NCBI GenBank assembly: GCA_963723235.1 | Contig: CAVRPV010000019.1 | Coordinates: 18,077-82,076 of the forward strand | Length of the DNA stretch: 64,000 nucleotides | Direction of reading: 5' to 3' | DNA from: an uncultured delta proteobacterium | Lineage (GTDB): Bacteria > Desulfobacterota > WTBG01 > CAIYCZ01 > CAIRTM01 | Part shown: one piece after another, positions 1 to 64,000 of the stretch | Numbering within the stretch: the first letter of the stretch is position 1 | Layout: each line of letters starts with the position of its first letter | Position numbers and translations under genes: made by a program | The notes under the pieces: generated by a model | Databases searched by the model: none | Told to the model about the DNA's origin: nothing | The model's input: only the letters and a program-made list of their open reading frames with translations

Positions 1-1
1 T

Positions 2-1822
2 GGTGTTCCCATCTACGATGTTGATCAGCTGATCCTGCACCCCAACAAGGAAAATGCCAATGTGCCCCACGGCCCTGAGGCAACCAACCTGACGCTGGCC
101 GAGGGCATCAAAAAAGAATATGCTCTGCTGCGCGTTTTTTCGCCCGAAGTCGGGGACGCGCACATGCGCGGCGATATTCACCTGCATGACCTTGGTTTTA
201 TTGATCGCCCGTACTGTTCCGGCCAATCGCTGGAATACATCAAACGGTTCGGACTGAGCCTGCCCAATTCGCTTTCCATTGCCAAGCCGGCCAAACAGCC
301 TGAAGTGCTGCTGGCGCACATGGTCAAATTTGCCGCTGCGCTGCAGAGCCATTTTGCCGGGGCGATCGGCTGGGATGCCGTCAATCTGTTTTTCGCGCCC
401 TACCTGGAAGGCCGCACCGACAAAGAAGTGCGCCAGTTGGCCCAGATGATGATATATGAATTTTCACAGCAGGCTGTCGCGCGCGGAGGACAGGCCATTT
501 TTACCGATATCAACCTGTACTGGGAAGTGCCCAAGCATTTCGAAAACGTGCCCGCCATCGGGCCGGGTGGCACCTTTACCGGCCGAACCTACGGAGACTA
601 TGAAAAGGAAGCCCAGCGCTTTGTCTGGTTTCTGTTTGATGTCTACCGCGAGGGCGACGGAACCGGGCGGCCGTTCTTTTTCCCGAAACCGCTGGTGCAC
701 ATCACCGAGAAATTTTTCCGCACCGAGGGCCATCAGGAATTCCTTGAGCACATCTGTGACATTGCCAGTGAAAAAGGCACCACCTACTTCGTGTTTGACC
801 GCGGAGATACAGCCAAAATTTCCGAGTGCTGCCGTTTAAGCTTCAAGCTCAATGACAATGATTTGAATGATGCCAAAGAGCCCTGGAAAATGCGCTTCTG
901 TGCCCTGCAAAACGTGACGGTCAATCTGCCGCGGCTGGCGTATAAAAACATAGACGCTGAAGAAGCGATGTTCAGCAGCCTGACAGACCTGATTGAGCTG
1001 GCCGTCAAAGCCCATTGTGAAAAGAAGAAATTCATCGAAGCTCTGCTGGCTCTGGGCGATAACGGCCCACTGGCGCTGTTGACCATGAAAACCGACGGCC
1101 AGCCCTACATTCGCATGCACCGGGCCTCATACCTGATCGGCATGGTGGGCCTGAATGAAATGGTGAAAGCCTGTACGGGTCAGGAACTCAACGAGTCCAA
1201 CCGTGCCCTGAAATTCGGGCTCAAGGTGATCTCGCACATGAATCTTGAATGCCAGCGCCTCTCTGCAAAACACAATATGCACTTTGTGCTGGAGCAGACC
1301 CCGGCTGAAAGCACGTCATACCGCTTTGCGCGGCTTGATCTGCGGGACTTCGGCGAGCAGGCCCGCAAGTATGTACGCGGCACGATCGACAGCGGTGAAA
1401 TCTATTACACCAACTCAACCTGCCTGCCGGTTTCATCGCGCGAAAACCCGATTGAACGCGTTAAAGCCGAGGGACTGTTTCATCCCATTATCGAAGCCGG
1501 CTCCCTTACGCATGTCTGGCTGGGCGAGTCCAAGCCTTCCAAGGAGTCGCTGGCAAATTTTGTGATAAAAGTTTTCCGTGAAACGCTTAATGACCAGATT
1601 GCCTTTTCGCCTGAATTCACCAACTGCCTGCAATGCGGCCGCACCGTGCGCGGACTGCTGGATGCCTGTCCGTGCTGCGGAGGCCAGGACATTGACGGCA
1701 TTACGCGCATTACCGGTTATTTCACCAAGGTGTCAAGCTGGAACAAGGGCAAACTCGCTGAGCTGAAAGAACGCAACAAAAACCAGGGTTTCTTTGCCCG
1801 CACCCGGACCGGGAGTGCCTGA
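2..1822 (+). CDS. nrdD: Anaerobic (class III) ribonucleoside-triphosphate reductase, 5' end outside window
   Basis: Frame 2 is open from base 2 (GVPIYDVDQLILHPNKENANVPHGPE...), so the gene starts upstream of the window. C-terminal Cys cluster CLQCG...CPCCG and glycyl-radical motif RITGYF. An activase gene follows. Confidence 0.93.
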   Translation, partial: GVPIYDVDQLILHPNKENANVPHGPEATNLTLAEGIKKEYALLRVFSPEVGDAHMRGDIHLHDLGFIDRPYCSGQSLEYIKRFGLSLPNSLSIAKPAKQPEVLLAHMVKFAAALQSHFAGAIGWDAVNLFFAPYLEGRTDKEVRQLAQMMIYEFSQQAVARGGQAIFTDINLYWEVPKHFENVPAIGPGGTFTGRTYGDYEKEAQRFVWFLFDVYREGDGTGRPFFFPKPLVHITEKFFRTEGHQEFLEHICDIASEKGTTYFVFDRGDTAKISECCRLSFKLNDNDLNDAKEPWKMRFCALQNVTVNLPRLAYKNIDAEEAMFSSLTDLIELAVKAHCEKKKFIEALLALGDNGPLALLTMKTDGQPYIRMHRASYLIGMVGLNEMVKACTGQELNESNRALKFGLKVISHMNLECQRLSAKHNMHFVLEQTPAESTSYRFARLDLRDFGEQARKYVRGTIDSGEIYYTNSTCLPVSSRENPIERVKAEGLFHPIIEAGSLTHVWLGESKPSKESLANFVIKVFRETLNDQIAFSPEFTNCLQCGRTVRGLLDACPCCGGQDIDGITRITGYFTKVSSWNKGKLAELKERNKNQGFFARTRTGSA

Positions 1823-2085
1823 TGCCAATAGTTAAGATATTTACCAAGAAAGATTGTCCGCGCTGCCCGCAGGCCAAGCAGCTCGGTGCGCAGATGGAAC
1901 AGGACGGCTGCAGCGTCCTCTACTACGACGTGGAAACCGTTAATGGCCTGGCTGAGGCCACGTTCTTCAGTGTGCAGGCCACGCCCACGATCATCGTGGA
2001 AGACGCTGATGAAAATGTGCTGGCTGATTTTCGCGGTCAGGTTCCCACACGCGAAGAATTGCTGCAGATTATCAACGCCCAATAA
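1822..2085 (+). CDS. Small thioredoxin/glutaredoxin-fold protein (CPRC active site)
   Basis: 87 aa. KKDCPRCPQAKQL redox motif and a cis-Pro-type TPTIIV segment. Its ATG overlaps the nrdD stop (TGATG). Confidence 0.8.
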   Translation: MPIVKIFTKKDCPRCPQAKQLGAQMEQDGCSVLYYDVETVNGLAEATFFSVQATPTIIVEDADENVLADFRGQVPTREELLQIINAQ

Positions 2086-2175
2086 ATTTTTACAAAAACG
2101 CACTCACGGAAAAGCCGCAGGCAACGCAGCAGCGGTCTTTCTGCGGGTGCGTCAATCGTTTGACCGCTGGACACT

Positions 2176-2916
2176 ATGCACACCATCAAGGATCTTCCCG
2201 TCAAGGGCTTTATTGATACGTCGTTCGTCGACTGGGCCGGAAAGATCTGCGCGGTCATGTTCTTTCCCCTGTGTAACTTCCGCTGCCCCTACTGTCACAA
2301 CGCCGACCTGGTTTTGCGGCCGGATGACATTAAAACCATCGAAATGGAAAGCATTTTCGCACGGCTGGATGAGCTGCGCGGCTGGATTGACGGAGTGTGC
2401 GTGACCGGCGGAGAACCGACTCTGCAGCCCAGGCTGCGCAGACTGCTGGAGGTTCTGCGTGCGGCCGGTTTTCAAACCAAGCTCGACACCAACGGCAGCA
2501 ATCCGGAAGTGCTGCGCGAACTGATTGACGCGGGCCTGCTTGATTATGTTGCCATGGATGTAAAGTCATGCCTGAATGAAAACAGCTACTGCAAGGTCAC
2601 CAATGTTGCCGAGAGCATGCTGAACAGGGTGCGCACAAGCATTGACCTGCTGATTGAAGGCCGCGTGGACTATGAGTTCCGGGTTACGGTTGTGCCCGCA
2701 TATCACGGCCCGGAGGATATTTACCAGCTTGCGCGTGACTTGAGCGGAGCAGCGCGGCTGCGCCTGCAAAATTTCAAACCCGGGGCCTCGATTCTTGATC
2801 CGGCCCTGAAAACCGTCACGCCTTACACGCCGGAAGATCTGGCAAGCCTGCAGCTTCGCGTCGATGAACTGATGTTTAAACCCGCCCCGTCCCGCAGGAC
2901 TACGTCCTGGCAGTAA
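2176..2916 (+). CDS. nrdG: Anaerobic ribonucleotide reductase activating protein (radical SAM)
   Basis: CNFRCPYCHN radical-SAM cluster motif, GGEPTL motif, position downstream of nrdD. Confidence 0.9.
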   Translation: MHTIKDLPVKGFIDTSFVDWAGKICAVMFFPLCNFRCPYCHNADLVLRPDDIKTIEMESIFARLDELRGWIDGVCVTGGEPTLQPRLRRLLEVLRAAGFQTKLDTNGSNPEVLRELIDAGLLDYVAMDVKSCLNENSYCKVTNVAESMLNRVRTSIDLLIEGRVDYEFRVTVVPAYHGPEDIYQLARDLSGAARLRLQNFKPGASILDPALKTVTPYTPEDLASLQLRVDELMFKPAPSRRTTSWQ

Positions 2917-2960
2917 CCATTGAGTACTCGCAGTTCAGCTGTTTCCTCTCACGCCATAGC

Positions 2961-3113
2961 AACTTTTTAAAAAATTTTTACGGCTGTTCAAAAATAGTCT
3001 AGCTGCAGGCGCGCACAATCATTTGGAGGGGCACGGCATGCCGTGTCCCTACAGTATCGCCTGCAGAGATCCCGCTGCATCAATGGGGCAAATAGGCTTT
3101 TTTCAACAGCCTG
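2961..3113 (+). repeat. Family-1 inverted-arm element, copy A (palindrome-module variant)
   Basis: GGCTGTTCAAAAA at 2982 and TTTTTTCAACAGCCTG ending at 3113. Internal GGGGCACGGCATGCCGTGTCCC palindrome. Lies between convergent nrdG and mnmG and abuts the mnmG stop. Confidence 0.85.
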
Positions 3114-5003
3114 TCAGGGGCTCTGGCTGCCTGATCGTTTTTTCAGCACCACCATCAGAATCGACAACGCAGCCGGTGTAATACCCGCTATGCGCGACGC
3201 CTGACCCAGAGATACCGGGCGTACCTGGTGGAGTTTATGCTTCACCTCCGTGCTCAAGCCGGAAATCCCGTCATAACACATATCAGGCGGTATGGCCCAG
3301 GCCTCCAGATGCCTGAACTTTTCAACCATCTGCTGCTGGCGCTGGATATAGCCCTCATATTTTGCGAGGGTTTCTACCTGATAGCTCACCTCCGGATCGA
3401 TACCCGGCGCTGCCAGCGCGGCGCTTTCAAGCGCGGCATAATCGATCTCAGGACGTTTCATGATTTCAAACAGGCTGCAGGGCTGCTTGAGCGGAACAGA
3501 TCCGTAACGGCTGAGCCACTGCTGAATATCCGGTCGTGGGAAAATTTTGACGCTGCGCAAACGCTCAAGCTCATGCTCAACAGCCGCCAGCTTGGCCTGC
3601 AGGCGTTCAAAATCGCCTGTTCCCACCAGGCCCAGGAGGTATCCTTTTTCGCGCAGACGTGCATCAGCATTATCCTCGCGCAGCAAAAGGCGATACTCGG
3701 CCCGCGAGGTAAACATGCGATAGGGCTCCAGCGTCCCGAGCGTGATCAAATCGTCTATCAAGACGCCGATATAGGCCTCGTTGCGCTTGAGCACAAGCGG
3801 CGGCAGGCCCTTGACCCGGCAGGCGGCATTGATCCCTGCCATGAGCCCCTGCGCTCCCGCCTCTTCATACCCGGACGTGCCGTTGATCTGACCGGCCAGA
3901 AACAGGCCCGCAACCGGCTTGGTCTCAAGTGTATGCTTGAGCTGCACCGGGTTGACGTAATCATATTCAATCGCATACCCGGGGCGCATGATCTCAGCCT
4001 CTTCCAAGCCATAAATACTGCGCACCATGCGGTACTGAATGTCAATCGGCAGGCTGGTGGGTATGCCGCTCGGGTAGATCTCAACCGTGTCAAAGCCTTC
4101 GGGCTCAAGAAATATCTGGTGCCGGTCCTTTTCGGGGAAGCGCTTGATTTTATCCTCAATCGAGGGGCAGTAGCGCGCGCCCGTGCCCTGAATAACGCCG
4201 GTATACAGCGGTGAGCGGTCAAAGCCCTCACGAATGATCCGGTGCGTTACTTCATTCGTATAGGTGATATGGCAGGGAATCTGGCGGCGGGGGCCCGGAG
4301 GCGAATTAAATGAAAACGGCTGCGCAGGCTCATCACCGTACTGCGGCTCAAGCACGTCGAAATTGATCGTGCGCGCATCAAGCCGGGGCGTGGTTCCGGT
4401 TTTAAGCCTGCCGGTATGCAGGCCCAGCGCATGCAGCGAATCAGTCAGGGCTGTTGCCGGCAGCTCTCCCAGGCGCCCGGCCGCAAACTGCGTCAGGCCG
4501 ATATGCACCAGCCCGTTCAAAAACGTTCCGGTGGCGATAATGACCGTCCGGGCAAAGAAACGCTCTCCTATGCTTGAAACAAGCCCCTTAACCTCGCCCC
4601 CCTCAACCATGATATTTTCAATCATGGCCTGCTTAATATCAAGGCCGGGAACAGTTTCCAGCTTATTTTTAATCCAGAGCCGAAAACCCTGACGGTCGGC
4701 CTGGGCGCGCGATGACCGTACCGCGGGCCCCTTCTTGGTATTGAGGATACGGAACTGTATGGCGGTGGCGTCAATGGCTTCGCCCATGATGCCGCCCAAA
4801 GCGTCGATTTCCTTGACAAGCTGTCCCTTGGCAAGCCCGCCGATCGCGGGGTTGCAGGACATGAGCCCGATGGTATCGAGCTGTATGGTGGTCAACAGCG
4901 TGCGGCAGCCCATTGTTGCGGCCGCGTGTGCGGCTTCATAGCCGGCATGCCCGCCGCCCACCACAATCACATCATACGTTACCGGATGATCAAATGCCTG
5001 CAT
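3114..5003 (-). CDS. mnmG: tRNA uridine-5-carboxymethylaminomethyl modification enzyme MnmG/GidA
   Basis: 629 aa. N-terminal FAD motif [14 protein letters not shown] and full-length MnmG-like sequence ([27 protein letters not shown]). Confidence 0.95.
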
Positions 5004-5336
5004 ACATACAACCCTTTAGATACTGTGGCACATTAAAGAATATATGTAGTACCATATTTTTGCCGCCCGGTAAATCACGATACATCCATGCCTGCTGACC
5101 AGTCTCAATTCCTGCGATACTGAGAACACTGGACTTTAAATTTTTAGATATTTTTACATAAAAAAGTAAAAAATTTTAATTGGCATAGCCCTCAAAATAT
5201 GCCATGTAGATGAGCAGACATACCCACGTGCATGGCGGCTGCCCAGATGCCGGCTCGCCATAACGGCCCCGCAATTCAGCACTCAACCGCGGGTGCCTGC
5301 AGGAGTAGGCCATGAAACATACTGAATCCCGCTTAC

Positions 5337-7325
5337 TTGACAGCTGCGCACTCATGCTGCGGCACGAACAACAGCCGCCTGTTGCTCTTTGCCCTGTCCC
5401 TGTTTGTCTACGTATTGCTTGTCATTACGGGTAAAAACATCGGCCATACCGCCGCCGCAGCTTTTTTCCCGGTTCTCACCGCTGCTGTATGCTGGGGCTG
5501 GAAGGCAGGACTTGCCGCAGGCCTGTGCTCCTTTCCCGTCAACGCATTGCTCCTGACCGCCATCGGCCTTAACTGGCAAGTCGGCATGCTCAACCCGATA
5601 GGCCTTACGGGCCATGTTTTTTTTATCCTTGCAGGACTGCTCATCGGCTTCACCCGCGACCTGTATGCTGCAGCGCAGGGATCGAAGCAGCGCCTTGAAG
5701 AAAAAATATTGCAGCGCACCGCTGACCTTGAACGCGCGCAAGCCGCCGAAGAGCAACTTGAAGCCGTGCTGGAGCAGTCGGCAGACGCTGTGTTCATCAC
5801 CGAAAGGGACACCGAAAAAATCATCATGGTCAACCGCGCCCTGCTTGAGCTTACGGGCATGCGCCGCGAGGACCTGATCGGCAACAAGCCTTACTGCTTC
5901 ATGCCCGAGGTCGGCACAACCTACCGCACCACGCTGGGGGACAAGATCACGATTGATATGCAGTACTATGAACAACTCTACCTGTCCCAGCAGAAGCTGT
6001 TGAGCGACGGCATGATCAGAGACTGGGAATACTATGTCATCAACAGCCGGGGCGAGCTTGTTCCGGTTGAGGCCAATGTCACCCATCTGCTTGATCAGCA
6101 GGGCAGGCGCACAGGCGCGATCTCGATGGTGCGCGACGTCACCAGCCGCAAACTCGCCGAGCGCGAGCTCAGCCTGACCAATGATTTTCTAAACAACCTC
6201 ATCGAAAACTCGATCGACTGCATCATTATCAGCGACAGCACCGGCCATATCACGAACATCAACCGCGCCGGCCTTGCGCTGACGGGCTATGCACTTGAAG
6301 ACATGCTCGGCAAAGACCCCCATGGCAATGTCTTCTGTTCGAGGAAGGCCGCTACGAAACCACGTCCGGCGAACAGATATGGCTGAGCAGGGAAGACATT
6401 GAAAGCAGCTACGCACGCATGGGAGATTTTCTGCGAGACGGTAAAATCAGCAACTACGCTTCCTACATCAAGCACAAAGACGGCCGCCTGATAGAGGTCG
6501 AGCACAACATCACCATGCTCTACGACCAGCAGGGCGCTCCCGTGGGCTCGGTGAGCATGACGCGCGACCGAACCATGCACCGCCGCATGGAACGGGAGCT
6601 GAGCAGGCAGAGCGAACTGCTGAGCCAGGCCAACCGCGAGCTTGAAAGCTTTGCCTATTCCGTATCACACGACCTGCGGGCACCCCTGCGCAGCATCAGC
6701 GGATTCAGCGAAGCGCTTGAGGAAGATTTCGCGTCAGTGCTGCCCGGTGAAGCCAAAACCTATCTGCAGCGCATAAAGAATGCCTCCGGGCGCATGGGGC
6801 TGCTCATCGACGACCTTCTGAAACTCTCGCGCGTCAGCCGCTATGACATGCGGCGCGAGCAGGTGAACCTGAGCGCTCTTGCCGAAGACATTGTGGCTCA
6901 GCTGCGCGAGCACGCCCCTGATAGACAGATTACCTGCACTATTGAGCCCGGCATGACGGTGCCGGGAGATGAAAACCTGCTGCGCATACTGCTTGCAAAC
7001 CTGATTGAGAATGCCTGGAAATATACGGTCCGGCAGGACAATCCTGAGATGTCCTTCGGCCGCGCGGACGAAGCCGATCCCCGCGCCCCCGCACAGGAGC
7101 GCAGCCGCCCGATATTTTGCGTACGCGATAATGGCGTTGGATTCGATATGGCTTATGCCGATAAGTTGTTCAGCTGCCTTTCAGCGCCTGCATGCTGAAC
7201 AGGATTTCCCCGGCACGGGCATCGGGCTTGCCACAGTGCAGCGCATCGCACACCGGCACAACGGCCGTGTCTGGGCCGATAGCAAACCCGGACACGGAGC
7301 GCGATTTTACTTCACCCTTGGATAG
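5337..7325 (+). pseudogene. PAS-domain sensor histidine kinase split over three frames (2 frame breaks)
   Basis: ORFs 5337..6386, 6419..7198 and 7005..7325 together give a membrane region, PAS repeats, HisKA (SVSHDLRAPLRSISGF) and HATPase (DNGVGFD ... [11 protein letters not shown]). Frame breaks near 6320-6340 and 7165-7175. An ATG at 5311 in another frame hints at an uncertain start. Confidence 0.8.
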
Positions 7326-7334
7326 GAGCATGCT

Positions 7335-7775
7335 ATGGACAAGAGCATCATCATGGTGGTTGAGGACAATCAGGACGATCTGGATCTGACCCTCCGCGCG
7401 TTTGCAAAAAACAACATCCTCAACGAAATCATCATTGCGCGCGACGGAGTTGAAGCACTTGACTACCTTTTCGGCACCGGAGTTCACGAAGGCCGCGACC
7501 TGCACGTGATGCCCGAGGTGATCCTGCTGGACCTGAATATGCCACGCATGGGCGGTATTGAAGCGCTCAGGCATATCAGGTCCAATGCGCTCACGAAGCT
7601 GCTGCCCGTGGTGGTTCTGACCTCATCGGACGAGGAAAAAGACCTGATCACAAGCTACGAATGCGGAGTCAACAGCTACATACGCAAGCCCGTTGACTTC
7701 AACCAGTTCGTAGATGCCGTCCGGCAATTGAGCCTGTACTGGATGGTACTCAACCAGCATCCGCATAAGCCCTGA
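7335..7775 (+). CDS. Response regulator, receiver domain only (CheY-like)
   Basis: 146 aa with VVEDNQDD, LLDLNMPRMGG, VVVLTSS and YIRKP receiver motifs. Starts 9 nt after the kinase. Confidence 0.9.
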   Translation: MDKSIIMVVEDNQDDLDLTLRAFAKNNILNEIIIARDGVEALDYLFGTGVHEGRDLHVMPEVILLDLNMPRMGGIEALRHIRSNALTKLLPVVVLTSSDEEKDLITSYECGVNSYIRKPVDFNQFVDAVRQLSLYWMVLNQHPHKP

Positions 7776-7887
7776 GACCCACGCAGCCCTGCGGACTGCC
7801 GCGCTGTCAACTGATACCTGTTTCTGATATACTCGCAAGGCTTTGCACAAGCCCTGCTGCTAATGAATCCGTATTGAAATACACGCC

Positions 7888-8288
7888 ATGAAAGAACCCG
7901 ATCCTGTCAAACTTTATATCTATGAACTGCCCGGCGGGTGGACCGTGCTTGCCGGCCGGACTGACGCGGACAATGAACGCCTGAGCATCAAACTGGCTGA
8001 TCCGCGCGACTGGTGGTTTCATGTGCACGGCATGTCGGGCAGCCATGTGCTGCTGAAATACCGGCCCGAACATACCGTGGAACCGGGGCCCGAAACACTC
8101 AAAGCAGCCGCGGCCATTGCCGCCTTTCACAGCAAGGCACGCAACGGCGGCGTTGTGCCGGTTTCATGCACGCGGGCCTGCAATGTAAGCAAACCACGCG
8201 GAGCTCCCCGGGCACGGTATCAATCCGCAAGGAGCGCATACTCAAAGTCCGCCCGGCTCTGCCTGCGCAGAACGACAGCACGGAATAA
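7888..8288 (+). pseudogene. NFACT-R_1/DUF814 domain protein, frame break near 8195-8205
   Basis: The N-terminal part (WWFHVHGMSGSHVLL ... VPVSCTRACNVSKPRGA) continues in another frame as PGTVSIRKERILKVRP...STE* (ORF 8013..8288). Confidence 0.7.
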
Positions 8289-8412
8289 ATTTCCACGCAA
8301 GGCAGCGGTTTTTAGCTGACAACGGGCAGCCACAGGGGCCCGCCCCTGCGCTCACAACTCCGTGCTTTTCGCTGTTTACCCACCCTGTTGTTTATGATAC
8401 AACTATGGCATT

Positions 8413-9864
8413 ATGGCATTGCAAATCCTCTCACCCCTGTCAGTACCCGATGAAGTCGAGCCCCTTATTGAAGCCGGGGCCGGGGCATTCTATTGCGGCA
8501 TTCTGCCGGAAGAGTGGCGCCGGGATTACAGCGTAGCCGCCTCGCTCAACCGCCGTCAGGAAAACACCCCGGGCCTGAACACCAGCCCGCACATGAACAC
8601 CTTTGAGGACCTCGCCCGCTGCGTGGAGCTGGCCCGGCCGCACAACGTGAAGGTGGCAGTCACCCTCAACGAGCACTACTACAGCAACAAACAGTATTCG
8701 TTTCTGACCGGCTATATTGAACAGTGTCTCAAAGCCGGGGCCGATACCTTTATCGTGGGCGACATCGGCATGATTTTGACCCTGCAGGACATTGACCCCG
8801 GCATCACTATACACATCAGCACGGCCGGAACGGCCTTTAATTCTGAAAGTGTGCATTTCTACCGCGACCTCGGGGCCAAGCGCGTTATTTTGCCACGGCA
8901 CCTGACTTTGGATGAAATCCAGGCCATAGTCGACAAGACCAGCGGCATTGAACTGGAAGCATTCATCCTGAACTCGCGCTGCGCCAACATCGACGGTTTC
9001 TGTACGTTCCAGCACGGCCTGGCCGAATTCGTCAAGGAGCCCGAGCGCAAGCGCGACTATGAAAACGCCTGCATGATGCTCTATAAAATAACCGCAGACG
9101 TCAAAGGCTGCGACAGCCAGGAGCAGGCCGAATCGATGCTGCAAAAAGTCTCCTGGGAGCGCCAGCACTTCTGGTCGGCAGTGCATATTGATGACCGGCC
9201 CTGCGGCGCCTGCGCCCTTTACGAATTTGAACGCATGGGCCTGGCCGGAGTCAAAATCGTGGGCCGGGGCAATACCTTCGACAAAAAGATCAAGGACGTG
9301 CGCTTTTTAAAAGGGCAGCTCGACTACCTGCGCACACAGAATCCGACCAGAAAAGAATTTCGCGAGCAGACGCGCAAAATCTACAAAGAAATCTATGACT
9401 GCGTGTGCCTGATTTTCAAATGTTACTATCCCTCGGTCCTGCTGGACGAGGAAAAGGTAGCTGAAAAACACCCGTCTGCAGCGTTGCGCTCATCATTCGT
9501 CACTGCGGCGTACCATAAATACGCCTCATTCCTCATGATTTCGTGCGCCTTGCATCCGAACATTTTTCAGCAACCTTTAATGGCAATCTTTAATAGGCAT
9601 GTATTGTCACCGTGGAACCCTCATATCTTTCAGCCCACAAAAACGGAACGCTTGCTGCCCGCATTGAAATGGCCCTTGATGCTCTCGCGTGCTGCGAAAT
9701 GTGTCCGCGCTGCTGCCGGGTCGACCGCACGGCCGGCAAAACCGGCATATGCAAAACCGGCCGCAACGCAATTGTTGCAAGCTTTGCTCCGCATTTCGGC
9801 GAAGAAGCACCTCTTGTCGGCCGCTACGGCTCAGGCACCATATTCTTCAGCAACTGCAACCTGA
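8413..9864 (+). CDS. Peptidase U32 family protein; 3' end uncertain because the ORF reads through a repeat
   Basis: U32-like N-terminal barrel sequence and Cys motifs (NSRCANIDGFCTFQHG, DRPCGACALYEF). After about codon 350 the frame runs through family-1 copy B and 253 nt into the next gene, so the real C-terminus is probably near 9460. Confidence 0.65.
   Translation: MALQILSPLSVPDEVEPLIEAGAGAFYCGILPEEWRRDYSVAASLNRRQENTPGLNTSPHMNTFEDLARCVELARPHNVKVAVTLNEHYYSNKQYSFLTGYIEQCLKAGADTFIVGDIGMILTLQDIDPGITIHISTAGTAFNSESVHFYRDLGAKRVILPRHLTLDEIQAIVDKTSGIELEAFILNSRCANIDGFCTFQHGLAEFVKEPERKRDYENACMMLYKITADVKGCDSQEQAESMLQKVSWERQHFWSAVHIDDRPCGACALYEFERMGLAGVKIVGRGNTFDKKIKDVRFLKGQLDYLRTQNPTRKEFREQTRKIYKEIYDCVCLIFKCYYPSVLLDEEKVAEKHPSAALRSSFVTAAYHKYASFLMISCALHPNIFQQPLMAIFNRHVLSPWNPHIFQPTKTERLLPALKWPLMLSRAAKCVRAAAGSTARPAKPAYAKPAATQLLQALLRISAKKHLLSAATAQAPYSSATAT
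9460..9575 (-). repeat. Family-1 element, copy B (reverse orientation)
   Basis: The reverse complement reads GGTTGCTGAAAAATGTTCGGATGCAAGGCGCACGAAATCATGAGGAATGAGGCGTA...GTACGCCGCAGTGACGAATGATGAGCGCAACGCTGCAGACGGGTGTTTTTCAGC. Confidence 0.85.
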
Positions 9865-10544
9865 ACTGCGTCTTCTGCCAGAATTTCGACATCAGTCATG
9901 AGGGCGCAGGCAGCGAAGTCACATCCTCGCAACTGGCAAACATGATGCTGGAGCTGCAGGAGCAACGTGTACACAATATCAATCTTGTCAGTCCCTCGCA
10001 TGTTGTGCCCCAAATCCTTGAGGCTCTGCCCGAGGCGATTGACCACGGTTTGAACATCCCGCTGGTATACAATACCGGCGGCTATGACAGTGTTGAGACC
10101 CTCAAACTGCTGAATGGCATTGTGGACATATACATGCCCGACATTAAATTCGCCTCCGACATACCGGCACTTTTTTACTGCGCAGCTCCCGACTATCCGC
10201 AGGTCGTGCAAAACGCACTCAGGGAAATGCATTGCCAGGTCGGCAGCCTGCAGCTTGACAGCCGCGGACATGCCGTGCGCGGAATGCTGGTGCGCCATTT
10301 GGTCATGCCCGACGGTTTGGCCGGAACTCAAGCTGTCATGCGCTTTCTGGCCGATAAAATCTCGCCTGACACCTATGTCAACATCATGGATCAGTACCGC
10401 CCCTGCGGCGACATCAAAAAGTTCAAAGAGCTGCAGCGCCGCGTAACACCCGAGGAATTCGAGGAGGCGCTCAGCGCGGCCCGCGCGGCCGGACTCAGCC
10501 GCCTCGACAGCCGCGAACGCCCAATCCTTATGTACTGGCGATAG
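9612..10544 (+). CDS. Radical SAM protein, PflX-like (COG1313-type putative activase)
   Basis: 310 aa. CNLNCVFCQN radical-SAM motif preceded by an N-terminal Cys-rich CCEMCPRCCRVDR segment. Confidence 0.8.
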   Translation: MEPSYLSAHKNGTLAARIEMALDALACCEMCPRCCRVDRTAGKTGICKTGRNAIVASFAPHFGEEAPLVGRYGSGTIFFSNCNLNCVFCQNFDISHEGAGSEVTSSQLANMMLELQEQRVHNINLVSPSHVVPQILEALPEAIDHGLNIPLVYNTGGYDSVETLKLLNGIVDIYMPDIKFASDIPALFYCAAPDYPQVVQNALREMHCQVGSLQLDSRGHAVRGMLVRHLVMPDGLAGTQAVMRFLADKISPDTYVNIMDQYRPCGDIKKFKELQRRVTPEEFEEALSAARAAGLSRLDSRERPILMYWR

Positions 10545-10555
10545 CCTGCACAGAC

Positions 10556-11493
10556 ATGGCAGCCGAACAACCCCGCTACTACTCCTTCAACGCTTTCCTG
10601 AGAGAACGCTTCGGCGAACGGGTGCAGAAAATTACGCTCAACGCCCCCTTGAGCTGTCCTAACCGCGATGGTACACGCGGCCTGGGCGGGTGCAGCTACT
10701 GTGACGCCTCCGGGTCCGGAATCGAGGCTGCTGTCCAATCGCCGGATGTACGCGAGCAGGCCCTGCTCGGAATGCAGGCCATGCAACGCCGCTACGGCGC
10801 GAAAAAATTCATTGTCTACTTCCAGTCCTTCTGTAACACCTATGCGCCAACTGAACAGTTGCGCACCCTGTATGACCGGGTTGCAAACCTGCCCGGCATA
10901 GTGGGTCTGTCAATTGCAACCCGGCCCGACTGCCTGAGTACCGAAGTGCTTGATCTGCTGTCAGAATATGCCGAACGCATGATGGTCTGGCTGGAATTGG
11001 GTCTGCAAAGCGCGCATGATGAAACCCTGGCGCGTATCAACCGCGGCCACACCTGGGCTGAATTTCTGGAGGGCTATGAGCGTGCCCGGCGCTACCCGCT
11101 GCATATCTGCCCGCATATCATCATCGGGCTGCCGGGCGAAACCGGCGAGCACGTGCGCCACACCACACGTGAACTGGTTCGGCTGAAACCCGACGGACTA
11201 AAAATTCACTGCCTCTATATTTACAAAGACACAACCCTTGAAAAAGAATATCTCCGGGATGAATTTCAACCGATATCACAGGAAGAATTTGTCTCTCAGG
11301 CCTGCGATGTACTGGAGCAGATCCGCCCGACACGGTCATTCAGCGCCTGACCAGCGATCCGTGGGAAAGCCGCCTTGTGGCACCCGTTTGGGCCCTTCAG
11401 AAACAGGCGATTCTGCGGGCCATTGAACAGGAACTCACGCGGCGCAACACCCGGCAGGGACAGTACTGGAAAGCAGCGCCGATGGACACCTAA
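10556..11493 (+). pseudogene. TIGR01212/YhcC-family radical SAM protein, frame break near 11318-11325
   Basis: The N-terminus YYSFNAFLRERFGERVQKITLNA..SCPNRDG...GCSYC is typical of TIGR01212. The ORF stops at 11350, but the conserved tail QRLTSDPWESRLVAPVWALQKQAILRAIEQEL... continues in the frame starting at 11341 and ends at 11493. Confidence 0.75.
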
Positions 11494-11498
11494 AAAAA

Positions 11499-11555
11499 GT
11501 AGGGTGGACCTGCGCAGCATTTCCAGCAGAAATGTCCCGGTGGACACGCTGTACC
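11499..11555. repeat. Family-3 GTAG-headed REP-like unit, partial (GTGGAC class)
   Basis: GTAGGGTGGACCTGCGCAGC...CCGGTGGACACGCTGTACC. It lacks the closing CCACCCTAC. Confidence 0.6.
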
Positions 11556-11625
11556 GCTTTTTTCATAAGAGCGCCCGCATAAGCTGTGATTGAACATACT
11601 CACTCTCAACACCCAATTGAAGTTG

Positions 11626-12086
11626 TTATAAAGTGATTTCAAAAACCGAAGCATCCTGCAAACTGCTTACCAGGATGTAGCGAGCGACGCGAACCTGCAT
11701 CAGCGCGCATTCAGGGGAATATATGAAATCCTTCAGTTCGGCGTGCCGATTGGCATGGCGGCCTTTAAGCACGTCCTCTTCCTGCGGCCCGACCGGCACA
11801 ACCGCGCCGACTGCGGTCACAACCATGCCGGAAGTGAAACCGAAGCCGCTGCGCATGCGGTCATCGACAAGCAGGGACACGTTGGGGTTACGCATCATGT
11901 TGGCGTACTTGCTGGTGCTGCGCGGGGTTGTAAAAATAATCGTCTGCAGGTCATCCGAGGGCGTAAAGCCACCAGGTTGCAGTAGGGGCTTTCCTGCGAC
12001 ACGGTGGCGAGAATTGCGAGACGCTGCTCGTTGAGCAGGCCCGCGATTGCGGCTCTCATTGCGTTGCGGTCGGGTTTCATGGACAT
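11626..12086 (-). pseudogene. Pyridoxamine 5'-phosphate oxidase-like FMN-binding protein, frame break near 11960-11970
   Basis: ORF 11895..12086 (…LAILATVSQESPYCNLVA) continues in the frame of ORF 11626..11898 as FTPSDDLQTIIFTTPRSTSKYANMMRNPNVSLLVDD... Confidence 0.7.
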
Positions 12087-12127
12087 CCTTTCCTATTTCA
12101 ATACATGCTCGTGCCTAATTCAAGCAC

Positions 12128-12199
12128 GTAGGGTGGACTCGCGAAGCGTGTCCACCATTAACATTAAACCGGTGGACGTGCTATGCAAGTCCACCCTAC
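12128..12199. repeat. Family-3 REP doublet (REPIN-like), GTGGAC class
   Basis: GTAGGGTGGACTCGCGAAGCGTGTCCACC ... GGTGGACGTGCTATGCAAGTCCACCCTAC, two inverted GTAG-headed palindromic units. Confidence 0.8.
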
Positions 12200-12236
12200 A
12201 TTTACACAAGTCCAAATTCTAAAACATGCTTACCCG

Positions 12237-12358
12237 GGCTGTTCAAAAATGCTCAGATGCAAGGCGCACGAAGTCATGAGGACATGAGGCGTACTTTTCC
12301 GTACGCCGCAAAGACGAATGATGAGCGCAACGCAGCAGATGGGCGTTTTTCAACAGCC
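12237..12358 (+). repeat. Family-1 element, copy C (basic variant)
   Basis: GGCTGTTCAAAAATGCTCAGATGCAAGGCGCACGAAGTCATGAGGACATGAGGCGTACTTTTCCGTACGCCGC...CGCAGCAGATGGGCGTTTTTCAACAGCC. The last base overlaps the stop codon of the downstream minus-strand gene. Confidence 0.9.
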
Positions 12359-13328
12359 TAGACATGATTTCGCAGCTTGAGCTCCATTGGATGCGGGTTC
12401 AGATAATACTGCCCGGCCAGGTAGGCCTCGCCGTATTTGCGAACATAGTGGTTTATCAAGGTTACCGGCACAATCAGGGGCACCTGCTCGCAGTGATACT
12501 GCTCAATAATCTCCAGCATTTCCTTTTTTTCATCCGGCGAAAGCTGCGTCTTGAAATAGCCCATCATGTGCTGCAGCACGTTGACATGCTTTTTGACTGT
12601 TGGCCTTCAATGCCAGTGCCTCCATCAACAGCGCTTGGTAGCGTGCGCGCGCCTCAACTGTCTTGAGGGCCTTGCCCTGCGCCACAAGTCGGCCCATCTC
12701 GCGGTAATGCATTGTACTGTGAGATAAAATCAGCAGTTTATGCCGGGTATGGAAGTCAATAACTGCGCCGGCACCGGAACCGGCGGCAAGCATCGCGCGC
12801 CAACGCTGGTAGACAAAGATACGCTCGATGAAATTTTCGCGCAGCACCGGATCGTGCAGACGGCCTTCTTCCTCGCAGGGCAACAGGGGAAAATGCTCCA
12901 TGAAGGCCCGCGCGAACATGCCCACCCCGTTGTGCGCCGGGATGCCGTTCTCTTCGCTGTATACCTTGACGCGCTCCATGCCGCTGCTGGGGGATTTGCT
13001 CTTGAAGATAAAGCCGCACAGGTCTTCTGCCTCAAGCTCGCGCACACGTCATGCGGGCCCAGGACTGCATCTGTGCGGTAAGGTCTTTCTTCGTGCTGAT
13101 CGTAACCAGGCGCGGAGCATCGGCAGTGCCCACAAGGCGCATGGCCTCGCGCGGCACGGAAAGTCCGCATTCCACCTCGGGGCATACGGGCACGTAGGTT
13201 ACGTAGCGGCCGAGCGTGTCGGTCAGGAACCGGTCGTGCTGATGTCCGCCGTCATAGCGCACATTCTGGCCCAGCAGGCAGGCGCTGATGCCCAGGCGAA
13301 TCGGCGATGAATTATCATTGAATTCCAT
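12358..13328 (-). pseudogene. DUF523 (YbbK/TudS-like) + DUF1722 fusion protein, two frame breaks
   Basis: Three ORFs (13032..13415, 12530..13045, 12358..12579) join into MEFNDNSSPIRLGISACLLGQNVRYDGG... / RELEAEDLCGFIFKSKSPS... / VKKHVNVLQHMMGYFKTQLSPDEKKEML... Breaks near 13046-13050 and about 12603. ATG at 13328. Confidence 0.75.
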
Positions 13329-13421
13329 AAGATACAAACCCCTGGGTGTGCCGTGCGCACCGATCCACAAAAACGAAGCAAAGGGTGCGCACGGCGAACC
13401 CTGTAACCTGTGCACAATGCG

Positions 13422-14740
13422 TTACGGTACAACTTCAATCTCACCAAAGCAGCTTCCAACCCAAATCGGAACAGTGCCCGGCCTGAGACCTGCAGGCACA
13501 ATCGCCTCAACCTTCAGGCGGTTCTTTTTCCTGTTAAAGGACTTTTTCCTCCATGTAAGCGGACCCAGATCAATCCGGGAGTACATATCAAAGTCCTCAT
13601 CGCCGGTGATCTCCAATACAACCTTTCTGGGTTTAAACAGTTTCGCGTACTGTATCTTTTTATGCTCGATATCCAGCGCGCACGCACCAACGCATTCTGT
13701 TGTTTCAGGATAATGCGCAAGGGCATCCAGCTTTTTTTCATCCGGCTCAAAAAAGGAGAATGTCTTGCCAATCAACGTACGATTAAGCTCATAGGTATAA
13801 TCAATAAAGTCGCCTGCAACATTGCCCGACAGATCTTCCTGAACATCCAAAACCCTGACAGGCGTTTGGCAGGAAAAATCAAAAGAGCTCATATCAAAAT
13901 ATCGAATGTTTGTATTATCAATCGTATGAAAACTAATGCGGCGATGCTGCACATCGTAGGCGATACTCCATTGGTTGATCGCGAGCCTTGTCAGATTTAA
14001 AATATTAAATGTGTAATCAATTGCAGGTCCGGATGTTTCCGGATCATAGTCTTCCAGCATCTCCGCTGCCGTACAAAAATTTCACCGAAGAAGGCATATC
14101 CGCCACTTGTATCTCTTCATTTTCGCAATATTCGAGTTCTGTCGAATATATGTCGTTTCTAAGCATTTTAACAGGCATCGTTTCCTGTGCTGTTTGATGC
14201 ACCACCAATACTCCATCGAGGAACTCAATAGAGGCACAATTCCCCAGACTGTCACATATAAAAAAGTGATATTGCCGCCTGGCCGCTGATTCTCATTTCT
14301 GCATCGCTTGCGATCACATCTGCCACTGTCGCTGCAGTGTCAAGCTGATACTGAACCCATTGGATGGCTGGAATGGCCGGACGTGCATCAGGAGCCGGAT
14401 ATTCGGTTTGTTCAAGATACATGGCGCTGACGACTAAGCCGGCTTCATTCATCCCTTCAAAGGCAAATTCCCGTCCCCAGGGATTGAATGTTACGCTGCC
14501 GTATTTTGAGGTCCAGCTTACAGGCTTTCCCCCGGTCCAATCCCGGGGTAAAACGGCTATTTTTGAGACATTTCTTTTGTTGACGATTATTAAACCATCA
14601 CTGGTAAGCCAGTCAAAATTTTTACCGACCACGAGTTCATCATGGGTATCGAGACAGAACGTTGTACATGCATGGCTGGCTTGCGGCAGGAAAACTGCAA
14701 TAAAGATACAGCAGAAAAAAAATAGTCGTTGGTATTTCAT
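13422..14740 (-). pseudogene. Choloylglycine hydrolase / linear amide C-N hydrolase (Ntn) family protein, two frame breaks
   Basis: Signal peptide followed by a nucleophile Cys (SHACTTFCL). The ORF 14252..14740 stops, and the middle part HFFICDSLGNCASIEFLDGVLVVHQT... is in a third frame. ORF 13422..14060 supplies the C-terminal half. Breaks near 14265 and 14058. The gene is visibly AT-richer than its neighbours. Confidence 0.75.
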
Positions 14741-14827
14741 CCTATCCTCCTCCTGTATAATTCGTTTCTATGTGTACGGCAGGTGCCTGGCTCGCTGGCC
14801 GCTTTAACGAAAAGTCAAAATTGCGGG

Positions 14828-15319
14828 TTACTCCTTATACGCCTGTATCCACTCAATCTCGAGCTTAAATGCCCCAGCCTGCTTGTCGGCGATCAGGAAG
14901 CCTATGGCCTGAATAACACCGGGATTAAGCGGCGGCGCCTCAGGAGACGGTTGCCCCCGGAACGATGCCTTAAATTCACTAAAAGGCGCCTTGATAATCA
15001 TCCACTCGTTAGACGAAACCGCAAAACGGAACTGGTAGGAAAAGCCGCCGAAAGATGCATCGTTCTTCAGGGTCAGCTTGTAGGTTCTGCCGTCGCCTTT
15101 GCAGCGCACGGCAATGCCGCTGAATGCCGAGGCATCCACGGGCACGGCCTGACGCGAACTTGCCGAGCAGAAGCCGCCGTAATTCTCAAGCGACACCACT
15201 CCGGCGAACACGGCCCCGGACGAATCGGCCTTCGTGAACGTGCTGCGCGACACGCCGCCCATAACGCCGTCGTTAATTACCTTCCACTGCTGCAGCTGCT
15301 CGTCGCGTGGAAAAATCAT
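14828..15319 (-). CDS. CIA30 (complex I intermediate-associated protein 30) domain protein
   Basis: 163 aa. WKVINDGVMGGVS...FAGVVSLENYGGFCS pattern typical of the CIA30 family. Confidence 0.75.
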   Translation of the reverse strand: MIFPRDEQLQQWKVINDGVMGGVSRSTFTKADSSGAVFAGVVSLENYGGFCSASSRQAVPVDASAFSGIAVRCKGDGRTYKLTLKNDASFGGFSYQFRFAVSSNEWMIIKAPFSEFKASFRGQPSPEAPPLNPGVIQAIGFLIADKQAGAFKLEIEWIQAYKE

Positions 15320-15436
15320 AAACCATCATCATGCGTGCATCGGACATGGCACTCTCCCCTGAAAACAAATCCTTGCGCATGCTGCCACTATAGGCGGCAT
15401 TTTCACAGGTCGCCTCTATACGCGGCCCAACCCGAG

Positions 15437-15452
15437 ATTTTTCAACAGCCTG
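15437..15452 (+). repeat. Family-1 solo right arm
   Basis: ATTTTTCAACAGCCTG, 7 nt from the stop of the gene at 15460. The sequence upstream has no convincing match to the element core. Confidence 0.5.
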
Positions 15453-15459
15453 TTAAGGC

Positions 15460-16221
15460 TTAGAACTCCGCCGAGGGCGGATAGCTCAGATCCACCAGAA
15501 CGCCGGGCGGTATGCCGACGCCAAGTCCCATTTTCACGGCCACATCCTGCAGGGTAAGATACTCAAGCCAGCGCCCGTTCCTGCGAAGCTTCTGTTTTAC
15601 CTCGGCCTGTGTATAGGGCCTGTCCTTGCTGCCTTCAAGCACATACATATAGCCGTCAAAAAATGCGCGGTACGCGGCGATAAAAAGATCGAGCTTCTCC
15701 GGGCCAAGGTGCATGAGCCTGCACCCGGCCTCCGCCGCAAGCGATGCACCCCAGTGCTCCATGCGATAATGATCGGCGAGGCCCGCGCGCAGGGCCTTTG
15801 TATCAACGCCGAATGTTTCGGCAACACAGTCCATGGCCGTGCGGGCAGCCGCATACGTTTGAGGGTCAGAAACTGCCGGAAAAACATCAAGCATCATATG
15901 ATAGGGGCCCTCGCCGGTCATGCCCCATTCCGTATTGAAATGGCCCATGGGGCACCAGGGGTTTACCGGAAAAATCTCCACCTGAAAGACCATGTAGTCA
16001 ATCACCCGGTCCAGCTCCGGCGGCTTCACCTGGTTGAGCTTCATGTGGGTAACGCTTGCCTTCTCTATGCAGCCGCCCCGAATGACGGCGACATCGGCCT
16101 GGCCCACCTTGAACGGCACGGTTGTGCGAACCAGCTCGCCGCCGCCCGAGGCCTCAAGCAAAGCCCGGATAACCGATTCGCGCGTTTCTTCGACAAACGA
16201 GAAGATTTTCTGGTCTTTCAT
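15460..16221 (-). CDS. Coproporphyrinogen III oxidase (HemF)-like family protein, divergent and short
   Basis: 253 aa. It aligns by eye to HemF blocks: VIRGGCIEKASV (cf. VLRNGGVFEQAGV), PVNPWCPMGHFN (cf. PHNPYVPTSHAN), RRNGRWLEYLTL...LVDLSYPP (cf. RRGRYVEFNLV...ILMSMPP). The central RGIGGLFFD block is not conserved. Confidence 0.55.
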   Translation of the reverse strand: MKDQKIFSFVEETRESVIRALLEASGGGELVRTTVPFKVGQADVAVIRGGCIEKASVTHMKLNQVKPPELDRVIDYMVFQVEIFPVNPWCPMGHFNTEWGMTGEGPYHMMLDVFPAVSDPQTYAAARTAMDCVAETFGVDTKALRAGLADHYRMEHWGASLAAEAGCRLMHLGPEKLDLFIAAYRAFFDGYMYVLEGSKDRPYTQAEVKQKLRRNGRWLEYLTLQDVAVKMGLGVGIPPGVLVDLSYPPSAEF

Positions 16222-16384
16222 TGTGGTATCTTTCTGCAGAAATCACATCAGCGTCTTTCCGGACTCCCCTCCCCCGGTACAGGCATCTATTGAGAACAGC
16301 CCCATTGAGCTGCTCTCCCATTACAGTTCCAACGGCTCGCTGAATGCCGCAGCTGCATGAGCGGCTTTCTTTGAAGTTCCGTAC

Positions 16385-17074
16385 CTAGTTCTTCTCGCTG
16401 CCAATGAAACGATAGATCAAAGCACCGAGAATAGCCCCAACAATCGGGGCCAGCCAGAAAAGCCACAGCTGTGAAACCGCCCAACCACCGACAAATAGGG
16501 CAACACCGGTACTGCGTGCAGGGTTAACGGAGGTGTTTGTAACCGGTATGCTGATCAGGTGGATGAGCGTCAGGCAAAAGCCGATTGCAATCGGTGCCAT
16601 GCCCTGCGGCGCGCGCTTGTCTGTAGCGCCGAGAATAACGAAGAGAAACATCATGGTCATGACGACTTCAGTAATCAGTGCAGCCAGCAGACCATATCCG
16701 CCCGGGGAATGTTCACCGTAGCCGTTTGAAGCAAAGCCTGCAGACAGCTCAAAACCCGCCTTACCGCTGGCAATGAGATACAATACACCGCCAGCTACAA
16801 TCCCGCCCAGAACCTGGGCAATGATGTAGGGCAGCAGCTCTTTGCCCGGGAAACGACCACCGGCCCAGAGACCAAAAGAAACCGCAGGGTTGAGATGACA
16901 GCCGGATATGTGCCCGATAGCGAAGGCCATCGTCATGACAGTCAAGCCAAATGCCAGTGCAACGCCAAGCAAACCAATGCCCACATTCGGGAACGCGGCT
17001 GCCAGAACAGCACTGCCGCATCCGCCTAACACCAGCCAGAAAGTTCCAATGAATTCAGCACAATACTTTTTCAT
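16385..17074 (-). CDS. aqpZ: Aquaporin Z
   Basis: 229 aa. Two NPA boxes (HLNPAVS, SVNPARS) and an AqpZ-like sequence throughout. Confidence 0.93.
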
Positions 17075-17198
17075 AGACCCTCCTTTGCCTTGTTAATAAG
17101 AATGTTTTGGTATCAGCCTCCTTTACTTCCTACGCAATTTCCAACCGCTTGTCAACCATACAGAACCATCCCTCGTACCTTTATTTTAGTGGTATGGA

Positions 17199-18152
17199 TC
17201 ACACGCCTTCGCCCAGCAACAGCGCCAGAAGGGCTTTTGCGGTGTGCAGCCTGTTGCCGGCCTCTTCAAACACGACAGAGTTTGCGCCGTCGATAACCTC
17301 ATCCGTCACCTCTTCCCCCCGTCGGGCCGGAAGGCAATGCATGAACACGGCGTCCTGCTTTGCCCAGGACATGACGTCCGCATTGATTTGAAACGGCATG
17401 AAGTCCGCAAGTTTTTTCCTGGTTTCATCCTCGGAAACTTTCGTTCTCTGCATGCTGGTGAACGTAACGCCAACAACGATATCCGCACCCGACATGGCCG
17501 TTCTCAGGTCATGCGTTACCGAAAACGAACCCCCGGTTTCTTTATTGCGTGCATCGATCCATTCTTGTGCAGCCCGGTCAAATGCGTATCCCTGCGGAAT
17601 CGCGCAGGTCATTTCAAGGCCGAAGATTGCGCTCATAATGCCCCAGGAATATGCCATGTTCCAGACATCGCCCACAAAACCGATCTTCAGATCGTGCAGT
17701 CTCCCCTTTTTTTCTCTGATGGTCTGAAGATCGGCCAGAAGCTGCAGCGGATGGCGCTCATTGGTGAGGCCGTTGATCACCGGCCTGGCCATATATGCTG
17801 CGAATTCCTCGATCCGTCGCTGCTCAAACGAGCGGATCACCAGCGCATCGCAGTACTGATCGATCACCCGTGCCGTGTCCGGTATTGACTCGCCCCGTGC
17901 GAGCTGCATTGATGCAGCCTCCATCGGGCACATCGTGATGCCCAGATGAGCGCCGGCAACCAGGAAGGAAAGCCGGGTGCGGGTCGAATGCTTTTCAAAA
18001 ATCATGGCAACCGTTTTCCCGCGCAGCGAGTCATGCGGTTCATGCCTTTTAAGTTTGGCCTTGTATTCGTCGGCAGAATCCAGAATTGCAATGATTTCAT
18101 CTCTGGTGAAATCCTGCAGCGTTAAAAAATCCCGCCCCGTAAATTCGCGCAT
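17199..18152 (-). CDS. Ornithine/aspartate carbamoyltransferase family protein with atypical second-substrate motifs
   Basis: STRTR, HPLQ and HCLP carbamoyl-phosphate/fold motifs are present. The usual DVWxSMG loop reads VTFTSMQ, and GDxxNN reads GDVWNMAYSW. Start taken at MREFTGRDF (18152); an alternative ATG is at 18167. Confidence 0.75.
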   Translation of the reverse strand: MREFTGRDFLTLQDFTRDEIIAILDSADEYKAKLKRHEPHDSLRGKTVAMIFEKHSTRTRLSFLVAGAHLGITMCPMEAASMQLARGESIPDTARVIDQYCDALVIRSFEQRRIEEFAAYMARPVINGLTNERHPLQLLADLQTIREKKGRLHDLKIGFVGDVWNMAYSWGIMSAIFGLEMTCAIPQGYAFDRAAQEWIDARNKETGGSFSVTHDLRTAMSGADIVVGVTFTSMQRTKVSEDETRKKLADFMPFQINADVMSWAKQDAVFMHCLPARRGEEVTDEVIDGANSVVFEEAGNRLHTAKALLALLLGEGV

Positions 18153-18283
18153 AGCGCATACCCGCATGATGTACTCGATATGAATCCCGTGGATTCAAGC
18201 GTGCATTTCAACGTGTGCTTGCAGCCGTTTTCCTGAATGGTTGCCTGTACCCGGCTGTATTGTCGTAATCGCCCCTGCTGTTG

Positions 18284-20836
18284 TCAAGAGGATTTCCCCT
18301 GGCTCTGCGGCATGAGCAGCCTGAGCTTCATCAGCCATTGGCTGTTCCAGGGTGATCGAATGGTTTCCTCATGCAGCACGGTATCAATGGAGTGCAACTC
18401 GGCGTCCGGACAAAACCTTTTCCAGTCAGACTGCAGCAGGGCGGGATGCTCTGTGCGAAAAAAAAGGATGGTTCTGCCACGGTAGGCAGGCGCAGCATAG
18501 CGTGCAGCAGCGTCGTTATAGAAGGTTTCGATGTGGAATATCCGATGCAGGTCCGAGAGCCTGTTCGTAATCCTGAACAGGGCAAATGCGGTTGTGCGCT
18601 GAAGCCATGTATTGAGGGACAGCATATCAAATGCCAGCAGATACAGTATCTGCACGATTGTGTCCTGCATGCGCGAGGGGTGGATTGCGCGGTAATATCG
18701 CAGCATCCTTCTCAGGAGCGGTCTCTTCCTGGTGCGTGCGTCCACAAAATGCGGATCGATCAGGAACAGCAGGGGAACCTCCTCTCCCGCAGCCCGCAAT
18801 TGGCGTGCGGCCTCGATCGCGATCAAACCGCCGATGGAGTACCCTGCCAGATAATACGGCCCGCTGCGCATGCATTGCCTGATCTGCTGAACATAGTCTG
18901 CGGCCATTTCCTCAATCGTCACAAACAGCCTTTCGTGTGCGGGCATTCTCTCAAAATAAGTCTCCAGCGGGACAAGGGGGATATCCTGCGGGTTGAACTG
19001 GCAGAGAATCCAGAAAATTGGCGTCTGCTGCGCCGAAGGCATCAGGCGATTCAGGGAATGCTCTGTTCTGTTTTCAACCAGCTCTGCCTGAGCGGCGATG
19101 GTGCTGTGCCGGTACAGCATGCTGAGGGGGAAACTCAGGCCGGTCTGTTTTTCGATCATCCTGAGCAGCGTCGTCGCTTGCAGCGAATCCCCGCCTGCTT
19201 CAAAAAAGTCGTTGTGCACGCCGATCTTTGCAACCCCGAGAATCTTTTGCCAGAGCCCGGCCAGCATGCCCTCTGACACTGAGCGTGCGGCGACGTATTC
19301 TTTTTCCACGGCCTGCACTTCAGCAGCCTGCAGCCTTTCAAGCGCGCCGATACGCTGCGGTTTGCCGGTCGGGCCCAGGGGCAGGGATTCGGCAAAAAAT
19401 ACGGTCCGGGGAACCTTGAAAACCGGAAGGCGCTCAAGACAAAAATCAAGCAGCTCGGCACGCGAAACAGACCCGCCTTTTTTGACGACAACAGCGGCGG
19501 CGATATCCTCCCCCAGGGTTGCGTGGGGAATGGAAAAGGCCATTGCCTCGGCAACGCAGGGATGGTCCTGGATGACTAGATCGATTTCACGCGGTGATAT
19601 TTTTTCGCCGCCGCGGTTTATGATCTCCTTCAGGCGCCCGGTAAGAAACAGATAGCCATCCTCGTCCAGATATCCGAGGTCTCCGGTATGAAACCAGCCG
19701 TGCGCAAAAGTCCGCGTGTTGGCTTCCGGATCGTCTTCATAGCCGGCCATGATGTTCTCTCCCTGCACCACGACCTCTCCTGCCGTGCCCGCCCCGAGCA
19801 GGTTCCCGGCCTCATCCATGATGGCGACCCTGGGCCCGACCGATGTGCCAGTTGAGCCGGCCTTTCTGATGCCCGGAGGCAGGGGGTTGGTTGTGATCAG
19901 GGGAGCTGCCTCGGTCATGCCGAATGTTTCAATCACCGGCACCCGGAAAAAGGCTTCCAGTTCCTGCTTCAACCGGGGCGACAGGGGGGCGGCCACCGAT
20001 CGGATAAAGCGAAGAGAGGACGCGATGCTCTCTTTCTTTGCCGTCCGGGCATGGCTGAGCAGCATCGACAGCGTTGCCGGGACGCCCTGATACCAGGTCG
20101 GTTGATATTGTTCCAGCAGCCCGAAAAACTCTTCGGCATTGAAACCGTGCGTGGAGATTATACGGCCGCCGCTTGCCAGCGGGGCAAGAAGCAGACAGGC
20201 AAAGCCGCCGATATGAAATTGCGGCATCATGCTCAGGCAGCAGTCATCAGGCCCAAGGGCCAAAGACTGGCAGATATAATTGACCGCAACACAGATATTC
20301 GTATGCGTCAGCGGTACTCTTTTGGGCTGCGCCGTGGTTCCTGATGTGTGCAGGACGATGGCTGTCTGCTGCGGATCGGGCGCAGGCCACGTACAATCAT
20401 CCGCCGACTGCGTGCCGCACCCGTCAGCCGGATCATCCACGAACTGAAGCGGGATCTGCATTTTTTCGGCAGCGGCTCGCGCTGCAGGAACAGCCGAGGA
20501 ATGGGTGATGAGCAGCCGTGCCCTGAGGTCGGCCAGCAATTTCTCCAGTTGCTGCTGCGGGTTAAGGGGATTAAGCGGGGCGCACACGGCAGCCATGCTG
20601 ACGCCCAGCAGGCAGCATGCCATGTCCGGGCCATCAGGCAGCACGATTGCCACGCGATCAGTCGGGCAAATTCCGGCTGATCGCAGATTGCCCACAATCA
20701 CGCGTACGGTTTTGAGCAGGCCGGCATAGGTAAGAGGGCTCCGGCCGGGCCGCTCAAGCGCAATGGCATCCGGATGCCGCCTGGCATTGCTGTAAAAAAG
20801 ATCGAACGTAGTGTTAAAAAGAGTAGATGACGGCAT
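18284..20836 (-). CDS. Stand-alone NRPS-like tridomain enzyme: adenylation - carrier (PCP) - thioesterase
   Basis: 850 aa. A-domain cores LHTSGTTAQPKRV, FHTGDLGY, GRLKEIINRGGEKISP and PTGKPQR. Carrier motif FFEAGGDSLQA. Alpha/beta-hydrolase GYSIGG nucleophile elbow. No condensation domain. Confidence 0.85.
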   Translation of the reverse strand: MPSSTLFNTTFDLFYSNARRHPDAIALERPGRSPLTYAGLLKTVRVIVGNLRSAGICPTDRVAIVLPDGPDMACCLLGVSMAAVCAPLNPLNPQQQLEKLLADLRARLLITHSSAVPAARAAAEKMQIPLQFVDDPADGCGTQSADDCTWPAPDPQQTAIVLHTSGTTAQPKRVPLTHTNICVAVNYICQSLALGPDDCCLSMMPQFHIGGFACLLLAPLASGGRIISTHGFNAEEFFGLLEQYQPTWYQGVPATLSMLLSHARTAKKESIASSLRFIRSVAAPLSPRLKQELEAFFRVPVIETFGMTEAAPLITTNPLPPGIRKAGSTGTSVGPRVAIMDEAGNLLGAGTAGEVVVQGENIMAGYEDDPEANTRTFAHGWFHTGDLGYLDEDGYLFLTGRLKEIINRGGEKISPREIDLVIQDHPCVAEAMAFSIPHATLGEDIAAAVVVKKGGSVSRAELLDFCLERLPVFKVPRTVFFAESLPLGPTGKPQRIGALERLQAAEVQAVEKEYVAARSVSEGMLAGLWQKILGVAKIGVHNDFFEAGGDSLQATTLLRMIEKQTGLSFPLSMLYRHSTIAAQAELVENRTEHSLNRLMPSAQQTPIFWILCQFNPQDIPLVPLETYFERMPAHERLFVTIEEMAADYVQQIRQCMRSGPYYLAGYSIGGLIAIEAARQLRAAGEEVPLLFLIDPHFVDARTRKRPLLRRMLRYYRAIHPSRMQDTIVQILYLLAFDMLSLNTWLQRTTAFALFRITNRLSDLHRIFHIETFYNDAAARYAAPAYRGRTILFFRTEHPALLQSDWKRFCPDAELHSIDTVLHEETIRSPWNSQWLMKLRLLMPQSQGKSS

Positions 20837-20888
20837 TTAAATTAGCTGCTTGCACCGGGAGACCGTATTGGGTCAATTCTGTGTAATC

Positions 20889-21662
20889 TTACAACCCTCT
20901 CGTTTTCCTGATCTGCTCATAGGCCCCCTGAATCTCCTGAAAGCGTTTGGTCGCAAAAGCTATGAATTCATCCGGAAGCCCCTTGGCGATGATCGTGTCA
21001 GGGTGAAACTCTTTCACAAGTTTTTTGTAACTCCCTTTAATCTCCTCGTCCGTGCTCTGGGCCGTGCAGTTCAGCATGTGGTAATGTTTGTCATCATTCT
21101 TAAAGTGGCGCGCCTGTATGCTGTCAAACATATTGTCCGATATCCGGAAAATATCCTGAACCGTTCTGATCGCTTTTTCTTCCGCAGGGTGCATAGCACC
21201 GTCGGCAGCAGCCACCTGAAACAGAACATCCAGAAAGGAGCATAACAACGTCGGCTCTGCCTGCGTCATCTGGTAAAACTGAGCGGCGAAATCCTCAAGC
21301 GAGTACGGCGAGCTTTTGGCCTCGTTGAAAACACGCCGCGCGAATACTTTCTCTTCAGCTGAAACCGGTAACCCGTTAATCAAACGCTCGACAACAGCAA
21401 GCTCCTCCGGCGTGACAGCGCCGTCAGCCTTGGCAAGCTTAGCCAGCATTGACAGCATGCACACAAAGTACGCCGCCTGATTCCGCGACACATTATCAAG
21501 CAGTGTCCCTGATTGCTGAAAAAGCTGCCGCCGTGCGGTCTGCTGTTTATCTATTAATTGATGCCCAAGTGCCGCACCCAGAACAGCGCCGAGCGGCCCG
21601 CCGAACATCATCCCCAAAGATCCCAATGCAATCTTTCCAAACCAGGACATACCGGCAATCAC
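20889..21662 (-). CDS. djlA: DjlA-type co-chaperone (TM + TerB-like domain + C-terminal J domain)
   Basis: N-terminal Gly-rich TM segment. C-terminal J domain YHMLNCTAQSTDEEIKGSYKKLVKEFHPD. Confidence 0.8.
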   Translation of the reverse strand: MIAGMSWFGKIALGSLGMMFGGPLGAVLGAALGHQLIDKQQTARRQLFQQSGTLLDNVSRNQAAYFVCMLSMLAKLAKADGAVTPEELAVVERLINGLPVSAEEKVFARRVFNEAKSSPYSLEDFAAQFYQMTQAEPTLLCSFLDVLFQVAAADGAMHPAEEKAIRTVQDIFRISDNMFDSIQARHFKNDDKHYHMLNCTAQSTDEEIKGSYKKLVKEFHPDTIIAKGLPDEFIAFATKRFQEIQGAYEQIRKTRGL

Positions 21663-21758
21663 CTTTCTCTATGCCGCGGAAGCGGCTGCGTGTAACCATT
21701 CAATCCGCCGGGCATGAACCCGCAATGGCGGGGTTAGTGCAATGCCTCGCGCGCGGGA

Positions 21759-23699
21759 TTATTTTTTGTAGTAGGTATAGCCCCGCAGCCCGGACTCGTA
21801 GGCGTGCATGATTTTTCGCCGCTCGGCGCCCGTGATCGTGCCCTCGCGCACCGCGTTCTCAGCGGCCTGACGGAACTGGTTCATGAGAACCTTGGTATCG
21901 TACTCAACGTAGGTAAGCACATCGGCGATGGAATCGCCTTCAAGCTCACGCACGAAGTCAAAGCTCCCGTCCTCGTTCATCCGCACGCTCACGATGTTGG
22001 TGTCGCCCAGCAGGTTGTGCAGATCGCCCAGGGTTTCCTGATAGGCCCCGACCAGGAATACGCCCATGAAGTATTCCTCTCCGGGCTTTACCTCGTGCAG
22101 CGGCAGAGTGCTGCGCACGTCGTGCAAATCGATGAACCGGTCTATCTTGCCGTCGGAGTCGCAGGTAATATCGGCCAGGATGGCCCTGCGGGTCGGGCAC
22201 TCATTGAGCCGGTGCACGGGCATGATGGGAAACAGCTGGTCGATGGCCCAGGAGTCCGGCAGCGACTGGAATATGCTGAAATTGCAATAGTAGATATCGG
22301 CCAGGGCGATGTCGATGCCTTCAAGCTCGACCGGCACCTGCTTGATTTTTTTCACCTCACGGGCGATTTTGTTGATGATGTTCCAGAAAACCGTCTCGCA
22401 CAGAGAGCGCTCGCGCAGGCTGATCTCTCCATGCCTGAAAAGCCTCTGCACCTCATCCTTGTAATACAGGGCATCGTTATAATACTCCTGTATGTTCTTG
22501 GTGTTCACCGATGTGTAGACATCCAGCAGGTTCCGCAGCATCTCATGGGAGTCGGCAGGCAGCGTATCCGGTATGCTGAGCGCGTCAAAGCGGCTGACAT
22601 CAAGAATGTTGAACAGCAGAACCGAGTAGTGCGCCACGGTTGCCCGGCCCGACTCGGTTATGATGGTCGGGTGCGGCAGCTGCTTTTCATCGAGGCTCGC
22701 CATGACGATCTCGATGATGTCGGCGCAGTACTCATTCACCGAGTAGTTGCGGCTGCAGCGGAAGTTGGTCTGCGAGCCGTCATAGTCGACGGCCAGGCCG
22801 CCGCCCAGGTCCAGATAGCCCATGGGCGCGCCTTCCATCACCAGCTCGGTGTAGTAACGGCAGGCCTCGTCCACGCCCGCCCGAATGTCCCTGATATTGG
22901 GTATCTGGGAGCCCAGATGATAGTGCAGAAGCTGGAGGCAGTCAGTCATGTCTTCCTGCTTGAGCCTGTCAACCAGCGCGATTATTTCCGAGGTATTCAG
23001 GCCGAACAGGCTCCGGTCTCCGCCTGATTCTGCCCAGTGACCGCCGGCCTTGAGTGAAATTTTCAGCCGCACGCCGAGCCGGGGGGTGATGCCGAGTTCT
23101 TTGGCCCTGCGCAGCACAAGATCAAGCTCGCACGGCATCTCGATCACGATGAAGCATTTAAAACCGAGCTTGATGGCGTACAGGGCGAGGTCGATGAACT
23201 TCTCGTCTTTGTAGCCATTGCAGATAATGCAGGCCTCGGGATCCTTGATCATGGATATGGCGATAATAAGCTCGGCCTTGCTCCCGGCCTCAAGGCCGTG
23301 GTGATAGCTGGCGCCGAAGCGGGTAATCTCCTCGATCACCTGCTGCTGCTGGTTTACCTTGATGGGGTAGACACCCCGGTACTGCCCCTTGTAATTACAC
23401 TGTTTGATGGCTTCATTGAAACTCTCGTGCAGGATGGAGAGCTGGGAGTCAAGCATGTTTTCGATGCGCAATAGGACCGGCATCTCAAGCCCGCGCTCTT
23501 TTATCCCCGAAATAATGTCCATCAGGCTGATGGATTGATTCTCCCGCCCCCTGATCGGCGTGGCGACAACCTCACCCTTGTCGGAAATCGAAAAAAAACC
23601 CTTGCCCCAGTTGGGAATGCCGTAGGCCTCTTTTGAGTTTTCAACCGTCCAGCGGTTCAGCTTGCCGTTTTGTATCAGTGACAGTTCTTTTTCGTTCAT
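21759..23699 (-). CDS. speA: Biosynthetic arginine decarboxylase
   Basis: 646 aa. SpeA-like over the full length (WTVENSKEAYGIPNWGKGFF..., YPIKVNQQ, LDLGGGLAVDYDG). Confidence 0.93.
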   Translation of the reverse strand: MNEKELSLIQNGKLNRWTVENSKEAYGIPNWGKGFFSISDKGEVVATPIRGRENQSISLMDIISGIKERGLEMPVLLRIENMLDSQLSILHESFNEAIKQCNYKGQYRGVYPIKVNQQQQVIEEITRFGASYHHGLEAGSKAELIIAISMIKDPEACIICNGYKDEKFIDLALYAIKLGFKCFIVIEMPCELDLVLRRAKELGITPRLGVRLKISLKAGGHWAESGGDRSLFGLNTSEIIALVDRLKQEDMTDCLQLLHYHLGSQIPNIRDIRAGVDEACRYYTELVMEGAPMGYLDLGGGLAVDYDGSQTNFRCSRNYSVNEYCADIIEIVMASLDEKQLPHPTIITESGRATVAHYSVLLFNILDVSRFDALSIPDTLPADSHEMLRNLLDVYTSVNTKNIQEYYNDALYYKDEVQRLFRHGEISLRERSLCETVFWNIINKIAREVKKIKQVPVELEGIDIALADIYYCNFSIFQSLPDSWAIDQLFPIMPVHRLNECPTRRAILADITCDSDGKIDRFIDLHDVRSTLPLHEVKPGEEYFMGVFLVGAYQETLGDLHNLLGDTNIVSVRMNEDGSFDFVRELEGDSIADVLTYVEYDTKVLMNQFRQAAENAVREGTITGAERRKIMHAYESGLRGYTYYKK

Positions 23700-23714
23700 G
23701 CTGCGTGTCCTTTA

Positions 23715-23892
23715 GGGTGTTGTAAAAGTCTTTTTTTACAGGCTGTTCAAAAATGCGCAGATGCACAGGCGCCCGATATCATTTGTAAGGGCACGGCATG
23801 CCGTGCCCTTACCGTACGCCGCAGTGATCCCGCCATGGCGGGAATAAGCGCAATCCCGCTGCAGCGGGACAGGTGTGCTTTTTTCAACAGCC
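23715..23892 (+). repeat. Family-1 element, copy E (palindrome module + two GGGA hairpins)
   Basis: Outer arm GGGTGTTGTAAAAGTC and left arm at 23741. GTAAGGGCACGGCATGCCGTGCCCTTAC at 23785..23812. TCCCGCCATGGCGGGA and TCCCGCTGCAGCGGGA hairpins. Right arm ends at 23892. Confidence 0.9.
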
Positions 23893-24071
23893 TTCGCGAG
23901 GGCACATTATACCAGTAAACGCACTTCATATCCACAGTTCACTGACATCACGCCAAAAAAACCGCTCACGCTCCGGCCTTTCAATTTTCTTTGCGAACCG
24001 GTAAACAGTCAAGTATACTGTTCCCCGCAACTGCCGCACAACAGACCCATGCTCTATGAAAGGACCATCGA

Positions 24072-25076
24072 GTGAAGGCATTCTGCACACTATTTATTTT
24101 TATGGCACTCTTGCTGTTTTCCGCCAGCCCGGCGATGTCAGAAACACCGCTGCCGGAGCAGGTTGAAAATTCGCTCGGCATGCGCTTTGTCCTGGTGCCG
24201 GCAGGCGAATTTCTGATGGGCAGCGACGAAGATCCCGATTCTCTCGCACAAGCCTATCCGCAGTATGAGCGCCGCCGGTTCCTCATTCTCGGCGACGAGG
24301 CGCCCGTGCACAGGGTCCGCATTACCCGCCCGTTTTACCTTGGCCGGTTTGAAGTAACGGTCGGCCAGTTTAAAAAATTCCTTGCCCTGTCCGGCTACGT
24401 GCCCGAATCCGTGGCCGACGCAACCGGGGGCTACGGCTATAACCGCGACTATGATCCGGCCCAATCCAGACGGGGCGATGCCTTCGAGGGCCGCGACCCG
24501 AAGTATTCCTGGGCAAATCCCGGATTTGCACAAAGCGACAATGATCCGGTGGTCAATGTGACCTGGCAGGACGCGAAAGCCATGGCGGCCTGGCTGAGCC
24601 GCACGGAGGGCACAACATACCGGCTGCCCACCGAGGCCGAGTGGGAGTATGCCTGCCGCGCCGGTACCCGCACGCGCTACTCCAGCGGCGACGACCCGGC
24701 AACGCTGCTCAAGGCGGCCAATGTCTTTGACGCCGACTGCATGCAGAACTGGCTGAAGTGGCAGCAGTACGCTGTGGCAGGCCATGACGGCTTTGCGTTT
24801 ACGGCTCCCGTTGGCAGCTTTGCGCCGAACGCCTGGGGCCTGCACGACATGCACGGCAACGTGTGGGAATGGTGCGCCGACTGGCACAGCGAAACCTATT
24901 ATGCCGATTCGCCCGTTGATGATCCGCAGGGTCCGGCCACGGGTGAGGTGCGGGTGCGCCGCGGCGGGTCCTGGCACACCTGGCCGTTTTACGCGCGCTC
25001 GGCATACCGCAACTGGAACAAGCCCGATACGCGCTACACGCTGGTCGGCATGCGCCTGTTGCGCGAAGCCAAATAG
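24072..25076 (+). CDS. Formylglycine-generating enzyme (SUMF1/FGE-sulfatase) family protein, secreted
   Basis: Signal peptide, GMRFVLVPAGEFLMGS, HDMHGNVWEWCADWH and RVRRGGSWH motifs. Confidence 0.88.
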   Translation: MKAFCTLFIFMALLLFSASPAMSETPLPEQVENSLGMRFVLVPAGEFLMGSDEDPDSLAQAYPQYERRRFLILGDEAPVHRVRITRPFYLGRFEVTVGQFKKFLALSGYVPESVADATGGYGYNRDYDPAQSRRGDAFEGRDPKYSWANPGFAQSDNDPVVNVTWQDAKAMAAWLSRTEGTTYRLPTEAEWEYACRAGTRTRYSSGDDPATLLKAANVFDADCMQNWLKWQQYAVAGHDGFAFTAPVGSFAPNAWGLHDMHGNVWEWCADWHSETYYADSPVDDPQGPATGEVRVRRGGSWHTWPFYARSAYRNWNKPDTRYTLVGMRLLREAK

Positions 25077-25225
25077 AGGCTGATGAAAAAGTCTCTTTAC
25101 ACAGGCTGTTCAAAAATGCATAGATGCAAGGCGCGCGCAATCATGAGGAATGAGGCGTACTTACCGTACGCCGCAGTGACGAATGATAAACGCAACGCAG
25201 CAGATGGGCGTTTTTCAACAGCCTG
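25077..25225 (+). repeat. Family-1 element, copy F, flanked by a perfect 16-bp direct repeat
   Basis: Left arm at 25104 and right arm ending at 25225. ATAGAGGCTGATGAAA occurs at 25073..25088 and again at 25226..25241. Confidence 0.9.
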
Positions 25226-25252
25226 ATAGAGGCTGATGAAACGAAAGGACGT

Positions 25253-25753
25253 GTGATGCTGCTAAAAAAATTATTGGCCCTGCTGATTGTATCCATCGCC
25301 ATACTATCCATGTGCGCAGGCTGCCAGACGCTCCCGCAACCGCCAAAGCCGGATCACCGGGTCACTGAACAGGTGCCCGCCGCGCAGGATATCACCGGGC
25401 CTGCTCCTGGGCAGGCTCCGCCGCAGTCCGCCGTGGGAACCGCCCGCTACTACGCCAACCGCTTCAACGGCAAAAAAACAGCTTCGGGTGAAGTGTTCAA
25501 CCAGAAAAAATTGACCGCCGCCCACCCCACCCTGCCGTTCGGCACGCTGGTGAAAGTCGAAAATCTCGCCAACGGCATATCCGTCATCGTCAAGGTCAAT
25601 GACCGCTGCCGCAAGCATGAGCAAGTTTTTATTGACGTATCACGCGAGGCCGCACTCGAACTCGGCTTTATCAGGCAGGGCACGGCCAAGGTCAGACTGA
25701 CCGTTCTTGCAAATAATCCATCAAGCGAAGTTCCGGCTGCCTCGAAGGATTAA
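25253..25753 (+). CDS. rlpA: RlpA-like lipoprotein (double-psi beta-barrel domain)
   Basis: Lipobox LSMCAGC. GTARYYANRFNGKKTASGEVF...AAHPTLPFGTLVKVENL...VKVNDR. Confidence 0.88.
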   Translation: MMLLKKLLALLIVSIAILSMCAGCQTLPQPPKPDHRVTEQVPAAQDITGPAPGQAPPQSAVGTARYYANRFNGKKTASGEVFNQKKLTAAHPTLPFGTLVKVENLANGISVIVKVNDRCRKHEQVFIDVSREAALELGFIRQGTAKVRLTVLANNPSSEVPAASKD

Positions 25754-25890
25754 AGGCCAGTCCTAGAGTGCGTTGCGCACCATTCACAGCCGCATTACCG
25801 ACGATGTGTATGGCGCGCCCTACGCACTGTCAATTAAATTAATGGATGTCCGCTGTTGACGCATGAAAAGCTGCTCACCGAAACGCGGCT

Positions 25891-25932
25891 GAAAAAGGCA
25901 AGGCTACGCTGCGGACATGCAGCATAGCCTTG
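25891..25932 (-). terminator. Rho-independent terminator candidate for the metallophosphoesterase gene
   Basis: On the minus strand: CAAGGCTATGCTGC-ATGTCC-GCAGCGTAGCCTTG (14-bp stem, 1 G:U pair) followed by CCTTTTTC, 30 nt after the stop. Confidence 0.6.
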
Positions 25933-25961
25933 TTGGGTGGGGTGGTGCTTTGAAAATGGAA

Positions 25962-27626
25962 TTACAGCAGCGGGGCGCCTTCCACAATAACGACAAGTGC
26001 CGGCGCATTGCCGGCGTGGCTGGTGAGGAAATCCCAACCATCGGTGCTGTTGTTCAGCATGGCCCAGCCGTAGTTGGTCTCGCCGTCAGCCCATGCCTGT
26101 ATGGATTTCGTGACATCCACGATGAACGGCGTCGGAAACCCCTTCGGGCAGCTAAACGCCGTATCGCTTTCGCTCAGGGCTTCGATATCGTTTGCTTCAA
26201 CACCGCCGCCGACCATGACGGTCTGCGTCACAAATTGCTTGGTTTTGGGATCATAAAAGGTGACATCGTGCCAAGTGACAGGCTGGGGGGTGAAATCGTA
26301 CCAGGTCGACTTCTCGGTGAACGGCATCAGCATCCGGTGAAAGTTGATAGTGCCAGCCGTCGAGCTCGTTGCTTCGAAAAGTATTTTAGCCGAGGTAATG
26401 GTCGAGCCGGCTGGTATCTGGCCGGGGCCGTTGCCGATGATGCCGGTGAAGGCGAGCAAGCCGTTCACCCGCGAGCCCGAGTCGTCCAAGTCGGTCGTCA
26501 GCGTCATCTCTCCGCCATAGTCAAGGCCTGGATTATTTTCGTTGATTTGAGAGTCGATTGTCCCTTCGTAGCCATTAAGGCGCTCCTGGAAAATATGGGT
26601 CGCCGGTTCGGTAATGGGGTCGGCGGGGGGCAGAGGCGGCCGTTCGGGCTCGTCACCGAAATCATACCTGCTCCAGCGCTTGAATCGCTGTTTCAGATTA
26701 GTGGTAAAGGCGAACTGGCTGTCATCATCCGTTTCGAAATAGGGATCAACGGTTATGATATCCCCATCGTCATCAATGGTGAAGCCGGGGGAAAAGGTTT
26801 TCACCGAAATGGTGCCGTTATCCTCGTTTATGCGAATGAGGCGCATCAGGCCGTTGCCGCCGTTATCGCGGTCCTGGTAGTCGGAAAGCATCTGATAGAC
26901 CGGCTTGTTGTCATCATTATGGGACACGAAGGCGTATTCGGTATGCGTATGACCGTTGAGCACCATGAAAATGCGGGGGTTTTCCCTTATGAATTCATCC
27001 CAGATGATTCGGCCCGTGGGGCCTCTGCCGCCGTACATGACATAATCATGCGTCGAGACAATCACGGGCATGGAACGGTATTTTCTTTTATCCATGATGG
27101 ACTGGGCCCACGAAAAGGCCTCCGCGTCGGGGTCCTTTTGGAAATTTATGTGCAGGAATCTGCGATTTCCCGCCCTGAAGACTTGCGCATGGTTGAGCTT
27201 GTTTGGCGAGGAGCCGATATACCACTTTTTCCCCGCGTAGCTCTCGGGGCCGAGGTATTCTGCAAACTCGGTGCCGTCATGATTACCCTGGCAGATCGAA
27301 TAGGGAAAATCGTCAGGCGCATCGAATAGAGGATCAAGCGCCCACATCGCATTGTTCCACTGCTCCGTGTCGCCTGCGTTATCGACGACATCGCCCAAAT
27401 GCGTCACGAAAACAATATTCTCATTTTTCCTGTTTGCGAGAATCCAGTCAATCTGTGCCTTGAAAATTGGAGTCAGCGCGCTTTCCTCGCTGTAGACCTG
27501 CGTATCGGGAATAGCGACTATAGTGAAGGTTTTCTTGGACTTTGAAGCGCCGCAGACTGCCGGATATGCAGCCAGGGCCAGGAACAAAACAGCCAAGCAT
27601 GTACTGGTTATTTTTCTCATAATCAA
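25962..27626 (-). CDS. Secreted calcineurin-like metallophosphoesterase with a C-terminal DNRLRE-like domain
   Basis: 554 aa. Signal peptide, then IPDTQ, HLGDVVD and QGNHD phosphoesterase motifs. I am less sure of the identity of the C-terminal beta-rich domain. Confidence 0.8.
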   Translation of the reverse strand: MIMRKITSTCLAVLFLALAAYPAVCGASKSKKTFTIVAIPDTQVYSEESALTPIFKAQIDWILANRKNENIVFVTHLGDVVDNAGDTEQWNNAMWALDPLFDAPDDFPYSICQGNHDGTEFAEYLGPESYAGKKWYIGSSPNKLNHAQVFRAGNRRFLHINFQKDPDAEAFSWAQSIMDKRKYRSMPVIVSTHDYVMYGGRGPTGRIIWDEFIRENPRIFMVLNGHTHTEYAFVSHNDDNKPVYQMLSDYQDRDNGGNGLMRLIRINEDNGTISVKTFSPGFTIDDDGDIITVDPYFETDDDSQFAFTTNLKQRFKRWSRYDFGDEPERPPLPPADPITEPATHIFQERLNGYEGTIDSQINENNPGLDYGGEMTLTTDLDDSGSRVNGLLAFTGIIGNGPGQIPAGSTITSAKILFEATSSTAGTINFHRMLMPFTEKSTWYDFTPQPVTWHDVTFYDPKTKQFVTQTVMVGGGVEANDIEALSESDTAFSCPKGFPTPFIVDVTKSIQAWADGETNYGWAMLNNSTDGWDFLTSHAGNAPALVVIVEGAPLL

Positions 27627-27843
27627 GCCTCCTGAAAAAGTGAATGTGTGCGATTCCTTGCTGAAAAAATATTTTCTGATTCAGAATAGCTCCGCATTGT
27701 TAATGCTTTTTAAGCAGCTGGTTAAATTCATCACAAAAAAACGTTAATATACATGCCTATAAAAGAGTATATTTTGATTAAATCGAAGTAATGTCGACCA
27801 ATTGGAGGGCGGCGGGATGCACCGCCCCCGGTGGAATCAGTTC

Positions 27844-28162
27844 TGGGAACCGCCCGCTACTACGCCAACCGCTTCAACGGCAAAAAAACAGCTTCGGGTG
27901 AAGTTTTCAGCCAGAAAAAATTGACCGCCGCCCACCCCAGCCTGCCGTTCGGCACACTGGTGAAAGTCGAGAATCTCGCCAACAGCCTATCCGTCATCGT
28001 CAAGGTCAACGACCGCTGCCGCAAGCACGAGGAAGTCTTTATTGATGTGTCACGCGAAGCCGCGCTCGAACTCGGCTTTCTCAGGCACGGCACGGCCAAA
28101 GTCCGGATTACCGTTGTTAAAATAATCCACCAGACAAAGTTTCGGCAACCGTGCAGGATTAA
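27844..28162 (+). pseudogene. 5'-truncated, frameshifted duplicate of the rlpA 3' two-thirds
   Basis: Collinear with 25434..25753 at roughly 90 percent identity (hand count). It lacks the signal peptide and lipobox. A 1-nt gap near 28116 shifts the frame, and the homologous GGATTAA stop is at 28156..28162. Confidence 0.8.
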
Positions 28163-28172
28163 CTGCTACCGG

Positions 28173-28359
28173 GGTGTTGAAAAATTCTTTTTATACAGGC
28201 TGTTCAAAAACGCACACATGCAAGGCGTGCTATATCATTTGTAGGGGCACGGCATGCCGTGCCCCTACCGTACGCCGTCCTGTCCCGCTCTGCGAGGAGA
28301 GACGAATGATGAGCACAATCCCGCTGTAGCGGGACAGATGGACGTTTTTCAACAGCCTG
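28173..28359 (+). repeat. Family-1 element, copy G (longest; palindrome module + extra hairpins)
   Basis: Outer arm GGTGTTGAAAAATTC and left arm at 28198. GTAGGGGCACGGCATGCCGTGCCCCTAC at 28241..28268. TCCCGCTGTAGCGGGA hairpin. Right arm ends at 28359, directly abutting the TerC stop. Confidence 0.9.
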
Positions 28360-29100
28360 CTATTGCGGATAACTTTTGTGCAGCTCCACGGGCTCGCTGT
28401 TTTTGCGCATGCGCAAATTAAGCGTTTCCACAAAAATTGAAAAAGCCATGGCAAAATAAATATATCCCTTGGGGAAATGAACTTCAACGCCTTCGGCCAC
28501 CAGCGTCGTGCCGATCAGCAGCAGAAAGCTGAGCGCCAGCATTTTTATGGTCGGGTGGCTGTCGACGAAGCGGCTGACCTTGCCGACCGCGAACATCATG
28601 ATAACAACGGAAATAACCACGGCCAGCACCATGATGCTTACCCGGCTGGCAAGCCCTACCGCTGTAATGACCGAGTCAAGCGAGAAGACAATATCAAGCA
28701 GCATGATCTGCACGAGTATGCCCGCAAATGATGCCGCAACCCGCTTGACCTGAACATGTTCTGTCTCGCCCTCCAGCTTATCATGAATCTCAGACGTACT
28801 TTTGCCGATCAAAAAAAGTCCGCCGATAATCAGTATCAGATCGCGCCCTGAGATCTCATTGCCCACAACCGTAAAAAGGGGCGCTGACAGCCGCATAATC
28901 CACGTCAGCGACAACAGGAGCAGAATACGTGAGAGCATGGCAAGCCCCAGACCGATCACCTTGGCTTTTTCCCGCTGTTCATGTGGCAGCTTGCCGGCCA
29001 AAATCGTTATGAACACGATATTGTCGATGCCCAGCACGATTTCCAGTGCCGTTAAGGTGAGAAGCGATATCCAGGCCTGCGTTTCAAAAATCCATTCCAT
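28360..29100 (-). CDS. TerC family integral membrane protein
   Basis: 246 aa. LEIVLGIDNIVFI and LDIVFSLDSVITA repeats typical of TerC/YoaE. Confidence 0.88.
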   Translation of the reverse strand: MEWIFETQAWISLLTLTALEIVLGIDNIVFITILAGKLPHEQREKAKVIGLGLAMLSRILLLLSLTWIMRLSAPLFTVVGNEISGRDLILIIGGLFLIGKSTSEIHDKLEGETEHVQVKRVAASFAGILVQIMLLDIVFSLDSVITAVGLASRVSIMVLAVVISVVIMMFAVGKVSRFVDSHPTIKMLALSFLLLIGTTLVAEGVEVHFPKGYIYFAMAFSIFVETLNLRMRKNSEPVELHKSYPQ

Positions 29101-29201
29101 GACTACCCCATTCTTATATTGAGTATTGGTATTGCATAAAGGGAGACAGCCGCACTTTATGCCCGATAAAAGGGCACAGCCGCACCCTTTTGTTAGAGAG
29201 C

Positions 29202-29600
29202 TTATTCTGCGATTCTTCCGTCTCGAACATACAGGACTATCAGCACCGCGAGATACATCCCGATCGCACCTGTCTGCAACCAGTAGGGCAGTGTTGACTG
29301 GCTTTCTAAGAGTACCGAGGCAAGAGCGTCCGACAGATTAACCGCGCCCAGCCCAAGAACCGTAAGAGCGAGTACGACAATGGCGCTCAGTGCAACGGAG
29401 CGATGCCGCGCTGCAGAGTAAAACAGCGCGATATACGCACATACCGCAAAGGAAATGATCTTATCCTGATAGGCGTAATACGGCGTATCGTAGTATACAA
29501 AAAGAACCGGCACTTTCAGGCCAAAGAAATGTGCCAGTGCCATGCAGCTGAAATACACAACACCGGCCCAAAATGCATACTGTGTTGGCTTTGAATTCAT
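29202..29600 (-). CDS. Hypothetical membrane protein (4 predicted TM helices)
   Basis: ORF with hydrophobic helices. Start taken at MNSKPTQYAFWAGV (29600). I recognise no family. Confidence 0.5.
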   Translation of the reverse strand: MNSKPTQYAFWAGVVYFSCMALAHFFGLKVPVLFVYYDTPYYAYQDKIISFAVCAYIALFYSAARHRSVALSAIVVLALTVLGLGAVNLSDALASVLLESQSTLPYWLQTGAIGMYLAVLIVLYVRDGRIAE

Positions 29601-29717
29601 AAACGTTCTTCGCGCACATTGTATGGTTCCGCCGCATTGCTGCGGCTCAGGCGCGGCCACTTGCCGTCGCCTGCATTCGTCGTGTTTTATTTAAGGCGCG
29701 GCTCTATTTAATCTTCA

Positions 29718-29799
29718 CACCTTCTTACAACAAATCCGCTTCGCTACCTTACACAATATCTACGCACGATCTGTTCTGCTCCAATCATCTTTTTGCGGT
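29718..29799 (-). pseudogene. Remnant duplicate of the nitroreductase gene 3' end plus downstream flank
   Basis: Aligns to 31415..31494. The minus strand 29749..29803 reads YHRKKMIGAEQIVRRYCV*, against FYRKKMLEAEQVVRRYFVR* at the end of the intact gene. Confidence 0.7.
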
Positions 29800-29858
29800 G
29801 ATATTGGGGAACGGTTTTAATATTGCCTGGACCAAATATATTAATGAAAGTTAGCGGA

Positions 29859-31364
29859 TTAACATCCGCAAAATGGCAGCTGCGATGCATACATTGATCG
29901 CCAGTATTTTGCCTGATAATTTTCAGGCCTGATGCTTTTATGCTTTATACGACGCCAGAGCTTTTCCAGATTTCCATATTCTATCCAGTCATCCTCAACA
30001 AAGCCTTCATTGTTAATGTCCGCCTCTCCCATTCGTCTTAAAATTACAGTACTGCTTTCCTTATTTCCCTCAACCACCCATCCCGGAACGCTCAGCTTGA
30101 CGCTATAGTCCCGGCACTCAATCGGTAAAGGCTGAAGCGTGGATTGCCAATAATCACTGTCTTCTGCAAACGAGAGCGCAATGATAAGAGACCGCAGGGA
30201 CCACAAGCAACTGCCCTGACCGGAATATTGATCCAGCAGACGTTCATCAGCTCCACAATATCCCTGCGTCACCGTTCCTGCCCTTAAGGCTCCGTTACGA
30301 ATGAAGTACTGCCAGGTCACATCCATAGCTCGTCGTGCTAACCCGGGCGAGATTAATTTCGAATTTTTATCTGCTGCAATCAAGAGTGGCACTGGCAAAG
30401 CTATGCGATAACAAATACTCCTGCCATAAATGGGAAACCCCGCCGTACTAAATAAATACTGATAATCCTCTGCGAAACGAGTTGTGGCTTTTGTAATAAA
30501 CTCGAGATCCAGCTCTGGCCTGATTTTGCTTAACCAATAAAGTGCGTAGTGTATTCCCCAGGCATTGTAATAATCAAAACGCTCTCCTTCCCTGACCCCA
30601 TCTGTAAACCACCCGTCACCCCGATAAAACTTTTTGATGGATTGATAGTGGTCATCCAATAGCTTCGGGCTGCCCTCTGTACGCCGCAAATCGATCAGCA
30701 CGGCATTAACTAACACAACAAAAAGATGCCAGTTGTTATCTGGGACTCTCTTCTTGTTCACCTGTGCCAACCATCTTGCAATACGCGTTTGCTGCTTTGG
30801 AGCCAGCACATCCCACACCTGTTTTCGCGTTAACCACAGCGTTAAGGCCACATCAGCGGCCTCTACAATGCGCTGATCCCCATGTTTCATTTGACCCCAA
30901 TACTCTCCGGATTGTGGATTCGTCCCCGCAACAATGGCGTCTCTGAGAGTTTTCGCCAAGTCAATCGTTCCGCCATCTTGCAGGTTGAGCTGGTTTGGTC
31001 GACCTGCATATAGCCAGGCACCCATTAAGGGCGCCATACGGGTAAAGCCTTCAACTCTATCGATGAGGCTGCCGTGCGAACTGGGAAGGCCGGGATAATT
31101 TACCAGTGCGCCCGCTTTGCTGCGGTAAAACTGGTACCCCTCGACGAAATACTGAAAAATTGCCTCATAACTTTCAGGGCTATGCTGCTTATCCTGATAA
31201 AAATCAGAGATTAGCTGCTCCCGTTGGGCTGGATAATTCTCGGGGAAAGGTACTGCTCTGAAAGGATATTGGTAAATCCTCCAGCTTACCAGGGACACTA
31301 TACCCAATATCAACAATGCAATGACAGCCAACCTATAACGATCCAAAGTCGCCATGTGTTGCAA
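29859..31364 (-). CDS. DUF2264 domain-containing protein
   Basis: 501 aa. N-terminal TM anchor and DUF2264-like sequence (…RVEGFTRMAPL…, PDNNWHLF, YGRSICYR). Visibly AT-richer than the surrounding genes. Confidence 0.7.
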   Translation of the reverse strand: MQHMATLDRYRLAVIALLILGIVSLVSWRIYQYPFRAVPFPENYPAQREQLISDFYQDKQHSPESYEAIFQYFVEGYQFYRSKAGALVNYPGLPSSHGSLIDRVEGFTRMAPLMGAWLYAGRPNQLNLQDGGTIDLAKTLRDAIVAGTNPQSGEYWGQMKHGDQRIVEAADVALTLWLTRKQVWDVLAPKQQTRIARWLAQVNKKRVPDNNWHLFVVLVNAVLIDLRRTEGSPKLLDDHYQSIKKFYRGDGWFTDGVREGERFDYYNAWGIHYALYWLSKIRPELDLEFITKATTRFAEDYQYLFSTAGFPIYGRSICYRIALPVPLLIAADKNSKLISPGLARRAMDVTWQYFIRNGALRAGTVTQGYCGADERLLDQYSGQGSCLWSLRSLIIALSFAEDSDYWQSTLQPLPIECRDYSVKLSVPGWVVEGNKESSTVILRRMGEADINNEGFVEDDWIEYGNLEKLWRRIKHKSIRPENYQAKYWRSMYASQLPFCGC

Positions 31365-31414
31365 ATTATCCCCGCCTGAAACAGTTCATCTCGCCCATGC
31401 GACTTGCTAATCGC

Positions 31415-31494
31415 CACCTTCTTAAAACAAGACCTACCTTACCTGACAAAATACCTGCGCACGACCTGCTCGGCTTCAAGCATCTTTTTGCGGT
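31415..31494 (-). repeat. Partner of the 29718..29799 direct repeat (authentic nitroreductase 3' end + flank)
   Basis: CACCTTCTTA...CTACCTTAC...CATCTTTTTGCGGT is shared with 29718..29799. In the 43-nt coding block I count 7 mismatches. Confidence 0.7.
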
Positions 31495-32209
31495 AAAAGG
31501 CAAGCTGCTTGTCGAAGTTTGAAAGCGGGTGGCCGATTTTGAAGCCGATGAACATCTGATCGAACCAATCCCGAAGCATGCCTTTGCACGCTGCGTTGTA
31601 GCACTGCGGCATGACCACGGCATCGCGCGGCTGGCGCGGCGGTATGCCCGGCATTTTCAAGGACCCCTTGCCCAACACCAGCGTTGTAAGCGGCAGCACG
31701 CCTTCAGGCAACGTAAGCTTTTCCACAAGAAAGGCGATGTCGAGCAAGCCGGTACGCCCGGTTTCAGACAGCATGATGCTTTGTATGCCCAGGGCCTCAG
31801 CCGCCAGGTTCATGCTCATGGCGGCGAGCCCCGCGTTAAAAACAGCCAGGCTCATGTTGATCGCGGGAGTCTCTGCAAAATCGCTGAAGAGCTCGCTCAG
31901 GCGGTTCTGGTCGGCGCAGATGACTATAGCATACGTGCCCTTGAACGGAATCGGCCGCTCAAAGGTCTGATGCCATTGAGAGCGGTCAAAGGTAATAAAC
32001 GACCAGGTCTGCAGGTTGACCGTGCTGGGCGCGAACCGGCCCGCATCCAGAATAGCGTCAAGGTCCTGCGGCGAAATGGCACCGGGTGCGAAGCTGCGGC
32101 AGCTGCGGCGACTGAAGATAAGCTTCAGCGTTTCGGGCAGGTCAGTGCGGGATGCCGAGGGCGCAGCGCCCGTAAACAGGGCCAGAAAATTTTTTATCGC
32201 TCGAAGCAT
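31439..32209 (-). CDS. Nitroreductase family protein
   Basis: 256 aa. RRSCRSF...PSTVNLQTW motif characteristic of the nitroreductase fold. Confidence 0.8.
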   Translation of the reverse strand: MLRAIKNFLALFTGAAPSASRTDLPETLKLIFSRRSCRSFAPGAISPQDLDAILDAGRFAPSTVNLQTWSFITFDRSQWHQTFERPIPFKGTYAIVICADQNRLSELFSDFAETPAINMSLAVFNAGLAAMSMNLAAEALGIQSIMLSETGRTGLLDIAFLVEKLTLPEGVLPLTTLVLGKGSLKMPGIPPRQPRDAVVMPQCYNAACKGMLRDWFDQMFIGFKIGHPLSNFDKQLAFYRKKMLEAEQVVRRYFVR

Positions 32210-32244
32210 AGAATATTACCAATAAAGCAGTAAATTTACCTTCA

Positions 32245-32323
32245 GTCATTCCGGCGAAAGCCGGAATCCAGGGGACTCCGATAAACACAGAAGCACTGGA
32301 CACCGGTTTTCACCGGTGTGACG
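32245..32323 (+). repeat. Family-2 twin-hairpin element
   Basis: GTCATTCCGGCGAAAGCCGGAATCC ... GGACACCGGTTTTCACCGGTGTGACG. Confidence 0.85.
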
Positions 32324-32378
32324 ACTGTTGGCATCAGCATTAATACTCGCAGCATGGCACATGCACGCACATTCAGTT

Positions 32379-32486
32379 GTAGGCCGGACTAAGCTTGCCC
32401 TGAGCGAAGTCGAAGGGCGAAGTGAGTCCGGCGCCTTTTGCATTAATCAAATTTCGCCGGACACGCTGTCGCTTTGTCCGGCCTAC
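32379..32486. repeat. Family-3 REP doublet (REPIN-like), GCCGGAC class
   Basis: GTAGGCCGGACTAAGC...GAGTCCGGCG ... CGCCGGACACGCTGTCGCTTTGTCCGGCCTAC. Confidence 0.8.
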
Positions 32487-32541
32487 GCTCTAAACATACA
32501 TTAATAACACCGTCGTAAAGGTTTCGATTGTCACGTTTCAG

Positions 32542-33069
32542 TCATTCCTCCGGCAGGGCATAGATTCCCGGCAGGGCCCGGTAGCGCTCGTCAAAATCAA
32601 GCCCGCAACCGACTACGAACACATCACCAACCTCAAAGCCGAAATAATCAACTGCAACCGCTACTCTGCGGCGGCACTGCTTGTTCAAAAGCGCGCACAC
32701 GCGCAGCGATGACGGAGAGCGCTTATGGAGCTCTTCGATCAGGTGCGCAAGCGTTTCGCCGGTATCGACAATATCCTCGACAATCAAAACGTCACGGCCC
32801 CGAATGTCTGTACTCAAATCTTTTTCAAGGGTACTGACACCGGTTGATTCCCGGCATGCGCCGTAGGACGCGACTTGAACAAAATCAATTGTAACGTCGA
32901 GGTCAAGGTTGCGGATGATGTCGGCCAGAAAAACAAAGCAGCCTTTTAAAACGCCGACAATGACAAGATGTCTGCCCTGATAGTCCGCGCTGATCCGCCC
33001 GGCAAGCTCACGAATGCGCTGCTCAATCTGCGCCCGGGGAAAAACAAGCTGAAGAGTGTCTGAGATCAT
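32542..33069 (-). CDS. hpt: Hypoxanthine phosphoribosyltransferase
   Basis: 175 aa. VLIVEDIVDTGETL PRPP-binding motif and Hpt-like sequence throughout. Confidence 0.92.
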   Translation of the reverse strand: MISDTLQLVFPRAQIEQRIRELAGRISADYQGRHLVIVGVLKGCFVFLADIIRNLDLDVTIDFVQVASYGACRESTGVSTLEKDLSTDIRGRDVLIVEDIVDTGETLAHLIEELHKRSPSSLRVCALLNKQCRRRVAVAVDYFGFEVGDVFVVGCGLDFDERYRALPGIYALPEE

Positions 33070-33234
33070 GCGCGTAAATTCCTGTCTGCAGTTGGCCTGG
33101 GATTGCCGAACATGATTTCACGAGCACGACGGGCTTGTCAATAAGGAATTGATTTTATGAGGGTTTTTTTATAAGATGGGTCAATTTTAACGCACCGTAC
33201 TAACTACTGAGCAAAGACGCAAAAGCACCTGACA

Positions 33235-33393
33235 GGATATTGAAAAAGTCTCTTTGTACAGGCTGTTCAAAAATGCGCAGATGCAAGGCGCACGAAGTTG
33301 TGAGGAATGAGGCGTACTTTTCGTACGCCGCAATGACGAACAATGAGCGCAATCCCGCCATGGCGGGACAGATGCGTGTTTTTCAACAGCCTG
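33235..33393 (+). repeat. Family-1 element, copy H
   Basis: Outer arm GGATATTGAAAAAGTC and left arm at 33261. GGCGTACTTTTCGTACGCC hairpin and TCCCGCCATGGCGGGA hairpin. Right arm ends at 33393, 25 nt before the valS ATG. Confidence 0.9.
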
Positions 33394-33418
33394 CTAATCA
33401 CCTGAAAACGGACATAAC

Positions 33419-36073
33419 ATGAGCGATACTGAACTGGACAAAAGCTACGACCCGCATACGGTCGAACAGAGATGGTATGAAATCTGGAAGGACAAGGGTT
33501 TCTTTAAAGCCTCAGGAGATAGCGGCGCCGAGCCCTATTGCATCGTCATCCCGCCCCCGAACGTTACCGGCTCCCTGCACATGGGCCATGCCCTGAACAA
33601 CACCCTGCAGGACATTTTGATCCGCTTCAAGCGCATGCAGGGCTGCAACACCCTGTGGCAGTGCGGCACCGACCATGCGGGCATCGCGACCCAGAACGTG
33701 GTGGAGCGCGATCTTGCAAAAGAAAACATGACACGCTTTGACCTTGGCCGCGAGGCTTTTATCGAGCGCGTCTGGCAGTGGCGGGCCCAGTACGGCGGGA
33801 TTATCGTCAATCAGCTCATGAAACTCGGAGCCTCGTGCGACTGGTCGCGCGAGCGCTTTACCATGGATGAAGGCTGCTCGCGCGCCGTGCGTGAAGTATT
33901 TGTCACGCTGCATGCAGAAGGCCTGATCTACCGGGGTGAAAAACTGATCAACTGGTGCCCGCGCTGCCACACGGCCCTGTCCGATCTGGAAGCCGAGCAT
34001 GAAGACATTCAGGGCAATCTCTACTACATCCGATATCCATCACCTGACGGATCGGCCCACCTGTGCGTTGCCACGACGCGGCCCGAGACCATGCTGGGCG
34101 ATACGGCCATTGCAATCAACCCCGAAGATGAGCGCCACCTGAACTGGCAGGGAAAATGCGTGGTGCTGCCGCTCATGAACCGCGAGATTCCCGTTATCGC
34201 CGACAGCTATGTTGACCTTGAATTCGGAACCGGGGCCCTGAAAATCACCCCGGCGCACGATCCCAATGACTTTGAAATCGGGAAAAAATATGGCCTGCCG
34301 ACAATCAAGGTCATCGACAATAACGGCTGCATGAGCGCAGAGGCCGGACCCTACGCGGGCCTTGACCGCTTTGAGGCCCGCACAAAAATTGTTGCCGATC
34401 TTGAAGCCCTGGGCCTGATTGAAAAAATCGAACCGCACATGCACGCGGTCGGGCACTGCTACCGCTGCAAGAGCATTGTTGAGCCCAATCTGTCCATGCA
34501 GTGGTTTGTGGATGTCAAGCCCCTGGCCGAGAAGGCCATCGAGGCCGTCAAGGACGGCCGCACGCGCATCATTCCGTCCACCTGGGAAAAAACCTATTTT
34601 GAATGGATGAACAACATCCGCGACTGGTGCATCTCGCGCCAGATCTGGTGGGGCCACCGCATACCGGCCTGGTTCTGCAGCCAGTGCGATCATATCACGG
34701 TCGCAAAAGATGATCCTGAGGCCTGCGCCGCATGCGGCAGCCCCGACATCACGCAGGAAAGCGATGTGCTGGATACCTGGTTCAGCTCGGCCCTGTGGCC
34801 GTTTTCAACCCTGGGCTGGCCGGATAAAACCCCGGAGCTCGCAAACCTGTATCCCACGTCCTGCCTGGTAACCGGATTTGACATTCTCTTTTTCTGGGTG
34901 GCCCGCATGATGATGATGGGCCTTAAATTCATGGGTGACGTGCCCTTCCGGGACGTCTACATTCACGCCCTGGTGCGCGACGCGCACGGCCACAAGATGA
35001 GCAAATCCAAGGGCAACGTGATCGATCCCCTGGAGATTATTGAGAAATTCGGCACAGACAGCTTCCGCTTCACCCTGACGGCCATGGCTGCCCAGGGCCG
35101 CGATATCAGCCTGTCTGAAGAGCGCATTGAAGGCTACCGCCATTTCGTCAACAAGCTCTGGAACGCTTCGCGCTTTGCGCTCATGCATGTTGAGGGCTGC
35201 ACCCCCGGCCTGCCAGAAGGCAGCCTCGAGCTGAAGGACCGCTGGATTTTGAGCCGGCTCAACAGCGTTATCATTCAAGTACGTGATGCCCTTGAGGGCT
35301 ATCGCTTTAACGAAGCAGCCAATGCCCTGTACCAGTTCGTGTGGCGTGAATTCTGCGACTGGTATGTTGAAATGGCCAAGCCGTCCCTGTATGACCGCGA
35401 CAATGCCGCTCAGCGCGGCTGCACCCAGCAGGTGCTCTTTCATGTGCTGCGCACGATAGTCGAGCTGCTGCACCCGATCATGCCCTTTGTCACCGAGGAA
35501 ATCTGGCAAAAACTGCCGGGTAAAGGTGAAAGCATCGTGGTGACCGCGTTCCCGCAGGCTGACCGTGCGCGCATACTGCCCGATGTTGAAGCCAGCATGG
35601 AGCACCTCTTCCAGTTTGTTACGGCCGTGCGCACTATACGCGCTGAGATGAACATAGCGCCGTCGGCCCGGCCGGCTGCTGACCTCTTGTGCCATGACAG
35701 CATTGTTGAAGCGCTGCTGCGTCAGCACACCGACCTGATCTGCAGCCTTGCAGGCCTTTCTCAGGCCACGGTGCACGAAACATTCGCACGCTCCAATACG
35801 GCTGCGGCGGGTGTTGTTGACGCCGGTGAGGTGTTTGTGGAACTTGAAGGCATCATTGATTTTAATGAAGAAGGCAAACGCCTGGAGCGCGAAGCCGCCA
35901 AACTGAAAAAAGATATCGATTTTATCAGCGGCAAGCTGGGCAACCCAAAATTCGTGGATCATGCCCCGGCCGACATCGTGCAAAAAGAGCGTGAAAAGCT
36001 CTGTGTGATTGAAGGCAAACAGGCAAAACTTCAGGAAAACATCGCGCGCATCGCTTCGCTGCGCACGTGCTGA
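33419..36073 (+). CDS. valS: Valine--tRNA ligase
   Basis: 884 aa. HIGH-type motif PPPNVTGSLHMGHA, KMSKS motif, C-terminal coiled coil. Confidence 0.96.
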   Translation: MSDTELDKSYDPHTVEQRWYEIWKDKGFFKASGDSGAEPYCIVIPPPNVTGSLHMGHALNNTLQDILIRFKRMQGCNTLWQCGTDHAGIATQNVVERDLAKENMTRFDLGREAFIERVWQWRAQYGGIIVNQLMKLGASCDWSRERFTMDEGCSRAVREVFVTLHAEGLIYRGEKLINWCPRCHTALSDLEAEHEDIQGNLYYIRYPSPDGSAHLCVATTRPETMLGDTAIAINPEDERHLNWQGKCVVLPLMNREIPVIADSYVDLEFGTGALKITPAHDPNDFEIGKKYGLPTIKVIDNNGCMSAEAGPYAGLDRFEARTKIVADLEALGLIEKIEPHMHAVGHCYRCKSIVEPNLSMQWFVDVKPLAEKAIEAVKDGRTRIIPSTWEKTYFEWMNNIRDWCISRQIWWGHRIPAWFCSQCDHITVAKDDPEACAACGSPDITQESDVLDTWFSSALWPFSTLGWPDKTPELANLYPTSCLVTGFDILFFWVARMMMMGLKFMGDVPFRDVYIHALVRDAHGHKMSKSKGNVIDPLEIIEKFGTDSFRFTLTAMAAQGRDISLSEERIEGYRHFVNKLWNASRFALMHVEGCTPGLPEGSLELKDRWILSRLNSVIIQVRDALEGYRFNEAANALYQFVWREFCDWYVEMAKPSLYDRDNAAQRGCTQQVLFHVLRTIVELLHPIMPFVTEEIWQKLPGKGESIVVTAFPQADRARILPDVEASMEHLFQFVTAVRTIRAEMNIAPSARPAADLLCHDSIVEALLRQHTDLICSLAGLSQATVHETFARSNTAAAGVVDAGEVFVELEGIIDFNEEGKRLEREAAKLKKDIDFISGKLGNPKFVDHAPADIVQKEREKLCVIEGKQAKLQENIARIASLRTC

Positions 36074-36098
36074 GGCATCTCTTCGTGAGTGCAAAAAG

Positions 36099-36941
36099 AT
36101 GAACGAACATTCACAGAGCGCAGCGTCGGATTTGATCACCATGGCCCTGGCCGAGGACCTCGGCAGCGGTGATATAACCACTGCACTGCTGATAGATCCG
36201 CAGCAGGCGGGCCGTGCCGTGATTATTGCCCGGCAGGATCTTGTATGTTGCGGCCTGGACGTGGTAGAGCAGGTATACGCGCGCATTAATGCTGATGTCA
36301 GCATGCACAGGCTTACCAATGAAGATGAGCGCGTCTCCTCCGGCAGCACCATGGCCGAGCTGCAGGGACCTTTCCACGCGCTGTTGACCGGGGAGCGTGT
36401 CGCGCTCAATTTCCTGCAGCGTCTCTCGGGCATTGCTACGCTTACACGGACGTTCGTCGATGCCATCTCGCATACCCGGGCTACATTGCTCGATACCCGC
36501 AAGACAACCCCGGGCTGGCGCGTCCTCGAAAAAATGGCCGTGCGCTGCGGAGGCGGTGCCAACCATCGCATGGGCCTTTTTGACGCAATCCTGATCAAGG
36601 AAAATCACATTGCCGCCTGCGGCGGCATCAAGCCCGCCCTTGAAAAAACACGGGCGGGCGGGCGGCATATGAAAATTGAAATCGAGGTGCGCTCGCTGGA
36701 TGAATGTAAGCAGGCCCTTGACTGCGGGCCCGACATGATCCTGCTTGACAACATGTCGTGTGACGATATGCGCCGTGCCGTGGCCCTGAATGCGGGCCGG
36801 GTCCTGCTTGAGGCTTCCGGCAATGTCAGCCGTACAACCATCGCAGATATTGCCGCAACCGGTGTCGATTATATTTCAGTGGGCGCGCTGACGCATTCGG
36901 CTCCGGCAGCCGATGTAAGCATGCTGATTGAACCGGCATAA
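36099..36941 (+). CDS. nadC: Nicotinate-nucleotide diphosphorylase (carboxylating)
   Basis: Start taken at MNEHSQSAA (36099), inside the longer ORF that overlaps valS. NadC-like LAEDLGSGDIT, RKTTPG, HR.GL.D..LIKENH. Confidence 0.9.
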   Translation: MNEHSQSAASDLITMALAEDLGSGDITTALLIDPQQAGRAVIIARQDLVCCGLDVVEQVYARINADVSMHRLTNEDERVSSGSTMAELQGPFHALLTGERVALNFLQRLSGIATLTRTFVDAISHTRATLLDTRKTTPGWRVLEKMAVRCGGGANHRMGLFDAILIKENHIAACGGIKPALEKTRAGGRHMKIEIEVRSLDECKQALDCGPDMILLDNMSCDDMRRAVALNAGRVLLEASGNVSRTTIADIAATGVDYISVGALTHSAPAADVSMLIEPA

Positions 36942-36976
36942 TGCACCGATGCTCTCGATTGCAGGATCGCGTTAAC

Positions 36977-37123
36977 AGGTACTAAAAATGTATCTTTTTC
37001 AGGTTGTTCAAAAATATCTGGATGCAAGGCGCGCGAAGCCGGGAGAAATGAGGCGTACTTTCCGTACGCCGCAATGAAAAACGGCGAGCGCAACGCAGCA
37101 GACGGGTATTTTTCAACAACCTG
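36977..37123 (+). repeat. Family-1 element, copy I (diverged arms GGTTGTTC / CAACAACC)
   Basis: Both arms carry the complementary change (GGTTGTT ... AACAACC) relative to the consensus GGCTGTT ... AACAGCC. Confidence 0.85.
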
Positions 37124-37150
37124 CCAAACTCCCGAAGAACGGTGAATACT

Positions 37151-37915
37151 ATGCTCATTACAATTGATATCGGCAATACCAACACGACGATCGGCCTTTT
37201 CAATGAAGCTACGCTGCTCGACTTCTGGCATGTGGGAACCGATACGCACCGGACCGCCGATGAATACCGCTTCGTGCTGGAGGCCCTGATCAAGGGAGCC
37301 GACATTTCACTGCGACAGGTTCAGGGCGCATGCATCGCCAGCGTGGTGCCGCAGCTTACTGCCACCTGGCAGCAACTGTGCGAACGCTGCTTCGGCGTCC
37401 CAACCCTGGTGGTCGACGCCGATTCGCACCTCGGCATAACCATATACTATGACAACCCGCGCGAACTGGGCATCGACCGTGCGCTGGCCGCGGCAGCCGC
37501 CTACAAAAAATTCAACACTGACATGATCGTCATCGACTTCGGCACGGCCACGACCATGGACTACATAAGCAAACAGGGAGTCTTTCTGGGCGGCTCCATC
37601 ATGCCCGGCTTTAAAACCGCGTCCGAGGCGCTTTTCGAAAAAACGCGCAAACTGCCCCGCATAGAGTATGACCTGCCGCAGGGCATGCTGGGCACCAATA
37701 CGACCGCATGCCTGCAAATCGGCATTCTGGGCGGCTACTGCCTGATGATTGAAGCCATGGCAGAACGCATCAGGCAGCAGGTACAGGGCGCACCCACCGT
37801 GGTCGCCACCGGAGGCCTTGCCCCGCTGATTGCACGCCACACTGACGTCATAGAAGAGATTGATGAACACCTGCTGCTGCAGGGTTTAAAGCTGGCATAC
37901 GAGCTGAACAAGTAA
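37151..37915 (+). CDS. coaX: Type III pantothenate kinase
   Basis: MLITIDIGNTNT N-terminus and ...DFGTATT... motif. ATG at 37151 preferred over the GTG at 37142. Confidence 0.9.
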   Translation: MLITIDIGNTNTTIGLFNEATLLDFWHVGTDTHRTADEYRFVLEALIKGADISLRQVQGACIASVVPQLTATWQQLCERCFGVPTLVVDADSHLGITIYYDNPRELGIDRALAAAAAYKKFNTDMIVIDFGTATTMDYISKQGVFLGGSIMPGFKTASEALFEKTRKLPRIEYDLPQGMLGTNTTACLQIGILGGYCLMIEAMAERIRQQVQGAPTVVATGGLAPLIARHTDVIEEIDEHLLLQGLKLAYELNK

Positions 37916-37947
37916 AAAGGTTCAACTTTGACGGTCACACAAAAGTT

Positions 37948-38026
37948 CGTCACACCGCTGAAAACCGGTGTCCAGTACTTTCGCAAGATCCGGTAATTCC
38001 TGGATTCCGGCTTTCGCCGGAATGAC
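37948..38026 (-). repeat. Family-2 twin-hairpin element (reverse orientation)
   Basis: CGTCACACCGCTGAAAACCGGTGTCC ... GGATTCCGGCTTTCGCCGGAATGAC. Confidence 0.85.
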
Positions 38027-38070
38027 GGGAAACAGACAATCCGGTCTTCAAGAAGAAGTATCAACCTACC

Positions 38071-38234
38071 GCTGAAAGTTTATTAAGATAAATCGGTTCG
38101 GGCTGTTCAAAAATGTTCAGATGCAAGGCGCGCGAAGTCATGAGGAATGAGGCGTACTGTTGCGTACGCCGCAAAGACGAATGACGAGCGCAATCCCGCC
38201 ATGGCGGGACAGATAAGCGTTTTTCAACAGCCCG
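38071..38234 (+). repeat. Family-1 element, copy J
   Basis: Left arm at 38101, GGCGTACTGTTGCGTACGCC hairpin, TCCCGCCATGGCGGGA hairpin, right arm TTTTTCAACAGCCCG ending at 38234. Confidence 0.88.
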
Positions 38235-38250
38235 CTAAGAAAGGATTTCA

Positions 38251-38805
38251 ATGATTGGCCTGCTTACCCTGATCCACTATGCCGCCTGGCTATACATGAT
38301 GATCGTGATTGTGCGGGCGCTGCTCTCGTGGGTAAATCCCGACCCCCGCAACCCGGTTGTGGTATTCCTGCGTCGCGCAACCGACCCGCCCCTGTACTTT
38401 ATCCGCAGGAACTTCCCGCTGCCGCGCACCGCCATTGACCTTTCGCCGATCATACTGCTGATAGCCCTGATGCTGATCGACACCTTCATTGAACTCACAC
38501 TGCAGAACCTCCGGCTGCAGCTGCCGGTAAATGTTGCCCGCAATCTGCTGTATGCAGTCGTGATGGCAGTCCTGTCACTGTTGCGGATATATATGTTCAT
38601 CATCATAATACGAACGATAATTTCCTGGGTAAACCCGGACCCGTATAATTTCCTGGTCCGTGCTATTTACGATATTACCGAACCGGTTCTGGACCGGGTT
38701 CGCAGACTGCTGCCGGTTGCCATGGGTGGTTTTGATTTTTCACCGGTTATTGTTATTGTCATACTCTATGCCGTCAGCAACCTGCTGGTATCCATACTGC
38801 GTTAA
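38251..38805 (+). CDS. yggT: YggT family membrane protein (two tandem YGGT repeats)
   Basis: 184 aa. Duplicated ...R.L.SWVNPDP.N... motif. Confidence 0.85.
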   Translation: MIGLLTLIHYAAWLYMMIVIVRALLSWVNPDPRNPVVVFLRRATDPPLYFIRRNFPLPRTAIDLSPIILLIALMLIDTFIELTLQNLRLQLPVNVARNLLYAVVMAVLSLLRIYMFIIIIRTIISWVNPDPYNFLVRAIYDITEPVLDRVRRLLPVAMGGFDFSPVIVIVILYAVSNLLVSILR

Positions 38806-38819
38806 ACGAGGAGTGGATT

Positions 38820-39686
38820 ATGCCGAAGATACAACACAACCCACGGGAAACAAACGAGCCGCACGGAGTTTCGCTTCAGGCCTCTGATGTGCTGCAGCAG
38901 ACCTTTGCAGTTACATTTCGCGGGTATGACAGGCTGGACGTTGATTCCTATCTTGAAATTGTCGCCCAGGAAATGGATCGCCTGAACAATCATACTATGA
39001 CGTTGATTGATGACCTGAAAGCGGCCCGGCAGGAACTCTCACTCCTGGAGAAACAAAAGGAAAACATCAATGAGGCCCTGATAACAGTACAAAAACTGGC
39101 CGGGGAAGTACAAAAGAAAGCGCAGGCAGAGGCAGAACGCCTGATGAAAGAAACACGGGACAAAGCCCGGGAGATCGTTACACAGGCGCAGGCACAGATG
39201 CAGGCCCAGAAGGATGAGATCACCCGCATGCGTGAGCGCGCGGAAAGCGAGGCCCGGAACTGTGTTGATGCAGCCCGTCAGGAGGCTGCGCGCATTATAA
39301 ACGAGGCGCATGAACAAGCCTCAAAGAGTCATGAGGAGGCCGACAGCATTACGAGTCAGGCGCAGGATCAGGCCCGCGCGCTGATTGAAGACAGCCGCAG
39401 TCAGGCGGACGCAATCCTGGATGAGGCCCGCACAAAAAACACTGCGGCACAGGAAGAAGCCGACCGCATCCGGGCGCAGGCCGCACAGGAAGCCCAAGCC
39501 ATTATCGACAAGGAACGCGCAGAATCAGAGCATTTGCAGGAAGATCTGCAGCGTTCTCACACAAAACTGCAGGATGAACTTGCGGTGCTCACGCAGCAAA
39601 AAAATCAGTTCGAAACATCATTTCGCGCTTTGATTGAAACCCACCTGAAGCTGATGGAAGGCAATGGAGAGCAAAAGTCCGACTGA
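38820..39686 (+). CDS. DivIVA domain-containing coiled-coil protein
   Basis: FAVTFRGYDRLDVDSYLEIV DivIVA N-terminal motif followed by a long Ala/Gln/Glu-rich coiled coil. Confidence 0.85.
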   Translation: MPKIQHNPRETNEPHGVSLQASDVLQQTFAVTFRGYDRLDVDSYLEIVAQEMDRLNNHTMTLIDDLKAARQELSLLEKQKENINEALITVQKLAGEVQKKAQAEAERLMKETRDKAREIVTQAQAQMQAQKDEITRMRERAESEARNCVDAARQEAARIINEAHEQASKSHEEADSITSQAQDQARALIEDSRSQADAILDEARTKNTAAQEEADRIRAQAAQEAQAIIDKERAESEHLQEDLQRSHTKLQDELAVLTQQKNQFETSFRALIETHLKLMEGNGEQKSD

Positions 39687-39984
39687 CACGCCTGTGAGGG
39701 AGGTTGAGAACGGCGTTGAACTGCACATCAACGTGCTGCCGCGCTCATCGCGCAACGCTGTCGCGGGTTTTCAGGACAACTGCCTGAAAATAAAAATCAG
39801 CAAACCGCCGGTTGACGGGCAGGCCAATGCCGCGTGTTGCCGACTGCTCTCAGAACTCTTCAACATACCCGCTTCAAAAATCACGGTCGTGCGCGGACAC
39901 GCCAGCCGGAGAAAGACCGTCAGGCTTGAAGGGCTCAGCCCGGCAGCAGCCCGCGAGGCACTGCGTTCCATCGTGCAAAGTTGA
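39664..39984 (+). CDS. yggU: DUF167/YggU family protein
   Basis: 106 aa. HINVLPRSSRNAV...KISKPPVDGQANAA...VVRGHASRRK. Confidence 0.85.
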   Translation: MESKSPTDTPVREVENGVELHINVLPRSSRNAVAGFQDNCLKIKISKPPVDGQANAACCRLLSELFNIPASKITVVRGHASRRKTVRLEGLSPAAAREALRSIVQS

Positions 39985-40018
39985 CGCACCTGCAAAAAGT
40001 CTGAAAATGCTATTTTCA

Positions 40019-40097
40019 GTCATTCCGGCGCAGGCCGGAATCCAGAAATCTCAGCCACGTAGAAAGACACTGGACACCGGCCTTCACCGGTGTGACG
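40019..40097 (+). repeat. Family-2 twin-hairpin element
   Basis: GTCATTCCGGCGCAGGCCGGAATCC ... GGACACCGGCCTTCACCGGTGTGACG. Confidence 0.85.
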
Positions 40098-40122
40098 AAT
40101 TTTGCTAAATCATCAAAGCTTA

Positions 40123-40187
40123 GTAGGGTGCGCCGTGCGCACCGTCGGACAATGCGGTTTTTTGATGGTGCGCATGGCGCACCCTAC
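40123..40187. repeat. Family-3 REP doublet (REPIN-like), GTGCGC class
   Basis: GTAGGGTGCGCCGTGCGCACC ... GGTGCGCATGGCGCACCCTAC. Confidence 0.8.
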
Positions 40188-40207
40188 ACGCTGGACACTG
40201 ATCAATA

Positions 40208-40363
40208 GGATGCGGAAAAAGTACTTGATATGGGCTGTTCAAAAATGCCCGGGTACAAGGCGCGTGATGTCATTTGTAAGGGCAAGGCATGCCGTGCCCC
40301 TACCCTAGCACGGTGAGCACAATCCCGCCATGGCGGGATAGACGGACGTTTTTCAACAGCCCG
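40208..40363 (+). repeat. Family-1 element, copy K (palindrome module)
   Basis: Left arm at 40233. GTAAGGGCAAGGCATGCCGTGCCCCTAC at 40276..40303. TCCCGCCATGGCGGGA hairpin. Right arm ends at 40363, 7 nt from the SDR stop. Confidence 0.88.
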
Positions 40364-40370
40364 CCCCCAC

Positions 40371-41135
40371 CTACAGGCGTGCGCCGCCCGACACCTCGAT
40401 GGTCTGGCCGGTAATAAAATCGGCATCCTCAGACGCAAGGAACAGGATGCAGTTGGCGACATCTGCAGGCCGGGCAACGCGGCCCAGCGGGTAGCGCCCG
40501 GCCGCATCCGTGCTGATGGCATCCCACATCTCAGAGCCGACCTGGTCCTTGATCGCAGCCACATCAACCAGCGCGGGAGCGACAGCATTGACATTGACGT
40601 TATACATCCCCAGATTCATGGCCATGCCGCGGGTGAATGAAAAGATACCGCCCTTGGACGCGGCATAGCTGTGCTGCATCGGCGTGGGCGCTCCCCGATA
40701 GCAGACCGAACACATGTTAACTATTTTGCCGCTCTCCTGCGCCATCATGATTTTTGAGGCTTCGCGGCAGCACAGCATGCACGAGGTCAGATTGATACTC
40801 AAATTGCGGGCAATGCCCTCAGCGCTCATTTCGTCAAACCCGATCATGGCCTCATAGTCGCCGCCGGCAATGTTGACCAAAATATCAAGGCGATCAACGT
40901 GCTGTCGTGTTTTTTCAAACAGGGCCACAATTTCAGCTTCACTGGTGAGATCGGCCTGCAGAAAAATACTGCTCCCGGCCTGTGCGCCCAGCGCCTCCAG
41001 CGTGTGCTGCCCCCTGTGCGCATCAATGTCGCTGAGAATGAGCGTGGCACCCTCAGCGGCAAACCGCAGGGCCGTAGCACGACCGATATCGCCGGCAACT
41101 CCGGTAATCAAGGCATTTTTTTGCGCGAGTCGCAT
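40371..41135 (-). CDS. Short-chain dehydrogenase/reductase (SDR) family oxidoreductase
   Basis: ALITGVAGDIGRA cofactor motif and YAASKGG catalytic motif. Start at MRLAQKN (41135), preceded by GAGAGG. Confidence 0.85.
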   Translation of the reverse strand: MRLAQKNALITGVAGDIGRATALRFAAEGATLILSDIDAHRGQHTLEALGAQAGSSIFLQADLTSEAEIVALFEKTRQHVDRLDILVNIAGGDYEAMIGFDEMSAEGIARNLSINLTSCMLCCREASKIMMAQESGKIVNMCSVCYRGAPTPMQHSYAASKGGIFSFTRGMAMNLGMYNVNVNAVAPALVDVAAIKDQVGSEMWDAISTDAAGRYPLGRVARPADVANCILFLASEDADFITGQTIEVSGGARL

Positions 41136-41269
41136 AACACACATCCTCTCTCTTTGGCTGGCAGCCCGGGGCTGCGTATTAATTATAAAACCGGCCACAT
41201 ACTGCCGGCTTTGAAAACGCTTATGACCTGACTGTAAAGGGACACCGGAACGCTCAGGATAGCCCGGCC

Positions 41270-42076
41270 TTATGCCGCGCCTGCGGCGAGGCCTGTCCTT
41301 TCACGCGCGACAGCGGAAGCATACACAAGCTCAATGCCGCTGTGCTTGATTTCCTTCAAAAACCCTTCGAGCACCCGCACGGTTTCAGGGCGGGGATGAC
41401 CAATGGCAATCGCGCTGCCTGTTCTCAGGGCCCGGCGTTTTGCCTCAAGCAGTTGCCCGTAAATAGCTTCTGCTTCCAGCGAATTATCAATAAAAAAATT
41501 CCTGTACGCCGCTATCATATTAAACTCGCGGGCCGTACGAAACGCGACGGAATGGCTTGAGGTAAAACTGTCAACAAAGAAAAATGAGCGCTGCCGGAAA
41601 ATATCGAGCATGTCGGAAACAGGGGGGCGTGATTCGGTAAACAAAGATCCCATGTGATTGTTCACGCCGCAGGCAAAGGGCAGCTCCGCCAGGTTCTGCC
41701 GGATAATTGCCTCCATGTCTGCGCGCGTATGCTGCACATACAGTGCACCGGGCCCCGGATCTGCAACGTCACCGTGCGGCTGCATGGGCTGATGCAGCAT
41801 GATTTCATGACCGGCATGGTGAATGTCTTCGGCCAGTTGAGCCGAATACGTAACCTTCGGCAGAATGGAAAAGGTCAACGGAACCCCCAGCTGTAAAAAA
41901 GCCCGGGCGTTGCTGCGATTATAGCCGACATCGTCAATAATAATGGCCAGCCTGGCCGGAGTGCTTTGAGCGGCATCCGTTGCCGCGCGCAGGCACTCTG
42001 TTGGTGTGAACAGCGCGGCTGCCGCGACAAACGAGGCCTGTTTTAAAAACGTACGACGTGAGCTGCGGCTTTGCAT
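41270..42076 (-). CDS. Divergent polysaccharide deacetylase (YibQ-like) with a Tat-type signal
   Basis: MQSRSSRRTFLKQASFVAAAAL twin-arginine leader. LAIIIDDVGYN...LTFSILP...HQPM motifs. Confidence 0.78.
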   Translation of the reverse strand: MQSRSSRRTFLKQASFVAAAALFTPTECLRAATDAAQSTPARLAIIIDDVGYNRSNARAFLQLGVPLTFSILPKVTYSAQLAEDIHHAGHEIMLHQPMQPHGDVADPGPGALYVQHTRADMEAIIRQNLAELPFACGVNNHMGSLFTESRPPVSDMLDIFRQRSFFFVDSFTSSHSVAFRTAREFNMIAAYRNFFIDNSLEAEAIYGQLLEAKRRALRTGSAIAIGHPRPETVRVLEGFLKEIKHSGIELVYASAVARERTGLAAGAA

Positions 42077-42188
42077 GGCATTCCATTCACAGATGTAACG
42101 GCTTGGATTCACTATACAAACCGGTGCCTGAAAAGTCAACCTCAGGCACACTTTCTACTATAGCACACCACTGCTGCCGGTTAACAGC

Positions 42189-42452
42189 TTGAGGAAAAAT
42201 CAATTGTTCTCTACAGCATGTAACTTTTTTGTGTACCCTGTTTCTTTTGCTGTCATCTCGAACCCGGATGGCAAGGCAGGCTGCGGGAGAGATGTTATGA
42301 GGATTGATGAGGCGCTACTATTTCGTACGCTCGCAAATGACAAAGTGCACGAACACAAGGCTGCAATGCCCTTCAGGGCGAAGCATGCAGTGGCCGTACC
42401 GTACGCCGCAATGAGTGACGAACGCAGCAGACGGACGTTTCGGGAAAGCCTG
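42189..42452 (+). repeat. Family-1 element, copy L (decayed, internally duplicated)
   Basis: Degenerate arms (TTGAGGAAAAATC..., ...GTTTCGGGAAAGCCTG), two successive core-like blocks, and CCGTACCGTACGCCGCAATGAGTGACGAACGCAGCAGACGGACG. Ends 3 nt from the helicase stop. Confidence 0.6.
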
Positions 42453-42455
42453 TGC

Positions 42456-44426
42456 TCAAAAATCAAACAATGACGGCTGCTGCGACGGTTTTTGTTTGGC
42501 TTTAGCGCCTGATGGAACTGCGACCCGCCGCAGGCAGTCCTCTGGAATTTCAGCACTGAAGCGCGATGGAGCGCCAGGCAGACTTTGTCCGAAAACATAC
42601 CGGCTGCGGGCACTTGTTATATAGAGCCGATCGCGGGCTCTGGTCATGGCCACGTAAAAAAGCCGGCGCTCCTCCTCGACCTGCGCATCATCGTACTCTT
42701 CCTGGGGGTCCAGATGGCAGGGAAACAGGTTCTGCTCGGCTCCGGAAATAAAAACGACCGGAAATTCAAGCCCCTTGGCGCCATGCGCTGTCATCAGCCG
42801 CACGCATTCCTGCGCCGGCGCAAGGGATTCGCCTTCGCGCATCAGGTACACTTTCTTTAAGAACGCGCCTGCGGACCCGGCAGCCCCTTCCCGTGAAAAC
42901 GGCAGCGCTGCCGTGGCAAAGGCAAGCATATCCTCATCCGGTTCCAGACTGGCCGCAAATACCGAATCCCACAGCCAGTTTATCAATTGATAGAGCGGCA
43001 TGGAGGGGCTGCGGGCCTGAATGTCCTCAATCAGCGCACCCAGAATACGAATGCGCTCGCAGGCACGCTGCTGCAGGCCCGGCACGGTTTCGGGATTGCG
43101 GCACAACTGCACGAGCGGCACACCCTGCCGAACGGCCTCAGCGATCAGGCGCTCAGCGCTGCGCTCGCCCGGGCAAAAGTGGCCTGAGCGTAAAAGGTCG
43201 GCAACAGCCCCGTCGTTCGCCGGGTTGACCAGAATCTCAAGCAGATCCAGCAGTATTTGCACCTGGCTATTTTCAAAAAACCAATTGCCGGCGTGCTCGG
43301 CCACGGGGATGCCCCGCCGGTTAAGCGCTTTGAGCAAAGCCTGGCTCTGCTGGCGCAAACGGTAAAGAATGACAATGTCGCTGAAACTCCTGACGGACTC
43401 ATCCCCGCTGCACATGCTTTCAAAGCCGATGCCGCCCAGAAGCGACGCAATTTCAGAGGCAATCCAGTCGGCTTCCATATATTCATCGTCAAGCTCAACC
43501 ACATAAATTTTTGCGCCCTCGGGCCGCGTAGGACGCAACTGTTTTTCAATACGTATTTTGTTGTTCCGGATAACCTGCTGGGCCGCGTCGATAATGGTTG
43601 CCGAACTACGATAGTTATCGGCCAGATAGCACACGGTCGTGCCGGGGAAATCGATTTGAAAATTAAGGAAATTTTTAACCTGCGCACCCCTGAAGGCATA
43701 AATGGCCTGGTCAGCATCGCCCACCGCACACAGATTCGGATGCCGGCCGCATAACAGGCGCAGCAGAAGATACTGGGCCCGGCTGACATCCTGATATTCA
43801 TCGACCGAGACATGGCTGAAACGATCACGCAATGCCCCGGCTACAGCCGGGCGGGCCTGCAGCAGTTCCACCGTTTTCAAAATCAGATCATCAAAATCAA
43901 GCAGGCCCCGTCTGGTCAGCTCGGATTGATATGCCCGGCAAAAAGGGCTAAGCTTGTTGGGAGGTTGCGATGTGCTTTTTTCAAGGGCCAGCTGACGGCA
44001 CAAGCTCCGGGCGGTAGGCGCAGGGCCGTCGTTAACAAATGCGCCTGCCAGCTCGGCTATAAGTCTCTGCTGCGCCGGCGGGGAAATAATTGAAATCTCG
44101 TCCGGCAGGCCGATCAAATCACCGTGCTGCTTAAGTATATCGAAACACAGCGAGTGAAACGTGCCGACCGTAACGGGTGCGAGGTCAATGCCTGCGCTGC
44201 ACAGGGCCTGTGCCCGCTCGCGCATTTCATCAGCCGCCTTGACGGTGAACGTAAGCGCCAGCAGATTGCGGGGCGCAATGCGGGCCTGTTCGACGAGATA
44301 GGCCAGACGGTACACAAGCGTTCTGGTTTTCCCGGTTCCGGCTCCGGCAATGATCAGCACGGCACCATCAACGGTGCTGACCGCCGCGCGCTGTTCAGGA
44401 TTGAGTACCCGGAGAAAGTCTTTCAT
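42456..44426 (-). CDS. UvrD/Rep/PcrA family ATP-dependent DNA helicase
   Basis: 656 aa. Walker A AGAGTGKT, DEYQD motif, conserved C-terminal helicase blocks (TAHGAKGLEF, YVAMTRA). Confidence 0.9.
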   Translation of the reverse strand: MKDFLRVLNPEQRAAVSTVDGAVLIIAGAGTGKTRTLVYRLAYLVEQARIAPRNLLALTFTVKAADEMRERAQALCSAGIDLAPVTVGTFHSLCFDILKQHGDLIGLPDEISIISPPAQQRLIAELAGAFVNDGPAPTARSLCRQLALEKSTSQPPNKLSPFCRAYQSELTRRGLLDFDDLILKTVELLQARPAVAGALRDRFSHVSVDEYQDVSRAQYLLLRLLCGRHPNLCAVGDADQAIYAFRGAQVKNFLNFQIDFPGTTVCYLADNYRSSATIIDAAQQVIRNNKIRIEKQLRPTRPEGAKIYVVELDDEYMEADWIASEIASLLGGIGFESMCSGDESVRSFSDIVILYRLRQQSQALLKALNRRGIPVAEHAGNWFFENSQVQILLDLLEILVNPANDGAVADLLRSGHFCPGERSAERLIAEAVRQGVPLVQLCRNPETVPGLQQRACERIRILGALIEDIQARSPSMPLYQLINWLWDSVFAASLEPDEDMLAFATAALPFSREGAAGSAGAFLKKVYLMREGESLAPAQECVRLMTAHGAKGLEFPVVFISGAEQNLFPCHLDPQEEYDDAQVEEERRLFYVAMTRARDRLYITSARSRYVFGQSLPGAPSRFSAEIPEDCLRRVAVPSGAKAKQKPSQQPSLFDF

Positions 44427-44444
44427 GACTGCTGCCGTCTAACA

Positions 44445-44514
44445 GGGTGTCGAATAAAATTTCCTTACAGGCTGTTCAAAAAAACTATAGCGGAAGACAG
44501 CACTTTTTCAAACA
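44445..44514 (+). repeat. Family-1 mini element, copy M
   Basis: Outer arm GGGTGTCGAATAAAATTTCCTTACAG, left arm GGCTGTTCAAAAAA at 44470, short core, degenerate right arm CTTTTTCAAACA. Confidence 0.55.
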
Positions 44515-44714
44515 TATTTCTTGCATCATCCGGTTTTTGTACCGACGAAAAGCCGGTTTTGTTGGGATAAAACAAGACGTTATGCTTTTATTTAAATCCC
44601 CCCTACCCCCCTTTTTCAAAGGGGGAGTTTTTAACAACAAAAAGACCTTGGACAACCGCCTGAACGGTACAAAAAACCAGAAGATCCATATTTCCTGAAG
44701 CGCCGAAGGCATGA

Positions 44715-44744
44715 TTGGTCAAATCGGTCAGAATCGGCTATAAT
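44715..44744 (+). promoter_or_regulatory. Sigma-70-like promoter candidate
   Basis: TTGGTC (44715..44720), 18-nt spacer, TATAAT (44739..44744), 45 nt upstream of the ATG at 44789. Confidence 0.4.
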
Positions 44745-44788
44745 GCGGCTTGACAAACACAGCGCTGACACAAAGGAGCTGCATACCA

Positions 44789-45289
44789 ATGATTGCTATT
44801 CACTTTCCCCGCGCTGTTGAGGAGAACCCCTGCGCACAGGCCCTGCACGACCTGTTCCGCGCGGCACAGGCCCGGCCCGGGCATGGACTGCCGGAGATAC
44901 AGCTGGATGCCCCGGTTACAACCGTGCTGCAGCGGGCCCTGCGCACAGGGCGGCTCAAGCGCGGATTTGATACCACACTTGAGGTTCTGGCCAATGAACG
45001 CAACGGCCTTGCACATCTGCGCCACAAAACCGGTACGGAACAAAAAGCGCGGGTATCGCGCCTTATCCTGATAAGCAACGATGCCTCTGAGCGGTTGCTT
45101 CGCGAGATTGCGCTCACACTGCAGCGCAATGCTCCGCGCGTGCTGGCCCTTGCCCTGCAGGCCAACAGCGCTACACTGGGCAGCCTGCTCTTTGGGCCGG
45201 ATACGAATGTCAAGGTGCTGCTGCTTGATCACAAGGACACGGTGGCCGAGATGCTCATTGCCGCAGCGCAGCAGCATGAAACCTGTTAG
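44789..45289 (+). CDS. Hypothetical protein (possibly L7Ae/YlxQ-like fold, weak)
   Basis: ATG at 44789 preceded by AAGGAG. RLILISNDASERLL...LG resembles the L7Ae/YlxQ pattern, but the similarity is weak. Confidence 0.45.
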   Translation: MIAIHFPRAVEENPCAQALHDLFRAAQARPGHGLPEIQLDAPVTTVLQRALRTGRLKRGFDTTLEVLANERNGLAHLRHKTGTEQKARVSRLILISNDASERLLREIALTLQRNAPRVLALALQANSATLGSLLFGPDTNVKVLLLDHKDTVAEMLIAAAQQHETC

Positions 45290-45291
45290 CA

Positions 45292-45382
45292 AAATGTTGC
45301 AAAAGTCTTTTCATACAGGCTGTTCAAAAATGTGCAGATGCAAGGCGCGCAACGCAGCAGATGTATGTTTTTCAACAGCCTG
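45292..45382 (+). repeat. Family-1 mini element, copy N
   Basis: Outer arm AAATGTTGCAAAAGTC. The left arm at 45318 is joined directly (…GCAAGGCGCG|CAACGCAGCAGATG…) to the right arm ending at 45382. CCTGTTAGCA is repeated at 45282..45291 and 45379..45388. Confidence 0.8.
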
Positions 45383-45403
45383 TTAGCAGATCGGGGACAG
45401 ACG

Positions 45404-45891
45404 ATGAATCCCATATGCATCGGCCTTGGCACCAACATAGGCGACCGCGAGGCCAATTTGAGAACAGCGCTTGAGCGCCTGCAGCCAATCGTGAACTGTG
45501 GGGCTGTCTCGGACATTTTTGAAACCGAGCCTGTCGGCATTGTGAAGCAGGACTGGTTTTTAAACATGGTCCTGCGGGGCACAACCTCACTTGACGCCTT
45601 TGAACTCCTGGCGGCCCTGCAGCGGATTGAAATGCTATGGGGCGCAGCCGCCTGATTGATAAGGGCCCCCGCATAATTGACTTGGACATTTTGCTGTATT
45701 CCTCTACAATACTTCACACAAAAAGCCTGACGGTGCCGCACCCGGAACTGCACCGGAGAGCATTCGTGCTCATGCCGTTGGCACAAGTGGCCGCGGACTG
45801 GATGCATCCGGTGCTGGGCGCAACAATTCAGGAACTTTTGCAGAAACTCAACGATGATAAGGCGGTACGCGTATGGACACAAAAAAAATAG
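45404..45891 (+). pseudogene. folK: 2-amino-4-hydroxy-6-hydroxymethyldihydropteridine diphosphokinase with one frame break near 45630
   Basis: MNPICIGLGTNIGDREANL...FETEPVG...LQRIE in one frame, then GRSRLIDKGPRIIDLDILLY...VPHPELHRRAFVL in the next. The break is at ATTGAAATGC. Confidence 0.8.
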
Positions 45892-46424
45892 AGCAACTGG
45901 TGCGTGATCTGCTGACTGAGCTGGGTGAAGACTTGACCCGCGAAGGCCTGGCGCACACACCTGAGCGCGTGGCCCGGGCCTGTCAGGATCTTTTTTGCGG
46001 CTACACGCAGGACCCTCAGGATTTTGTGCGCGAATTCGCAAGCGAAAACTACGATGAAATGATTATCTGCAAGGATATTGACTTCTTTTCAACCTGCGAG
46101 CATCACATGATGCCGTTTTTCGGCAAGGCGCATATCGGCTACATCCCCGGCAGCACAATACTGGGCATATCAAAACTGCCCCGTATCGTCGATATGTATG
46201 CGCGCCGCATGCAGAACCAGGAACGCCTGACCATGCAGATTGGCGGCACATTGAATAAACTGCTCAAGCCGCAAGGGGTCGGTGTGGTGATTGAGGCCCA
46301 GCACCTGTGCATGATGGCACGCGGTGTGCAAAAACAGAACACGGTTATGACCACCTCCTCGTTTACGGGCTGCTTCCGCAATCAGGACAAAACCCGCAAT
46401 GAGTTTCTCCGACTTATTCGATGA
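45873..46424 (+). CDS. folE: GTP cyclohydrolase I
   Basis: 183 aa. FFSTCEHHMMPFFGKAHIGY and QERLT motifs. Confidence 0.93.
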   Translation: MDTKKIEQLVRDLLTELGEDLTREGLAHTPERVARACQDLFCGYTQDPQDFVREFASENYDEMIICKDIDFFSTCEHHMMPFFGKAHIGYIPGSTILGISKLPRIVDMYARRMQNQERLTMQIGGTLNKLLKPQGVGVVIEAQHLCMMARGVQKQNTVMTTSSFTGCFRNQDKTRNEFLRLIR

Positions 46425-46981
46425 TCCTGCTGATCGATAATTACGACTCGTTCACCTACAACCTCTACCAGCAGATGTGCGTCCTTGGGGCCGACGTCAG
46501 GGTCGTGGCGCACGATGCCCTCGGCGTTGCGGGCATACAGCGCCTGCGGCCTGAGAAGATAGTGCTTTCCGCCGGGCCGGGCAGGCCCTGTAACAGCGGC
46601 GTGTGCATGGATGTTATCAAAAGCCTGCACAGCAGCGTGCCTTTGCTGGGCATATGCCTGGGGCATGAATGCATCGGCGAGGTCTTCGGCGCGCGCGTCG
46701 TGCATGCCCGCCGCGTTATGCACGGTAAAACCTCAAAAATCAGGCATAACGGAAGCGGACTGTTTGAGGGCATACCCAATCCCTTTGTGGCCGCGCGCTA
46801 TCATTCCCTGGCGCTTGATCAGGCCCCGCCCGGGTTTAAACTGAGCGCCACGGCTGATGACAATGAAGTGATGGCCATACGTCACCAGGACCTGCCGATA
46901 TACGGCATTCAGTTTCATCCGGAATCATTCATGACGCCTGTCGGCGACCGGATCATGAAAAATTTTCTCTATGCAGACTAA
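46421..46981 (+). CDS. pabA: Aminodeoxychorismate/anthranilate synthase component II (glutamine amidotransferase)
   Basis: MILLIDNYDSFTYNLYQ, GICLGH catalytic Cys, FHPES. Assigned to pab rather than trp only from the folate-gene context. Confidence 0.8.
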   Translation: MILLIDNYDSFTYNLYQQMCVLGADVRVVAHDALGVAGIQRLRPEKIVLSAGPGRPCNSGVCMDVIKSLHSSVPLLGICLGHECIGEVFGARVVHARRVMHGKTSKIRHNGSGLFEGIPNPFVAARYHSLALDQAPPGFKLSATADDNEVMAIRHQDLPIYGIQFHPESFMTPVGDRIMKNFLYAD

Positions 46982-48206
46982 AACCATATCAGGTAATATT
47001 TTTGACCTGTTCGCCCGCCTTGACCACGAACAGGATGTCTGCCTGCTGGCAGGCACGCACCCCGGCCTGCTCGGGTTTAACCCGGCAGAAACGTTCAGCG
47101 CTGTCAATGCGGACATCAAGGGCCTGCGTGCCTTTGTAACACGCAGCGCGCGCCTGGGGCGGCCCGTGACCGGCTATATATCCTATGACGCGGCCTATGA
47201 GCTGCACAATCTTCGCTGCACAGCCCACAACGATTTGCGCCTGCCAGCTATCTGTTTGCATGCCTACGACAACTATCTCACGTTCACCGGAAAAAAAACG
47301 CTGCGCCTGCACTTTAAAAACCCGGCCTATCCTGAACTGATCAAGCGCATTCTCAACCGGCCGCTGCGCCCCGCTCGCGCATACCGCAGCACGAATTTTC
47401 ACCCCGTAATCAGCGCTGCCCAATACGCGCGCGCCTACGACGCCATCCGGCAGTATCTCTATGAAGGCGATCTGTATCAAATCAATTTCAGCCATCGCCT
47501 TGAAGCCAAAACCGACATGCCGGCCCGTGAACTGTTTGTGCGGACCCTGCACCACAACCCGGTTGACTTTCCGGCCTATTTCGAGGCAGAAGGTTTTGAA
47601 ATTATCAGCGCATCGCCTGAGCGCTTTATAAAAATTGACGGCCGGACGATCGAAACCTGTCCCATCAAAGGCACGCGGCCGCGGGGCCGCACCTCCGCAA
47701 CGGATGAGCGCTATCGCCGGGAGCTTCTGGAAAACGCCAAGGAAACCGCCGAGCTGAACATGATCATCGATCTGATGCGCAATGACCTGGGCAAGGTCTG
47801 TGAAAGCGGCTCTGTCCGCGTTCGCGGCCGCAGGCTTGTGAGCGCCTGTCCGACAGTATGGCACACATTCGCGCGCATTACCGGATGCCTCAATGATACC
47901 GGTAGCGCACTTGACGCACTTGTGAGCATGCTGCCGGGAGGGTCCATCAGCGGATGCCCCAAGAGAAGGGCCATGGAAATAATTGACGAACTCGAGCCGG
48001 TTACCCGCTCAGTGTACACAGGGGTTATCGGCTGCATTCAGCCCGATATGCGGCTTGATTTCAGCATCGCGATTCGAACCATTATCAAAAAACACACCCG
48101 GCTGTACCTGCCGGTCGGCGGCGGCATTGTCCATGACTCGAAACAAACGGCTGAGTTCAGGGAGACGCTTGACAAGGCCCGCTCGTTCATGAAAATCCTG
48201 CAATAG
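46971..48206 (+). CDS. pabB: Aminodeoxychorismate synthase component I (chorismate-binding enzyme, short form)
   Basis: 411 aa. SASPERF, PIKGTRPRG and PGGSISGCPK motifs. The assignment to pabB comes from context. Confidence 0.75.
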   Translation: MQTKTISGNIFDLFARLDHEQDVCLLAGTHPGLLGFNPAETFSAVNADIKGLRAFVTRSARLGRPVTGYISYDAAYELHNLRCTAHNDLRLPAICLHAYDNYLTFTGKKTLRLHFKNPAYPELIKRILNRPLRPARAYRSTNFHPVISAAQYARAYDAIRQYLYEGDLYQINFSHRLEAKTDMPARELFVRTLHHNPVDFPAYFEAEGFEIISASPERFIKIDGRTIETCPIKGTRPRGRTSATDERYRRELLENAKETAELNMIIDLMRNDLGKVCESGSVRVRGRRLVSACPTVWHTFARITGCLNDTGSALDALVSMLPGGSISGCPKRRAMEIIDELEPVTRSVYTGVIGCIQPDMRLDFSIAIRTIIKKHTRLYLPVGGGIVHDSKQTAEFRETLDKARSFMKILQ

Positions 48207-48324
48207 AACACATTAACCTTGAAATGCCCGGTCTCAGGTTGAGAAACAGAAGTTGCTTCGCAATCGGAGCGATATTGCTATTGGGGTTGCTCGGCAATGA
48301 ACCCGTGGCGTCTCAGCAGGCAAT

Positions 48325-48398
48325 GTCACCCCGCACGTGATGCGGGGTCCATGACAAACCCCTGGATTCCGGATCGCGCTACGCTTGTCCGGAATGAC
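48325..48398 (-). repeat. Family-2 twin-hairpin element, sequence variant
   Basis: GTCACCCCGCACGTGATGCGGGGT ... GGATTCCGGATCGCGCTACGCTTGTCCGGAATGAC. Confidence 0.7.
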
Positions 48399-48500
48399 CG
48401 TAAAGAGTTATACAGTTGTAAACACACAGAGCAGTCTCAACATTAAAATGCAAAAAACCGCACAAACACCCTGCCCTGCTTTACTGTAACCATCTTTTTA

Positions 48501-48529
48501 TTGACACGTATCCGCCCCAATCGTATAGT
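48501..48529 (+). promoter_or_regulatory. Sigma-70-like promoter candidate for the nuo cluster
   Basis: TTGACA (48501..48506), 17-nt spacer, TATAGT (48524..48529), 58 nt upstream of the nuoA ATG. Confidence 0.6.
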
Positions 48530-48586
48530 GGGCTCGCTGCCCACTTTCCCCAAACAGTAACGTCACACAAGGCAGAATACGTACCC

Positions 48587-49006
48587 ATGCCACACGACGA
48601 ACATGTATTATATACGTATATCTTTGTTTTTCTCGCGACCGGCATTGCCGCTGCAACCGCGCCTTTTGTCATCTCGCGGGTACTGAGCCCGTCCCGCCGC
48701 CCCGGCGACATCGCCCTGCAGCCCTATGAATGCGGCATTCAAACCCGGGGCTATGCCTGGGATTCGCGCTACGGCATTGCCTATTATCTCTATGCCCTTA
48801 TTTTTCTGGCCTTCGAAGTCGATGTGCTCTACCTGTTCCCGGTAGTGGCGGCTTTTGACACAGAAACAGGCACGCAGGCATTGATGCTGCTGGGCCTGTT
48901 CCTGGCTGTTTTGTCTCTGGCCCTGGTCTATGCCTGGAAGAAAGGATCATTTGAATGGAAAACCCCGGACATCAGCAACCCGTCACCGACCCAGAAACAA
49001 CGCTAA
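48587..49006 (+). CDS. nuoA: NADH-quinone oxidoreductase subunit A
   Basis: 139 aa, 3 TM helices, PYECG motif. Confidence 0.9.
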
Positions 49007-49536
49007 ACGCACCCGGTTCCTGCCGGATACGGCCTGCCGGCATGTGGCAGCCCCTGCGCCTGGCGGAAAACATTCTGGATGCGTGCCGGGCCAACTCGCT
49101 GTGGCCCCTGACCTTCGGCCTGTCATGCTGCGCCATTGAGATGATGAGCGCGGGCATGGCCCGGTTTGACATGGCCCGCTACGGAGCTGAAGTGTTTCGC
49201 CCGTCACCGCGCCAGGCAGACCTCATGATCGTGGCCGGAACCGTCAATAAAAAAATGGCGCCGGTTGTGCAGCGGCTCTATGAGCAGATGGCAGATCCCA
49301 AGTGGGTGATAGCCCTTGGCAACTGCGCGGTCTCGGGCGGCCCGTTTGCCGGAGAGGGCAACTATGCCGTCATTGAGGGTGTTGATACATTAATACCGGT
49401 CGATGTGTACGTGGCCGGGTGCCCGCCGCGGCCCGAAGGCCTGCTGGAGGCAATTTTTACGCTTCAAAAAAAAATTACCGGACGCCGCCACCCGTTCCCA
49501 CAGAATCGCCATCCCCTGCAGGAGATGGAAAAGTGA
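48955..49536 (+). CDS. nuoB: NADH-quinone oxidoreductase subunit B (start uncertain)
   Basis: [27 protein letters not shown] and GCPPRPE. The ATG at 48955 has an AAAGGA 8 nt upstream but overlaps nuoA by 52 nt. An alternative ATG is at 49042. Confidence 0.88.
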
Positions 49537-50027
49537 GCATCATGCCCGACGATCTCCTTGAAAAGCTGCGCGCCTGTGATGCGCATATCACAACAACAAG
49601 CCCCCTGCAGGGCTCTGTGCTGCACGTCATGATTACAACGGCTGCTTTGAAGCAGGCAGCAATGGTTATACGCGACGCCGGGATGTATCCGGTATTCATG
49701 ACCGCCGTGCATGCTGACCCGCAGTGTGCCCTCGTGTATCAATTTGCGGCCTCGGACCGAAACATGCGTGTGCTGCTCGCAACAACTGTTGCTCCGGACG
49801 GCCGCGCGCCGAGCCTCACCCCCCTGTTTCCGGGCATGCAGTTGCATGAGCGCGAAGCGCGGGACATGTTCGGCATTGTCTTCGAGGGACACCCTGACAT
49901 GCGGCCGCTGCTCATGTGCGATGAGGACCGGGACCTCTATCCGCTGCGCAAAGATCCTCAGCGTTTAAAAACACTGGAACAGCTCAAAGGCGCTGATCGT
50001 GCGGCTGCAGACGGGAAATCGCCATGA
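49533..50027 (+). CDS. nuoC: NADH-quinone oxidoreductase subunit C
   Basis: 30-kDa-subunit-like sequence (…[23 protein letters not shown]…). The GTG at 49533 overlaps the nuoB stop (GTGA). An alternative ATG is at 49542. Confidence 0.85.
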
Positions 50028-51139
50028 CGATCAACACAGCCGACACCCGCGAATTCCGCATGCATGTCAACCTGGGCCCGCAGCATCCCAGCACGCACGG
50101 CGTGCTGCAGCTGGAGCTGGAAATGTACGGTGAATATGTGCTGGGCATTGACCCGGTGCTGGGGTACGGTCACCGCATGCATGAAAAGATGGGCGAGTCC
50201 CGCCCGTGGCAGTCTTTTTTCGCCAACACACCCCGCATTGATTATGCCTGCTCCCTGCCCCACAGCCTCTGCTATGCCTCGCTGCTTGAGCAGGCTCTGG
50301 GCATTGAGCCGCCGCCGCGCGCACGCTACTTGCGCATTATCGCATCCGAGCTGAACCGGATCGCCAGCCACCTGCTGTGGGTGGGCGCTTTTCTGCTTGA
50401 TCTGGGGGCCTTTACCCCGATCCTGTACTGTTTTGATGACCGCGAACAGGCCGTGGATATCCTGGAGCACCTCACCGGCAACCGCCTGACCCATGCCTGC
50501 ATGTGTGTCGGCGGCGTGACCGGGGACGCAGATGATGCAACCCTTCAGAAAATCAGGGCGTTCATACAGCGCATGCGCGGACGTTTCCAGCTGTATGAGC
50601 GCCTGATCACCAACAATATTATCTTTGTTGTACGCACCCGGGGTATCGGCGTTATCTCTGCGGACATGGCCCGCGCGTACGGCGCAACCGGGCCGGTGCT
50701 GCGCGGCAGCGGCGTGCCATATGATATACGCAAAATTGCGCCCTACGGCGGATATGATGCCTTTGAATTCGATGTGCCGCTGGGCGCAAACGGCGACTGC
50801 CTTGACCGCTACTGCGTGCGCATGCAGGAGATCAGGCAGAGCCTGAGAATTATTGAACAGGCCCTGGACCTTTTGCCCGATGGACCCGTGCGCTCAAAGG
50901 TGCCGCGCCGGATCGCGCCCGCGCCGGGCCATTACAGCTTTTCGGTTGAAGGCGCCCGCGGGGATGTGACCTACTGGGCGGTATCAGACGGCAGCGACAT
51001 CCCCTACCGTTTGAAAATCCGCTCCGCGTGCATGGCGCACTTGAGCCTGGTGCCGGAACTGTGCCGGGGCATGCTGCTGGCGGACCTGATAGCAACCCTG
51101 GGAAGCCTTGACCTGGTCATACCTGAAATCGACCGCTAA
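50024..51139 (+). CDS. nuoD: NADH-quinone oxidoreductase subunit D
   Basis: 371 aa. NLGPQHPSTHGVL motif. The ATGA start overlaps the nuoC stop. Confidence 0.92.
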   Translation: MTINTADTREFRMHVNLGPQHPSTHGVLQLELEMYGEYVLGIDPVLGYGHRMHEKMGESRPWQSFFANTPRIDYACSLPHSLCYASLLEQALGIEPPPRARYLRIIASELNRIASHLLWVGAFLLDLGAFTPILYCFDDREQAVDILEHLTGNRLTHACMCVGGVTGDADDATLQKIRAFIQRMRGRFQLYERLITNNIIFVVRTRGIGVISADMARAYGATGPVLRGSGVPYDIRKIAPYGGYDAFEFDVPLGANGDCLDRYCVRMQEIRQSLRIIEQALDLLPDGPVRSKVPRRIAPAPGHYSFSVEGARGDVTYWAVSDGSDIPYRLKIRSACMAHLSLVPELCRGMLLADLIATLGSLDLVIPEIDR

Positions 51140-51173
51140 GTAATCCCAGAGAAAGGGGTCCAAATAATAAACC

Positions 51174-51247
51174 GTAGGCCGGACTAAGAACCTGACTACA
51201 TGCGATGCCGACAATCCGCCGGACACGCTGCGCTTTGTCCGGCCTAC
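51174..51247. repeat. Family-3 REP doublet (REPIN-like), GCCGGAC class, inside the nuo cluster
   Basis: GTAGGCCGGACTAAGAACC...CGCCGGACACGCTGCGCTTTGTCCGGCCTAC between nuoD and nuoH. Confidence 0.8.
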
Positions 51248-51335
51248 GCATGGGGGATGGCACGGGTTCGTGTCCGGCTTTTTGACCCCTTTCCTCTGGG
51301 GAACTGTGCTAAATGCTGACTGCGAAAGCTCTGTC

Positions 51336-52301
51336 ATGGATAGTGATACAATCAGGATATTCTGGTCAGTTATACTGGTGACGATCTTCGTATTCGTCAA
51401 CGCGACCGTGATGGGCTACCTTGAACGCAAACTGGCCGGCCATTTTCAACGGCGCCTGGGACCCATGGAGGTCGGATGGCACGGCATTCTGCAAATGCCG
51501 GTTGACGGCATCAAGCTGCTGGCCAAGCGCATGCTGTTGCCCCAACAGGCCGAACCCCTGCTGTTCCGCCTCGCGCCGATAATTTCCTTTTCGCCGGTGC
51601 TGCTGCCGCTGATGGCCATTCCCTTCAGTCCGTCCCTGCAGGTCGTGGATATGAAGGCCGGGCTTATCTTTGTGCTGGCAATTGATGCCTTCGGCACGAT
51701 TGCGGTCTTCCTGGCAGGCTGGAGCTCCAACAACAAGTACGCCATGATGGGAGCCATGCGCTCCGTGGCCCAAAACATCGCCTATGAAATACCGATTCTG
51801 CTGGTGGCCCTGGCCGTTGCCCTGATGGCCGGAAGCTTTAGCCTGCAGCAGATTGTGCTGGCCCAGGCGGCCGTGTGGTTCGTTGTGCTGCAGCCCATCG
51901 GATTTTTGCTGTATATGATCGCGGGCCTGTCGGAATGCAACCGTGCGCCCTTTGACCTGCCTGAAGCGGAAAGCGAACTCACGGCCGGCTACCTGACCGA
52001 ATACAGCGGCATCGCTTTCAGCCTGTTCATGATTGCAGAGTACACCCACATGTTCATCATCTGCTGCCTGGCAACGGTGCTGTTCCTGGGCGGCTGGGAG
52101 GGCCCGGAGCTGCCCTGGCACGAATACAGCAGTGCTATCTGGTTTTTGATAAAGGCCTACGCTCTTATGTTCGTCATGGTATGGGTGCGCTGGACATTCC
52201 CCCGCGTTCGCTATGACCAGATGATGAAATTTGCCTGGAAATACCTGATACCGTTCGCGCTGGTCAACCTGCTTATAACCGCGCTGGTGGTGTACCTATG
52301 A
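51336..52301 (+). CDS. nuoH: NADH-quinone oxidoreductase subunit H
   Basis: YLERKLAGHFQRRLGP, ECNRAPFDLPEAESEL and EYS motifs. Start at MDSDTIRIF (51336). Confidence 0.92.
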   Translation: MDSDTIRIFWSVILVTIFVFVNATVMGYLERKLAGHFQRRLGPMEVGWHGILQMPVDGIKLLAKRMLLPQQAEPLLFRLAPIISFSPVLLPLMAIPFSPSLQVVDMKAGLIFVLAIDAFGTIAVFLAGWSSNNKYAMMGAMRSVAQNIAYEIPILLVALAVALMAGSFSLQQIVLAQAAVWFVVLQPIGFLLYMIAGLSECNRAPFDLPEAESELTAGYLTEYSGIAFSLFMIAEYTHMFIICCLATVLFLGGWEGPELPWHEYSSAIWFLIKAYALMFVMVWVRWTFPRVRYDQMMKFAWKYLIPFALVNLLITALVVYL

Positions 52302-52753
52302 AAAAATATTTTGTTGATTTGTTTCAAGGAGCGGTCAGCCTGCTGGACGGCATGCTCGTAACCCTGCAGGCACTTTTTTCGCGTCCGGTGACAGAGCCCT
52401 ATCCGCGCCAAAGCGCCGAGCTCACTCCCCGCTTCCGCGGCTGCCTTGCCCTTGTTCAGGATACTGATGGACTCGTGCTGTGCACGGCCTGCGGCCTGTG
52501 CACGCGCACCTGCCCCTCAGCCTGCCTGACGGTTGAGCGTGCTGCGGGAGAAAAACGCACACCGGAATCCTTTCGCTACGATATCTCACGCTGCAGCTTT
52601 TGCGGACAATGCGTAGACATCTGCCCGGTCAGCTCCCTGATGTTTAAACCTGTCCGCACACGAGTCTCCACAACTCGCCAAAACTTCTGCCTTGAATTGT
52701 GCCCGGCAGACCGACACACCGGTAGCCCCCGTGGTCCCGCCCTCAAGAGCTGA
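52298..52753 (+). CDS. nuoI: NADH-quinone oxidoreductase subunit I (2x[4Fe-4S])
   Basis: CTACGLCTRTCP and CSFCGQCVDICP ferredoxin motifs. ATGA overlap with nuoH. Confidence 0.88.
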   Translation: MKKYFVDLFQGAVSLLDGMLVTLQALFSRPVTEPYPRQSAELTPRFRGCLALVQDTDGLVLCTACGLCTRTCPSACLTVERAAGEKRTPESFRYDISRCSFCGQCVDICPVSSLMFKPVRTRVSTTRQNFCLELCPADRHTGSPRGPALKS

Positions 52754-52913
52754 AACCCGTAACCCAAAATCCGCCGACACCCTATTAATGTGCAAACCTC
52801 TTTGTTAACCCTTAATGAGTATGGTGTCCCCGAATTTTTATTCTAATTTTTTCTTGTGCAATGATGCGGATGTCCCCGGAGTATGTTAAAATATATAGAT
52901 GGGATGAAGGCCG

Positions 52914-53177
52914 ATGCGAAAGTATTGGCTTTGGAAAATACACGGGGAATTACTTATGGACAAACAGGGCACAATAGAGAAGATGTTAGAAGCGATATAT
53001 ATTATAAAAGTACAAGGCATGCGCGGCGCAGGCCTTGATGCGGTCTATGAATTAAAAGGCATCTGTGACAAACTGCTCGCCGTACACGCCGCCCAAAAAC
53101 GCACACCGGGATATTGCAGCAATGGTGATAAGGCGCCGATTTCTCTCGTTTCGGATCATTCAGAAGAAAAGGCATAA
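52914..53177 (+). CDS. Orphan small ORF in an AT-rich patch (hypothetical)
   Basis: ORF only, with no recognisable family. A more likely start is MDKQGTIEK at 52956. Confidence 0.25.
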   Translation: MRKYWLWKIHGELLMDKQGTIEKMLEAIYIIKVQGMRGAGLDAVYELKGICDKLLAVHAAQKRTPGYCSNGDKAPISLVSDHSEEKA

Positions 53178-53290
53178 ACAAAGCGGCAACCCTGAGCGAT
53201 TTCGAACTGCCCCGCACCACAGGCTATAGATTCAAGTCCCTTCTTCTCCACAAAAAAATCATCGTGCCTAATAAAATCTGAGACACCGTA

Positions 53291-55966
53291 CTAATTTTGA
53301 TCGGGCTTGGGAGGAGGGACGTCTTCTAGTTGCTTTTTCAAATCGGACAGGGCTGTCAGGGCCTGCAGGGGCGTGAGCGTGTTGATGTCGAGCCCGGCCA
53401 GCGCTTTTAAAACCGGGTTGTCGGCAAGGGCGTGACGCACACGCTCATCGGAATCATCGCGGGGGGAACCTTTAAGCGGCTGAAACAGCGGCAGGTCGTA
53501 AACCGAGCTGGAACCTTTTTTCTTCTTCAGAATCTGGCTGATTGATTCCTCGGAGATTTTTTCCTCCTCAAGGCACAGCAATATCTCTTCAGCGCGGTGA
53601 ATGATCTCGCTCGGCAGGCCGGCCAGTTTGCCCACATGAATGCCGTAACTGCGGTCGGCGCTGCCGGGCTCGACCTTGCGCAGAAACAAAATCCGGTCCT
53701 CGATCTCCTTGACGGTAACCGTGTAGTTCCTGATGCCGGGGCGATGGTCGGCCAGTTCGGTAAGCTCATGGTAATGCGTGGCAAAGAGGCACTTGGGCGC
53801 AAAACTCGCGCGGCTCAGATATTCACACACTGACCAGGCAATGCTGACACCGTCGAATGTAGAGGTTCCGCGTCCGATCTCATCGAACACCAGCAGGCTG
53901 CGCGAAGTGGCATTGTGCAGTATATTGGCGGTTTCGATCATCTCGACCATGAACGTGCTCTCGCCGCGGGCGATATTGTCAGCTGCGCCTATGCGCGAAA
54001 AAACACGGTCAACAACACCCATGCGGGCCATGCGGGCCGGCACAAAAGAGCCCATCTGCGCCATAAGCGTAATGTGGGCAACCTGCCGGATAAAGGTTGA
54101 TTTGCCGGCCATGTTCGGCCCCGTAATAATCAAGAGCTGATTATTGACGGTATCGAGATGCACGTCGTTGTCGACAAACGCGCCCTTCTCCAGCGACTGC
54201 TCCACCACCGGATGCCGGCCGCCGACAATATAGATCGTTGAACTATCGCTTATCTCGGGTTTGCAGTACTTGTTTGCAATGGCGCACACGGCCAGAGAGG
54301 CCAGCACGTCCAGAACCGCGACAGCATCGGCGGTCTGCTGAATGGCGGCAATGCGCTCAAGGACAGCCAGGCGCACTTGCTCATAGATGCGCAGCTCAAG
54401 TTCATTGGCTCTTTCATCAGCCCCGAGAATTTTTTCCTCCCAGGATTTCAATTCAGGAACAATAAAGCGCTCGGAGTTGACCAGCGTCTGCTTGCGGATG
54501 AAGTAATCCGGCACCAGATGCAGGTTCGCGTTGGTGATGTCAATATAGTAGCCGAAGACCCGGTTATATTTTATCTTGAGCGATTTGATGCCGGTTTTCT
54601 CGGCTTCCTTTTTTTGCAGCTCAGCGATCCAGTCTTTGGCGTTGGTTGAAATGCCACGCAGTTCATCCAGCTCGGATGAATAGCCCGTGCGCACGACACC
54701 GCCATCGCGCACGCCCACCGGGGGCTGATCAACAATGGCGCTCTCTATCAGGTCAGCCACATCGCGCAATTCGTTCAGGTTCTCGAATTGCCTGCGTATC
54801 AAGACCGAAGAAAGACCGGCTGCCGCTTCTTTCAAACCGGGAACAGACCTGAGCGAGATCGCAAGTGCCACAAGATTGCGCGCCGAAGGTGTGCCGCAGT
54901 TGATGCGCCCCAGCAGCCGCTCCAGATCCTTGACCGGCTGCAAGAGACGGCGCACATGCTGTAGGGTGTCCGGCTTGCATGTCAGGGCTTCAATGGCGTC
55001 AAGGCGTTCGCGTATTTCAGCGGCGTTGAGCAGGGGGCGCAAAAGCCAGCTGCCCAGCAGGCGCGCTCCCATGGGAGTCAGGCTGTGATTGAGAACGCTG
55101 AACAGGGTAGGTGCATGCCGCTCGCCAGAGACCGGCGAGAACAGTTCAAGGTTGCGTATAGTCTGTCGGTCAAGCCGCATGTAGCGGCTGTGCTGCACCA
55201 CGCGCGGAGCCCTGAGATGATCAAGCGCGGTGTGCATATTGTCCTGCAGATAGTAGAGAAGCGCGCCGGCGCAGCTCAGGGCGGCGCTCATGGACTCGAT
55301 GCCGAAACTCGCCAGAGACTGAACGTGGAACTGCTCGCACAGCCGCCTTCCAGCCTGGGTCCGGTCAAAAATCCAGCTTTCATATTCGTTGATAACCGGG
55401 TGCAATTCCCGCAGCACCCCCTGTAAGCCAGCCTCCGCGCTGTCGGCTATAACCAGCTCGCTGGGGCGCAGCCGCAGCAGCTCATCAGTGATGTCGGAGA
55501 GAGAAGCCTGCTCGCACAGCACAAAATCGCCGGTGCCCAGGTCAAGCGCCGCACAGCCCCAGCATGTTTTATCTTTGTATACAGCAGCAATATAATTACA
55601 GGCGCCGGGGGAGTCGGCATCATCCTCAAGGTTGGTGCCGGGAGAAACCATGCGCACAACTTCGCGCTTGACCAGGCCTTTTGTCTGGCTCGGGTCTTCC
55701 ACCTGCTCGCACACGGCAACCTTTAAACCAGCCCGGTTCAGCCGGTTAATATAGGCCTGGGCGGCATGGTAGGGAACGCCGCACATGGGAACCTTGCCCG
55801 AGTCGCCGCCGTCGCGGGCAGTCAGGGTGATATCTAGAATTGCTGCGGCCCGCCGGGCATCTTCAAAAAACATCTCATAAAAATCTCCCATGCGGAAAAA
55901 AAGCACGGTGTCTTCGCCGAGCGTAGCGCGAATCGACTGATACTGTCTGAACATGGGAGTGGACAT
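53291..55966 (-). CDS. mutS: DNA mismatch repair protein MutS
   Basis: 891 aa. MSTPMFRQYQSI...FFRMGDFYEMF N-terminus, Walker A GPNMAGKST, STFMVEM. Confidence 0.96.
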   Translation of the reverse strand: MSTPMFRQYQSIRATLGEDTVLFFRMGDFYEMFFEDARRAAAILDITLTARDGGDSGKVPMCGVPYHAAQAYINRLNRAGLKVAVCEQVEDPSQTKGLVKREVVRMVSPGTNLEDDADSPGACNYIAAVYKDKTCWGCAALDLGTGDFVLCEQASLSDITDELLRLRPSELVIADSAEAGLQGVLRELHPVINEYESWIFDRTQAGRRLCEQFHVQSLASFGIESMSAALSCAGALLYYLQDNMHTALDHLRAPRVVQHSRYMRLDRQTIRNLELFSPVSGERHAPTLFSVLNHSLTPMGARLLGSWLLRPLLNAAEIRERLDAIEALTCKPDTLQHVRRLLQPVKDLERLLGRINCGTPSARNLVALAISLRSVPGLKEAAAGLSSVLIRRQFENLNELRDVADLIESAIVDQPPVGVRDGGVVRTGYSSELDELRGISTNAKDWIAELQKKEAEKTGIKSLKIKYNRVFGYYIDITNANLHLVPDYFIRKQTLVNSERFIVPELKSWEEKILGADERANELELRIYEQVRLAVLERIAAIQQTADAVAVLDVLASLAVCAIANKYCKPEISDSSTIYIVGGRHPVVEQSLEKGAFVDNDVHLDTVNNQLLIITGPNMAGKSTFIRQVAHITLMAQMGSFVPARMARMGVVDRVFSRIGAADNIARGESTFMVEMIETANILHNATSRSLLVFDEIGRGTSTFDGVSIAWSVCEYLSRASFAPKCLFATHYHELTELADHRPGIRNYTVTVKEIEDRILFLRKVEPGSADRSYGIHVGKLAGLPSEIIHRAEEILLCLEEEKISEESISQILKKKKGSSSVYDLPLFQPLKGSPRDDSDERVRHALADNPVLKALAGLDINTLTPLQALTALSDLKKQLEDVPPPKPDQN

Positions 55967-56073
55967 AAGAAGAAAACCGCAAACAAAAGCGCCCCGTAAA
56001 ACCTCAGGTGCTTGTCATGAAACACACGCGTTAGAGAAACCGATAGTGTTCTAGTCCCGGACAGCCACGCTCA

Positions 56074-56808
56074 TCAGACCGATTGCTGCTCCTCAGCAGC
56101 CGCGCTGCGGTCAACATACAGAATACGCTTACAGTGCGGACAAGTATGCAGCTGGTCACCCTGCACAACTTCATTATACAGCTGCGGGGGGATTTTCATG
56201 CTGCAGCCAAAGCAATATTCATTGTCAGCCAGCACAACCGCTATACCCTTACGGGTCTTGAAAATCTGGTGATATGTCCTCAGCATGTCAGGCTTAAGCT
56301 CCTGCTGCAGGGCTTCGCGCTCCTGTTTCTGCTTTTCAATATCGGCAAGATAGTCGCGCAGTTCGGTTTCGGCCTGATATTTCTTGGCGTCAAAGCGCTG
56401 CTGGGCTTCCTTGAGTGCCGCCTCCGCGCCGGATATCAATTCCTTTGTTTTTTCAACGGCATCCATGGCCAGAATAATATCCTCCTCCTTCTTGCCGATT
56501 ACCTGCTCAATGGATGTAATTTCATGCTGGGCGGCCGTGTATTCCTTGTTGGTTTTAATGGCCATCATTTTTTCCTGCACCTTGCGCTTTTGGTCCTCAA
56601 GCACCTTCATGGCCGCTTCATGCTCACGGCGTTTTTTCACCTGCTCGTCAACCTCCTGCTGAACGGCTGTACTTTTTTGGGCTTCGATGTCCAGCTCTGC
56701 CTGAAGCCTGTTCACTTCTTCCTCAAACTGCCGCTGAAGCGTTTCAGCACGTTTGATGTTTGAGTCTATAGCCTGTAGCCTGAAGAGCAATTCCAACTGT
56801 TTTTTCAA
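56074..56808 (-). CDS. C4-type zinc-ribbon coiled-coil protein (COG1579-like)
   Basis: Long coiled coil followed by CFGC...CPHC. TTG start at 56808 preceded by AAGGAGG, while the longer ORF extending to 56922 has no RBS. Confidence 0.75.
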   Translation of the reverse strand: MKKQLELLFRLQAIDSNIKRAETLQRQFEEEVNRLQAELDIEAQKSTAVQQEVDEQVKKRREHEAAMKVLEDQKRKVQEKMMAIKTNKEYTAAQHEITSIEQVIGKKEEDIILAMDAVEKTKELISGAEAALKEAQQRFDAKKYQAETELRDYLADIEKQKQEREALQQELKPDMLRTYHQIFKTRKGIAVVLADNEYCFGCSMKIPPQLYNEVVQGDQLHTCPHCKRILYVDRSAAAEEQQSV

Positions 56809-57020
56809 ACCGACCTCCTTTACCTGTGAATACCTGCCGAAAAACAAACCGCTCGCGTTTCCGGCTGTGTTAAAATATATCCGGTTATTGCCCGGCTGTG
56901 CCGGCGGGCATAAAAAAAGCACCCGCGCAGTGGGGTGCTTTATTACAACAGCGTCCGGATGCTGTTACTCCATAAAAGGCGCTATCCGTTCTCAACATTG
57001 TTTTCTCTCGTTAGAAGGTT

Positions 57021-57096
57021 TGGTGGGCTCACCAGGGTTCGAACCTGGGACCATCCGGTTATGAGCCGGATGCTCTACCAGCTGAGCTATAAGCCC
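57021..57096 (-). tRNA. tRNA with CAT anticodon (elongator Met, or Ile2 if lysidine-modified)
   Basis: The minus strand folds as a cloverleaf: GGGCTTA/TGAGCCC acceptor, GCTC/GAGC D stem, TCCGG-CTCATAA-CCGGA anticodon arm, CCAGG-TTCGAAC-CCTGG T arm, encoded CCA. G1:C72 is paired and there is no GGG:CCC in the anticodon stem, so it is not an initiator. Confidence 0.9.
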
Positions 57097-57109
57097 GTTA
57101 CTTCTACCC

Positions 57110-57214
57110 GGCTATTGAAAAAAACCTGTCTGCTTGGTTGTGCTCATCATTCGCACGCCTTGCATCCCGATATTTTTAAACAGCCTGTTTTCAATACCTG
57201 TTTCAAAAACCTGC
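57110..57214 (-). repeat. Family-1 mini element, copy O (reverse orientation, extra arm copies)
   Basis: The reverse complement reads ...GGTATTGAAAACAGGCTGTTTAAAAATATCGGGATGCAAGGCGTGCGAATGATGAGCACAACCAAGCAGACAGGTTTTTTTCAATAGCC. Lies between tRNA-Met and the rpoD stop. Confidence 0.75.
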
Positions 57215-57220
57215 TACATA

Positions 57221-58972
57221 TCAGTATTCGACGAAACTCTTCAGTTTTTTGTTGCGGATCGGATGCCGCAGTTTTCTCAGGGCCTTGGCCTCAATCTGGC
57301 GGATGCGCTCACGCGTTACATCAAAATCGCGGCCGACCTCCTCAAGCGTATGATCGGCGCGCTCGCCGATACCGAAACGCAGACGCAGCACCTTTTCCTC
57401 GCGCGGCGTCAGCGTACCCAGCACCCGCTGCGTCTGATCGGACAGATTTTTATACGTGACCGAATCCAGCGGGCTGGCAATTTTTTTGTCCTCAATGAAA
57501 TCCCCAAGATGGCTGTCTTCCTCCTCGCCGATCGGTGTTTCAAGCGATATGGGTTCCTTGGCGATTTTCAAAACCTTGCGCACTTTTTCAAGCGGCAGCT
57601 CCATTTTCTCGGCAATCTCCTCGGGCACAGGCTCGCGTCCGTTTTCCTGCACCAGGTAACGCGAGGTACGGATGAGCTTATTGATGGTCTCAATCATGTG
57701 CACCGGAATTCTGATCGTGCGGGCCTGATCGGCGATGGCGCGGGTAATGGCCTGCCGGATCCACCAGGTGGCATACGTGCTGAATTTGTAGCCGCGCTGA
57801 TACTCAAATTTTTCAACAGCCTTGATAAGGCCGATATTGCCTTCCTGAATCAGGTCTAAAAACTGCAATCCGCGGTTGGTATATTTTTTTGCCAGGCTCA
57901 CCACCAGGCGCAGATTGGAGCGCACCAGCTCATCCTTGGCGATTTTCGCCCGCTTCTCACCGCGCTCAATGCGACTGATTGCATCTTTGAGGCTGGTCAC
58001 AGGCAGGCCTGATTCTTTCTCCATCAGGCGGATCTGCTTGGTGTAATCACGGATCTCACTATCCAGATCCTGCAGGTCCTCGACTTTCAGCCCGAATTTA
58101 CGCTTGATTTTGCGCTGCTCGTTCTTATCATCACGGCCCTGCCGGATCATGCGCCGGATTTCAGTCGGATCGAGTCCCACTTTGCGGCAGCATCGTGTTA
58201 TGCGGCGCTCAAAGGCCTCCACCTCTTTCAAAAACCCCCGCAGCCGTATCACGACCCGATCCAGATATTTTTTCTTTATCCGGAGTTTTTTTAACGCGTC
58301 AAACAGTTCAATCTTGTTGCTTGCAACTTGGCTGCTCAATAACTTTTTGCGCTTTTCGCTCAGTTCCTTTTTTGTCGCCAGCCGCAGGGTTAACTTTTCA
58401 TTTTCATAGTACAGCTTGCCGATATGCTCAACCTGAGCCAGGAAGCCGGCCACATAGCCTTCCTCGTCAATTTCGTTATCTTCATCATCAAGCCCGGTAA
58501 TTATTTCGCGGATGGACATCTCGCCGTTCTCAAGCGCAGTGCCGAGCTGCAGGGTTTCCTCAACCGTTATCGGTGAATTCAACACAACATCCAGAACCTC
58601 TGACTCACCATCCTCAATCCGACGCGCGATACGCACCTCTTCCTCACGGGACAGCAGAGAAACCGAGCCCATTTCTTTCAAATACATGCGCACGGGATCG
58701 TTCATTCTCCCGTAGAGGTCTTTTTCCTCATGCTGCGGGGCATCATCCTGCGCGGCCGCCTTGGCGGACTTGCTGGGTACGCGCACGCCCTGGCCCGAAT
58801 CAACGATTTCAATGTCCATCTCGCCGAACATGTGCATCAGCTCATCGATCTGATCAGGAGATACCATTTCGGGCGGCAAAACATCATTGACTTCATCATA
58901 GGTAAGAAAACCCTTCTCCTTACCGATATCAATCAGCTGCTTTACCTGCTCGATTTTGGGTTTACGTCCCAT
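57221..58972 (-). CDS. rpoD: RNA polymerase sigma factor RpoD
   Basis: 583 aa with regions 1.1 to 4.2 (…[27 protein letters not shown]…). Confidence 0.96.
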
Positions 58973-59012
58973 CTATGCGGCTGCTTCAGACATCTTCACC
59001 GTCAAATGTTGC

Positions 59013-59130
59013 CGCACTCGTAAAAAGTCCGAATCCTGCGTTGCGCCGCATCCTCAGGCATTGCGGCGTACAGCAAGTACGCCTCATTCCTTCGGATTTG
59101 CGCGCCTTGCCTGCGAACTTTACAAACAAT
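59013..59130 (-). repeat. Family-1 element, copy P (diverged), flanked by a 20/21-bp direct repeat
   Basis: The reverse complement reads ATTGTTTGTAAAGTTCGCAGGCAAGGCGCGCAAATCCGAAGGAATGAGGCGTACTTGCTGTACGCCGCAATG...GGACTTTTTACGAGTGCG. Flanks are 58993..59012 and 59131..59151. Confidence 0.8.
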
Positions 59131-59133
59131 TCT

Positions 59134-60939
59134 TCAACCGTCAAATGTTGCTTTCTGTATCTGACGCATCTCCTGCAGCAGATCCTGATACCCGCGCTGA
59201 TGTTCCCGCGCAGCAGATTCATCCCGGGACGCTTCAGCCTGTTTCATAAGCGCGGTCACGCGTTCCCGCGCCCGCGCATTTTTTTTAAGTCGTATGTCAC
59301 GGATACAGTCCGTGAGAATTTTTTGCGCCGGGCCTTCATGCGACTCTGCATAAGCCGCCTCGGCCAGCAACTTCTTTCCAGCCGCATCCGGCACGGCATC
59401 CATAAGTGTTTCCAGATCAAGCCTGGCGCCGTCCCGGCTGTGTTCAAGCAAATGCCGGCACAGGTGCTGTATAGCCGGATCTGCAAAATCATCCAGGATC
59501 TCCGACCGGCTGATTGTGGCTGATGTTTCCGGATGCGTGAACATCAGCTGCAAAATCAATTTTTCGGCATTTCTATGAAAATCTGAACGCTTTTCCGGTT
59601 TATATACTTCGGGTCCGGGCACAGTGCCCGCCCGACTGTCGCGCATGCGGGCAATGACCTGCTGTTCCTGCAGGCCAAGACGCCTGGCCAGTCTTTGAAC
59701 ATACAGCTGGCGCTCCAGCGGATCGCTCAATTGTGCCAGTATGGCAAGCACTGCGTCACAGGCCGCAACTTTGCCGGCCGGATCGGCAATCGCATGATTT
59801 TGTATTGTTTTTTCAATAACATGGTCAAGCACAGGTCCGGCATTGTCCATGTAATCCTTAAATTTTTCGGGCCCGTTGTGCTTGACGAAACTATCCGGAT
59901 CCTCTCCCGTCGGCAACAGTATGAACCGCGGGGTCAATTGCGCGGCCAGAAACGGCTCAAGGCTGCGAACCATCGCGTTTTCACCGGCCGTATCAGCATC
60001 AAAGACCATAATAATATTCTGCGAATAGCGCCTGAGCAGCTGTATATGCTGTTCACTCAAAGCTGTTCCCAGCGCGGCAACCACATTCACTATTCCAGCC
60101 TGATACAGCGTAATGGCGTCCAGATAGCCTTCGACAACCAACACCTGGTTTTCCCGCGATATATGCTGGGACGCCAGCGGCAGCCCGTAGAGACTGCCGC
60201 GCTTGCTGTATATCGACGATTCGGGCGAATTTAAGTATTTAGGCTCACCCTCATCAATTATGCGACCCCCGAACCCGATAACCTGCCGCGCACTGTTGCG
60301 GATCGGGAATATAATTCTATTCCTGAACCGGTCATAGGAGCCACCGGCCTTCCGGGAGGCAAGCAGTCCGATCTCCTGCGCCTTTTCCAGCGAAAATCCC
60401 TTCGCACGCAACTGCCCTGTAAGCGTATCCCAGGCATCCGGCGCAAAACCGATTTCAAAGGTCTCAATGGTTCCGGCGCTTATACCGCGCTCCGAAAGAT
60501 ACTGCCGCGCACGCCCGGCTCGAGGATCTTTGTGCAGCAGCTCAGCGTATATCCGGGCCGCTTCCGCAGTGATTGCAAAGAGCTCTTCGCGCTCTTCAAG
60601 CCGTGCGGCTTCCTGTGGGCTGAGCCGGCGCTCGGGCAGCGTTATGCCGCAGCGCTGAGCCAGGTGCCTGACCGCTTCCGGAAACGTCATATTTTCCCGT
60701 TTCATCAGAAACGTAAAAACATTACCACCTTCACCGCATCCGAAACAGTGAAACGACTGGCGACTTTCGTTGACAAAGAACGATGGGGTCTTTTCATTAT
60801 GAAACGGACAAAGACCCCGGTGGTTAATACCTGTTTTTTTCAGGCTGACATAATCGGAGATGACATCGACTATACTGCATGATTCCCGGACGGAGCTGAT
60901 GACTTCTTCGGGAATGGGGTTTGCTCTGGGTTCCGGCAT
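59134..60939 (-). CDS. dnaG: DNA primase
   Basis: 601 aa. Zinc finger CPFHNEKTPSF...CFGCG, TOPRIM region (VVEGYLD, DAD). Confidence 0.95.
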   Translation of the reverse strand: MPEPRANPIPEEVISSVRESCSIVDVISDYVSLKKTGINHRGLCPFHNEKTPSFFVNESRQSFHCFGCGEGGNVFTFLMKRENMTFPEAVRHLAQRCGITLPERRLSPQEAARLEEREELFAITAEAARIYAELLHKDPRAGRARQYLSERGISAGTIETFEIGFAPDAWDTLTGQLRAKGFSLEKAQEIGLLASRKAGGSYDRFRNRIIFPIRNSARQVIGFGGRIIDEGEPKYLNSPESSIYSKRGSLYGLPLASQHISRENQVLVVEGYLDAITLYQAGIVNVVAALGTALSEQHIQLLRRYSQNIIMVFDADTAGENAMVRSLEPFLAAQLTPRFILLPTGEDPDSFVKHNGPEKFKDYMDNAGPVLDHVIEKTIQNHAIADPAGKVAACDAVLAILAQLSDPLERQLYVQRLARRLGLQEQQVIARMRDSRAGTVPGPEVYKPEKRSDFHRNAEKLILQLMFTHPETSATISRSEILDDFADPAIQHLCRHLLEHSRDGARLDLETLMDAVPDAAGKKLLAEAAYAESHEGPAQKILTDCIRDIRLKKNARARERVTALMKQAEASRDESAAREHQRGYQDLLQEMRQIQKATFDG

Positions 60940-61102
60940 TAGTCGTTATAGAAGACGTTAATCCCGCCCGGGGTACCGAACAGCAGTGCAATGCAGCACA
61001 ACCGCAGAGAACCTCGCATCCTGCGCACAACCTGCGGGCTTTTGCGGCTGAGCGCCATCATATCATATCGTGCGAGCCTGCACGCTCGTGTCTCTTTGCC
61101 TG

Positions 61103-61303
61103 TTACTGAAAAGAGCTCAATGAGCGCAATTTCAATGCACGTTTGCGAGCAGTTACTGCCTTCTTTTTCCTGCGAAGGCTCGGCTTGTCGAAAAACTGCC
61201 GTTTGCGGACTTCAGTTAAAATCCCTGCCTTTTCACACTGTTTTTTGAATCGGCGCAACGCAATTTCAAACGGTTCTTTTTCACGAACAACTATATCCGG
61301 CAT
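61103..61303 (-). CDS. rpsU: 30S ribosomal protein S21
   Basis: [29 protein letters not shown]... ATG at 61303 preceded by a GGGGTG/GAAAGG purine-rich RBS. It lies upstream of dnaG as in the classical operon. Confidence 0.92.
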
Positions 61304-61496
61304 ATGTTTCACCCCTTTCCCTGTATGGATTTCCATCCACAGAAAAAGCGGGTTCCGGGGACATCTCACTACGACTGCGAATTGGACCCACCCCTTTCCG
61401 GGTTAGCACTGTCAGGTGCAATAAAACCATGCAAAACATTACACATATATAAACGTTTTATTATAGCCCCAAAACCGAGATTGTCAAGATTATTTT

Positions 61497-63245
61497 TCAA
61501 ACGTGCAGCAAACCGGCGGTTTCACGGGTAACATATGCGCGGATTTCATCGGCGGTACTGAAGGTGAAAAGCTTATCAACAATCTGTGCGCACTGGCGGT
61601 AATCCATTGAACGCAATATCTTTTTTGTCTCCAGGAGAGCGATCGGGGTCATGCTGAGCTCATCGATGCCCAAACCAAGCAGAATCGGCAGGTACATTGG
61701 TTCCCCGGCCATCTCGCCGCACATTGCAACCGGAATGCCCTGCGTGTGCGCGGCATCAATGATGCGGCGCAGCAGGCGCAACACGGCCGGATGCAGCGGT
61801 TCATACAAATAGGAAACCTGTTCATTAACCCGGTCAATCGCCAGCAGATATTGTATCAGGTCATTGGTTCCGATGGAAAAGAAATGAACTTCGCGCGCCA
61901 GCAGATCCGCAATAATACCGGAGGAAGGCACCTCGATCATGCTGCCGATTTCAATGTGCGGGTCATATGCTTTTTTCTCCCGTGACAATTCCGCCATAAC
62001 ATCGGAGAGGATTTCCTTAACCCGCCACATCTCCTCCACGCATGAAATCATGGGAAACATTATTTTCACTTTCCCGAATGCGCTGGCCCGCAAAATCGCC
62101 CGAAGCTGCGTCCGGAAAATAGGTATTTCCTTCAGGCAGAAACGAATCGCACGCAGCCCCATGGCCGGATTCATCTCCTCAGCCATGTCAAGATGTGACA
62201 TAAATTTATCACCGCCGATATCAATTGTACGCACGGTAACCGGCCTGGGTGCAAGCTGCTCGGCAGCCCGCCTGAATATCTGAAAAAGCTCATCTTCGCT
62301 CGGCAACGTCTGCTTGTTGAGATAGAGAAACTCCGTCCGAAACAGCCCGATACCATCAGCGCCGTAATGCTGCACGGTATCAAGCTCTTCGACAATTTCA
62401 ATATTAGCCAGCAGCTTTACCTGGAACCCGTCAATCGACACCGACGGCAGCGTCTTATACCGCATCAGGCTGCGCTCAAACTCCTCGTATTTTCCCTTTT
62501 GCTGGCGGTATTTAAGCAGGGTCTGGGCGTCGGGATTAACAATAACGGCACCGTTAGTACCGTCGACAATGATCAGGTCGCCATTGTTGACAGTGAGCGA
62601 GGCGTCATTGAGCGCCACCACAGCCGGTATTTTCAGAGCGCGCGCCATTATCGCGGTATGCGATGTCTTGCCGCCACAGTCGGTAATAAAACCGAGAACG
62701 GTTTTCACATCAAACCCGGCCGTGTCAGCCGGTGAGAGGTCATTGGCCACGATGATGGTATTTTCACTGGTCCTTATAACCACCTCAACGTTTTTGCCGG
62801 CCAGATTTCTCAGGATCCGCTGTTCGATATAATCAATATCGCTGGTGCGCTCCTGCATATACTCATCGCTGATTTCAGCGATATTTTTCTTAAATTCAGC
62901 CATGACCAGCCCGACTGCCCAGGCTGCGTCAACCTTTTCATCCCGGATGCGGCTCACAACGCTGTTGAGCAGCACCTTATCCTGCAGGATCAGCAGATGC
63001 GTGTCGATAATGTATTCGCCTTCGGGCACATTCTTTTTGCGGACCTCCTGCTTAGCCCGTTCAAGCTGGCCTTTTGAGTCCTCAATGGCCTTGTAAAAAA
63101 ACCCGATTTGCTGCTCAACATCCTCTTCGCTTGAGAGGCGAACGTGTGAAAAGTCGGGCCGCCCGCGGTCAACAAGCATTGCCCTGCCGATAATAATACC
63201 CGGTGAAGCGCCGATCCCGGTCAGGAGTATGTTCTCTTCCATCAC
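61497..63245 (-). CDS. ptsI: Phosphoenolpyruvate--protein phosphotransferase (PTS enzyme I)
   Basis: 582 aa. GGKTSHTAIMAR phospho-His motif and PEP-utilising C-terminal barrel (FFSIGTNDL, CGEMAG). Confidence 0.9.
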   Translation of the reverse strand: MMEENILLTGIGASPGIIIGRAMLVDRGRPDFSHVRLSSEEDVEQQIGFFYKAIEDSKGQLERAKQEVRKKNVPEGEYIIDTHLLILQDKVLLNSVVSRIRDEKVDAAWAVGLVMAEFKKNIAEISDEYMQERTSDIDYIEQRILRNLAGKNVEVVIRTSENTIIVANDLSPADTAGFDVKTVLGFITDCGGKTSHTAIMARALKIPAVVALNDASLTVNNGDLIIVDGTNGAVIVNPDAQTLLKYRQQKGKYEEFERSLMRYKTLPSVSIDGFQVKLLANIEIVEELDTVQHYGADGIGLFRTEFLYLNKQTLPSEDELFQIFRRAAEQLAPRPVTVRTIDIGGDKFMSHLDMAEEMNPAMGLRAIRFCLKEIPIFRTQLRAILRASAFGKVKIMFPMISCVEEMWRVKEILSDVMAELSREKKAYDPHIEIGSMIEVPSSGIIADLLAREVHFFSIGTNDLIQYLLAIDRVNEQVSYLYEPLHPAVLRLLRRIIDAAHTQGIPVAMCGEMAGEPMYLPILLGLGIDELSMTPIALLETKKILRSMDYRQCAQIVDKLFTFSTADEIRAYVTRETAGLLHV

Positions 63246-63302
63246 TGTTTCCGCCCCCGTCTGTTAACCGTTTGCAAGGCCGCCTTACACCCGGACAAAG
63301 AA

Positions 63303-63989
63303 TCAGCTGTCCTCACGGCAGCCCTCAACCACAATCGTAATTTCACCTTTCAGCGTTCGGCCCTCCACGACGCTCAAAATATCCGCAAGGCGCATGCGTA
63401 TGACCTCTTCATGCATTTTAGTCTGCTCCCGCACCAGAACCGCGCGGCGGTCGCCCAGTATTGCAAGCATGTCTGCCAGCGCCTTCGTGATGCGATGCGG
63501 TGATTCATAAAAAATAAGGGTGCGCTCATCCTTAGCAAGCGCTTCCAGGGCCTTGGTGCGCCGATTCGTCTTGGGCGGCAAGAACCCCTCAAACGTAAAA
63601 CGGTGCACCGGCAGCCCGGAAATTGAAAGTGCGGAAACAGCGGCACAGGCCCCCGGCAAAGCCTCAACCGGTATGCCCCGTTCAATCGCTCCGGCCACAA
63701 GGCGGTAGCCCGGATCGGATATGCAGGGTGTGCCCGCATCCGTCACAAGAGCCAGCGTCAACCCCTGCTCAAGCCGGTCAAGCAGCTGCGGCGTTTTATA
63801 CTGTTCATTATGTTCAAAATAACTGGTCTGGGGCTTTTTGATGCTGAAGTGACTCAGCAGCCGCCCGGTCGTGCGGGTATCCTCGGCAGCCACAAGATCA
63901 ACCTCGCCCAGTACCCTCAGGGCCCGCAAGGTAATATCTTCCAGATTGCCGATCGGTGTGGCGATGATATAGAGTTTGCCTGCAGCCAT
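63303..63989 (-). CDS. rsmI: 16S rRNA (cytidine1402-2'-O)-methyltransferase
   Basis: 228 aa. LYIIATPIGNLEDITLRAL...VAAEDTR... typical RsmI N-terminus. Confidence 0.9.
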   Translation of the reverse strand: MAAGKLYIIATPIGNLEDITLRALRVLGEVDLVAAEDTRTTGRLLSHFSIKKPQTSYFEHNEQYKTPQLLDRLEQGLTLALVTDAGTPCISDPGYRLVAGAIERGIPVEALPGACAAVSALSISGLPVHRFTFEGFLPPKTNRRTKALEALAKDERTLIFYESPHRITKALADMLAILGDRRAVLVREQTKMHEEVIRMRLADILSVVEGRTLKGEITIVVEGCREDS

Positions 63990-64000
63990 GCCGCGTCCGC

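Follow-up and report, generated by a model that had tools for sequence, protein, structure and literature searches.

The window, that is, the whole 64,000-nucleotide stretch of DNA from an uncultured delta proteobacterium that was analysed, carries copies of a real, previously unnamed family of non-coding MITEs of approximately 150 bp. These MITEs have IS5-type ends, show a YTAR target duplication, and are most likely moved in trans by an IS5-family DDE transposase, a reading to which we assign a probability of about 0.85. The arm GGCTGTTSAAAAA, with at most one mismatch, occurs 27 times in the window, compared with 0.28 expected, and none of 100 shuffles reached 27. The nhmmer profile gave 15 non-overlapping matches, and the covariance model, run with filters off, recovered 13 full or deleted copies scoring from 125 down to 13 bits, to which a decayed copy (L), a left-end fragment at 44445 and a solo right arm at 15437 are added. 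The original prediction had listed 16 places, all of which hold the copies or fragments that it described. It had recognised no named family, and Rfam indeed gives no match, either at the gathering threshold or at E values up to 10, while the arm sequence has no match in the literature searched. Further copies were expected outside the window; the family occurs in many anaerobic bacteria, in about 66 assemblies and at least 117 loci, and each of the 117 genome loci fetched gives at least one profile match. Most of these loci belong to Syntrophales, the others to Peptococcaceae, Bdellovibrio, Nitrospirae and more.

A complete element comprises a left terminal inverted repeat, CAGGGTGTTGAAAAAGTC, a spacer of approximately 11 nt, and a foldback core of approximately 125 nt, in which the first arm, CAGGCTGTTCAAAAA, forms a stem with the right terminal inverted repeat, TTTTTCAACAGCCTG. 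The predicted succession of outer arm, spacer, left arm, core and right arm is present in full. What had been missed is that the element truly begins with the outer arm, which is the left terminal inverted repeat and has the right arm as its partner, as well as the YTAR duplication and the coincidence of many copies with stop codons. The outer arm starts 24-29 nt ahead of the inner arm, most commonly 26 nt, and at this distance 48 copies show a match of at least 11/15 to the reverse complement of their own right arm, a level reached by only 3 of 111 copies when the upstream sequence is shuffled. The 4-nt flanks of these 48 copies are identical in 19 cases and agree at three of four positions in 12 more, CTAG, CTAA, TTAG and TTAA being the commonest. 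As 11 of the identical pairs are non-palindromic, the duplication is direct, and a TA duplication with complementary element tips is ruled out. Insertion duplicates a 4-bp target with the consensus YTAR. Nevertheless, a perfect duplication is kept in only about 40% of the testable copies, which counts against the MITE reading.

Several copies in the window (on the plus strand unless stated otherwise) illustrate this arrangement. Copy F (25077-25225), a full canonical element scoring 125.3 bits with the covariance model, has ATAG on both sides (25073-25076 and 25226-25229), the left one including the TAG stop of an FGE-sulfatase gene, and is also bordered by an extended 16-bp direct repeat, ATAGAGGCTGATGAAA. 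TTAG is found on both sides (45286-45289 and 45383-45386) of copy N (45290-45382; 76.1 bits), an internal-deletion derivative, and GTAG on either side of copy O (57108-57213, minus strand; 65.4 bits), an internal-deletion derivative with an outer arm, located between rpoD and tRNA-Met. Copy N retains the hairpin base and has lost the apex across GCGC, as had been proposed for two mini copies. The second of these, at 44445-44514, turned out to be a left end only (fragment M, 44445-44489), with outer and inner arms followed by native sequence, since the stretch taken for its right arm is also found, conserved, in a relative without the element. Copy B (12235-12360; 121.2 bits) has a canonical core but lacks the outer arm; a solo right arm, ATTTTTCAACAGCCTG, lies at 15437-15452.

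The ends of the MITE are related to those of IS5-family insertion sequences. A 1,539-bp insertion sequence, found in locus L135 and in Sinorhizobium meliloti plasmids (L150-L153), reads CAGGGTGTTGAAAAAGCC...TTCTTCAACAGCCTG between two copies of CTAG, or with CTAA on both sides. DUF772 and DDE_Tnp_1 domains are found in its 367-aa transposase, which reaches 266 bits (cut-off 140) against the NCBIfam model NF033581, 'IS5 family transposase'. This insertion sequence shares with the MITE its ends (CAGGGTGTTGAAAAAG on the left, CAGGCTGTTGAA.AA on the right), the same G-versus-C difference between left and right end, and the 4-bp YTAR duplication (CTAG or CTAA). When the end of E. coli IS5 is aligned with that of the MITE, 12 of 15 positions agree, and both have GGTG.GAA.AAGTC and the YTAR target, YTAR being the target duplication of IS5 (PMC10359306). 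In contrast to IS5-family insertion sequences, the MITE lacks a transposase gene, is approximately 150 bp rather than 1.2-1.5 kb long, shows no likeness inside the terminal repeats, and has a third, internal arm and a long covarying hairpin. As had been noted from the sequence, the window appears devoid of transposases: none was detected by Pfam in any of its substantial ORFs, and none with MITE ends was found in the window or in approximately 0.9 Mb of loci from MITE-carrying genomes. The hosts differ as well, the MITE being found in Syntrophales and others and the matching insertion sequence in Rhizobiales; the sole autonomous match thus comes from a different phylum from any MITE host. The cognate transposase may be encoded elsewhere in the host genome or supplied transiently.

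That the family behaves as a non-autonomous MITE, as originally proposed, is supported not only by the target duplications and the autonomous IS5-family relative but also by near-identical copies within a genome and by presence or absence at orthologous sites. In the Peptococcaceae genome BRH_c4a, four 187-bp copies are 99-100% identical, have unrelated flanks, and each read GAGAGTGTTGCAAAAC...CAACAGCCTC between two copies of CTAG. At orthologous sites, copies are gained, lost and decaying. In the nitroreductase-hpt gap, L121 alone has a copy, which sits precisely at the stop codon of hpt; between hpt and valS there is one in the window and in L121, but none in L119 or L120; and the nadC-coaX gap holds one in the window, whereas the two genes abut in the P0005 contigs. 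L154, with approximately 93% nucleotide identity, carries a copy upstream of the uvrD-neighbour gene that is absent from the window. The comparison yielded no clean pair of a filled and an empty site sharing identical flanks; the intergenic sequences around the sites have diverged or contain other repeats. If the element were instead a fixed site that does not move, either a cis-regulatory RNA or a protein-binding stretch of DNA inherited next to particular genes, this would fit the shared positions of copies H, I, J, K and L in L154 / L121 and the sequence blocks conserved across phyla. However, the target duplications and the insertion polymorphism at orthologous gaps refute this explanation, near-identical copies have unrelated flanks, and the neighbouring genes have nothing in common, so we regard it as extremely improbable.

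The core of the element is combinatorial, as predicted: GTAGGGGCACGGCATGCCGTGCCCCTAC occurs four times and TCCCGCNNNNGCGGGA six times in the window, every one within a copy. Copies H, J and K carry different modules from their L154 counterparts at the same site. Copy H (33233-33393), located 25 bp upstream of valS, is a full element with a TCCCGCCATGGCGGGA side hairpin and flanks CTGA and CTAA; it has orthologous copies in L121 and L154, and none in L119 and L120. Copy J (38099-38234; 98.7 bits) has a core with the TCCCGCCATGGCGGGA hairpin and no clear outer arm, and its L154 orthologue exhibits CGAAG in place of the hairpin. Copy K (40208-40363; 51.3 bits), which adjoins the 3' end of an SDR gene, is a palindrome-apex variant with a canonical apex in L154. 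These variable modules, small REP-like palindromes at the apex and in the 3' arm, are thus exchanged in place, since they differ between orthologous copies.

The nested GTAG-headed GC-rich palindromes and TCCCGC..GCGGGA hairpins look REP-like, the REPIN core of Neisseria, ATTCCCGCGCAGGCGGGAATC, is similar in form (bioRxiv 10.1101/2021.07.10.451892), and the family recalls the mosaic build of BIMEs. The earlier comparison with BIMEs is apt for these modules and does not extend to the complete element. A REP/BIME or REPIN system moved by a RAYT (HUH-type, Y1) transposase would draw support from the apex module, GTAG-GGGCACGGC-AT-GCCGTGCCC-CTAC, which has the GTAG head and palindrome of REPs, from the REP-like GTAGGGGCAGGCCCCTGTGCCTGCCC in relatives, which has both features likewise, from REPIN-like doublets in the window (12129-12199 and 40124-40187), and from a faint Y1_Tnp match on a related contig; a single-strand transposase would also select for strand-specific folding. 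Yet the element has terminal inverted repeats of 15-18 bp and a variable direct 4-bp duplication, neither of which is found in REPs or REPINs. Moreover, canonical copies are devoid of any GTAG-headed palindrome, the palindrome modules of the window occur only within copies, and no RAYT gene is present in the window. For the whole element, this explanation is largely refuted and very unlikely. The nested modules, with the palindrome GTAGGGGCA, are the part to which the REP/RAYT idea could still apply.

With regard to position, 57 of 111 right ends coincide with the end of an ORF of at least 90 codons, the stop codon being located between -3 and +11 nt, and in 28 of these the stop codon immediately follows the right end. 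Since every YTAR sequence includes a stop codon whichever strand is read, and since insertion produces a second copy of it, an element can probably land exactly on the stop of a gene without damage, and such harmless landing would explain why half of the sampled right ends lie at stops. A total of 28 copies lie between convergent genes and 9 between divergent genes, and the flanking genes are unrelated housekeeping genes with nothing in common. In the window, copy A (2961-3113; 34 bits) has a palindrome apex and a degenerate outer arm, and its right end directly adjoins the TCA stop codon with which the minus-strand gene mnmG (3114-5003) ends. The right end of copy G (28170-28359), which has the outer inverted repeat, a palindrome apex, extra hairpins and flanks CTAC and CTAT, abuts the CTA stop codon of the TerC gene, and that of copy L (42189-42452), a decayed composite copy, abuts the uvrD stop codon; the L154 orthologue of copy L is intact, with different nested hairpins. 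Copy E (23713-23894), with the outer inverted repeat, a palindrome apex and two TCCCGC..GCGGGA hairpins, lies in a divergent promoter region, with the start codon of speA 15 bp away, and the diverged copy P (59013-59130, minus strand; 67 bits), with eroded arms, lies between dnaG and rpoD. The claim that no copy lies inside an intact CDS needs to be qualified for two ORFs. The U32 peptidase ORF (8413-9864) has no stop ahead of copy C (9454-9577, minus strand; canonical core, right tip truncated; 113.9 bits), and its frame continues through the copy, and ORF 27831-28244 extends into copy G. Separately, an extra exact 13-mer at 57809-57821, within the rpoD coding sequence, is probably a chance match.

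The core folds into one long imperfect hairpin of approximately 125 nt with conserved purine-rich internal loops. Compensatory changes affecting both sides are observed in 28 of its 39 predicted pairs, and 93.2% of the cells are paired, compared with 81.5% in shuffles (none of 500 reaching the observed value) and 32-46% with slid partners. Selection on pairing is strongly supported, and the paired changes from which it had first been proposed are real, both in copy I (36976-37123; 123.8 bits), a canonical copy with both arms changed together (GGTTGTT/AACAACC), and in copy E (GTAAGGG...CCCTTAC) relative to copy G. In 73 of 77 copies, folding favours the top strand, by approximately 10 kcal/mol; the consensus folding energies are -41.6 (top) and -16.0 (bottom), and G-U cells outnumber A-C cells by 255 to 47. 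As a plain DDE MITE does not predict strand-specific hairpin selection, this bias counts against the MITE reading.

The strand bias, the covariation along the entire hairpin, the A/G-rich unpaired columns (38% A, 30% G), the conserved tandem G-A/A-G motif (CAGATG opposite CAGATG) and the GAAA-looped mini-hairpin in the outer arm of some subfamilies could all be explained by a mobile form of the structured RNA module that had also been suggested originally. Such a module would have spread as a MITE, but its sequence would be kept by selection on the top-strand transcript, as a hairpin for protein binding or processing, as a terminator or as a stabiliser of mRNA, with many copies domesticated. 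In the same direction, copy I, located between nadC and coaX (L121 has no copy there), is 99.3% identical to its L154 orthologue, compared with 85-93% in the flanking genes. Nevertheless, divergence in this region is mosaic, other intergenic stretches also being 97% identical, so the identity of copy I does not show selection. The orientation of copies relative to co-directional flanking genes is random (28 sense, 25 antisense), and the top strand folds better in either orientation, so selection cannot be acting on host transcripts. Neither a promoter-like site nor an IHF site was found in the element, and the unrelated neighbours and the lack of an Rfam match also speak against an RNA module, which we consider possible but rather unlikely.

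With DNA energy parameters, the top strand is likewise the more stable one in 73 of 77 copies, and the asymmetry is independent of transcription context. This is consistent with a hairpin of single-stranded DNA, in which one strand must fold, for example at the replication fork, for the transposase to join the ends; the covariation and strand bias would then reflect selection on the ability to transpose. As only still-transposing master copies shape a family without its own transposase, the conserved structure may point to a role in transposition, and the stem base formed by the inner and right arms restores one double-stranded terminal repeat. However, a direct duplication of 4 bp is the hallmark of a staggered cut through both strands, and we know of no IS5-family DDE transposase that needs a single-stranded hairpin. 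Furthermore, 11 of the 15 window copies, a small number, lie on the negative-GC-skew strand, which is not the direction expected for lagging-strand-template exposure. This explanation appears unlikely. For a MITE moved by an IS5-family transposase, the inserted hairpin, flanked by A5 and T5, would probably act on read-through transcripts, and its predicted action is that of a terminator in either direction or of a target for stabilising or processing factors. A simple terminator scan did not call the element because the loop exceeds the limit of the scan.

Among known small repeats, the Correia elements (CREE/NEMIS) of Neisseria, which duplicate TA, are also intergenic MITEs, of 100-160 bp, with internal-deletion variants and long hairpins in transcripts that recall the fold of the present family. 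Their inverted repeat is TATAGTGGATTAACAAAAATCAGGACAA and they are confined to Neisseria, whereas the present family has CAGGNTGTTGAAAAA, a 4-bp YTAR duplication and an extra outer arm. The Correia end AACAAAAATCAGGACAA loosely resembles TTCAAAAATGCTCAGATGCAA of the present family (PMC5039591), and RNase III cleavage of Correia elements and effects on neighbouring genes are documented (PMC10969869). Repeats of the ERIC/IRU, RUP, BOX and SPRITE types are likewise non-coding, intergenic and hairpin-forming, and can affect transcripts (PMC10969869); SPRITE resembles a Rho-independent terminator (PMC3184786). Nevertheless, their sequences and hosts are unrelated, and none of them is reported with a YTAR duplication or IS5-type ends. 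Chunjie, a deltaproteobacterial MITE from Geobacter uraniireducens, also forms stable hairpins at the RNA level (PMC3184786). However, this A+T-rich element of 178-235 bp has inverted repeats of 21 bp and direct repeats of 9 bp (PMC3184786), and is a different family from the MITE described here.

The repeat that occupies intergenic gaps of the window is an undescribed, widespread and strongly structured MITE of the IS5 type. This agrees with the MITE reading of the original prediction, which is borne out by terminal repeats, a fixed 4-bp duplication, dispersed copies, and the presence or absence of the element at orthologous gaps. With at most one mismatch, the 13-nt arm GGCTGTTSAAAAA is found 27 times in the window, against 0.28 times in dinucleotide-preserving shuffles, and the predicted sequence is present at all 16 places that had been listed. 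The MAFFT alignment of 13 window copies gives a canonical unit of about 124 nt, which reads CAGGCTGTTCAAAAA-TGCxCAGATGCAAGGCGC-...-GGCGTAC-loop-GTACGCC-...-GAGCGCAACGCAGCAGATGGGCG-TTTTTCAACAGCCTG. Searched with a profile made from these 13 copies, the window gives 15 non-overlapping nhmmer matches, and a covariance model run with its filters off returns 13 copies, the assigned strand scoring far above the opposite one (125 vs 44 bits, for example). The copies range from 67 to 260 bp, below the limit of about 500 bp applied for MITEs, and are non-coding: they share no conserved ORF, and every reading frame is interrupted by the variable modules. The density is approximately one copy per 4 kb, with roughly a quarter of the intergenic gaps occupied, among genes that are of the housekeeping kind (nrdD, mnmG, valS, nadC, coaX, uvrD, mutS, rpoD, dnaG, nuo and others). 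The two alternative core modules that had been proposed are real, since GGGCACGGCATGCCGTGCCC occurs four times and TCCCGCNNNNGCGGGA six times, within the window solely inside copies of the element. The place at 44445-44514, which had been taken for a mini copy, is a left-end fragment only; the sequence on its 3' side (TATAGCGGAAGAC...TTTTTCAAACATATTTCTTGC) is native and is also found in a relative that lacks the element there. An exact arm 13-mer (GGCTGTTGAAAAA) also lies within the rpoD coding sequence, at 57809-57821 (-), where the rest of the element is missing, and is probably a chance match.

The ends of the element are defined most clearly in Peptococcaceae BRH_c4a, where four 187-bp copies with 99-100% identity lie in unrelated flanks, each as CTAG|GAGAGTGTTGCAAAAC ... 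TTTTTCAACAGCCTC|CTAG. These boundaries show that the left terminal inverted repeat proper is the outer arm of the original prediction, and that CTAG is the target-site duplication. More generally, 48 copies carry, 24-29 nt upstream of the inner arm, a match of at least 11 of 15 positions to the reverse complement of their own right arm, a level reached in shuffled upstream sequence by 3 of 111 copies only; in one copy (locus L055) the match is 15/15. The 4-nt flanks of the 48 copies are identical in 19, and alike at three of the four positions in 12 more. Their consensus, dominant on both flanks, is YTAR (CTAG, CTAA, TTAG, TTAA and sometimes CTGA). A TA duplication bordered by complementary element tips was ruled out, as 11 of the identical flank pairs are non-palindromic and hence direct repeats (e.g. 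TTAG...TTAG and CTAA...CTAA). Perfect duplications in the window are those of copies F (25077-25225; ATAG), N (45290-45382; TTAG) and O (57108-57213 (-); GTAG), and three of the four positions agree in copies G and H.

Two copies from different phyla, copy F (here 25073-25241) and one at about 4800-5019 of locus L020, show a 15-16-bp direct repeat in place of the 4-bp one. This longer repeat consists of the duplication together with the first 11-12 nt of the left end, recurring past the right end, and odd substitutions are common to the left end and the flank. Other short elements that end in CAGGNTGTTGAAAAA and lie between CTAG flanks, with interiors unlike that of the MITE, were also observed (L147 1283-1320, L133 3849-4020, and L134), and one of them is a 31-bp foldback made of terminal repeats only. 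The outer arm and spacer of the MITE look like this foldback, which is free-standing in L147, and appear to have been fused to the core via the near-palindromic CAGGCTG tip. One insertion-sequence group appears to have given rise to several MITE families.

The 4-bp YTAR is a known target signature of IS5 (PMC10359306). The end of E. coli IS5 (GGAAGGTGCGAACAAGTC) agrees with that of the MITE (CAGGGTGTTGAAAAAGTC) at 12 of 15 positions, with one gap. A closer relative was found by scanning viral and plasmid-like contigs with YTARSAGGNTGTTGAAAAA: contig L135 carries, within a disrupted gene, a 1,539-bp insertion sequence bounded as CTAG|CAGGGTGTTGAAAAAGCC ... GACTTCTTCAACAGCCTG|CTAG. Its 367-aa product has DUF772 and DDE_Tnp_1 domains and scores 266 bits against the NCBIfam model NF033581, 'IS5 family transposase' (cut-off 140). 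This insertion sequence is present in 101 plasmid records, mostly of Sinorhizobium meliloti, in which the matches stop exactly at its termini; further copies lie in different contexts with CTAG or CTAA flanks. Its left end is identical to the outer-arm consensus of the MITE over 16 nt and its right end agrees at 14 of 15 positions, including a C at the right end that both share (left CAGGG, right CAGGC). As both the ends and the duplication match, the MITE has IS5-family ends and target behaviour.

No partner transposase is encoded in the window, in line with the original prediction, and Pfam detects none in any substantial ORF. With E. coli InsH as query, tblastn gave no match in about 0.9 Mb of MITE-bearing loci; with the L135 transposase, the sole match was a truncated piece of another insertion sequence (locus L035). 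When the loci were searched for an autonomous copy, arm motifs 0.6-3.5 kb from one another proved to be chance pairs or to belong to neighbouring MITEs, and a perfect MITE copy had no match among plasmids. A multi-copy two-ORF insertion sequence is present in MITE-carrying genomes (L148 146-1885, L149, and L035 4616-5090). Its two products are a DUF772 protein of 129 aa and a DDE_Tnp_1_6 protein of 376 aa, and its ends are CGGCCTGTTGCCCAAAT with TTAA flanks; the type is related to the presumed partner of the MITE, but the ends differ. The truncated L035 copy adjoins a MITE, and its end, which could be read as a distant outer arm of that MITE, belongs to the two-ORF insertion sequence.

With regard to named families, the original prediction recognised none, and no paper describing this MITE was found; an earlier entry in ISfinder or Dfam may exist. 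Literature searches on the arm sequences and on miniature inverted-repeat elements of Syntrophus returned nothing. Rfam gave only a tRNA at gathering score over the window, and nothing relevant at E ≤10 over two canonical copies. The Correia element (CREE) has a 26-bp inverted repeat, TATAGTGGATTAACAAAAATCAGGACAA (PMC5039591), whereas that of the MITE is CAGGNTGTTGAAAAA; the likeness is confined to the A-run and CAGGA/CAGATG, and with so loose a similarity membership of the Correia family was rejected. Membership of Chunjie was likewise ruled out, as its 9-bp direct and 21-bp inverted repeats (PMC3184786) differ in length from the duplication and terminal repeats found here. REP sequences and REPINs were defined as imperfect palindromes of 20-40 nt with a 5' GTAG head, without inverted terminal repeats and without target duplication. 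Canonical copies have no GTAG palindrome and do have terminal repeats and duplications; the nested apex module alone fits that definition. By analogy, the MITE may resemble Correia or ERIC elements in its likely effects on transcripts (PMC10969869).

As YTAR reads TAA or TAG on both strands, and as the duplication restores YTAR on each side, insertion on a stop codon leaves the gene intact. In the sample, an opposite-strand ORF of at least 90 codons terminates at -3 to +11 nt from 57 of 111 right ends, its stop codon following immediately in 28 of them, and flanking gene pairs are convergent in 28 cases vs divergent in 9. Examples in the window are the stop codons of mnmG, the TerC gene, uvrD, and the FGE-sulfatase gene. 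This pattern may arise from target choice, tolerance or both, and a target duplication that always contains a stop codon offers an explanation for the many copies at gene ends, as a form of gene-safe insertion.

The claim that no copy lies inside an intact coding sequence needs qualification for two copies, C (9454-9577 (-)), through which the ORF of a U32 peptidase reads, and G, into which the ORF 27831-28244 runs. The U32 peptidase ORF (8413-9864) has no stop before copy C and continues for about 135 extra codons through the element, overlapping the next gene, which encodes a radical-SAM protein; the stop codon of the peptidase was apparently lost or exchanged upon insertion. The ORF that enters copy G is the short second of two DPBB_1 (RlpA-like) paralogues, which result from a 275-nt duplication with 92% identity (25434-25708 and 27844-28118). 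Naming the MITE family would clean up the annotation of such extended or shortened ORFs.

The scan pattern GGCTGTTCAAAAAN10CAAGGCG, applied to one genome per species, is carried by at least 117 loci from about 66 assemblies, and each locus holds at least one match to the profile. Among the loci listed, the majority come from Syntrophales MAGs (Syntrophaceae, Smithella, Syntrophus), with other hosts labelled as Peptococcaceae BRH_c4a, Nitrospirae, Methylomirabilota, Binatia, and Desulfuromonadales. MAG host labels are open to binning error; those of isolates are not, and the latter comprise Bdellovibrio sp. HCB-162 and HCB2-146, Pseudodesulfovibrio pelocollis, and Smithella sp. SCADC. As the family is present in dozens of uncultured Syntrophales and other anaerobes, it is a potential marker for strain comparison.

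Mobility is apparent from contigs syntenic with the window, which were reached through homologues of its coaX. In the gap between the nitroreductase gene and hpt, a full copy is present solely in contig L121, exactly on the hpt stop codon (CTAT...CTAG), and is absent from the window and from contigs L119 and L120. The hpt-valS gap is occupied in the window (copy H) and in L121 but empty in L119 and L120. Copy I occupies the nadC-coaX gap of the window; L121 has no copy there, and the two genes abut in further contigs (P0005). Contig L154, from a closer relative, is collinear with the window over 14 kb at about 93% nucleotide identity and has copies H, I, J, K, and L in common with it, and the element is intact where copy L of the window (42189-42452) is decayed. 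L154 also has an extra full copy upstream of the gene neighbouring uvrD, between a TATAAT box and that gene's ribosome-binding site; at the corresponding position of the window, CTGA occurs once. The related contigs compared yielded no perfectly clean match of a filled with an empty site. The conservation of copy I was considered as a sign of selection; this was dropped, as the divergence of its region is mosaic. At the site of copy N (45270-45404), L154 has 6.9 kb of extra genes (12924-19828 of the reverse complement), including those for an MFS transporter, MazE, and Fic/RhuM, and copy N therefore sits on the breakpoint of an insertion or deletion.

Orthologous copies also differ in their modules. 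Copy J carries TCCCGCCATGGCGGGA where its L154 orthologue has CGAAG, copy K has a palindrome apex vs the canonical apex of its orthologue, and copy H departs from its orthologue over a single stretch of about 40 nt, with very few differences elsewhere. Thus, the core that had been described as combinatorial probably arises at least partly in place, for which gene conversion between copies would be the simplest means, and these differences provide a view on recombination among small-repeat families. The apex variant GTAG-GGGCACGGC-AT-GCCGTGCCC-CTAC has the form of a REP sequence, with a GTAG head and a GC-rich palindrome, and a free-standing REP-like sequence, GTAGGGGCAGGCCCCTGTGCCTGCCC, is found in gaps of relatives. 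In the predicted folds, the apex palindrome stands in for the GGCGTAC stem, with TCCCGC..GCGGGA folding to the side as a separate hairpin; other taxa have different nested hairpins at these two positions. Copies N and O are short because of internal deletions, and both retain the base of the hairpin.

The hairpin itself was analysed on an alignment of 77 distinct canonical-length copies from many taxa. RNAalifold gives one long hairpin of 39 pairs, 28 of which show changes on both sides. The paired cells amount to 93.2%, vs 81.5% in shuffles, none of 500 of which reaches 93.2%, and sliding the partners by 1-3 columns leaves 32-46%. Several features other than Watson-Crick pairs are conserved, namely an arm C opposite C, CAGATG opposite CAGATG (tandem G-A/A-G), and the loops CAAGGCG and CGCAACG; the unpaired columns are 38% A and 30% G. 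The two strands are not equivalent. The consensus folding energy is -41.6 kcal/mol for the written strand vs -16.0 for its complement, and when sequences are folded singly, the written strand is the more stable in 73 of the 77 copies, the margin being 10.2 kcal/mol under RNA and 3.6 kcal/mol under DNA parameters. Cells with G-U outnumber those with A-C by 255 to 47, and 17 pairs show the former repeatedly vs 3 the latter.

Host-level selection on read-through RNA was rejected as the sole cause of this bias, because the element is sense to co-directional flanking genes as often as antisense (28 and 25, a random orientation) and both groups favour the same strand. RNA from an unrecognised internal promoter is one of three candidates, and a consensus scan found no promoter-like site within the element. 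The A5 and T5 tracts that border the hairpin are invariant or nearly so in the alignment, and belong to the terminal repeats as well. With them, the element would be arranged like a terminator whichever way it is transcribed; a simple consensus terminator scan calls no terminator in the element, and the hairpin is far longer than usual. The other two candidates are a single-stranded DNA form during transposition or replication, and selection on master copies alone.

Strand-specific covariation with random gene orientation is a poor fit to the picture of a passive DDE MITE. We considered that the hairpin could be more than a by-product of inverted ends, i.e. a strand-specific single-stranded structure, of RNA or DNA, that is needed for propagation or has been co-opted by the host. 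The consistent selection of pairing on one strand across phyla, the tolerance of G-U but not A-C pairs, the conserved purine-rich internal loops, and the independence of these strand features from the orientation to host genes are all compatible with such a role. To our knowledge, a folded single strand is not a requirement of any DDE transposon, and we consider the proposal unlikely, at roughly one chance in five. If true, this would be an IS5-family MITE dependent on a folded single strand or, alternatively, a terminator or protein-binding hairpin in the form of a mobile, ready-made RNA element that has been spread to stop codons in many anaerobes.

Other small repeats lie alongside the MITE. 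REPIN-like doublets of GTAG-headed palindromes occur at 12129-12199 (GTAGGGTGGAC...GTCCACCCTAC) and 40124-40187 (GTAGGGTGCGCC...GGCGCACCCTAC), and constitute a second repeat family, of a type that RAYT transposases mobilise. No RAYT gene is present in the window, and a faint Y1_Tnp match was obtained on the related contig L119. A third family, with versions in L119 and L154, has two copies that are 78% alike, at 32241-32330 and 40015-40104, with two small hairpins, GTCATTCCGGCG.AGGCCGGAATCC and ACACCGG....CACCGGTGT. In the nitroreductase-hpt gap, at about 32390-32500, a REP-like pair, GTAGGCCGGAC...GTCCGGCCTAC, encloses a hairpin of the CCCTGAGCGAAGTCGAAGGG type. Apart from the repeats, the 2-thiouracil desulfurase domain PF04463 is divided over two overlapping minus-strand ORFs (12530-13415 (-)), with profile positions 2-85 in ORF 13032-13415 and 85-141 in ORF 12530-13045, which looks like a frameshift or sequencing error. 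The lineage of the window is unusually repeat-rich, and the gaps of its relatives are packed with small repeats (L119 5500-5700, L120 5640-7000, and L121 7750-8000), comprising tandem GTTCAAG units, GGGATCG units, and CATTTCGACCGAAGGGAGAAATCT hairpins.

Follow-up and report, generated by a model that had tools for sequence, protein, structure and literature searches.

The enzyme pair reported here has its closest described relatives among the transcarbamylases and among adenylating enzymes. Among the transcarbamylases, the motif DxxxSMG separates OTCases from other members, with Asp231, Ser235 and Met236 binding ornithine (PMC4581275). Diaminopropionate and diaminobutyrate transcarbamylases (DPTCase and DBTCase), which also belong to the OTC branch, make the ureido amino acids used in viomycin, zwittermicin and padanamide biosynthesis; putrescine transcarbamylases (PTCases) are recognised by the Gln of FxQxSxRT, by the loop (Y/W)(G/W)(V/L/I)x and by a C-terminus that is longer by about 20 residues, and the known enzymes for acetyl- and succinyl-ornithine have a knotted fold and a loop rich in proline (PMC4581275). 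Among the adenylating enzymes, Ser289 and His319 of the oxalyl-CoA synthetase AtAAE3 contact oxalate and are conserved only in oxalyl-CoA synthetases (PMC8905533). The domain order adenylation, carrier, thioesterase (A-T-TE) is that of the quinone and furanone synthetases, such as the atromentin and polyporic acid synthetases and RalA.

We analysed a stretch of 64,000 nucleotides from an uncultured delta proteobacterium (the window), in which the gene for an OTC-family transcarbamylase lies next to that of a stand-alone A-T-TE enzyme. The features are as follows:

16385-17074, minus strand: aqpZ
17199-18167, minus strand: OTC-family transcarbamylase paralogue, 322 aa
18259-18287, minus strand: promoter-like site TTGACA-17-GACAAT (10/12), a consensus match only that says nothing of function
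18284-20836, minus strand: A-T-TE gene, 850 aa (Pfam AMP-binding, AMP-binding_C, PP-binding, Thioesterase)
18287-19039, minus strand: thioesterase domain, residues about 600-850 (PF00975, 71.5 bits)
19076-19264, minus strand: carrier (T) domain, residues 525-587 (PF00550, 58.5 bits)
19361-20791, minus strand: adenylation domain, residues 16-492
20889-21662, minus strand: djlA (NF006948, 180 bits), marking the upstream edge of the putative insertion
21759-23699, minus strand: speA, biosynthetic arginine decarboxylase (NF003763, 867 bits)

An earlier sequence-only reading had described speA, djlA, the A-T-TE gene and the transcarbamylase gene as a co-directional series with short, repeat-free gaps. 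Gene order, strand and positions agree with that description, with gaps from speA to the transcarbamylase gene of 96, 52 and 116-131 nt, and the repeat-element family of the window has no copy in 15461-23717, the nearest (23717-23903) lying just upstream of speA. Homologues of the transcarbamylase begin MREF, which makes Met6, at 18152, its probable true start. No strong terminator-like site is found in the gaps of this series, and the promoter-like site, which overlaps the stop codon of the A-T-TE gene, lies upstream of that for the transcarbamylase.

The transcarbamylase and its clade

We found that the carbamoyl-phosphate site of the transcarbamylase is intact (STRTR 61-65, R112, HPLQ 139-142, HCLP 277-280, R306), in line with the three motifs reported earlier, and that S61-R65, R112, H139/Q142, C278 and R306 are invariant over the whole transcarbamylase alignment. 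K59 (FEKHSTRT), N170 (the equivalent of Asn167 in OTCases) and C278 are kept as well. By sequence the protein has the unknotted OTC-branch fold, its nearest structure being the Pyrococcus furiosus OTC (1A1S/1PVV, 290 bits), and like OTC (ArgF/ArgI) it retains STRTR, HPxQ, HCLP, Arg306, the Lys of FxKxSxRT and Asn170. It also passes the curated OTC models TIGR00658 (338.2 bits against a cut-off of 280.85) and NF001986 (357.3 against 306); the canonical OTC copy of the source genome reaches 410.6 bits in the OTC model comparison.

Unlike OTC, it lacks the OTCase-defining DxxxSMG, reading VTFTSMQR at 234-241 (V234-T-F-T-S238-M239-Q240-R241) where the P. furiosus enzyme has TDVWASMGQE, followed by an insertion of 1-3 residues relative to OTC, and GDVWNMAYSW at 166-175 where that enzyme has GDGNNVAHS. 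Both changes recur in a clade of about 16 protein clusters with the common motifs GDxWNM..SW and TFxSMxR. All clade members have V or I at the position of E. coli OTC D231 and Q, T, A or R in place of the SMG Gly, and the Arg that follows (SMxR) is conserved. The earlier claim of non-canonical substrate motifs thus holds for the TSMQ loop, where the second-substrate site is altered clade-wide, and is weakened for GDVWN, since the nearest OTC-annotated proteins read GDxWNV, which makes part of this motif a lineage trait. As read from the alignment, the specific change is the loss of the Asp and the Gly of DxxxSMG.

The 322-aa transcarbamylase is not the housekeeping ArgF. A canonical argF lies on contig C6 of the source genome, inside an argB-argD-argF-argG-argH operon, so that the enzyme studied here is neither the sole copy nor part of an arg operon; it is only 42% identical to that ArgF and falls on a separate branch. 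The A-T-TE-linked transcarbamylases group together in the tree (support 80/99). A canonical DxxxSMG OTC is present in all three examined genomes that have a clade member (the source genome, G041 and G042).

The described alternative specificities were compared likewise. Like putrescine transcarbamylase (E. faecalis AgcB, 4A8H/3TXX, 184 bits), the enzyme is a paralogue within the OTC branch whose 230's/240's loop differs from that of OTC, but none of the PTCase signatures is present: position 59 is Lys and not Gln, the loop is VTFTSMQR, the protein ends at 322 with the OTC alignment and has no C-terminal extension, and TIGR04384 gives 254.8 bits against a cut-off of 500. With DPTCase and DBTCase it shares the replacement of the Asp of DxxxSMG, but their signatures, (T/S)RWQTTG or TRWQSMG together with HDLP, are absent, with VTFTSMQR and HCLP in their place. 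Finally, the extended 120's loop that marks the knotted enzymes is absent, as no insertion appears there in the alignment with unknotted OTCs, and the acetyl-/succinyl-ornithine model NF003384 gives 157 bits against a cut-off of 288.

The A-T-TE enzyme

In the A-T-TE protein, Pfam places AMP-binding at residues 16-366, AMP-binding_C at 417-492, PP-binding at 525-587 and Thioesterase from 630, with no C, R or KS domain in the 850 residues; together with PTGKPQR at 489, GGDSL at 548 and GYSIGG at 665, this bears out the composition first read by eye. Domain order, the predicted phosphopantetheine serine (S551, within GGDSL) and the predicted thioesterase triad (S667 of GYSIGG, D694 and H822, in columns conserved across 105 homologues) are all present. 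The nearest solved structures of the thioesterase are NocB, NRPS4 and Pks13, and a PPTase-family frame of 236 aa is found on contig C15 of the source genome.

Upon examining the adenylation domain, we observed that over residues 10-495 it resembles the oxalyl-CoA synthetases (AtAAE3 5IE0-5IE3, LsOCS 6QJZ, yeast Pcs60; E 1e-105). Its best solved relatives are 6QJZ (358 bits) and AtAAE3 5IE0 (337 bits), whereas the best NRPS A domain reaches 241 bits, ~120 bits lower, and all 120 close homologues fall in the oxalyl-CoA-synthetase lineage, which substantiates the initial impression of an acyl/oxalate-CoA-ligase type. Unlike in oxalyl-CoA synthetases, the acyl group goes to a carrier domain of the same protein rather than to CoA, and a thioesterase is fused as well. 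The pocket is lined by I209, G210, V281, A282, G306, M307 and P312, with K492 as the catalytic Lys. Relative to AtAAE3, the oxalate-specific Ser289 and His319 are replaced by A282 and P312, and His216 by G210; with these replacements, oxalate is an unlikely substrate, judging from the pocket. Among the 120 homologues the His319 column holds His in 85 and Pro, as here, in 27, and 89 keep His at the His216 column and Ser at the Ser289 column. One relative with a similar pocket (IGTAGMP) carries a fused LpxL-type lipid acyltransferase.

Linkage of the two genes and readings of the pair

A search of 40 related genomes found neither gene; the best matches there are 44% identical (their ArgF) for the transcarbamylase and 33-36% for the A-T-TE protein; A-T-TE orthologues at 45-80% identity are known only from metagenomes. 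Two genomes of the same genus (G001 and G002) carry djlA without the pair, and G001 also has speA-djlA synteny without it; speA and djlA are thus no more than neighbours of the insertion, outside the A-T-TE/transcarbamylase unit. The pair is conserved in an 80% relative (L003), where djlA, but not speA, adjoins it, and is met again in GCA_964429255.1, an unrelated assembly, where the two genes stand in the opposite order and 10 nt apart. The pairing was seen in only two independent lineages, and each of their two A-T-TE proteins has closer relatives than the other. The sequence-only reading had named, as evidence that would undo it, firm clustering with canonical ArgF, absence of argF elsewhere and no conserved linkage; this combination does not apply, since the linkage recurs in an unrelated genome.

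Both genes are also found in other company. At least 10 members of the transcarbamylase clade are paired with a DDAH/ADI-like hydrolase gene instead of an A-T-TE gene, and the dominant context of the clade is an ADI/DDAH-like gene, the transcarbamylase and a class-III aminotransferase; for the aminotransferase of the archaeal operons the best model is the acetylornithine-aminotransferase family (346 bits, below its cut-off). The closest A-T-TE relatives adjoin a gene for a cytosine-deaminase-like amidohydrolase. Neither this amidohydrolase nor a DDAH-like guanidino-hydrolase was found in the source genome, which is 83% complete. Carbamate kinase was not found in the two A-T-TE-linked genomes, the source genome being only 83% complete, and is present in the DDAH-linked genome G042 (373 bits). 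At two loci (L055 and L056) CoA-transferase subunits are encoded after the clade member; together with the acid-adenylating enzyme beside it here, this points to the involvement of an acid.

We tentatively read the two genes as a rare accessory cassette inserted downstream of djlA, in which the transcarbamylase would carbamoylate an ornithine-like amine without a free alpha-ammonium and the A-T-TE enzyme would load and release the neutral acid so formed; cassette and route are held jointly, at somewhat short of even confidence, with acceptor and acid deduced from residue changes and neighbours. The complete carbamoyl-phosphate site suggests an active carbamoyl-transfer enzyme. Loss of the Asp and of the SMG Gly, gain of the Arg in SMxR and retention of Lys59, Asn170 and Cys278 point to an acceptor without a free ammonium group at the alpha position, namely an ornithine-like terminal amine on a carboxylic acid, for which an omega-amino acid or an alpha-substituted ornithine would be candidates. 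With no carbamate kinase and no guanidino-hydrolase partner found, the reaction would run in the synthetic direction and yield an omega-ureido acid. The A domain, probably descended from oxalyl-CoA synthetases and with an enlarged apolar pocket, would then adenylate a neutral, non-oxalate acid, most simply this omega-ureido acid, and load it on Ser551 of the carrier domain. Finally, the acid would leave the Ser-Asp-His thioesterase in one of two ways: the ureido nitrogen would attack and form a cyclic ureide, or water or a different acceptor would take up the acyl group. Supply of a ureido acid to an assembly line, as by DPTCase and DBTCase, is the working analogy, although the partners of those enzymes are multimodular NRPSs with amino-acid A domains and not a stand-alone A-T-TE of oxalyl-CoA-synthetase type.

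Several observations run against this proposal. The OTC equivalog cut-off is passed and Lys59, Asn170 and Cys278 are kept, and on this basis ornithine or citrulline is a possible substrate. The LpxL-type fusion of the IGTAGMP relative favours a simple aliphatic acid over a ureido acid. The restriction to two lineages, the lack of closest kinship between their A-T-TE proteins, the other usual partners of both genes and the promoter-like site between them also count on this side, and at 83% completeness of the genome the absences of carbamate kinase, the amidohydrolase and the DDAH-like gene are provisional.

The alternative that the genes are unrelated neighbours, with the transcarbamylase a second ornithine/citrulline transcarbamylase with an unusual loop and the A-T-TE enzyme doing something else, is unlikely, even though the OTC scores, the kept Lys59, Asn170 and Cys278, the intervening promoter-like site and the different normal partner of the A-T-TE relatives all agree with it. 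The DDAH/ADI-linked members would on that account serve an ordinary arginine or methylarginine deiminase pathway, and their gene context, with carbamate kinase in G042, does have the look of arginine catabolism. What speaks against it is that the motif by which OTCases are told from other transcarbamylases (PMC4581275) is missing, with its alpha-amino-binding Asp V or I clade-wide, that a canonical OTC coexists in every genome checked, and that the two genes adjoin again in the second lineage despite the changed gene order.

Decidedly unlikely is an N-acyl route, in which a short or medium aliphatic acid would be activated by the A-T-TE enzyme and passed by its thioesterase to ornithine, at the alpha-amino group; carbamoylation of the N-alpha-acyl-ornithine would then give N-acyl-citrulline, and the transcarbamylase would be the unknotted equivalent of acetylornithine transcarbamylase. 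Such a route would fit the missing Asp, whose partner is the free alpha-ammonium, and the kept carboxylate-side Lys59 and Asn170, as well as the apolar pocket, the fused acyltransferase of the similar-pocket relative and the acetylornithine-aminotransferase-like gene of the archaeal operons. It counts against this route that type I thioesterases do not commonly use a free amine as acceptor. Furthermore, the known acetyl- and succinyl-ornithine transcarbamylases are knotted (PMC4581275), and the score in the AOTCase model is low, as given above.

The wider unit of speA, djlA and the pair, which the sequence-only reading had linked to a polyamine-linked or carbamoylated small molecule and in which putrescine or agmatine would be the acceptor, is very improbable. 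The co-directional genes, the short repeat-free gaps and the lack of a strong terminator-like site in them would suit it, but speA and djlA occur together without the pair in the same genus, speA does not adjoin the pair in L003, and the PTCase signatures fail in the FEKHSTRT Lys, the loop and the C-terminus alike. Additionally, an agmatinase-family gene is present and no agmatine deiminase was detected in the source genome (83% complete), so agmatine need not pass via a carbamoyl intermediate. The idea of a quinone or furanone synthetase like those of fungi or Ralstonia, dimerising aryl 2-oxo acids, can practically be dismissed, the earlier analogy having domain order as its sole support while the A domain is of a different lineage, there is no sign of aryl-2-oxo-acid use, and no aminotransferase or aryl-acid genes lie near the A-T-TE gene.

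Meaning for the two families

Transcarbamylases are routinely mis-annotated as ArgF, and the present clade, coherent and above the OTC model cut-off yet without the ornithine-recognition motif, offers a definite candidate for a new acceptor specificity. Metagenomes and cyanobacteria very commonly contain members of the A-T-TE family, of which we found none that is characterised; a split of the family by pocket residues into an oxalate-type majority and an apolar type leads to testable substrate predictions. A broader interpretation, which we regard as doubtful but worth stating, is that the clade represents a new second-substrate specificity in the OTC branch, recruited in two bacterial lineages with a re-tooled A-T-TE enzyme of oxalyl-CoA-synthetase type into a minimal two-enzyme pathway from carbamoyl phosphate and ATP to a small ureido or cyclic-ureide metabolite not described before, and that in sediment archaea it may work backwards together with carbamate kinase and a short ADI/DDAH-like hydrolase, which would add a third ATP-yielding route of the deiminase type to the arginine and agmatine routes. 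Should the pair indeed yield a ureido acid or a cyclic ureide, it would rank among the smallest carrier-dependent pathways known, and, if true, carbamoyl-phosphate chemistry would be tied to thiotemplate release outside the actinomycete antibiotic clusters.

Locus layout and recurrence of the pair

The A-T-TE (adenylation-carrier-thioesterase) gene and the OTC-family transcarbamylase gene lie behind djlA on the minus strand.

Features at the locus (window coordinates)
23717-23903, repeat element copy nearest to the pair, directly upstream of the speA start: GGCTGTTCAAAAATG ... TTTTTCAACAGCC
21759-23699, minus, speA
20889-21662, minus, djlA
18284-20836, minus, A-T-TE gene (850 aa; AMP-binding, AMP-binding_C, PP-binding, Thioesterase)
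18287-18259, promoter-like site TTGACA-17-GACAAT between the A-T-TE and transcarbamylase genes
17199-18167, minus, OTC-family transcarbamylase gene (322 aa; both OTC/ATC domains)
16385-17074, minus, aqpZ

The window's repeat-element family (roughly 140-190 nt long) is absent from the gaps among the speA, djlA, A-T-TE and transcarbamylase genes; gene layout, domains and repeat-free gaps therefore confirm what the sequence-only reading had observed, an A-T-TE protein and an OTC-family protein encoded in a repeat-free stretch. The region's best promoter-like match lies at 23934-23906, just past the outer end of the repeat element and ~205 nt upstream of the speA start. Downstream of aqpZ, a short HemF-like gene (15460-16221) is kept at 55-86% identity in 4/4 related genomes checked. 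In L003, a metagenome relative, it likewise follows the pair, and in the same-genus genomes it is found on different contigs.

Of 40 related genomes searched, 2 share the genus, 14 the family and the remainder the order or class; no orthologue of either gene was detected in any of them, the best matches being the genomes' own ArgF (44%) for the transcarbamylase and unrelated acyl-CoA ligases (33-36%) for the A-T-TE protein. The same-genus genome G001 has speA, a 165-aa ORF, djlA and then an Hsp33 gene on the opposite strand, and in G002, also of this genus, djlA is followed by a sulfatase gene. Since these neighbourhoods are without the pair, the speA-djlA synteny predates it, and the pair was inserted behind djlA. 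L003 (80% identical) has the order djlA, A-T-TE, transcarbamylase, with lepA, not speA, upstream; the proposed membership of speA and djlA in one unit with the pair is not supported. Around the pair, a search for insertion scars, flanking repeats or duplicated 3' ends returned chance-level short repeats only, and its GC content (0.569) is near that of the window (0.548), so this comparison gives no compositional sign of recent transfer.

The sequence-only reading had suggested checking for conserved linkage, and we observe that the pair recurs in L003 and, with inverted order, in L005 of an unrelated assembly (GCA_964429255.1), in which the transcarbamylase gene (66% identical protein) comes first and the A-T-TE gene (45% identical protein) starts 10 nt beyond it. 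The A-T-TE-linked transcarbamylases cluster together in the tree (support 80/99), and the A-T-TE proteins of the window and L005 are on different branches. Scanning GTDB genome contigs with the transcarbamylase returned canonical OTCs only (<=48% identity), the peptide patterns being too window-specific for clade members. The L005 transcarbamylase (2248-3204; P0127) has STRTQ, not STRTR, in the carbamoyl-phosphate loop, and the nucleophile of its A-T-TE partner is Cys (GLCAGG). Divergent from this pair is a gene for a sigma-54-dependent response regulator, and no sigma-54 promoter match falls within the intergenic region.

The transcarbamylase and its active site

The 322-aa protein passes the NCBIfam ornithine-transcarbamylase cut-offs (338 vs 281 bits) and falls below those for putrescine, acetylornithine, aspartate and YgeW transcarbamylases. 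The source genome, G000 (2.8 Mb, 20 contigs, 83% complete), encodes a second, higher-scoring OTC (411 bits; GDGNNVANSW and DTWVSMG) on contig C6, within an argB-argD-argF-argG-argH operon. With 42% identity to this canonical ArgF, which occupies a long separate tree branch, the window transcarbamylase is distinct from the housekeeping enzyme, as had been anticipated from the sequence. A canonical DxxxSMG OTC is also present in 2/2 other searchable genomes holding a clade member, the A-T-TE-linked G041 and the DDAH-linked G042.

Among 5.8 billion proteins, only ~16 clusters match the window transcarbamylase at 60-97% identity, after which identity drops to <=55%. All ~16 have GD[VAIT]WNM..SW in common, and in their 240's loop the sequence [VI]TF[TVI]SM[QTAR]R precedes an insertion of 1-3 residues. 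In the tree, whose backbone is unresolved, no supported node unites the whole TFxSMxR clade; its putative monophyly rests on these common motifs and on the identity gap. DxxxSMG separates OTCases from other transcarbamylases, and ornithine is bound by Asp231, Ser235 and Met236 with the help of Asn167 and Lys53 (PMC4581275). The best solved relative, P. furiosus OTC (290 bits), reads TDVWASMGQE at the 240's loop, whereas the window protein has Val234 for the Asp of DxxxSMG and Gln240 for its Gly, with a conserved Arg241 next. The Giardia OTC structure 3GRF reaches just 134 bits with the window protein, and a Giardia-type assignment does not apply. Lys59, Asn170, Cys278 and the entire carbamoyl-phosphate site are retained, and alignment against the motifs of PMC4581275 revealed no putrescine, diaminopropionate or diaminobutyrate transcarbamylase signature. 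The nearest OTC-annotated proteins (P0137-P0240; 49-55% identity; Bathyarchaeia and Bacillota) have GDxWNV and NTWHSMG, with Asn replacing the usual ornithine-binding Asp of OTCs.

The A-T-TE enzyme and its pocket

The 850-aa protein consists of AMP-binding, AMP-binding_C, PP-binding and Thioesterase domains and no others (Pfam), with the carrier serine S551 within GGDSL, the thioesterase nucleophile S667 within GYSIGG, and D694 and H822 in conserved columns. The best solved relatives of the A domain are LsOCS (6QJZ, 358 bits) and AtAAE3 (5IE0, 337 bits), against 241 bits for the best NRPS A domain, which bears out its earlier description as acyl/oxalate-CoA-ligase-type. The oxalate pocket of AtAAE3 comprises V215, H216, C288, S289, A313, M314, H319 and K500, of which S289 and H319 touch oxalate, with conservation limited to oxalyl-CoA synthetases (PMC8905533). 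In a HMMER alignment, the matching positions of the window protein are I209, G210, V281, A282, G306, M307, P312 and K492. By its best matches, the A domain belongs to the oxalyl-CoA-synthetase lineage; by these residues, it has lost those that contact oxalate, and its pocket is predicted to be larger and apolar. Some sources label relatives "oxalate--CoA ligase"; as the pocket residues are replaced, this label is unsupported for the window protein.

In an alignment of the window protein with its 119 best non-identical matches (n=120), the His216 and Ser289 columns hold His and Ser, respectively, in 89 sequences and the His319 column holds His in 85, and these read as oxalate-type. As in the window protein, Gly replaces His216 and Pro replaces His319 in 27, and Ala replaces Ser289 in 29. 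One relative with the pocket IGTAGMP has an LpxL-type acyltransferase fused where the thioesterase would be. About three-quarters of the A-T-(TE/other) homologues (P0013-P0120) keep the oxalate-contacting His/Ser/His, fused to thioesterase, hexapeptide acyltransferase or condensation domains, and in about half of their thioesterases the nucleophile is Cys, not Ser. These homologues, widespread in cyanobacteria and Bryobacteraceae, could load oxalate onto a carrier protein. A literature search on oxalyl-type A-T-TE enzymes found nothing relevant.

Alternative partners and proposed working

Both enzymes have relatives with other partners. The window A-T-TE protein nests among proteins adjoining a 371-385-aa cytosine-deaminase-like amidohydrolase (NAHLHLDR, HIHID, GSDN), which has no Pfam match above threshold and weak best matches (NF005365, 160 bits; E. 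coli cytosine deaminase, E 5e-15). In all other clade transcarbamylases with readable context (at least 10 loci, mostly sediment archaea), a 320-aa ADI/DDAH-like hydrolase precedes the transcarbamylase, often with a class-III aminotransferase upstream.

Partner loci
L045 2159-3316, A-T-TE-adjacent amidohydrolase-superfamily gene
L046 5750-6865, minus, A-T-TE-adjacent amidohydrolase-superfamily gene
L047 5684-6823, minus, A-T-TE-adjacent amidohydrolase-superfamily gene
L004 6980-8963, (class-III aminotransferase)-ADI/DDAH-like hydrolase-transcarbamylase operon
L041 4659-7957, (class-III aminotransferase)-ADI/DDAH-like hydrolase-transcarbamylase operon
L043 2946-7281, (class-III aminotransferase)-ADI/DDAH-like hydrolase-transcarbamylase operon
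L044 6023-7957, (class-III aminotransferase)-ADI/DDAH-like hydrolase-transcarbamylase operon
L039, L040, L050-L056, (class-III aminotransferase)-ADI/DDAH-like hydrolase-transcarbamylase operon

The closest A-T-TE relatives, in L045, L046 and L047, are co-directional or divergent with the amidohydrolase gene. A-T-TE and amidohydrolase form a conserved two-gene module, the transcarbamylase taking the amidohydrolase's place in the window's lineage. With a clade-specific DNA pattern, a search of metagenome contigs gave 5 loci, each DDAH-linked and 0/5 with A-T-TE. In L055 and L056 (one lineage), GctAB-like CoA-transferase subunits are encoded downstream of the transcarbamylase. Often near the archaeal operon are MtaA-like and corrinoid methyltransferase genes and genes for GntC/VioD-like PLP enzymes and a GlcD/HdrD-like dehydrogenase. 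The hydrolase-transcarbamylase operon may represent an undescribed deiminase-type catabolic route; a literature search returned no relevant description of a ureidobutyrate/guanidinobutyrate deiminase route.

For the pair itself, the most likely working, which we advance tentatively, is a ureido-acid pathway. The transcarbamylase would carbamoylate the terminal amine of an ornithine-like carboxylic acid without a free ammonium group at the alpha position. The A domain would adenylate a neutral non-oxalate acid, most simply the resulting ureido acid, and load it onto S551, and the thioesterase would release it by cyclisation via the ureido nitrogen, hydrolysis or transfer. In padanamide, the ureido group participates in cyclising release. 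A precedent is provided by the OTC-branch enzymes DPTCase and DBTCase, which provide ureido amino acids for the viomycin, zwittermicin and padanamide pathways (PMC4581275).

Only two lineages are known to pair these genes. The two could be unrelated neighbours, with an enzyme that passes the ornithine cut-offs still acting as an ornithine/citrulline transcarbamylase; set beside the altered 240's loop and the inverted recurrence in L005, we regard this as unlikely. An N-acyl-ornithine route, with the acyl group coming from the A-T-TE enzyme, seems somewhat less probable again. The polyamine-linked unit of the sequence-only reading, with speA outside the inserted pair, is very improbable, and a quinone/furanone synthetase scarcely merits consideration.

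Under the ureido-acid pathway, the transcarbamylase would act synthetically. A carbamate kinase (373 bits) is present in G042, and none was found in G000 or G041. From three genomes, G000 being 83% complete, this does no more than suggest that the archaea use the enzyme catabolically (splitting a ureido compound into an amine and carbamoyl phosphate, which then yields ATP) and that the window's genome uses it synthetically. G042 also holds six transcarbamylase-family genes. In G000, at this completeness, we found no DDAH-like gene, amidohydrolase partner or agmatine deiminase, and an agmatinase-family gene is present. Overall, the pair is a real, rare two-gene accessory cassette whose two enzymes each come from an uncharacterised sub-branch of a well-known family.

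Follow-up and report, generated by a model that had tools for sequence, protein, structure and literature searches.

Single foreign genes beside rlpA and a nitroreductase gene, with probable remnants of the old gene ends, in an uncultured delta proteobacterium

Two neighbouring loci in the genome of an uncultured delta proteobacterium each consist of an intact gene, an insert with one open reading frame and, beyond it, a diverged copy of the 3′ end of the intact gene. On balance, we think that each structure is a scar left when a gene was gained through recombination with the DNA of related strains, by homology-facilitated illegitimate recombination (HFIR) or a Campbell-type event. The incoming piece would have comprised an intact version of the conserved gene's end together with a foreign gene. 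Homologous recombination inside or beyond the conserved gene (rlpA in case 1, a nitroreductase gene, NR, in case 2) would have joined it at one end, and an illegitimate joint inside the recipient's own copy of that gene at the other. Linear incoming DNA would correspond to HFIR and circularised DNA to a Campbell-type single crossover, and the data do not distinguish the two. The recipient's old gene end, incompletely deleted, would survive on the far side, joined to its native downstream DNA; such remnants would be non-functional and decaying, and, if long enough, as in rlpA, could undergo gene conversion with the intact copy. We infer the recombination itself, and which flank was the donor's, from sequence comparisons. 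Gene gain by such recombination is known, though rarely documented, and the structures are most likely not a new mobile element.

Both loci lie in the window, the whole stretch of 64,000 nt of contig CAVRPV010000019.1 that was analysed and by which positions are numbered here. In case 1, the intact rlpA (25253-25753, forward strand) encodes a lipoprotein signal and a DPBB_1 domain, and its 3′ part is present twice (25434-25753 and 27844-28162; 320 and 319 nt). The identity of the two copies was 89% overall and 92% over the first 275 nt (E=5e-117 in a whole-genome comparison), and the distal one has a single 1-nt deletion near 28118 relative to the intact copy. Insert 1 (25864-27819, reverse strand, about 1.96 kb) consists of a metallophosphoesterase gene (25962-27626, reverse strand), which encodes one protein of 554 amino acids (Pfam Metallophos and CBM96-like), and the AT-rich upstream region of that gene. 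It is followed by the displaced 3′ remnant of rlpA (27820-28162, forward strand), a pseudogene whose open reading frame (27831-28244) runs out of frame near its end and whose 5′ edge reaches about 25 nt beyond the intragenomic repeat, to about 27820. Based on the sequence downstream of the remnant in the sister strain R and on the terC-DUF3108 spacer of the relative G002, the proximal copy (25434-25863, forward strand) appears to extend past the rlpA stop, so that it would include the 320 nt of rlpA and about 110 nt of a native spacer, called Z here, with its right end at TTGACGCA. The repeat unit of strain R takes in about 60-110 nt beyond the stop codon. In our genome this post-stop tail was later replaced by a copy of a family-1 repeat element (28172-28360, no strand), which occupies the place of the remnant's native downstream spacer.

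Case 1 is common to strain R (dS 0.12-0.18), which has a 96% identical copy of the metallophosphoesterase gene in the same context. The remnant of R continues into spacer Z and then DUF3108, as in the relatives G001 and G002. Moreover, the two remnants carry independent frameshifts, the 1-nt deletion here versus a different +1 frameshift in R. Since it is shared with R and the frameshifts are independent, case 1 is old, and its presence in an independent assembly rules out an assembly artefact. The remnant of strain R has been annotated as a DPBB protein of 114 amino acids.

In case 2, the intact NR (31439-32209, reverse strand) is a complete gene, and its end is duplicated (31415-31494 and 29718-29799; 80 and 82 nt, about 80% identical). 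The distal copy was the only other match of the NR end in a self-BLAST of the whole genome (E<1e-6). The proximal copy of the repeat (31415-31494, reverse strand) contains the last 55 nt of NR, including the stop codon at 31439-31441, and 24 nt of downstream spacer. Therefore, the insertion point of insert 2 is intergenic, and the earlier description of this repeat as a gene end holds for its 55 coding nucleotides but not for the 24 nt of spacer. Insert 2 (29800-31414, reverse strand; 1,615 nt; GC 0.47) carries a DUF2264/BcGHD gene (29859-31364; Pfam PF10022) with 50 nt upstream and 60 nt downstream of it. The displaced NR remnant (29699-29799, reverse strand) matches the end of the intact gene over 29718-29799 and, over 29699-29717, continues into the genus-conserved spacer found downstream of NR. 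An assembly artefact was also considered for case 2 and rejected; the NR copies share no exact match longer than 13 nt, which would not be enough to mislead an assembler. The order of intact gene, one-gene insert and diverged 3′ copy that an earlier note, made from the sequence alone, had described at both sites was thus confirmed.

Both inserts are foreign, lineage-specific single-gene insertions, because neither the metallophosphoesterase of insert 1 nor the DUF2264 protein of insert 2 has an orthologue in 60 relatives and the nearest homologues occur in unrelated contexts. Other metallophosphoesterase homologues were at most 75% identical and never adjoined rlpA, and the best DUF2264 homologue (64% identical) lies within a polysaccharide gene cluster. 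rlpA and NR are both present in congeners, where empty sites reveal a presence/absence polymorphism of the inserts. The gene order of G002 is FGE-rlpA-terC, and in R, G001, G002 and about 15 metagenomic relatives NR is followed by the native spacer without DUF2264; insert 2 was absent from R and from every NR locus fetched. A donor-type arrangement, rlpA with the phosphoesterase or NR with DUF2264 and no remnant, was not found among the contexts of the closest homologues that were checked.

Between rlpA and NR lies a hypervariable hotspot with different content in nearly every relative examined, which bears out the local hotspot proposed in the earlier note. Its conserved left flank is an FGE-sulfatase gene (24072-25076, forward strand; Pfam PF03781), syntenic with rlpA in G002 and in strain R and 93% identical to that of R at the nucleotide level, and its conserved right flank (32542-36073) consists of hpt (32542-33069, reverse strand) and valS (33419-36073, forward strand). 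As the note had stated, the two sites are separated by the family-1 copy at 28172-28360, terC (28360-29100, reverse strand; Pfam TerC) and a small membrane-protein gene (29202-29660, reverse strand) with no Pfam family. The latter was found in G002 only, among the relatives searched, and the position of terC within the locus varies among G002, R, L063 and L066. Another family-1 copy (25089-25225, no strand), left of rlpA, has a perfect 16-bp direct repeat on both sides (25073-25088 and 25226-25241), and R and G002 have no family-1 element at the matching spot. An Rfam scan of 23000-34000 (E<=0.1) gave no match, so neither the repeats nor the family-1 element correspond to a known RNA.

The distal copies appear to be displaced remnants and not fresh duplicates, based on their continuity with native downstream DNA and on the different allele class of the NR remnant; displacement thus describes them better than the duplication named in the earlier note. 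The NR remnant runs into TGAAGATTAAATAG, common to R, G002 and L063. Its post-stop sequence, TAGCGAAGCGG, is of a "6-nt class" identical to that of L058, with which it has an 11-mer in common, and it carries GTAAGGTAG, as in L066, differing from the intact copy and from R. The intact NR end is of the allele type of strain R, with a 2-nt-shorter post-stop class that is the same as in R right up to the junction, and it is R-type to within 9 nt of the insert. The remnant was about 78-83% identical to each of 17 NR alleles, and no position was found for it among them, as it is about 20% diverged from every sampled allele. The two NR copies differ by five synonymous and four non-synonymous changes, with the stop codon kept. 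Within NR as a whole, dS to R was 0.39 versus 0.12-0.18 for the neighbouring genes, and no clear breakpoint emerged when NR of this genome and of R was compared in sliding windows for signs of a mosaic.

The intact and leftover ends are of different allele types in both cases, for rlpA visibly so at the 5′ edge of the remnant only. The first 13 nt of the rlpA remnant contain four G002-type bases where both intact copies are G001-type, and in the encoded residues this edge resembles G002 (ESV) and the intact copies resemble G001 (QSA/QSV). Gene-conversion tracts were found between the remnant and the intact rlpA, with two paralogue-specific sites left versus 12 concerted sites; most of the original allele signal in rlpA has been erased by this conversion. 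With gene conversion evident, dN/dS of the rlpA copies was rejected as a clock.

The same footprint recurs elsewhere, so that, with the two cases above, four are known from this 2.8-Mb genome and one more from sister strain R. At adk-uvrC, with an empty site in four relatives, a 397-nt remnant (96.5% identity) is the 5′ portion of the gene, a mirror image of the 3′ cases. The uvrC copies differ by four synonymous and three non-synonymous changes, the stop codon is kept, and all five polarisable differences fall on the remnant's branch. Another locus of this genome consists of a DUF2333 gene, three open reading frames and a 67-nt 3′ remnant. Strain R has the order EEP-terC-EEP, with a repeat of 837 nt at 96.5% identity and an empty site in L067. 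A leftover 3′ end, as described in the earlier note, is present at rlpA, NR and DUF2333 but is not general, as a 5′ portion was left at adk-uvrC. Few of the differences between the copies of NR and of uvrC are non-synonymous, which would suit an origin from different alleles, but this synonymous excess is weak, with P values of 0.12 and 0.22 for the single tests and about 0.04 for both together under a realistic null.

Insertion in situ with duplication of the target, in which foreign DNA is joined illegitimately at both ends, would produce much of this anatomy, although we consider it rather unlikely. It could proceed by double illegitimate recombination or by replication template switching of the MMBIR/FoSTeS type; rejoining upstream of the departure point would duplicate 80-840 nt of the target, and selection would have retained only events that left one gene intact. 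A B-X-B′ structure with very variable repeat lengths (80, about 430, about 425 and 837 nt) is as expected from it, as are the involvement of either gene end and the absence of element hallmarks, and it accords with the failure to find a donor with a native arrangement of gene and insert. The two youngest cases, EEP-terC-EEP in R and adk-uvrC, have the 96.5% identical copies, and the uvrC differences on the remnant's branch also suit it. However, copies made in situ should start identical, yet at NR the remnant and the intact end fall into different natural allele classes, and the edge of the rlpA remnant is G002-type while the intact copies are G001-type. Later allele replacement does not explain this for NR, because its intact end is R-type up to 9 nt from the junction. 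In addition, no Ku gene was found.

Site-specific capture is improbable. The earlier note had offered, as one of two candidates, a recombinase encoded elsewhere; an enzyme that works in trans at a shared site could be Xer/IMEX-like, pdif-module-like or integron-like. Alternatively, an integrase could since have been lost from a degraded island that brought a replacement gene end, like e14 in icd or the tRNA-gene islands. Elements with a replacement gene end in attP leave a displaced, diverged 3′ end, and an intact gene followed by an insert and such an end is exactly this layout. As with e14 and phage 21 in icd and the islands in tRNA and tmRNA genes, the host gene here is intact and the diverged 3′ end is at the far side, but there is no integrase or element body, a fixed core was not seen, the cargo is single genes, and repeat lengths vary tenfold. 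Inserts 1 and 2 contain one cargo ORF each and no integrase, integrase remnant, excisionase or transposase, and no PF00589 integrase was found in the window region. The only two PF00589 genes in the assembly, on contigs C10 and C6, encode Xer-like, Xer-sized tyrosine recombinases; these would suit site-specific capture, and another recombinase could be missed in an assembly (MAG) that is 83% complete. Integron cassettes, IMEX and pdif modules are likewise single-gene units without their own recombinase that cluster at one locus, but here attI or intI was not found beside the inserts, the attC-like folds of the NR repeat and the cassette ends were no better than shuffles (z = -0.9, -1.0 and -0.4), and a weak test with relaxed patterns gave no convincing dif-like site at the junctions or elsewhere, nor the genome's own dif. 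Nor do the inserts resemble IS elements, MITEs or transposons, including those with long target duplications of the IS1634 type, as there is no transposase ORF and the best end-to-end inverted matches of five inserts were no better than shuffles.

Inspection of roughly 14 junctions showed no core that they have in common, and repeats of 80 to 837 nt that affect either the 5′ or the 3′ gene end argue against a fixed site. The string (G/A)CGCA(C)AG occurs at several junctions, a weak recurrence, and chance could account for the shared 8-mer, given the number of junction pairs (estimate about 0.1). Two independent junctions, between the proximal rlpA copy and insert 1 and between the terC insert and EEP1 of R, lie within 2-3 nt of the same position in spacer Z, and together with the recurring string they could hint at a preferred breakpoint. 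A motif of about 40 nt (ATTAATGGAYGTCC...TTGACGCA) was rejected as a dispersed site, as it is part of native spacer Z (terC-DUF3108, G002). It is quite improbable that the recurrent structures are the work of a host process that has gone unrecognised and favours certain breakpoints. Such a process could depend on a nuclease or recombinase acting in trans, or it could capture incoming DNA during replication and so duplicate long target stretches of variable length; if true, it would be an integrase-independent route of cassette capture distinct from generic HFIR. Ordinary tandem duplication of a resident segment with later deletions and decay is highly improbable, for although a single tandem duplication with two deletions would turn a G002-like order into the EEP-terC-EEP of R, what lies between the copies in both of our cases is foreign to the genus, the copies are of different allele types and several extra events would be required.

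Of the two candidates in the earlier note, HFIR is the better fit, because each distal copy has the character of another allele's end. HFIR is documented in natural transformation (de Vries and Wackernagel 2002; Prudhomme et al. 2002; Meier and Wackernagel 2003, as cited in PMC5361080). Our loci resemble it in their single homologous anchor, which lies in a conserved gene, in the length of the foreign segment (1-3 kb), in the illegitimate joint on the opposite side and in the lack of a recombinase encoded by the insert itself. They differ in being natural footprints deduced by comparison, not observed events. The ComEC gene, a DNA-uptake gene, is present in the genome and suggests uptake by transformation. 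HFIR experiments have reportedly given mostly deletions of recipient DNA and not retained partial copies, whereas here the recipient's gene end would have been kept as a remnant. Campbell-type insertion-duplication gives the same order of homology, insert and homology with hybrid copies from two sources, but needs a circular intermediate in which gene fragment and cargo are joined, and no such molecule was seen here.

HFIR is also a proposed cause of the displacement of C-terminal (3′) gene ends at Rhs, CDI and T6SS effector loci (Jackson et al. 2009; Kirchberger et al. 2017, PMC5361080). These loci similarly show an intact gene, new DNA and an old 3′ end downstream, recurring at one locus. 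In contrast, the anchors here are of housekeeping type (rlpA, NR, uvrC and DUF2333) instead of polymorphic toxins, immunity genes and arrays are absent, and one 5′ end was displaced. Hotspots of horizontal transfer that lie between conserved core genes and have no integrase were reportedly described by Oliveira and colleagues in 2017. The conserved flanks FGE-rlpA and NR-hpt-valS around an interval of changing content are alike, but the partial gene copies here would reveal a one-sided, not two-sided, homologous exchange.

If recombination with DNA from related strains is the right reading, the locus would be a clean natural record of how single genes are added without obvious mobile elements: DNA of relatives, anchored on a conserved gene, would be spliced in and leave a datable remnant of the old gene end. 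A single instance would not surprise a specialist, but the generality of the pattern may merit a systematic survey. A direct repeat that consists of a gene end may look "att-like" but is by itself no evidence for an integrase, and knowing such remnants helps to avoid annotating them as genes, as happened with the DPBB call in R. With the help of such remnants, acquisition events could be detected and put in sequence, and allele replacement and gene conversion recognised.

The MAG under study (G000; 2.8-Mb, 83%-complete), whose closest relatives with a name are lake-derived MAGs labelled uncultured 'delta proteobacterium' or Thermodesulfobacteriota, contains the window at C19:18077-82076. The left part of the locus runs FGE-sulfatase (+), rlpA (+), a metallophosphoesterase gene (PE, 25962-27626, -), a partial rlpA (+) and a family-1 repeat, and the right part terC (-), a small membrane-protein gene (-), a nitroreductase (NR) end fragment, DUF2264 (29859-31364, -), NR (31439-32209, -), hpt (-) and valS (+). 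The arrangement of gene, insert and second 3' end described in the earlier note was confirmed at both sites. The rlpA repeat (25434-25753 and 27844-28162, 320/319 nt) is 89% identical (E=5e-117), and the NR repeat (31415-31494 and 29718-29799, 80/82 nt) is about 80% identical, its partner being the sole other genomic match at E<1e-6; at these values both are far above chance. The repeats are thus real, but their description as the 3' ends of the target genes needed correction. The NR repeat comprises 55 nt of coding sequence and 24 nt of spacer, and the insertion point of DUF2264 therefore lies 24 nt past the NR stop codon, outside the gene, while the rlpA remnant starts at ~27820, about 25 nt before the part that matches within the genome. 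The repeated rlpA unit of the sister strain R (ENA contig L032) extends 60-110 nt past the stop codon.

Neither PE nor DUF2264 had an orthologue among 60 relatives from genus to phylum. The next-best PE homologues (<=75%) lie amid other phosphatases or in unrelated flanks, and the best DUF2264 homologue (64%) lies within a polysaccharide-synthesis cluster. Strain comparison revealed presence/absence polymorphism: the congener G002 has FGE-rlpA-terC with one 167-aa rlpA and no PE, the congener G001 has one rlpA only, DUF2264 is absent from R, and in G001, G002, R and about 15 metagenomic contigs the native spacer comes immediately after NR. Judged from these comparisons of gene content, both inserts are acquisitions. 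The content of the interval between FGE-rlpA and NR-hpt-valS was different in every relative with enough sequence, which bears out the suspected local hotspot. It holds vapBC, DUF3108 and an AAA ATPase in G001; terC, DUF3108 and the small membrane protein in G002, with an Exo_endo_phos gene (EEP) and a small gene beside NR on another contig; PE, DUF3108 and EEP-terC-EEP in R; NR-terC in L063; NR, 550 unrelated nt and terC in L066; and NR-EEP in L067.

At the DUF2264 site, the proximal NR copy breaks off into insert DNA, and the distal copy runs past the repeat into TGAAGATTAAATAG, part of a genus-conserved spacer downstream of NR (R, G002, L063 and others). The stop codon and post-stop GTAAGGTAGCGAAGCGGATTTGTTGTAA of the distal copy belong to a 2-nt-longer allele class, as in L055-L059 and L066, and an 11-mer within this region matches L058 exactly. 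The shorter class is that of the proximal copy, which agrees in it with R until 9 nt from the junction. Over 17 codons the remnant shows 5 synonymous and 4 non-synonymous differences from the intact end, with the stop codon kept. Because the probability of this pattern, P=0.024 under strict neutrality, is P=0.12 under a fairer null with half of the divergence on the selected copy, it is supportive only, and the allele classes are the stronger argument. By these sequence characters the distal NR copy is not derived from the proximal one. The distal copies of both rlpA and NR are displaced remnants. The source allele of the NR remnant was not among the sampled alleles. The spacer itself, about 60-100 nt after the NR stop codon, is conserved in L052, L054-L056, L059, L065, G002 and R (consensus ..GG.TTTGTT.TAA.AAGG..TGAAGA.TA.ATAGAA.CGTC..) with varying genes behind it, and may be a putative regulatory or terminator element.

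The order rlpA-PE-rlpA', with a 96% identical PE, is also present in R, which lacks DUF2264 and the small membrane-protein gene. Therefore, this structure is older than the strain split (dS 0.12-0.18 for FGE, PE and terC), and an assembly artefact was rejected on the independent R contig. The rlpA remnant is broken differently in the two strains and is thus a pseudogene: G000 has lost one nucleotide close to its 3' end (-1), and R has gained one within a run of A (+1) and shows a G-to-D change in PFGT. Over the first 110 nt, the G000 copies are 97% identical mutually and only about 82% identical to the R copies, and 12 'concerted' sites compare with 2 paralogue-specific sites, which shows ongoing gene conversion between intact rlpA and remnant; the conversion also accounts for dN/dS < 1 between the two remnants. 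Divergence of the rlpA copies, on this site pattern, is not clock-like. The conversion tracts leave out the initial 13 nt of the remnant, four of which are of G002 type (ESV); G001 and the two intact copies read QSA/QSV there. Directly behind the remnant in R follow spacer Z, the native DNA between terC and DUF3108 in G002, and then DUF3108; G001 and G002 have this same neighbourhood natively. Right behind the rlpA stop codon, R has a 268-nt insertion (L032 rc 9518-9785), absent from G000, with the ATTCCGG...CCGGAAT twin-hairpin repeat (family 2 of the earlier note). The ~150-nt family-1 element, with no Rfam match, has copies in the window (25077-25229, 28172-28360, 23715-23900, 33235-33396) and many others in G000, and is insertion-polymorphic among G000, R and G002; one copy (25089-25225) lies between perfect 16-bp direct repeats, ATAGAGGCTGATGAAA, a sequence that takes in the FGE stop codon. 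In a search of 41 genomes from the whole class, 36 had multiple copies of the element, at 80-90% identity; such conservation is unusually high for a MITE-like element.

Whole-genome self-BLAST for low-copy local direct repeats yielded two further cases in G000. At adk-uvrC (C6:418500-424500), the last 29 nt of adk and the first ~397 nt of uvrC occur twice (96.5%), flanking a truncated acyltransferase-3 gene, with an HMGL-like gene as a second insert alongside. The leftover, with a 4-nt insertion, is a 5' portion upstream of intact uvrC; adk directly abuts uvrC in four relatives (G001, G002, G003 and G011). At the DUF2333 locus (C1:52500-62500), three membrane/PMT_2-type ORFs (5.1 kb) separate the gene from a 67-nt downstream copy (92.5%) of its 3' end; the ORFs are missing from G002, and G001 contains them but not the copy. 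Furthermore, R carries an 837-nt direct repeat (96.5%) with an EEP gene on either side of a 983-nt terC segment (L032 rc 13561-16214), of which L067 is the single-copy empty site; terC thus occupies different positions of the locus in different strains. In addition, the lipoyl-domain 5' end of an E2 acyltransferase gene is repeated (81%, 312 nt) at a distance of 1.2 kb upstream, between E1-beta and E2 (C10:409882-411662); this may be another displaced remnant or what is left of a longer, broken E2 gene.

The E2 locus apart, these structures share one plan, homology, foreign DNA, homology', and their repeats span 67 to 837 nt. Either end of the gene can be affected, one copy is always intact, and the leftover is joined to native flank and of another allele type where judgeable. 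We lean towards a single homologous crossover within a conserved gene, together with a single illegitimate joint, so that homology-facilitated illegitimate recombination, a candidate of the earlier note, is favoured. The joint would fall inside the recipient's own copy of the gene, whose end, if too diverged to pair, would act as heterologous DNA and might partly survive. A linear donor would give this process and a circularised donor Campbell integration, and both fit the data alike. The mechanism would match what has been put forward as '3'-end displacement' at Rhs, CDI and T6SS loci (PMC5361080). A ComEC gene is present, and no Ku gene was found in the 83%-complete assembly. A donor-type arrangement, with the insert beside the anchor gene, was not found around the closest PE and DUF2264 homologues or in the fetched NR loci; the main rival, in-situ insertion with target duplication through template switching or double illegitimate recombination, accounts for this lack, yet it leaves the allele differences between copies unexplained and is rather unlikely. 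The recombinase acting in trans, another candidate of the earlier note, is not supported, and a site-specific process of this kind is improbable. The inserts are indeed integrase-less, with one cargo ORF each; inverted repeats are absent from their ends, and the repeat shows no attC-like folding, in line with the earlier note, which saw no attC. No dif-like site was found, and in the assembly (83%-complete) tyrosine recombinases of Xer size number only two, both on other contigs. On its side is a ~40-nt stretch of spacer Z, CTGTCAATTAA.TTAATGGAYGTCC...TTGACGCA (window 25833-25863; L032 rc 9871, 12237, 15351), which stops exactly at two independent junctions, rlpA copy/PE insert and R terC insert/EEP repeat. 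As for a shared core motif, these junctions do coincide within 2-3 nt, by chance or at what could be a preferred breakpoint, and a (G/A)CGCA(C)AG string appears at several, but its recurrence is weak. Plain tandem duplication with decay is highly improbable, because the DNA between the copies is foreign.

The genes at the borders of the interval are themselves divergent. NR (31439-32209 vs L032) has a dS of 0.39, against 0.12-0.18 for FGE, PE and terC, and rlpA is 82% identical between G000 and R at the nucleotide level, more diverged than its flanks (93%). These values suggest that the genes bordering the variable interval have undergone repeated allele replacement.
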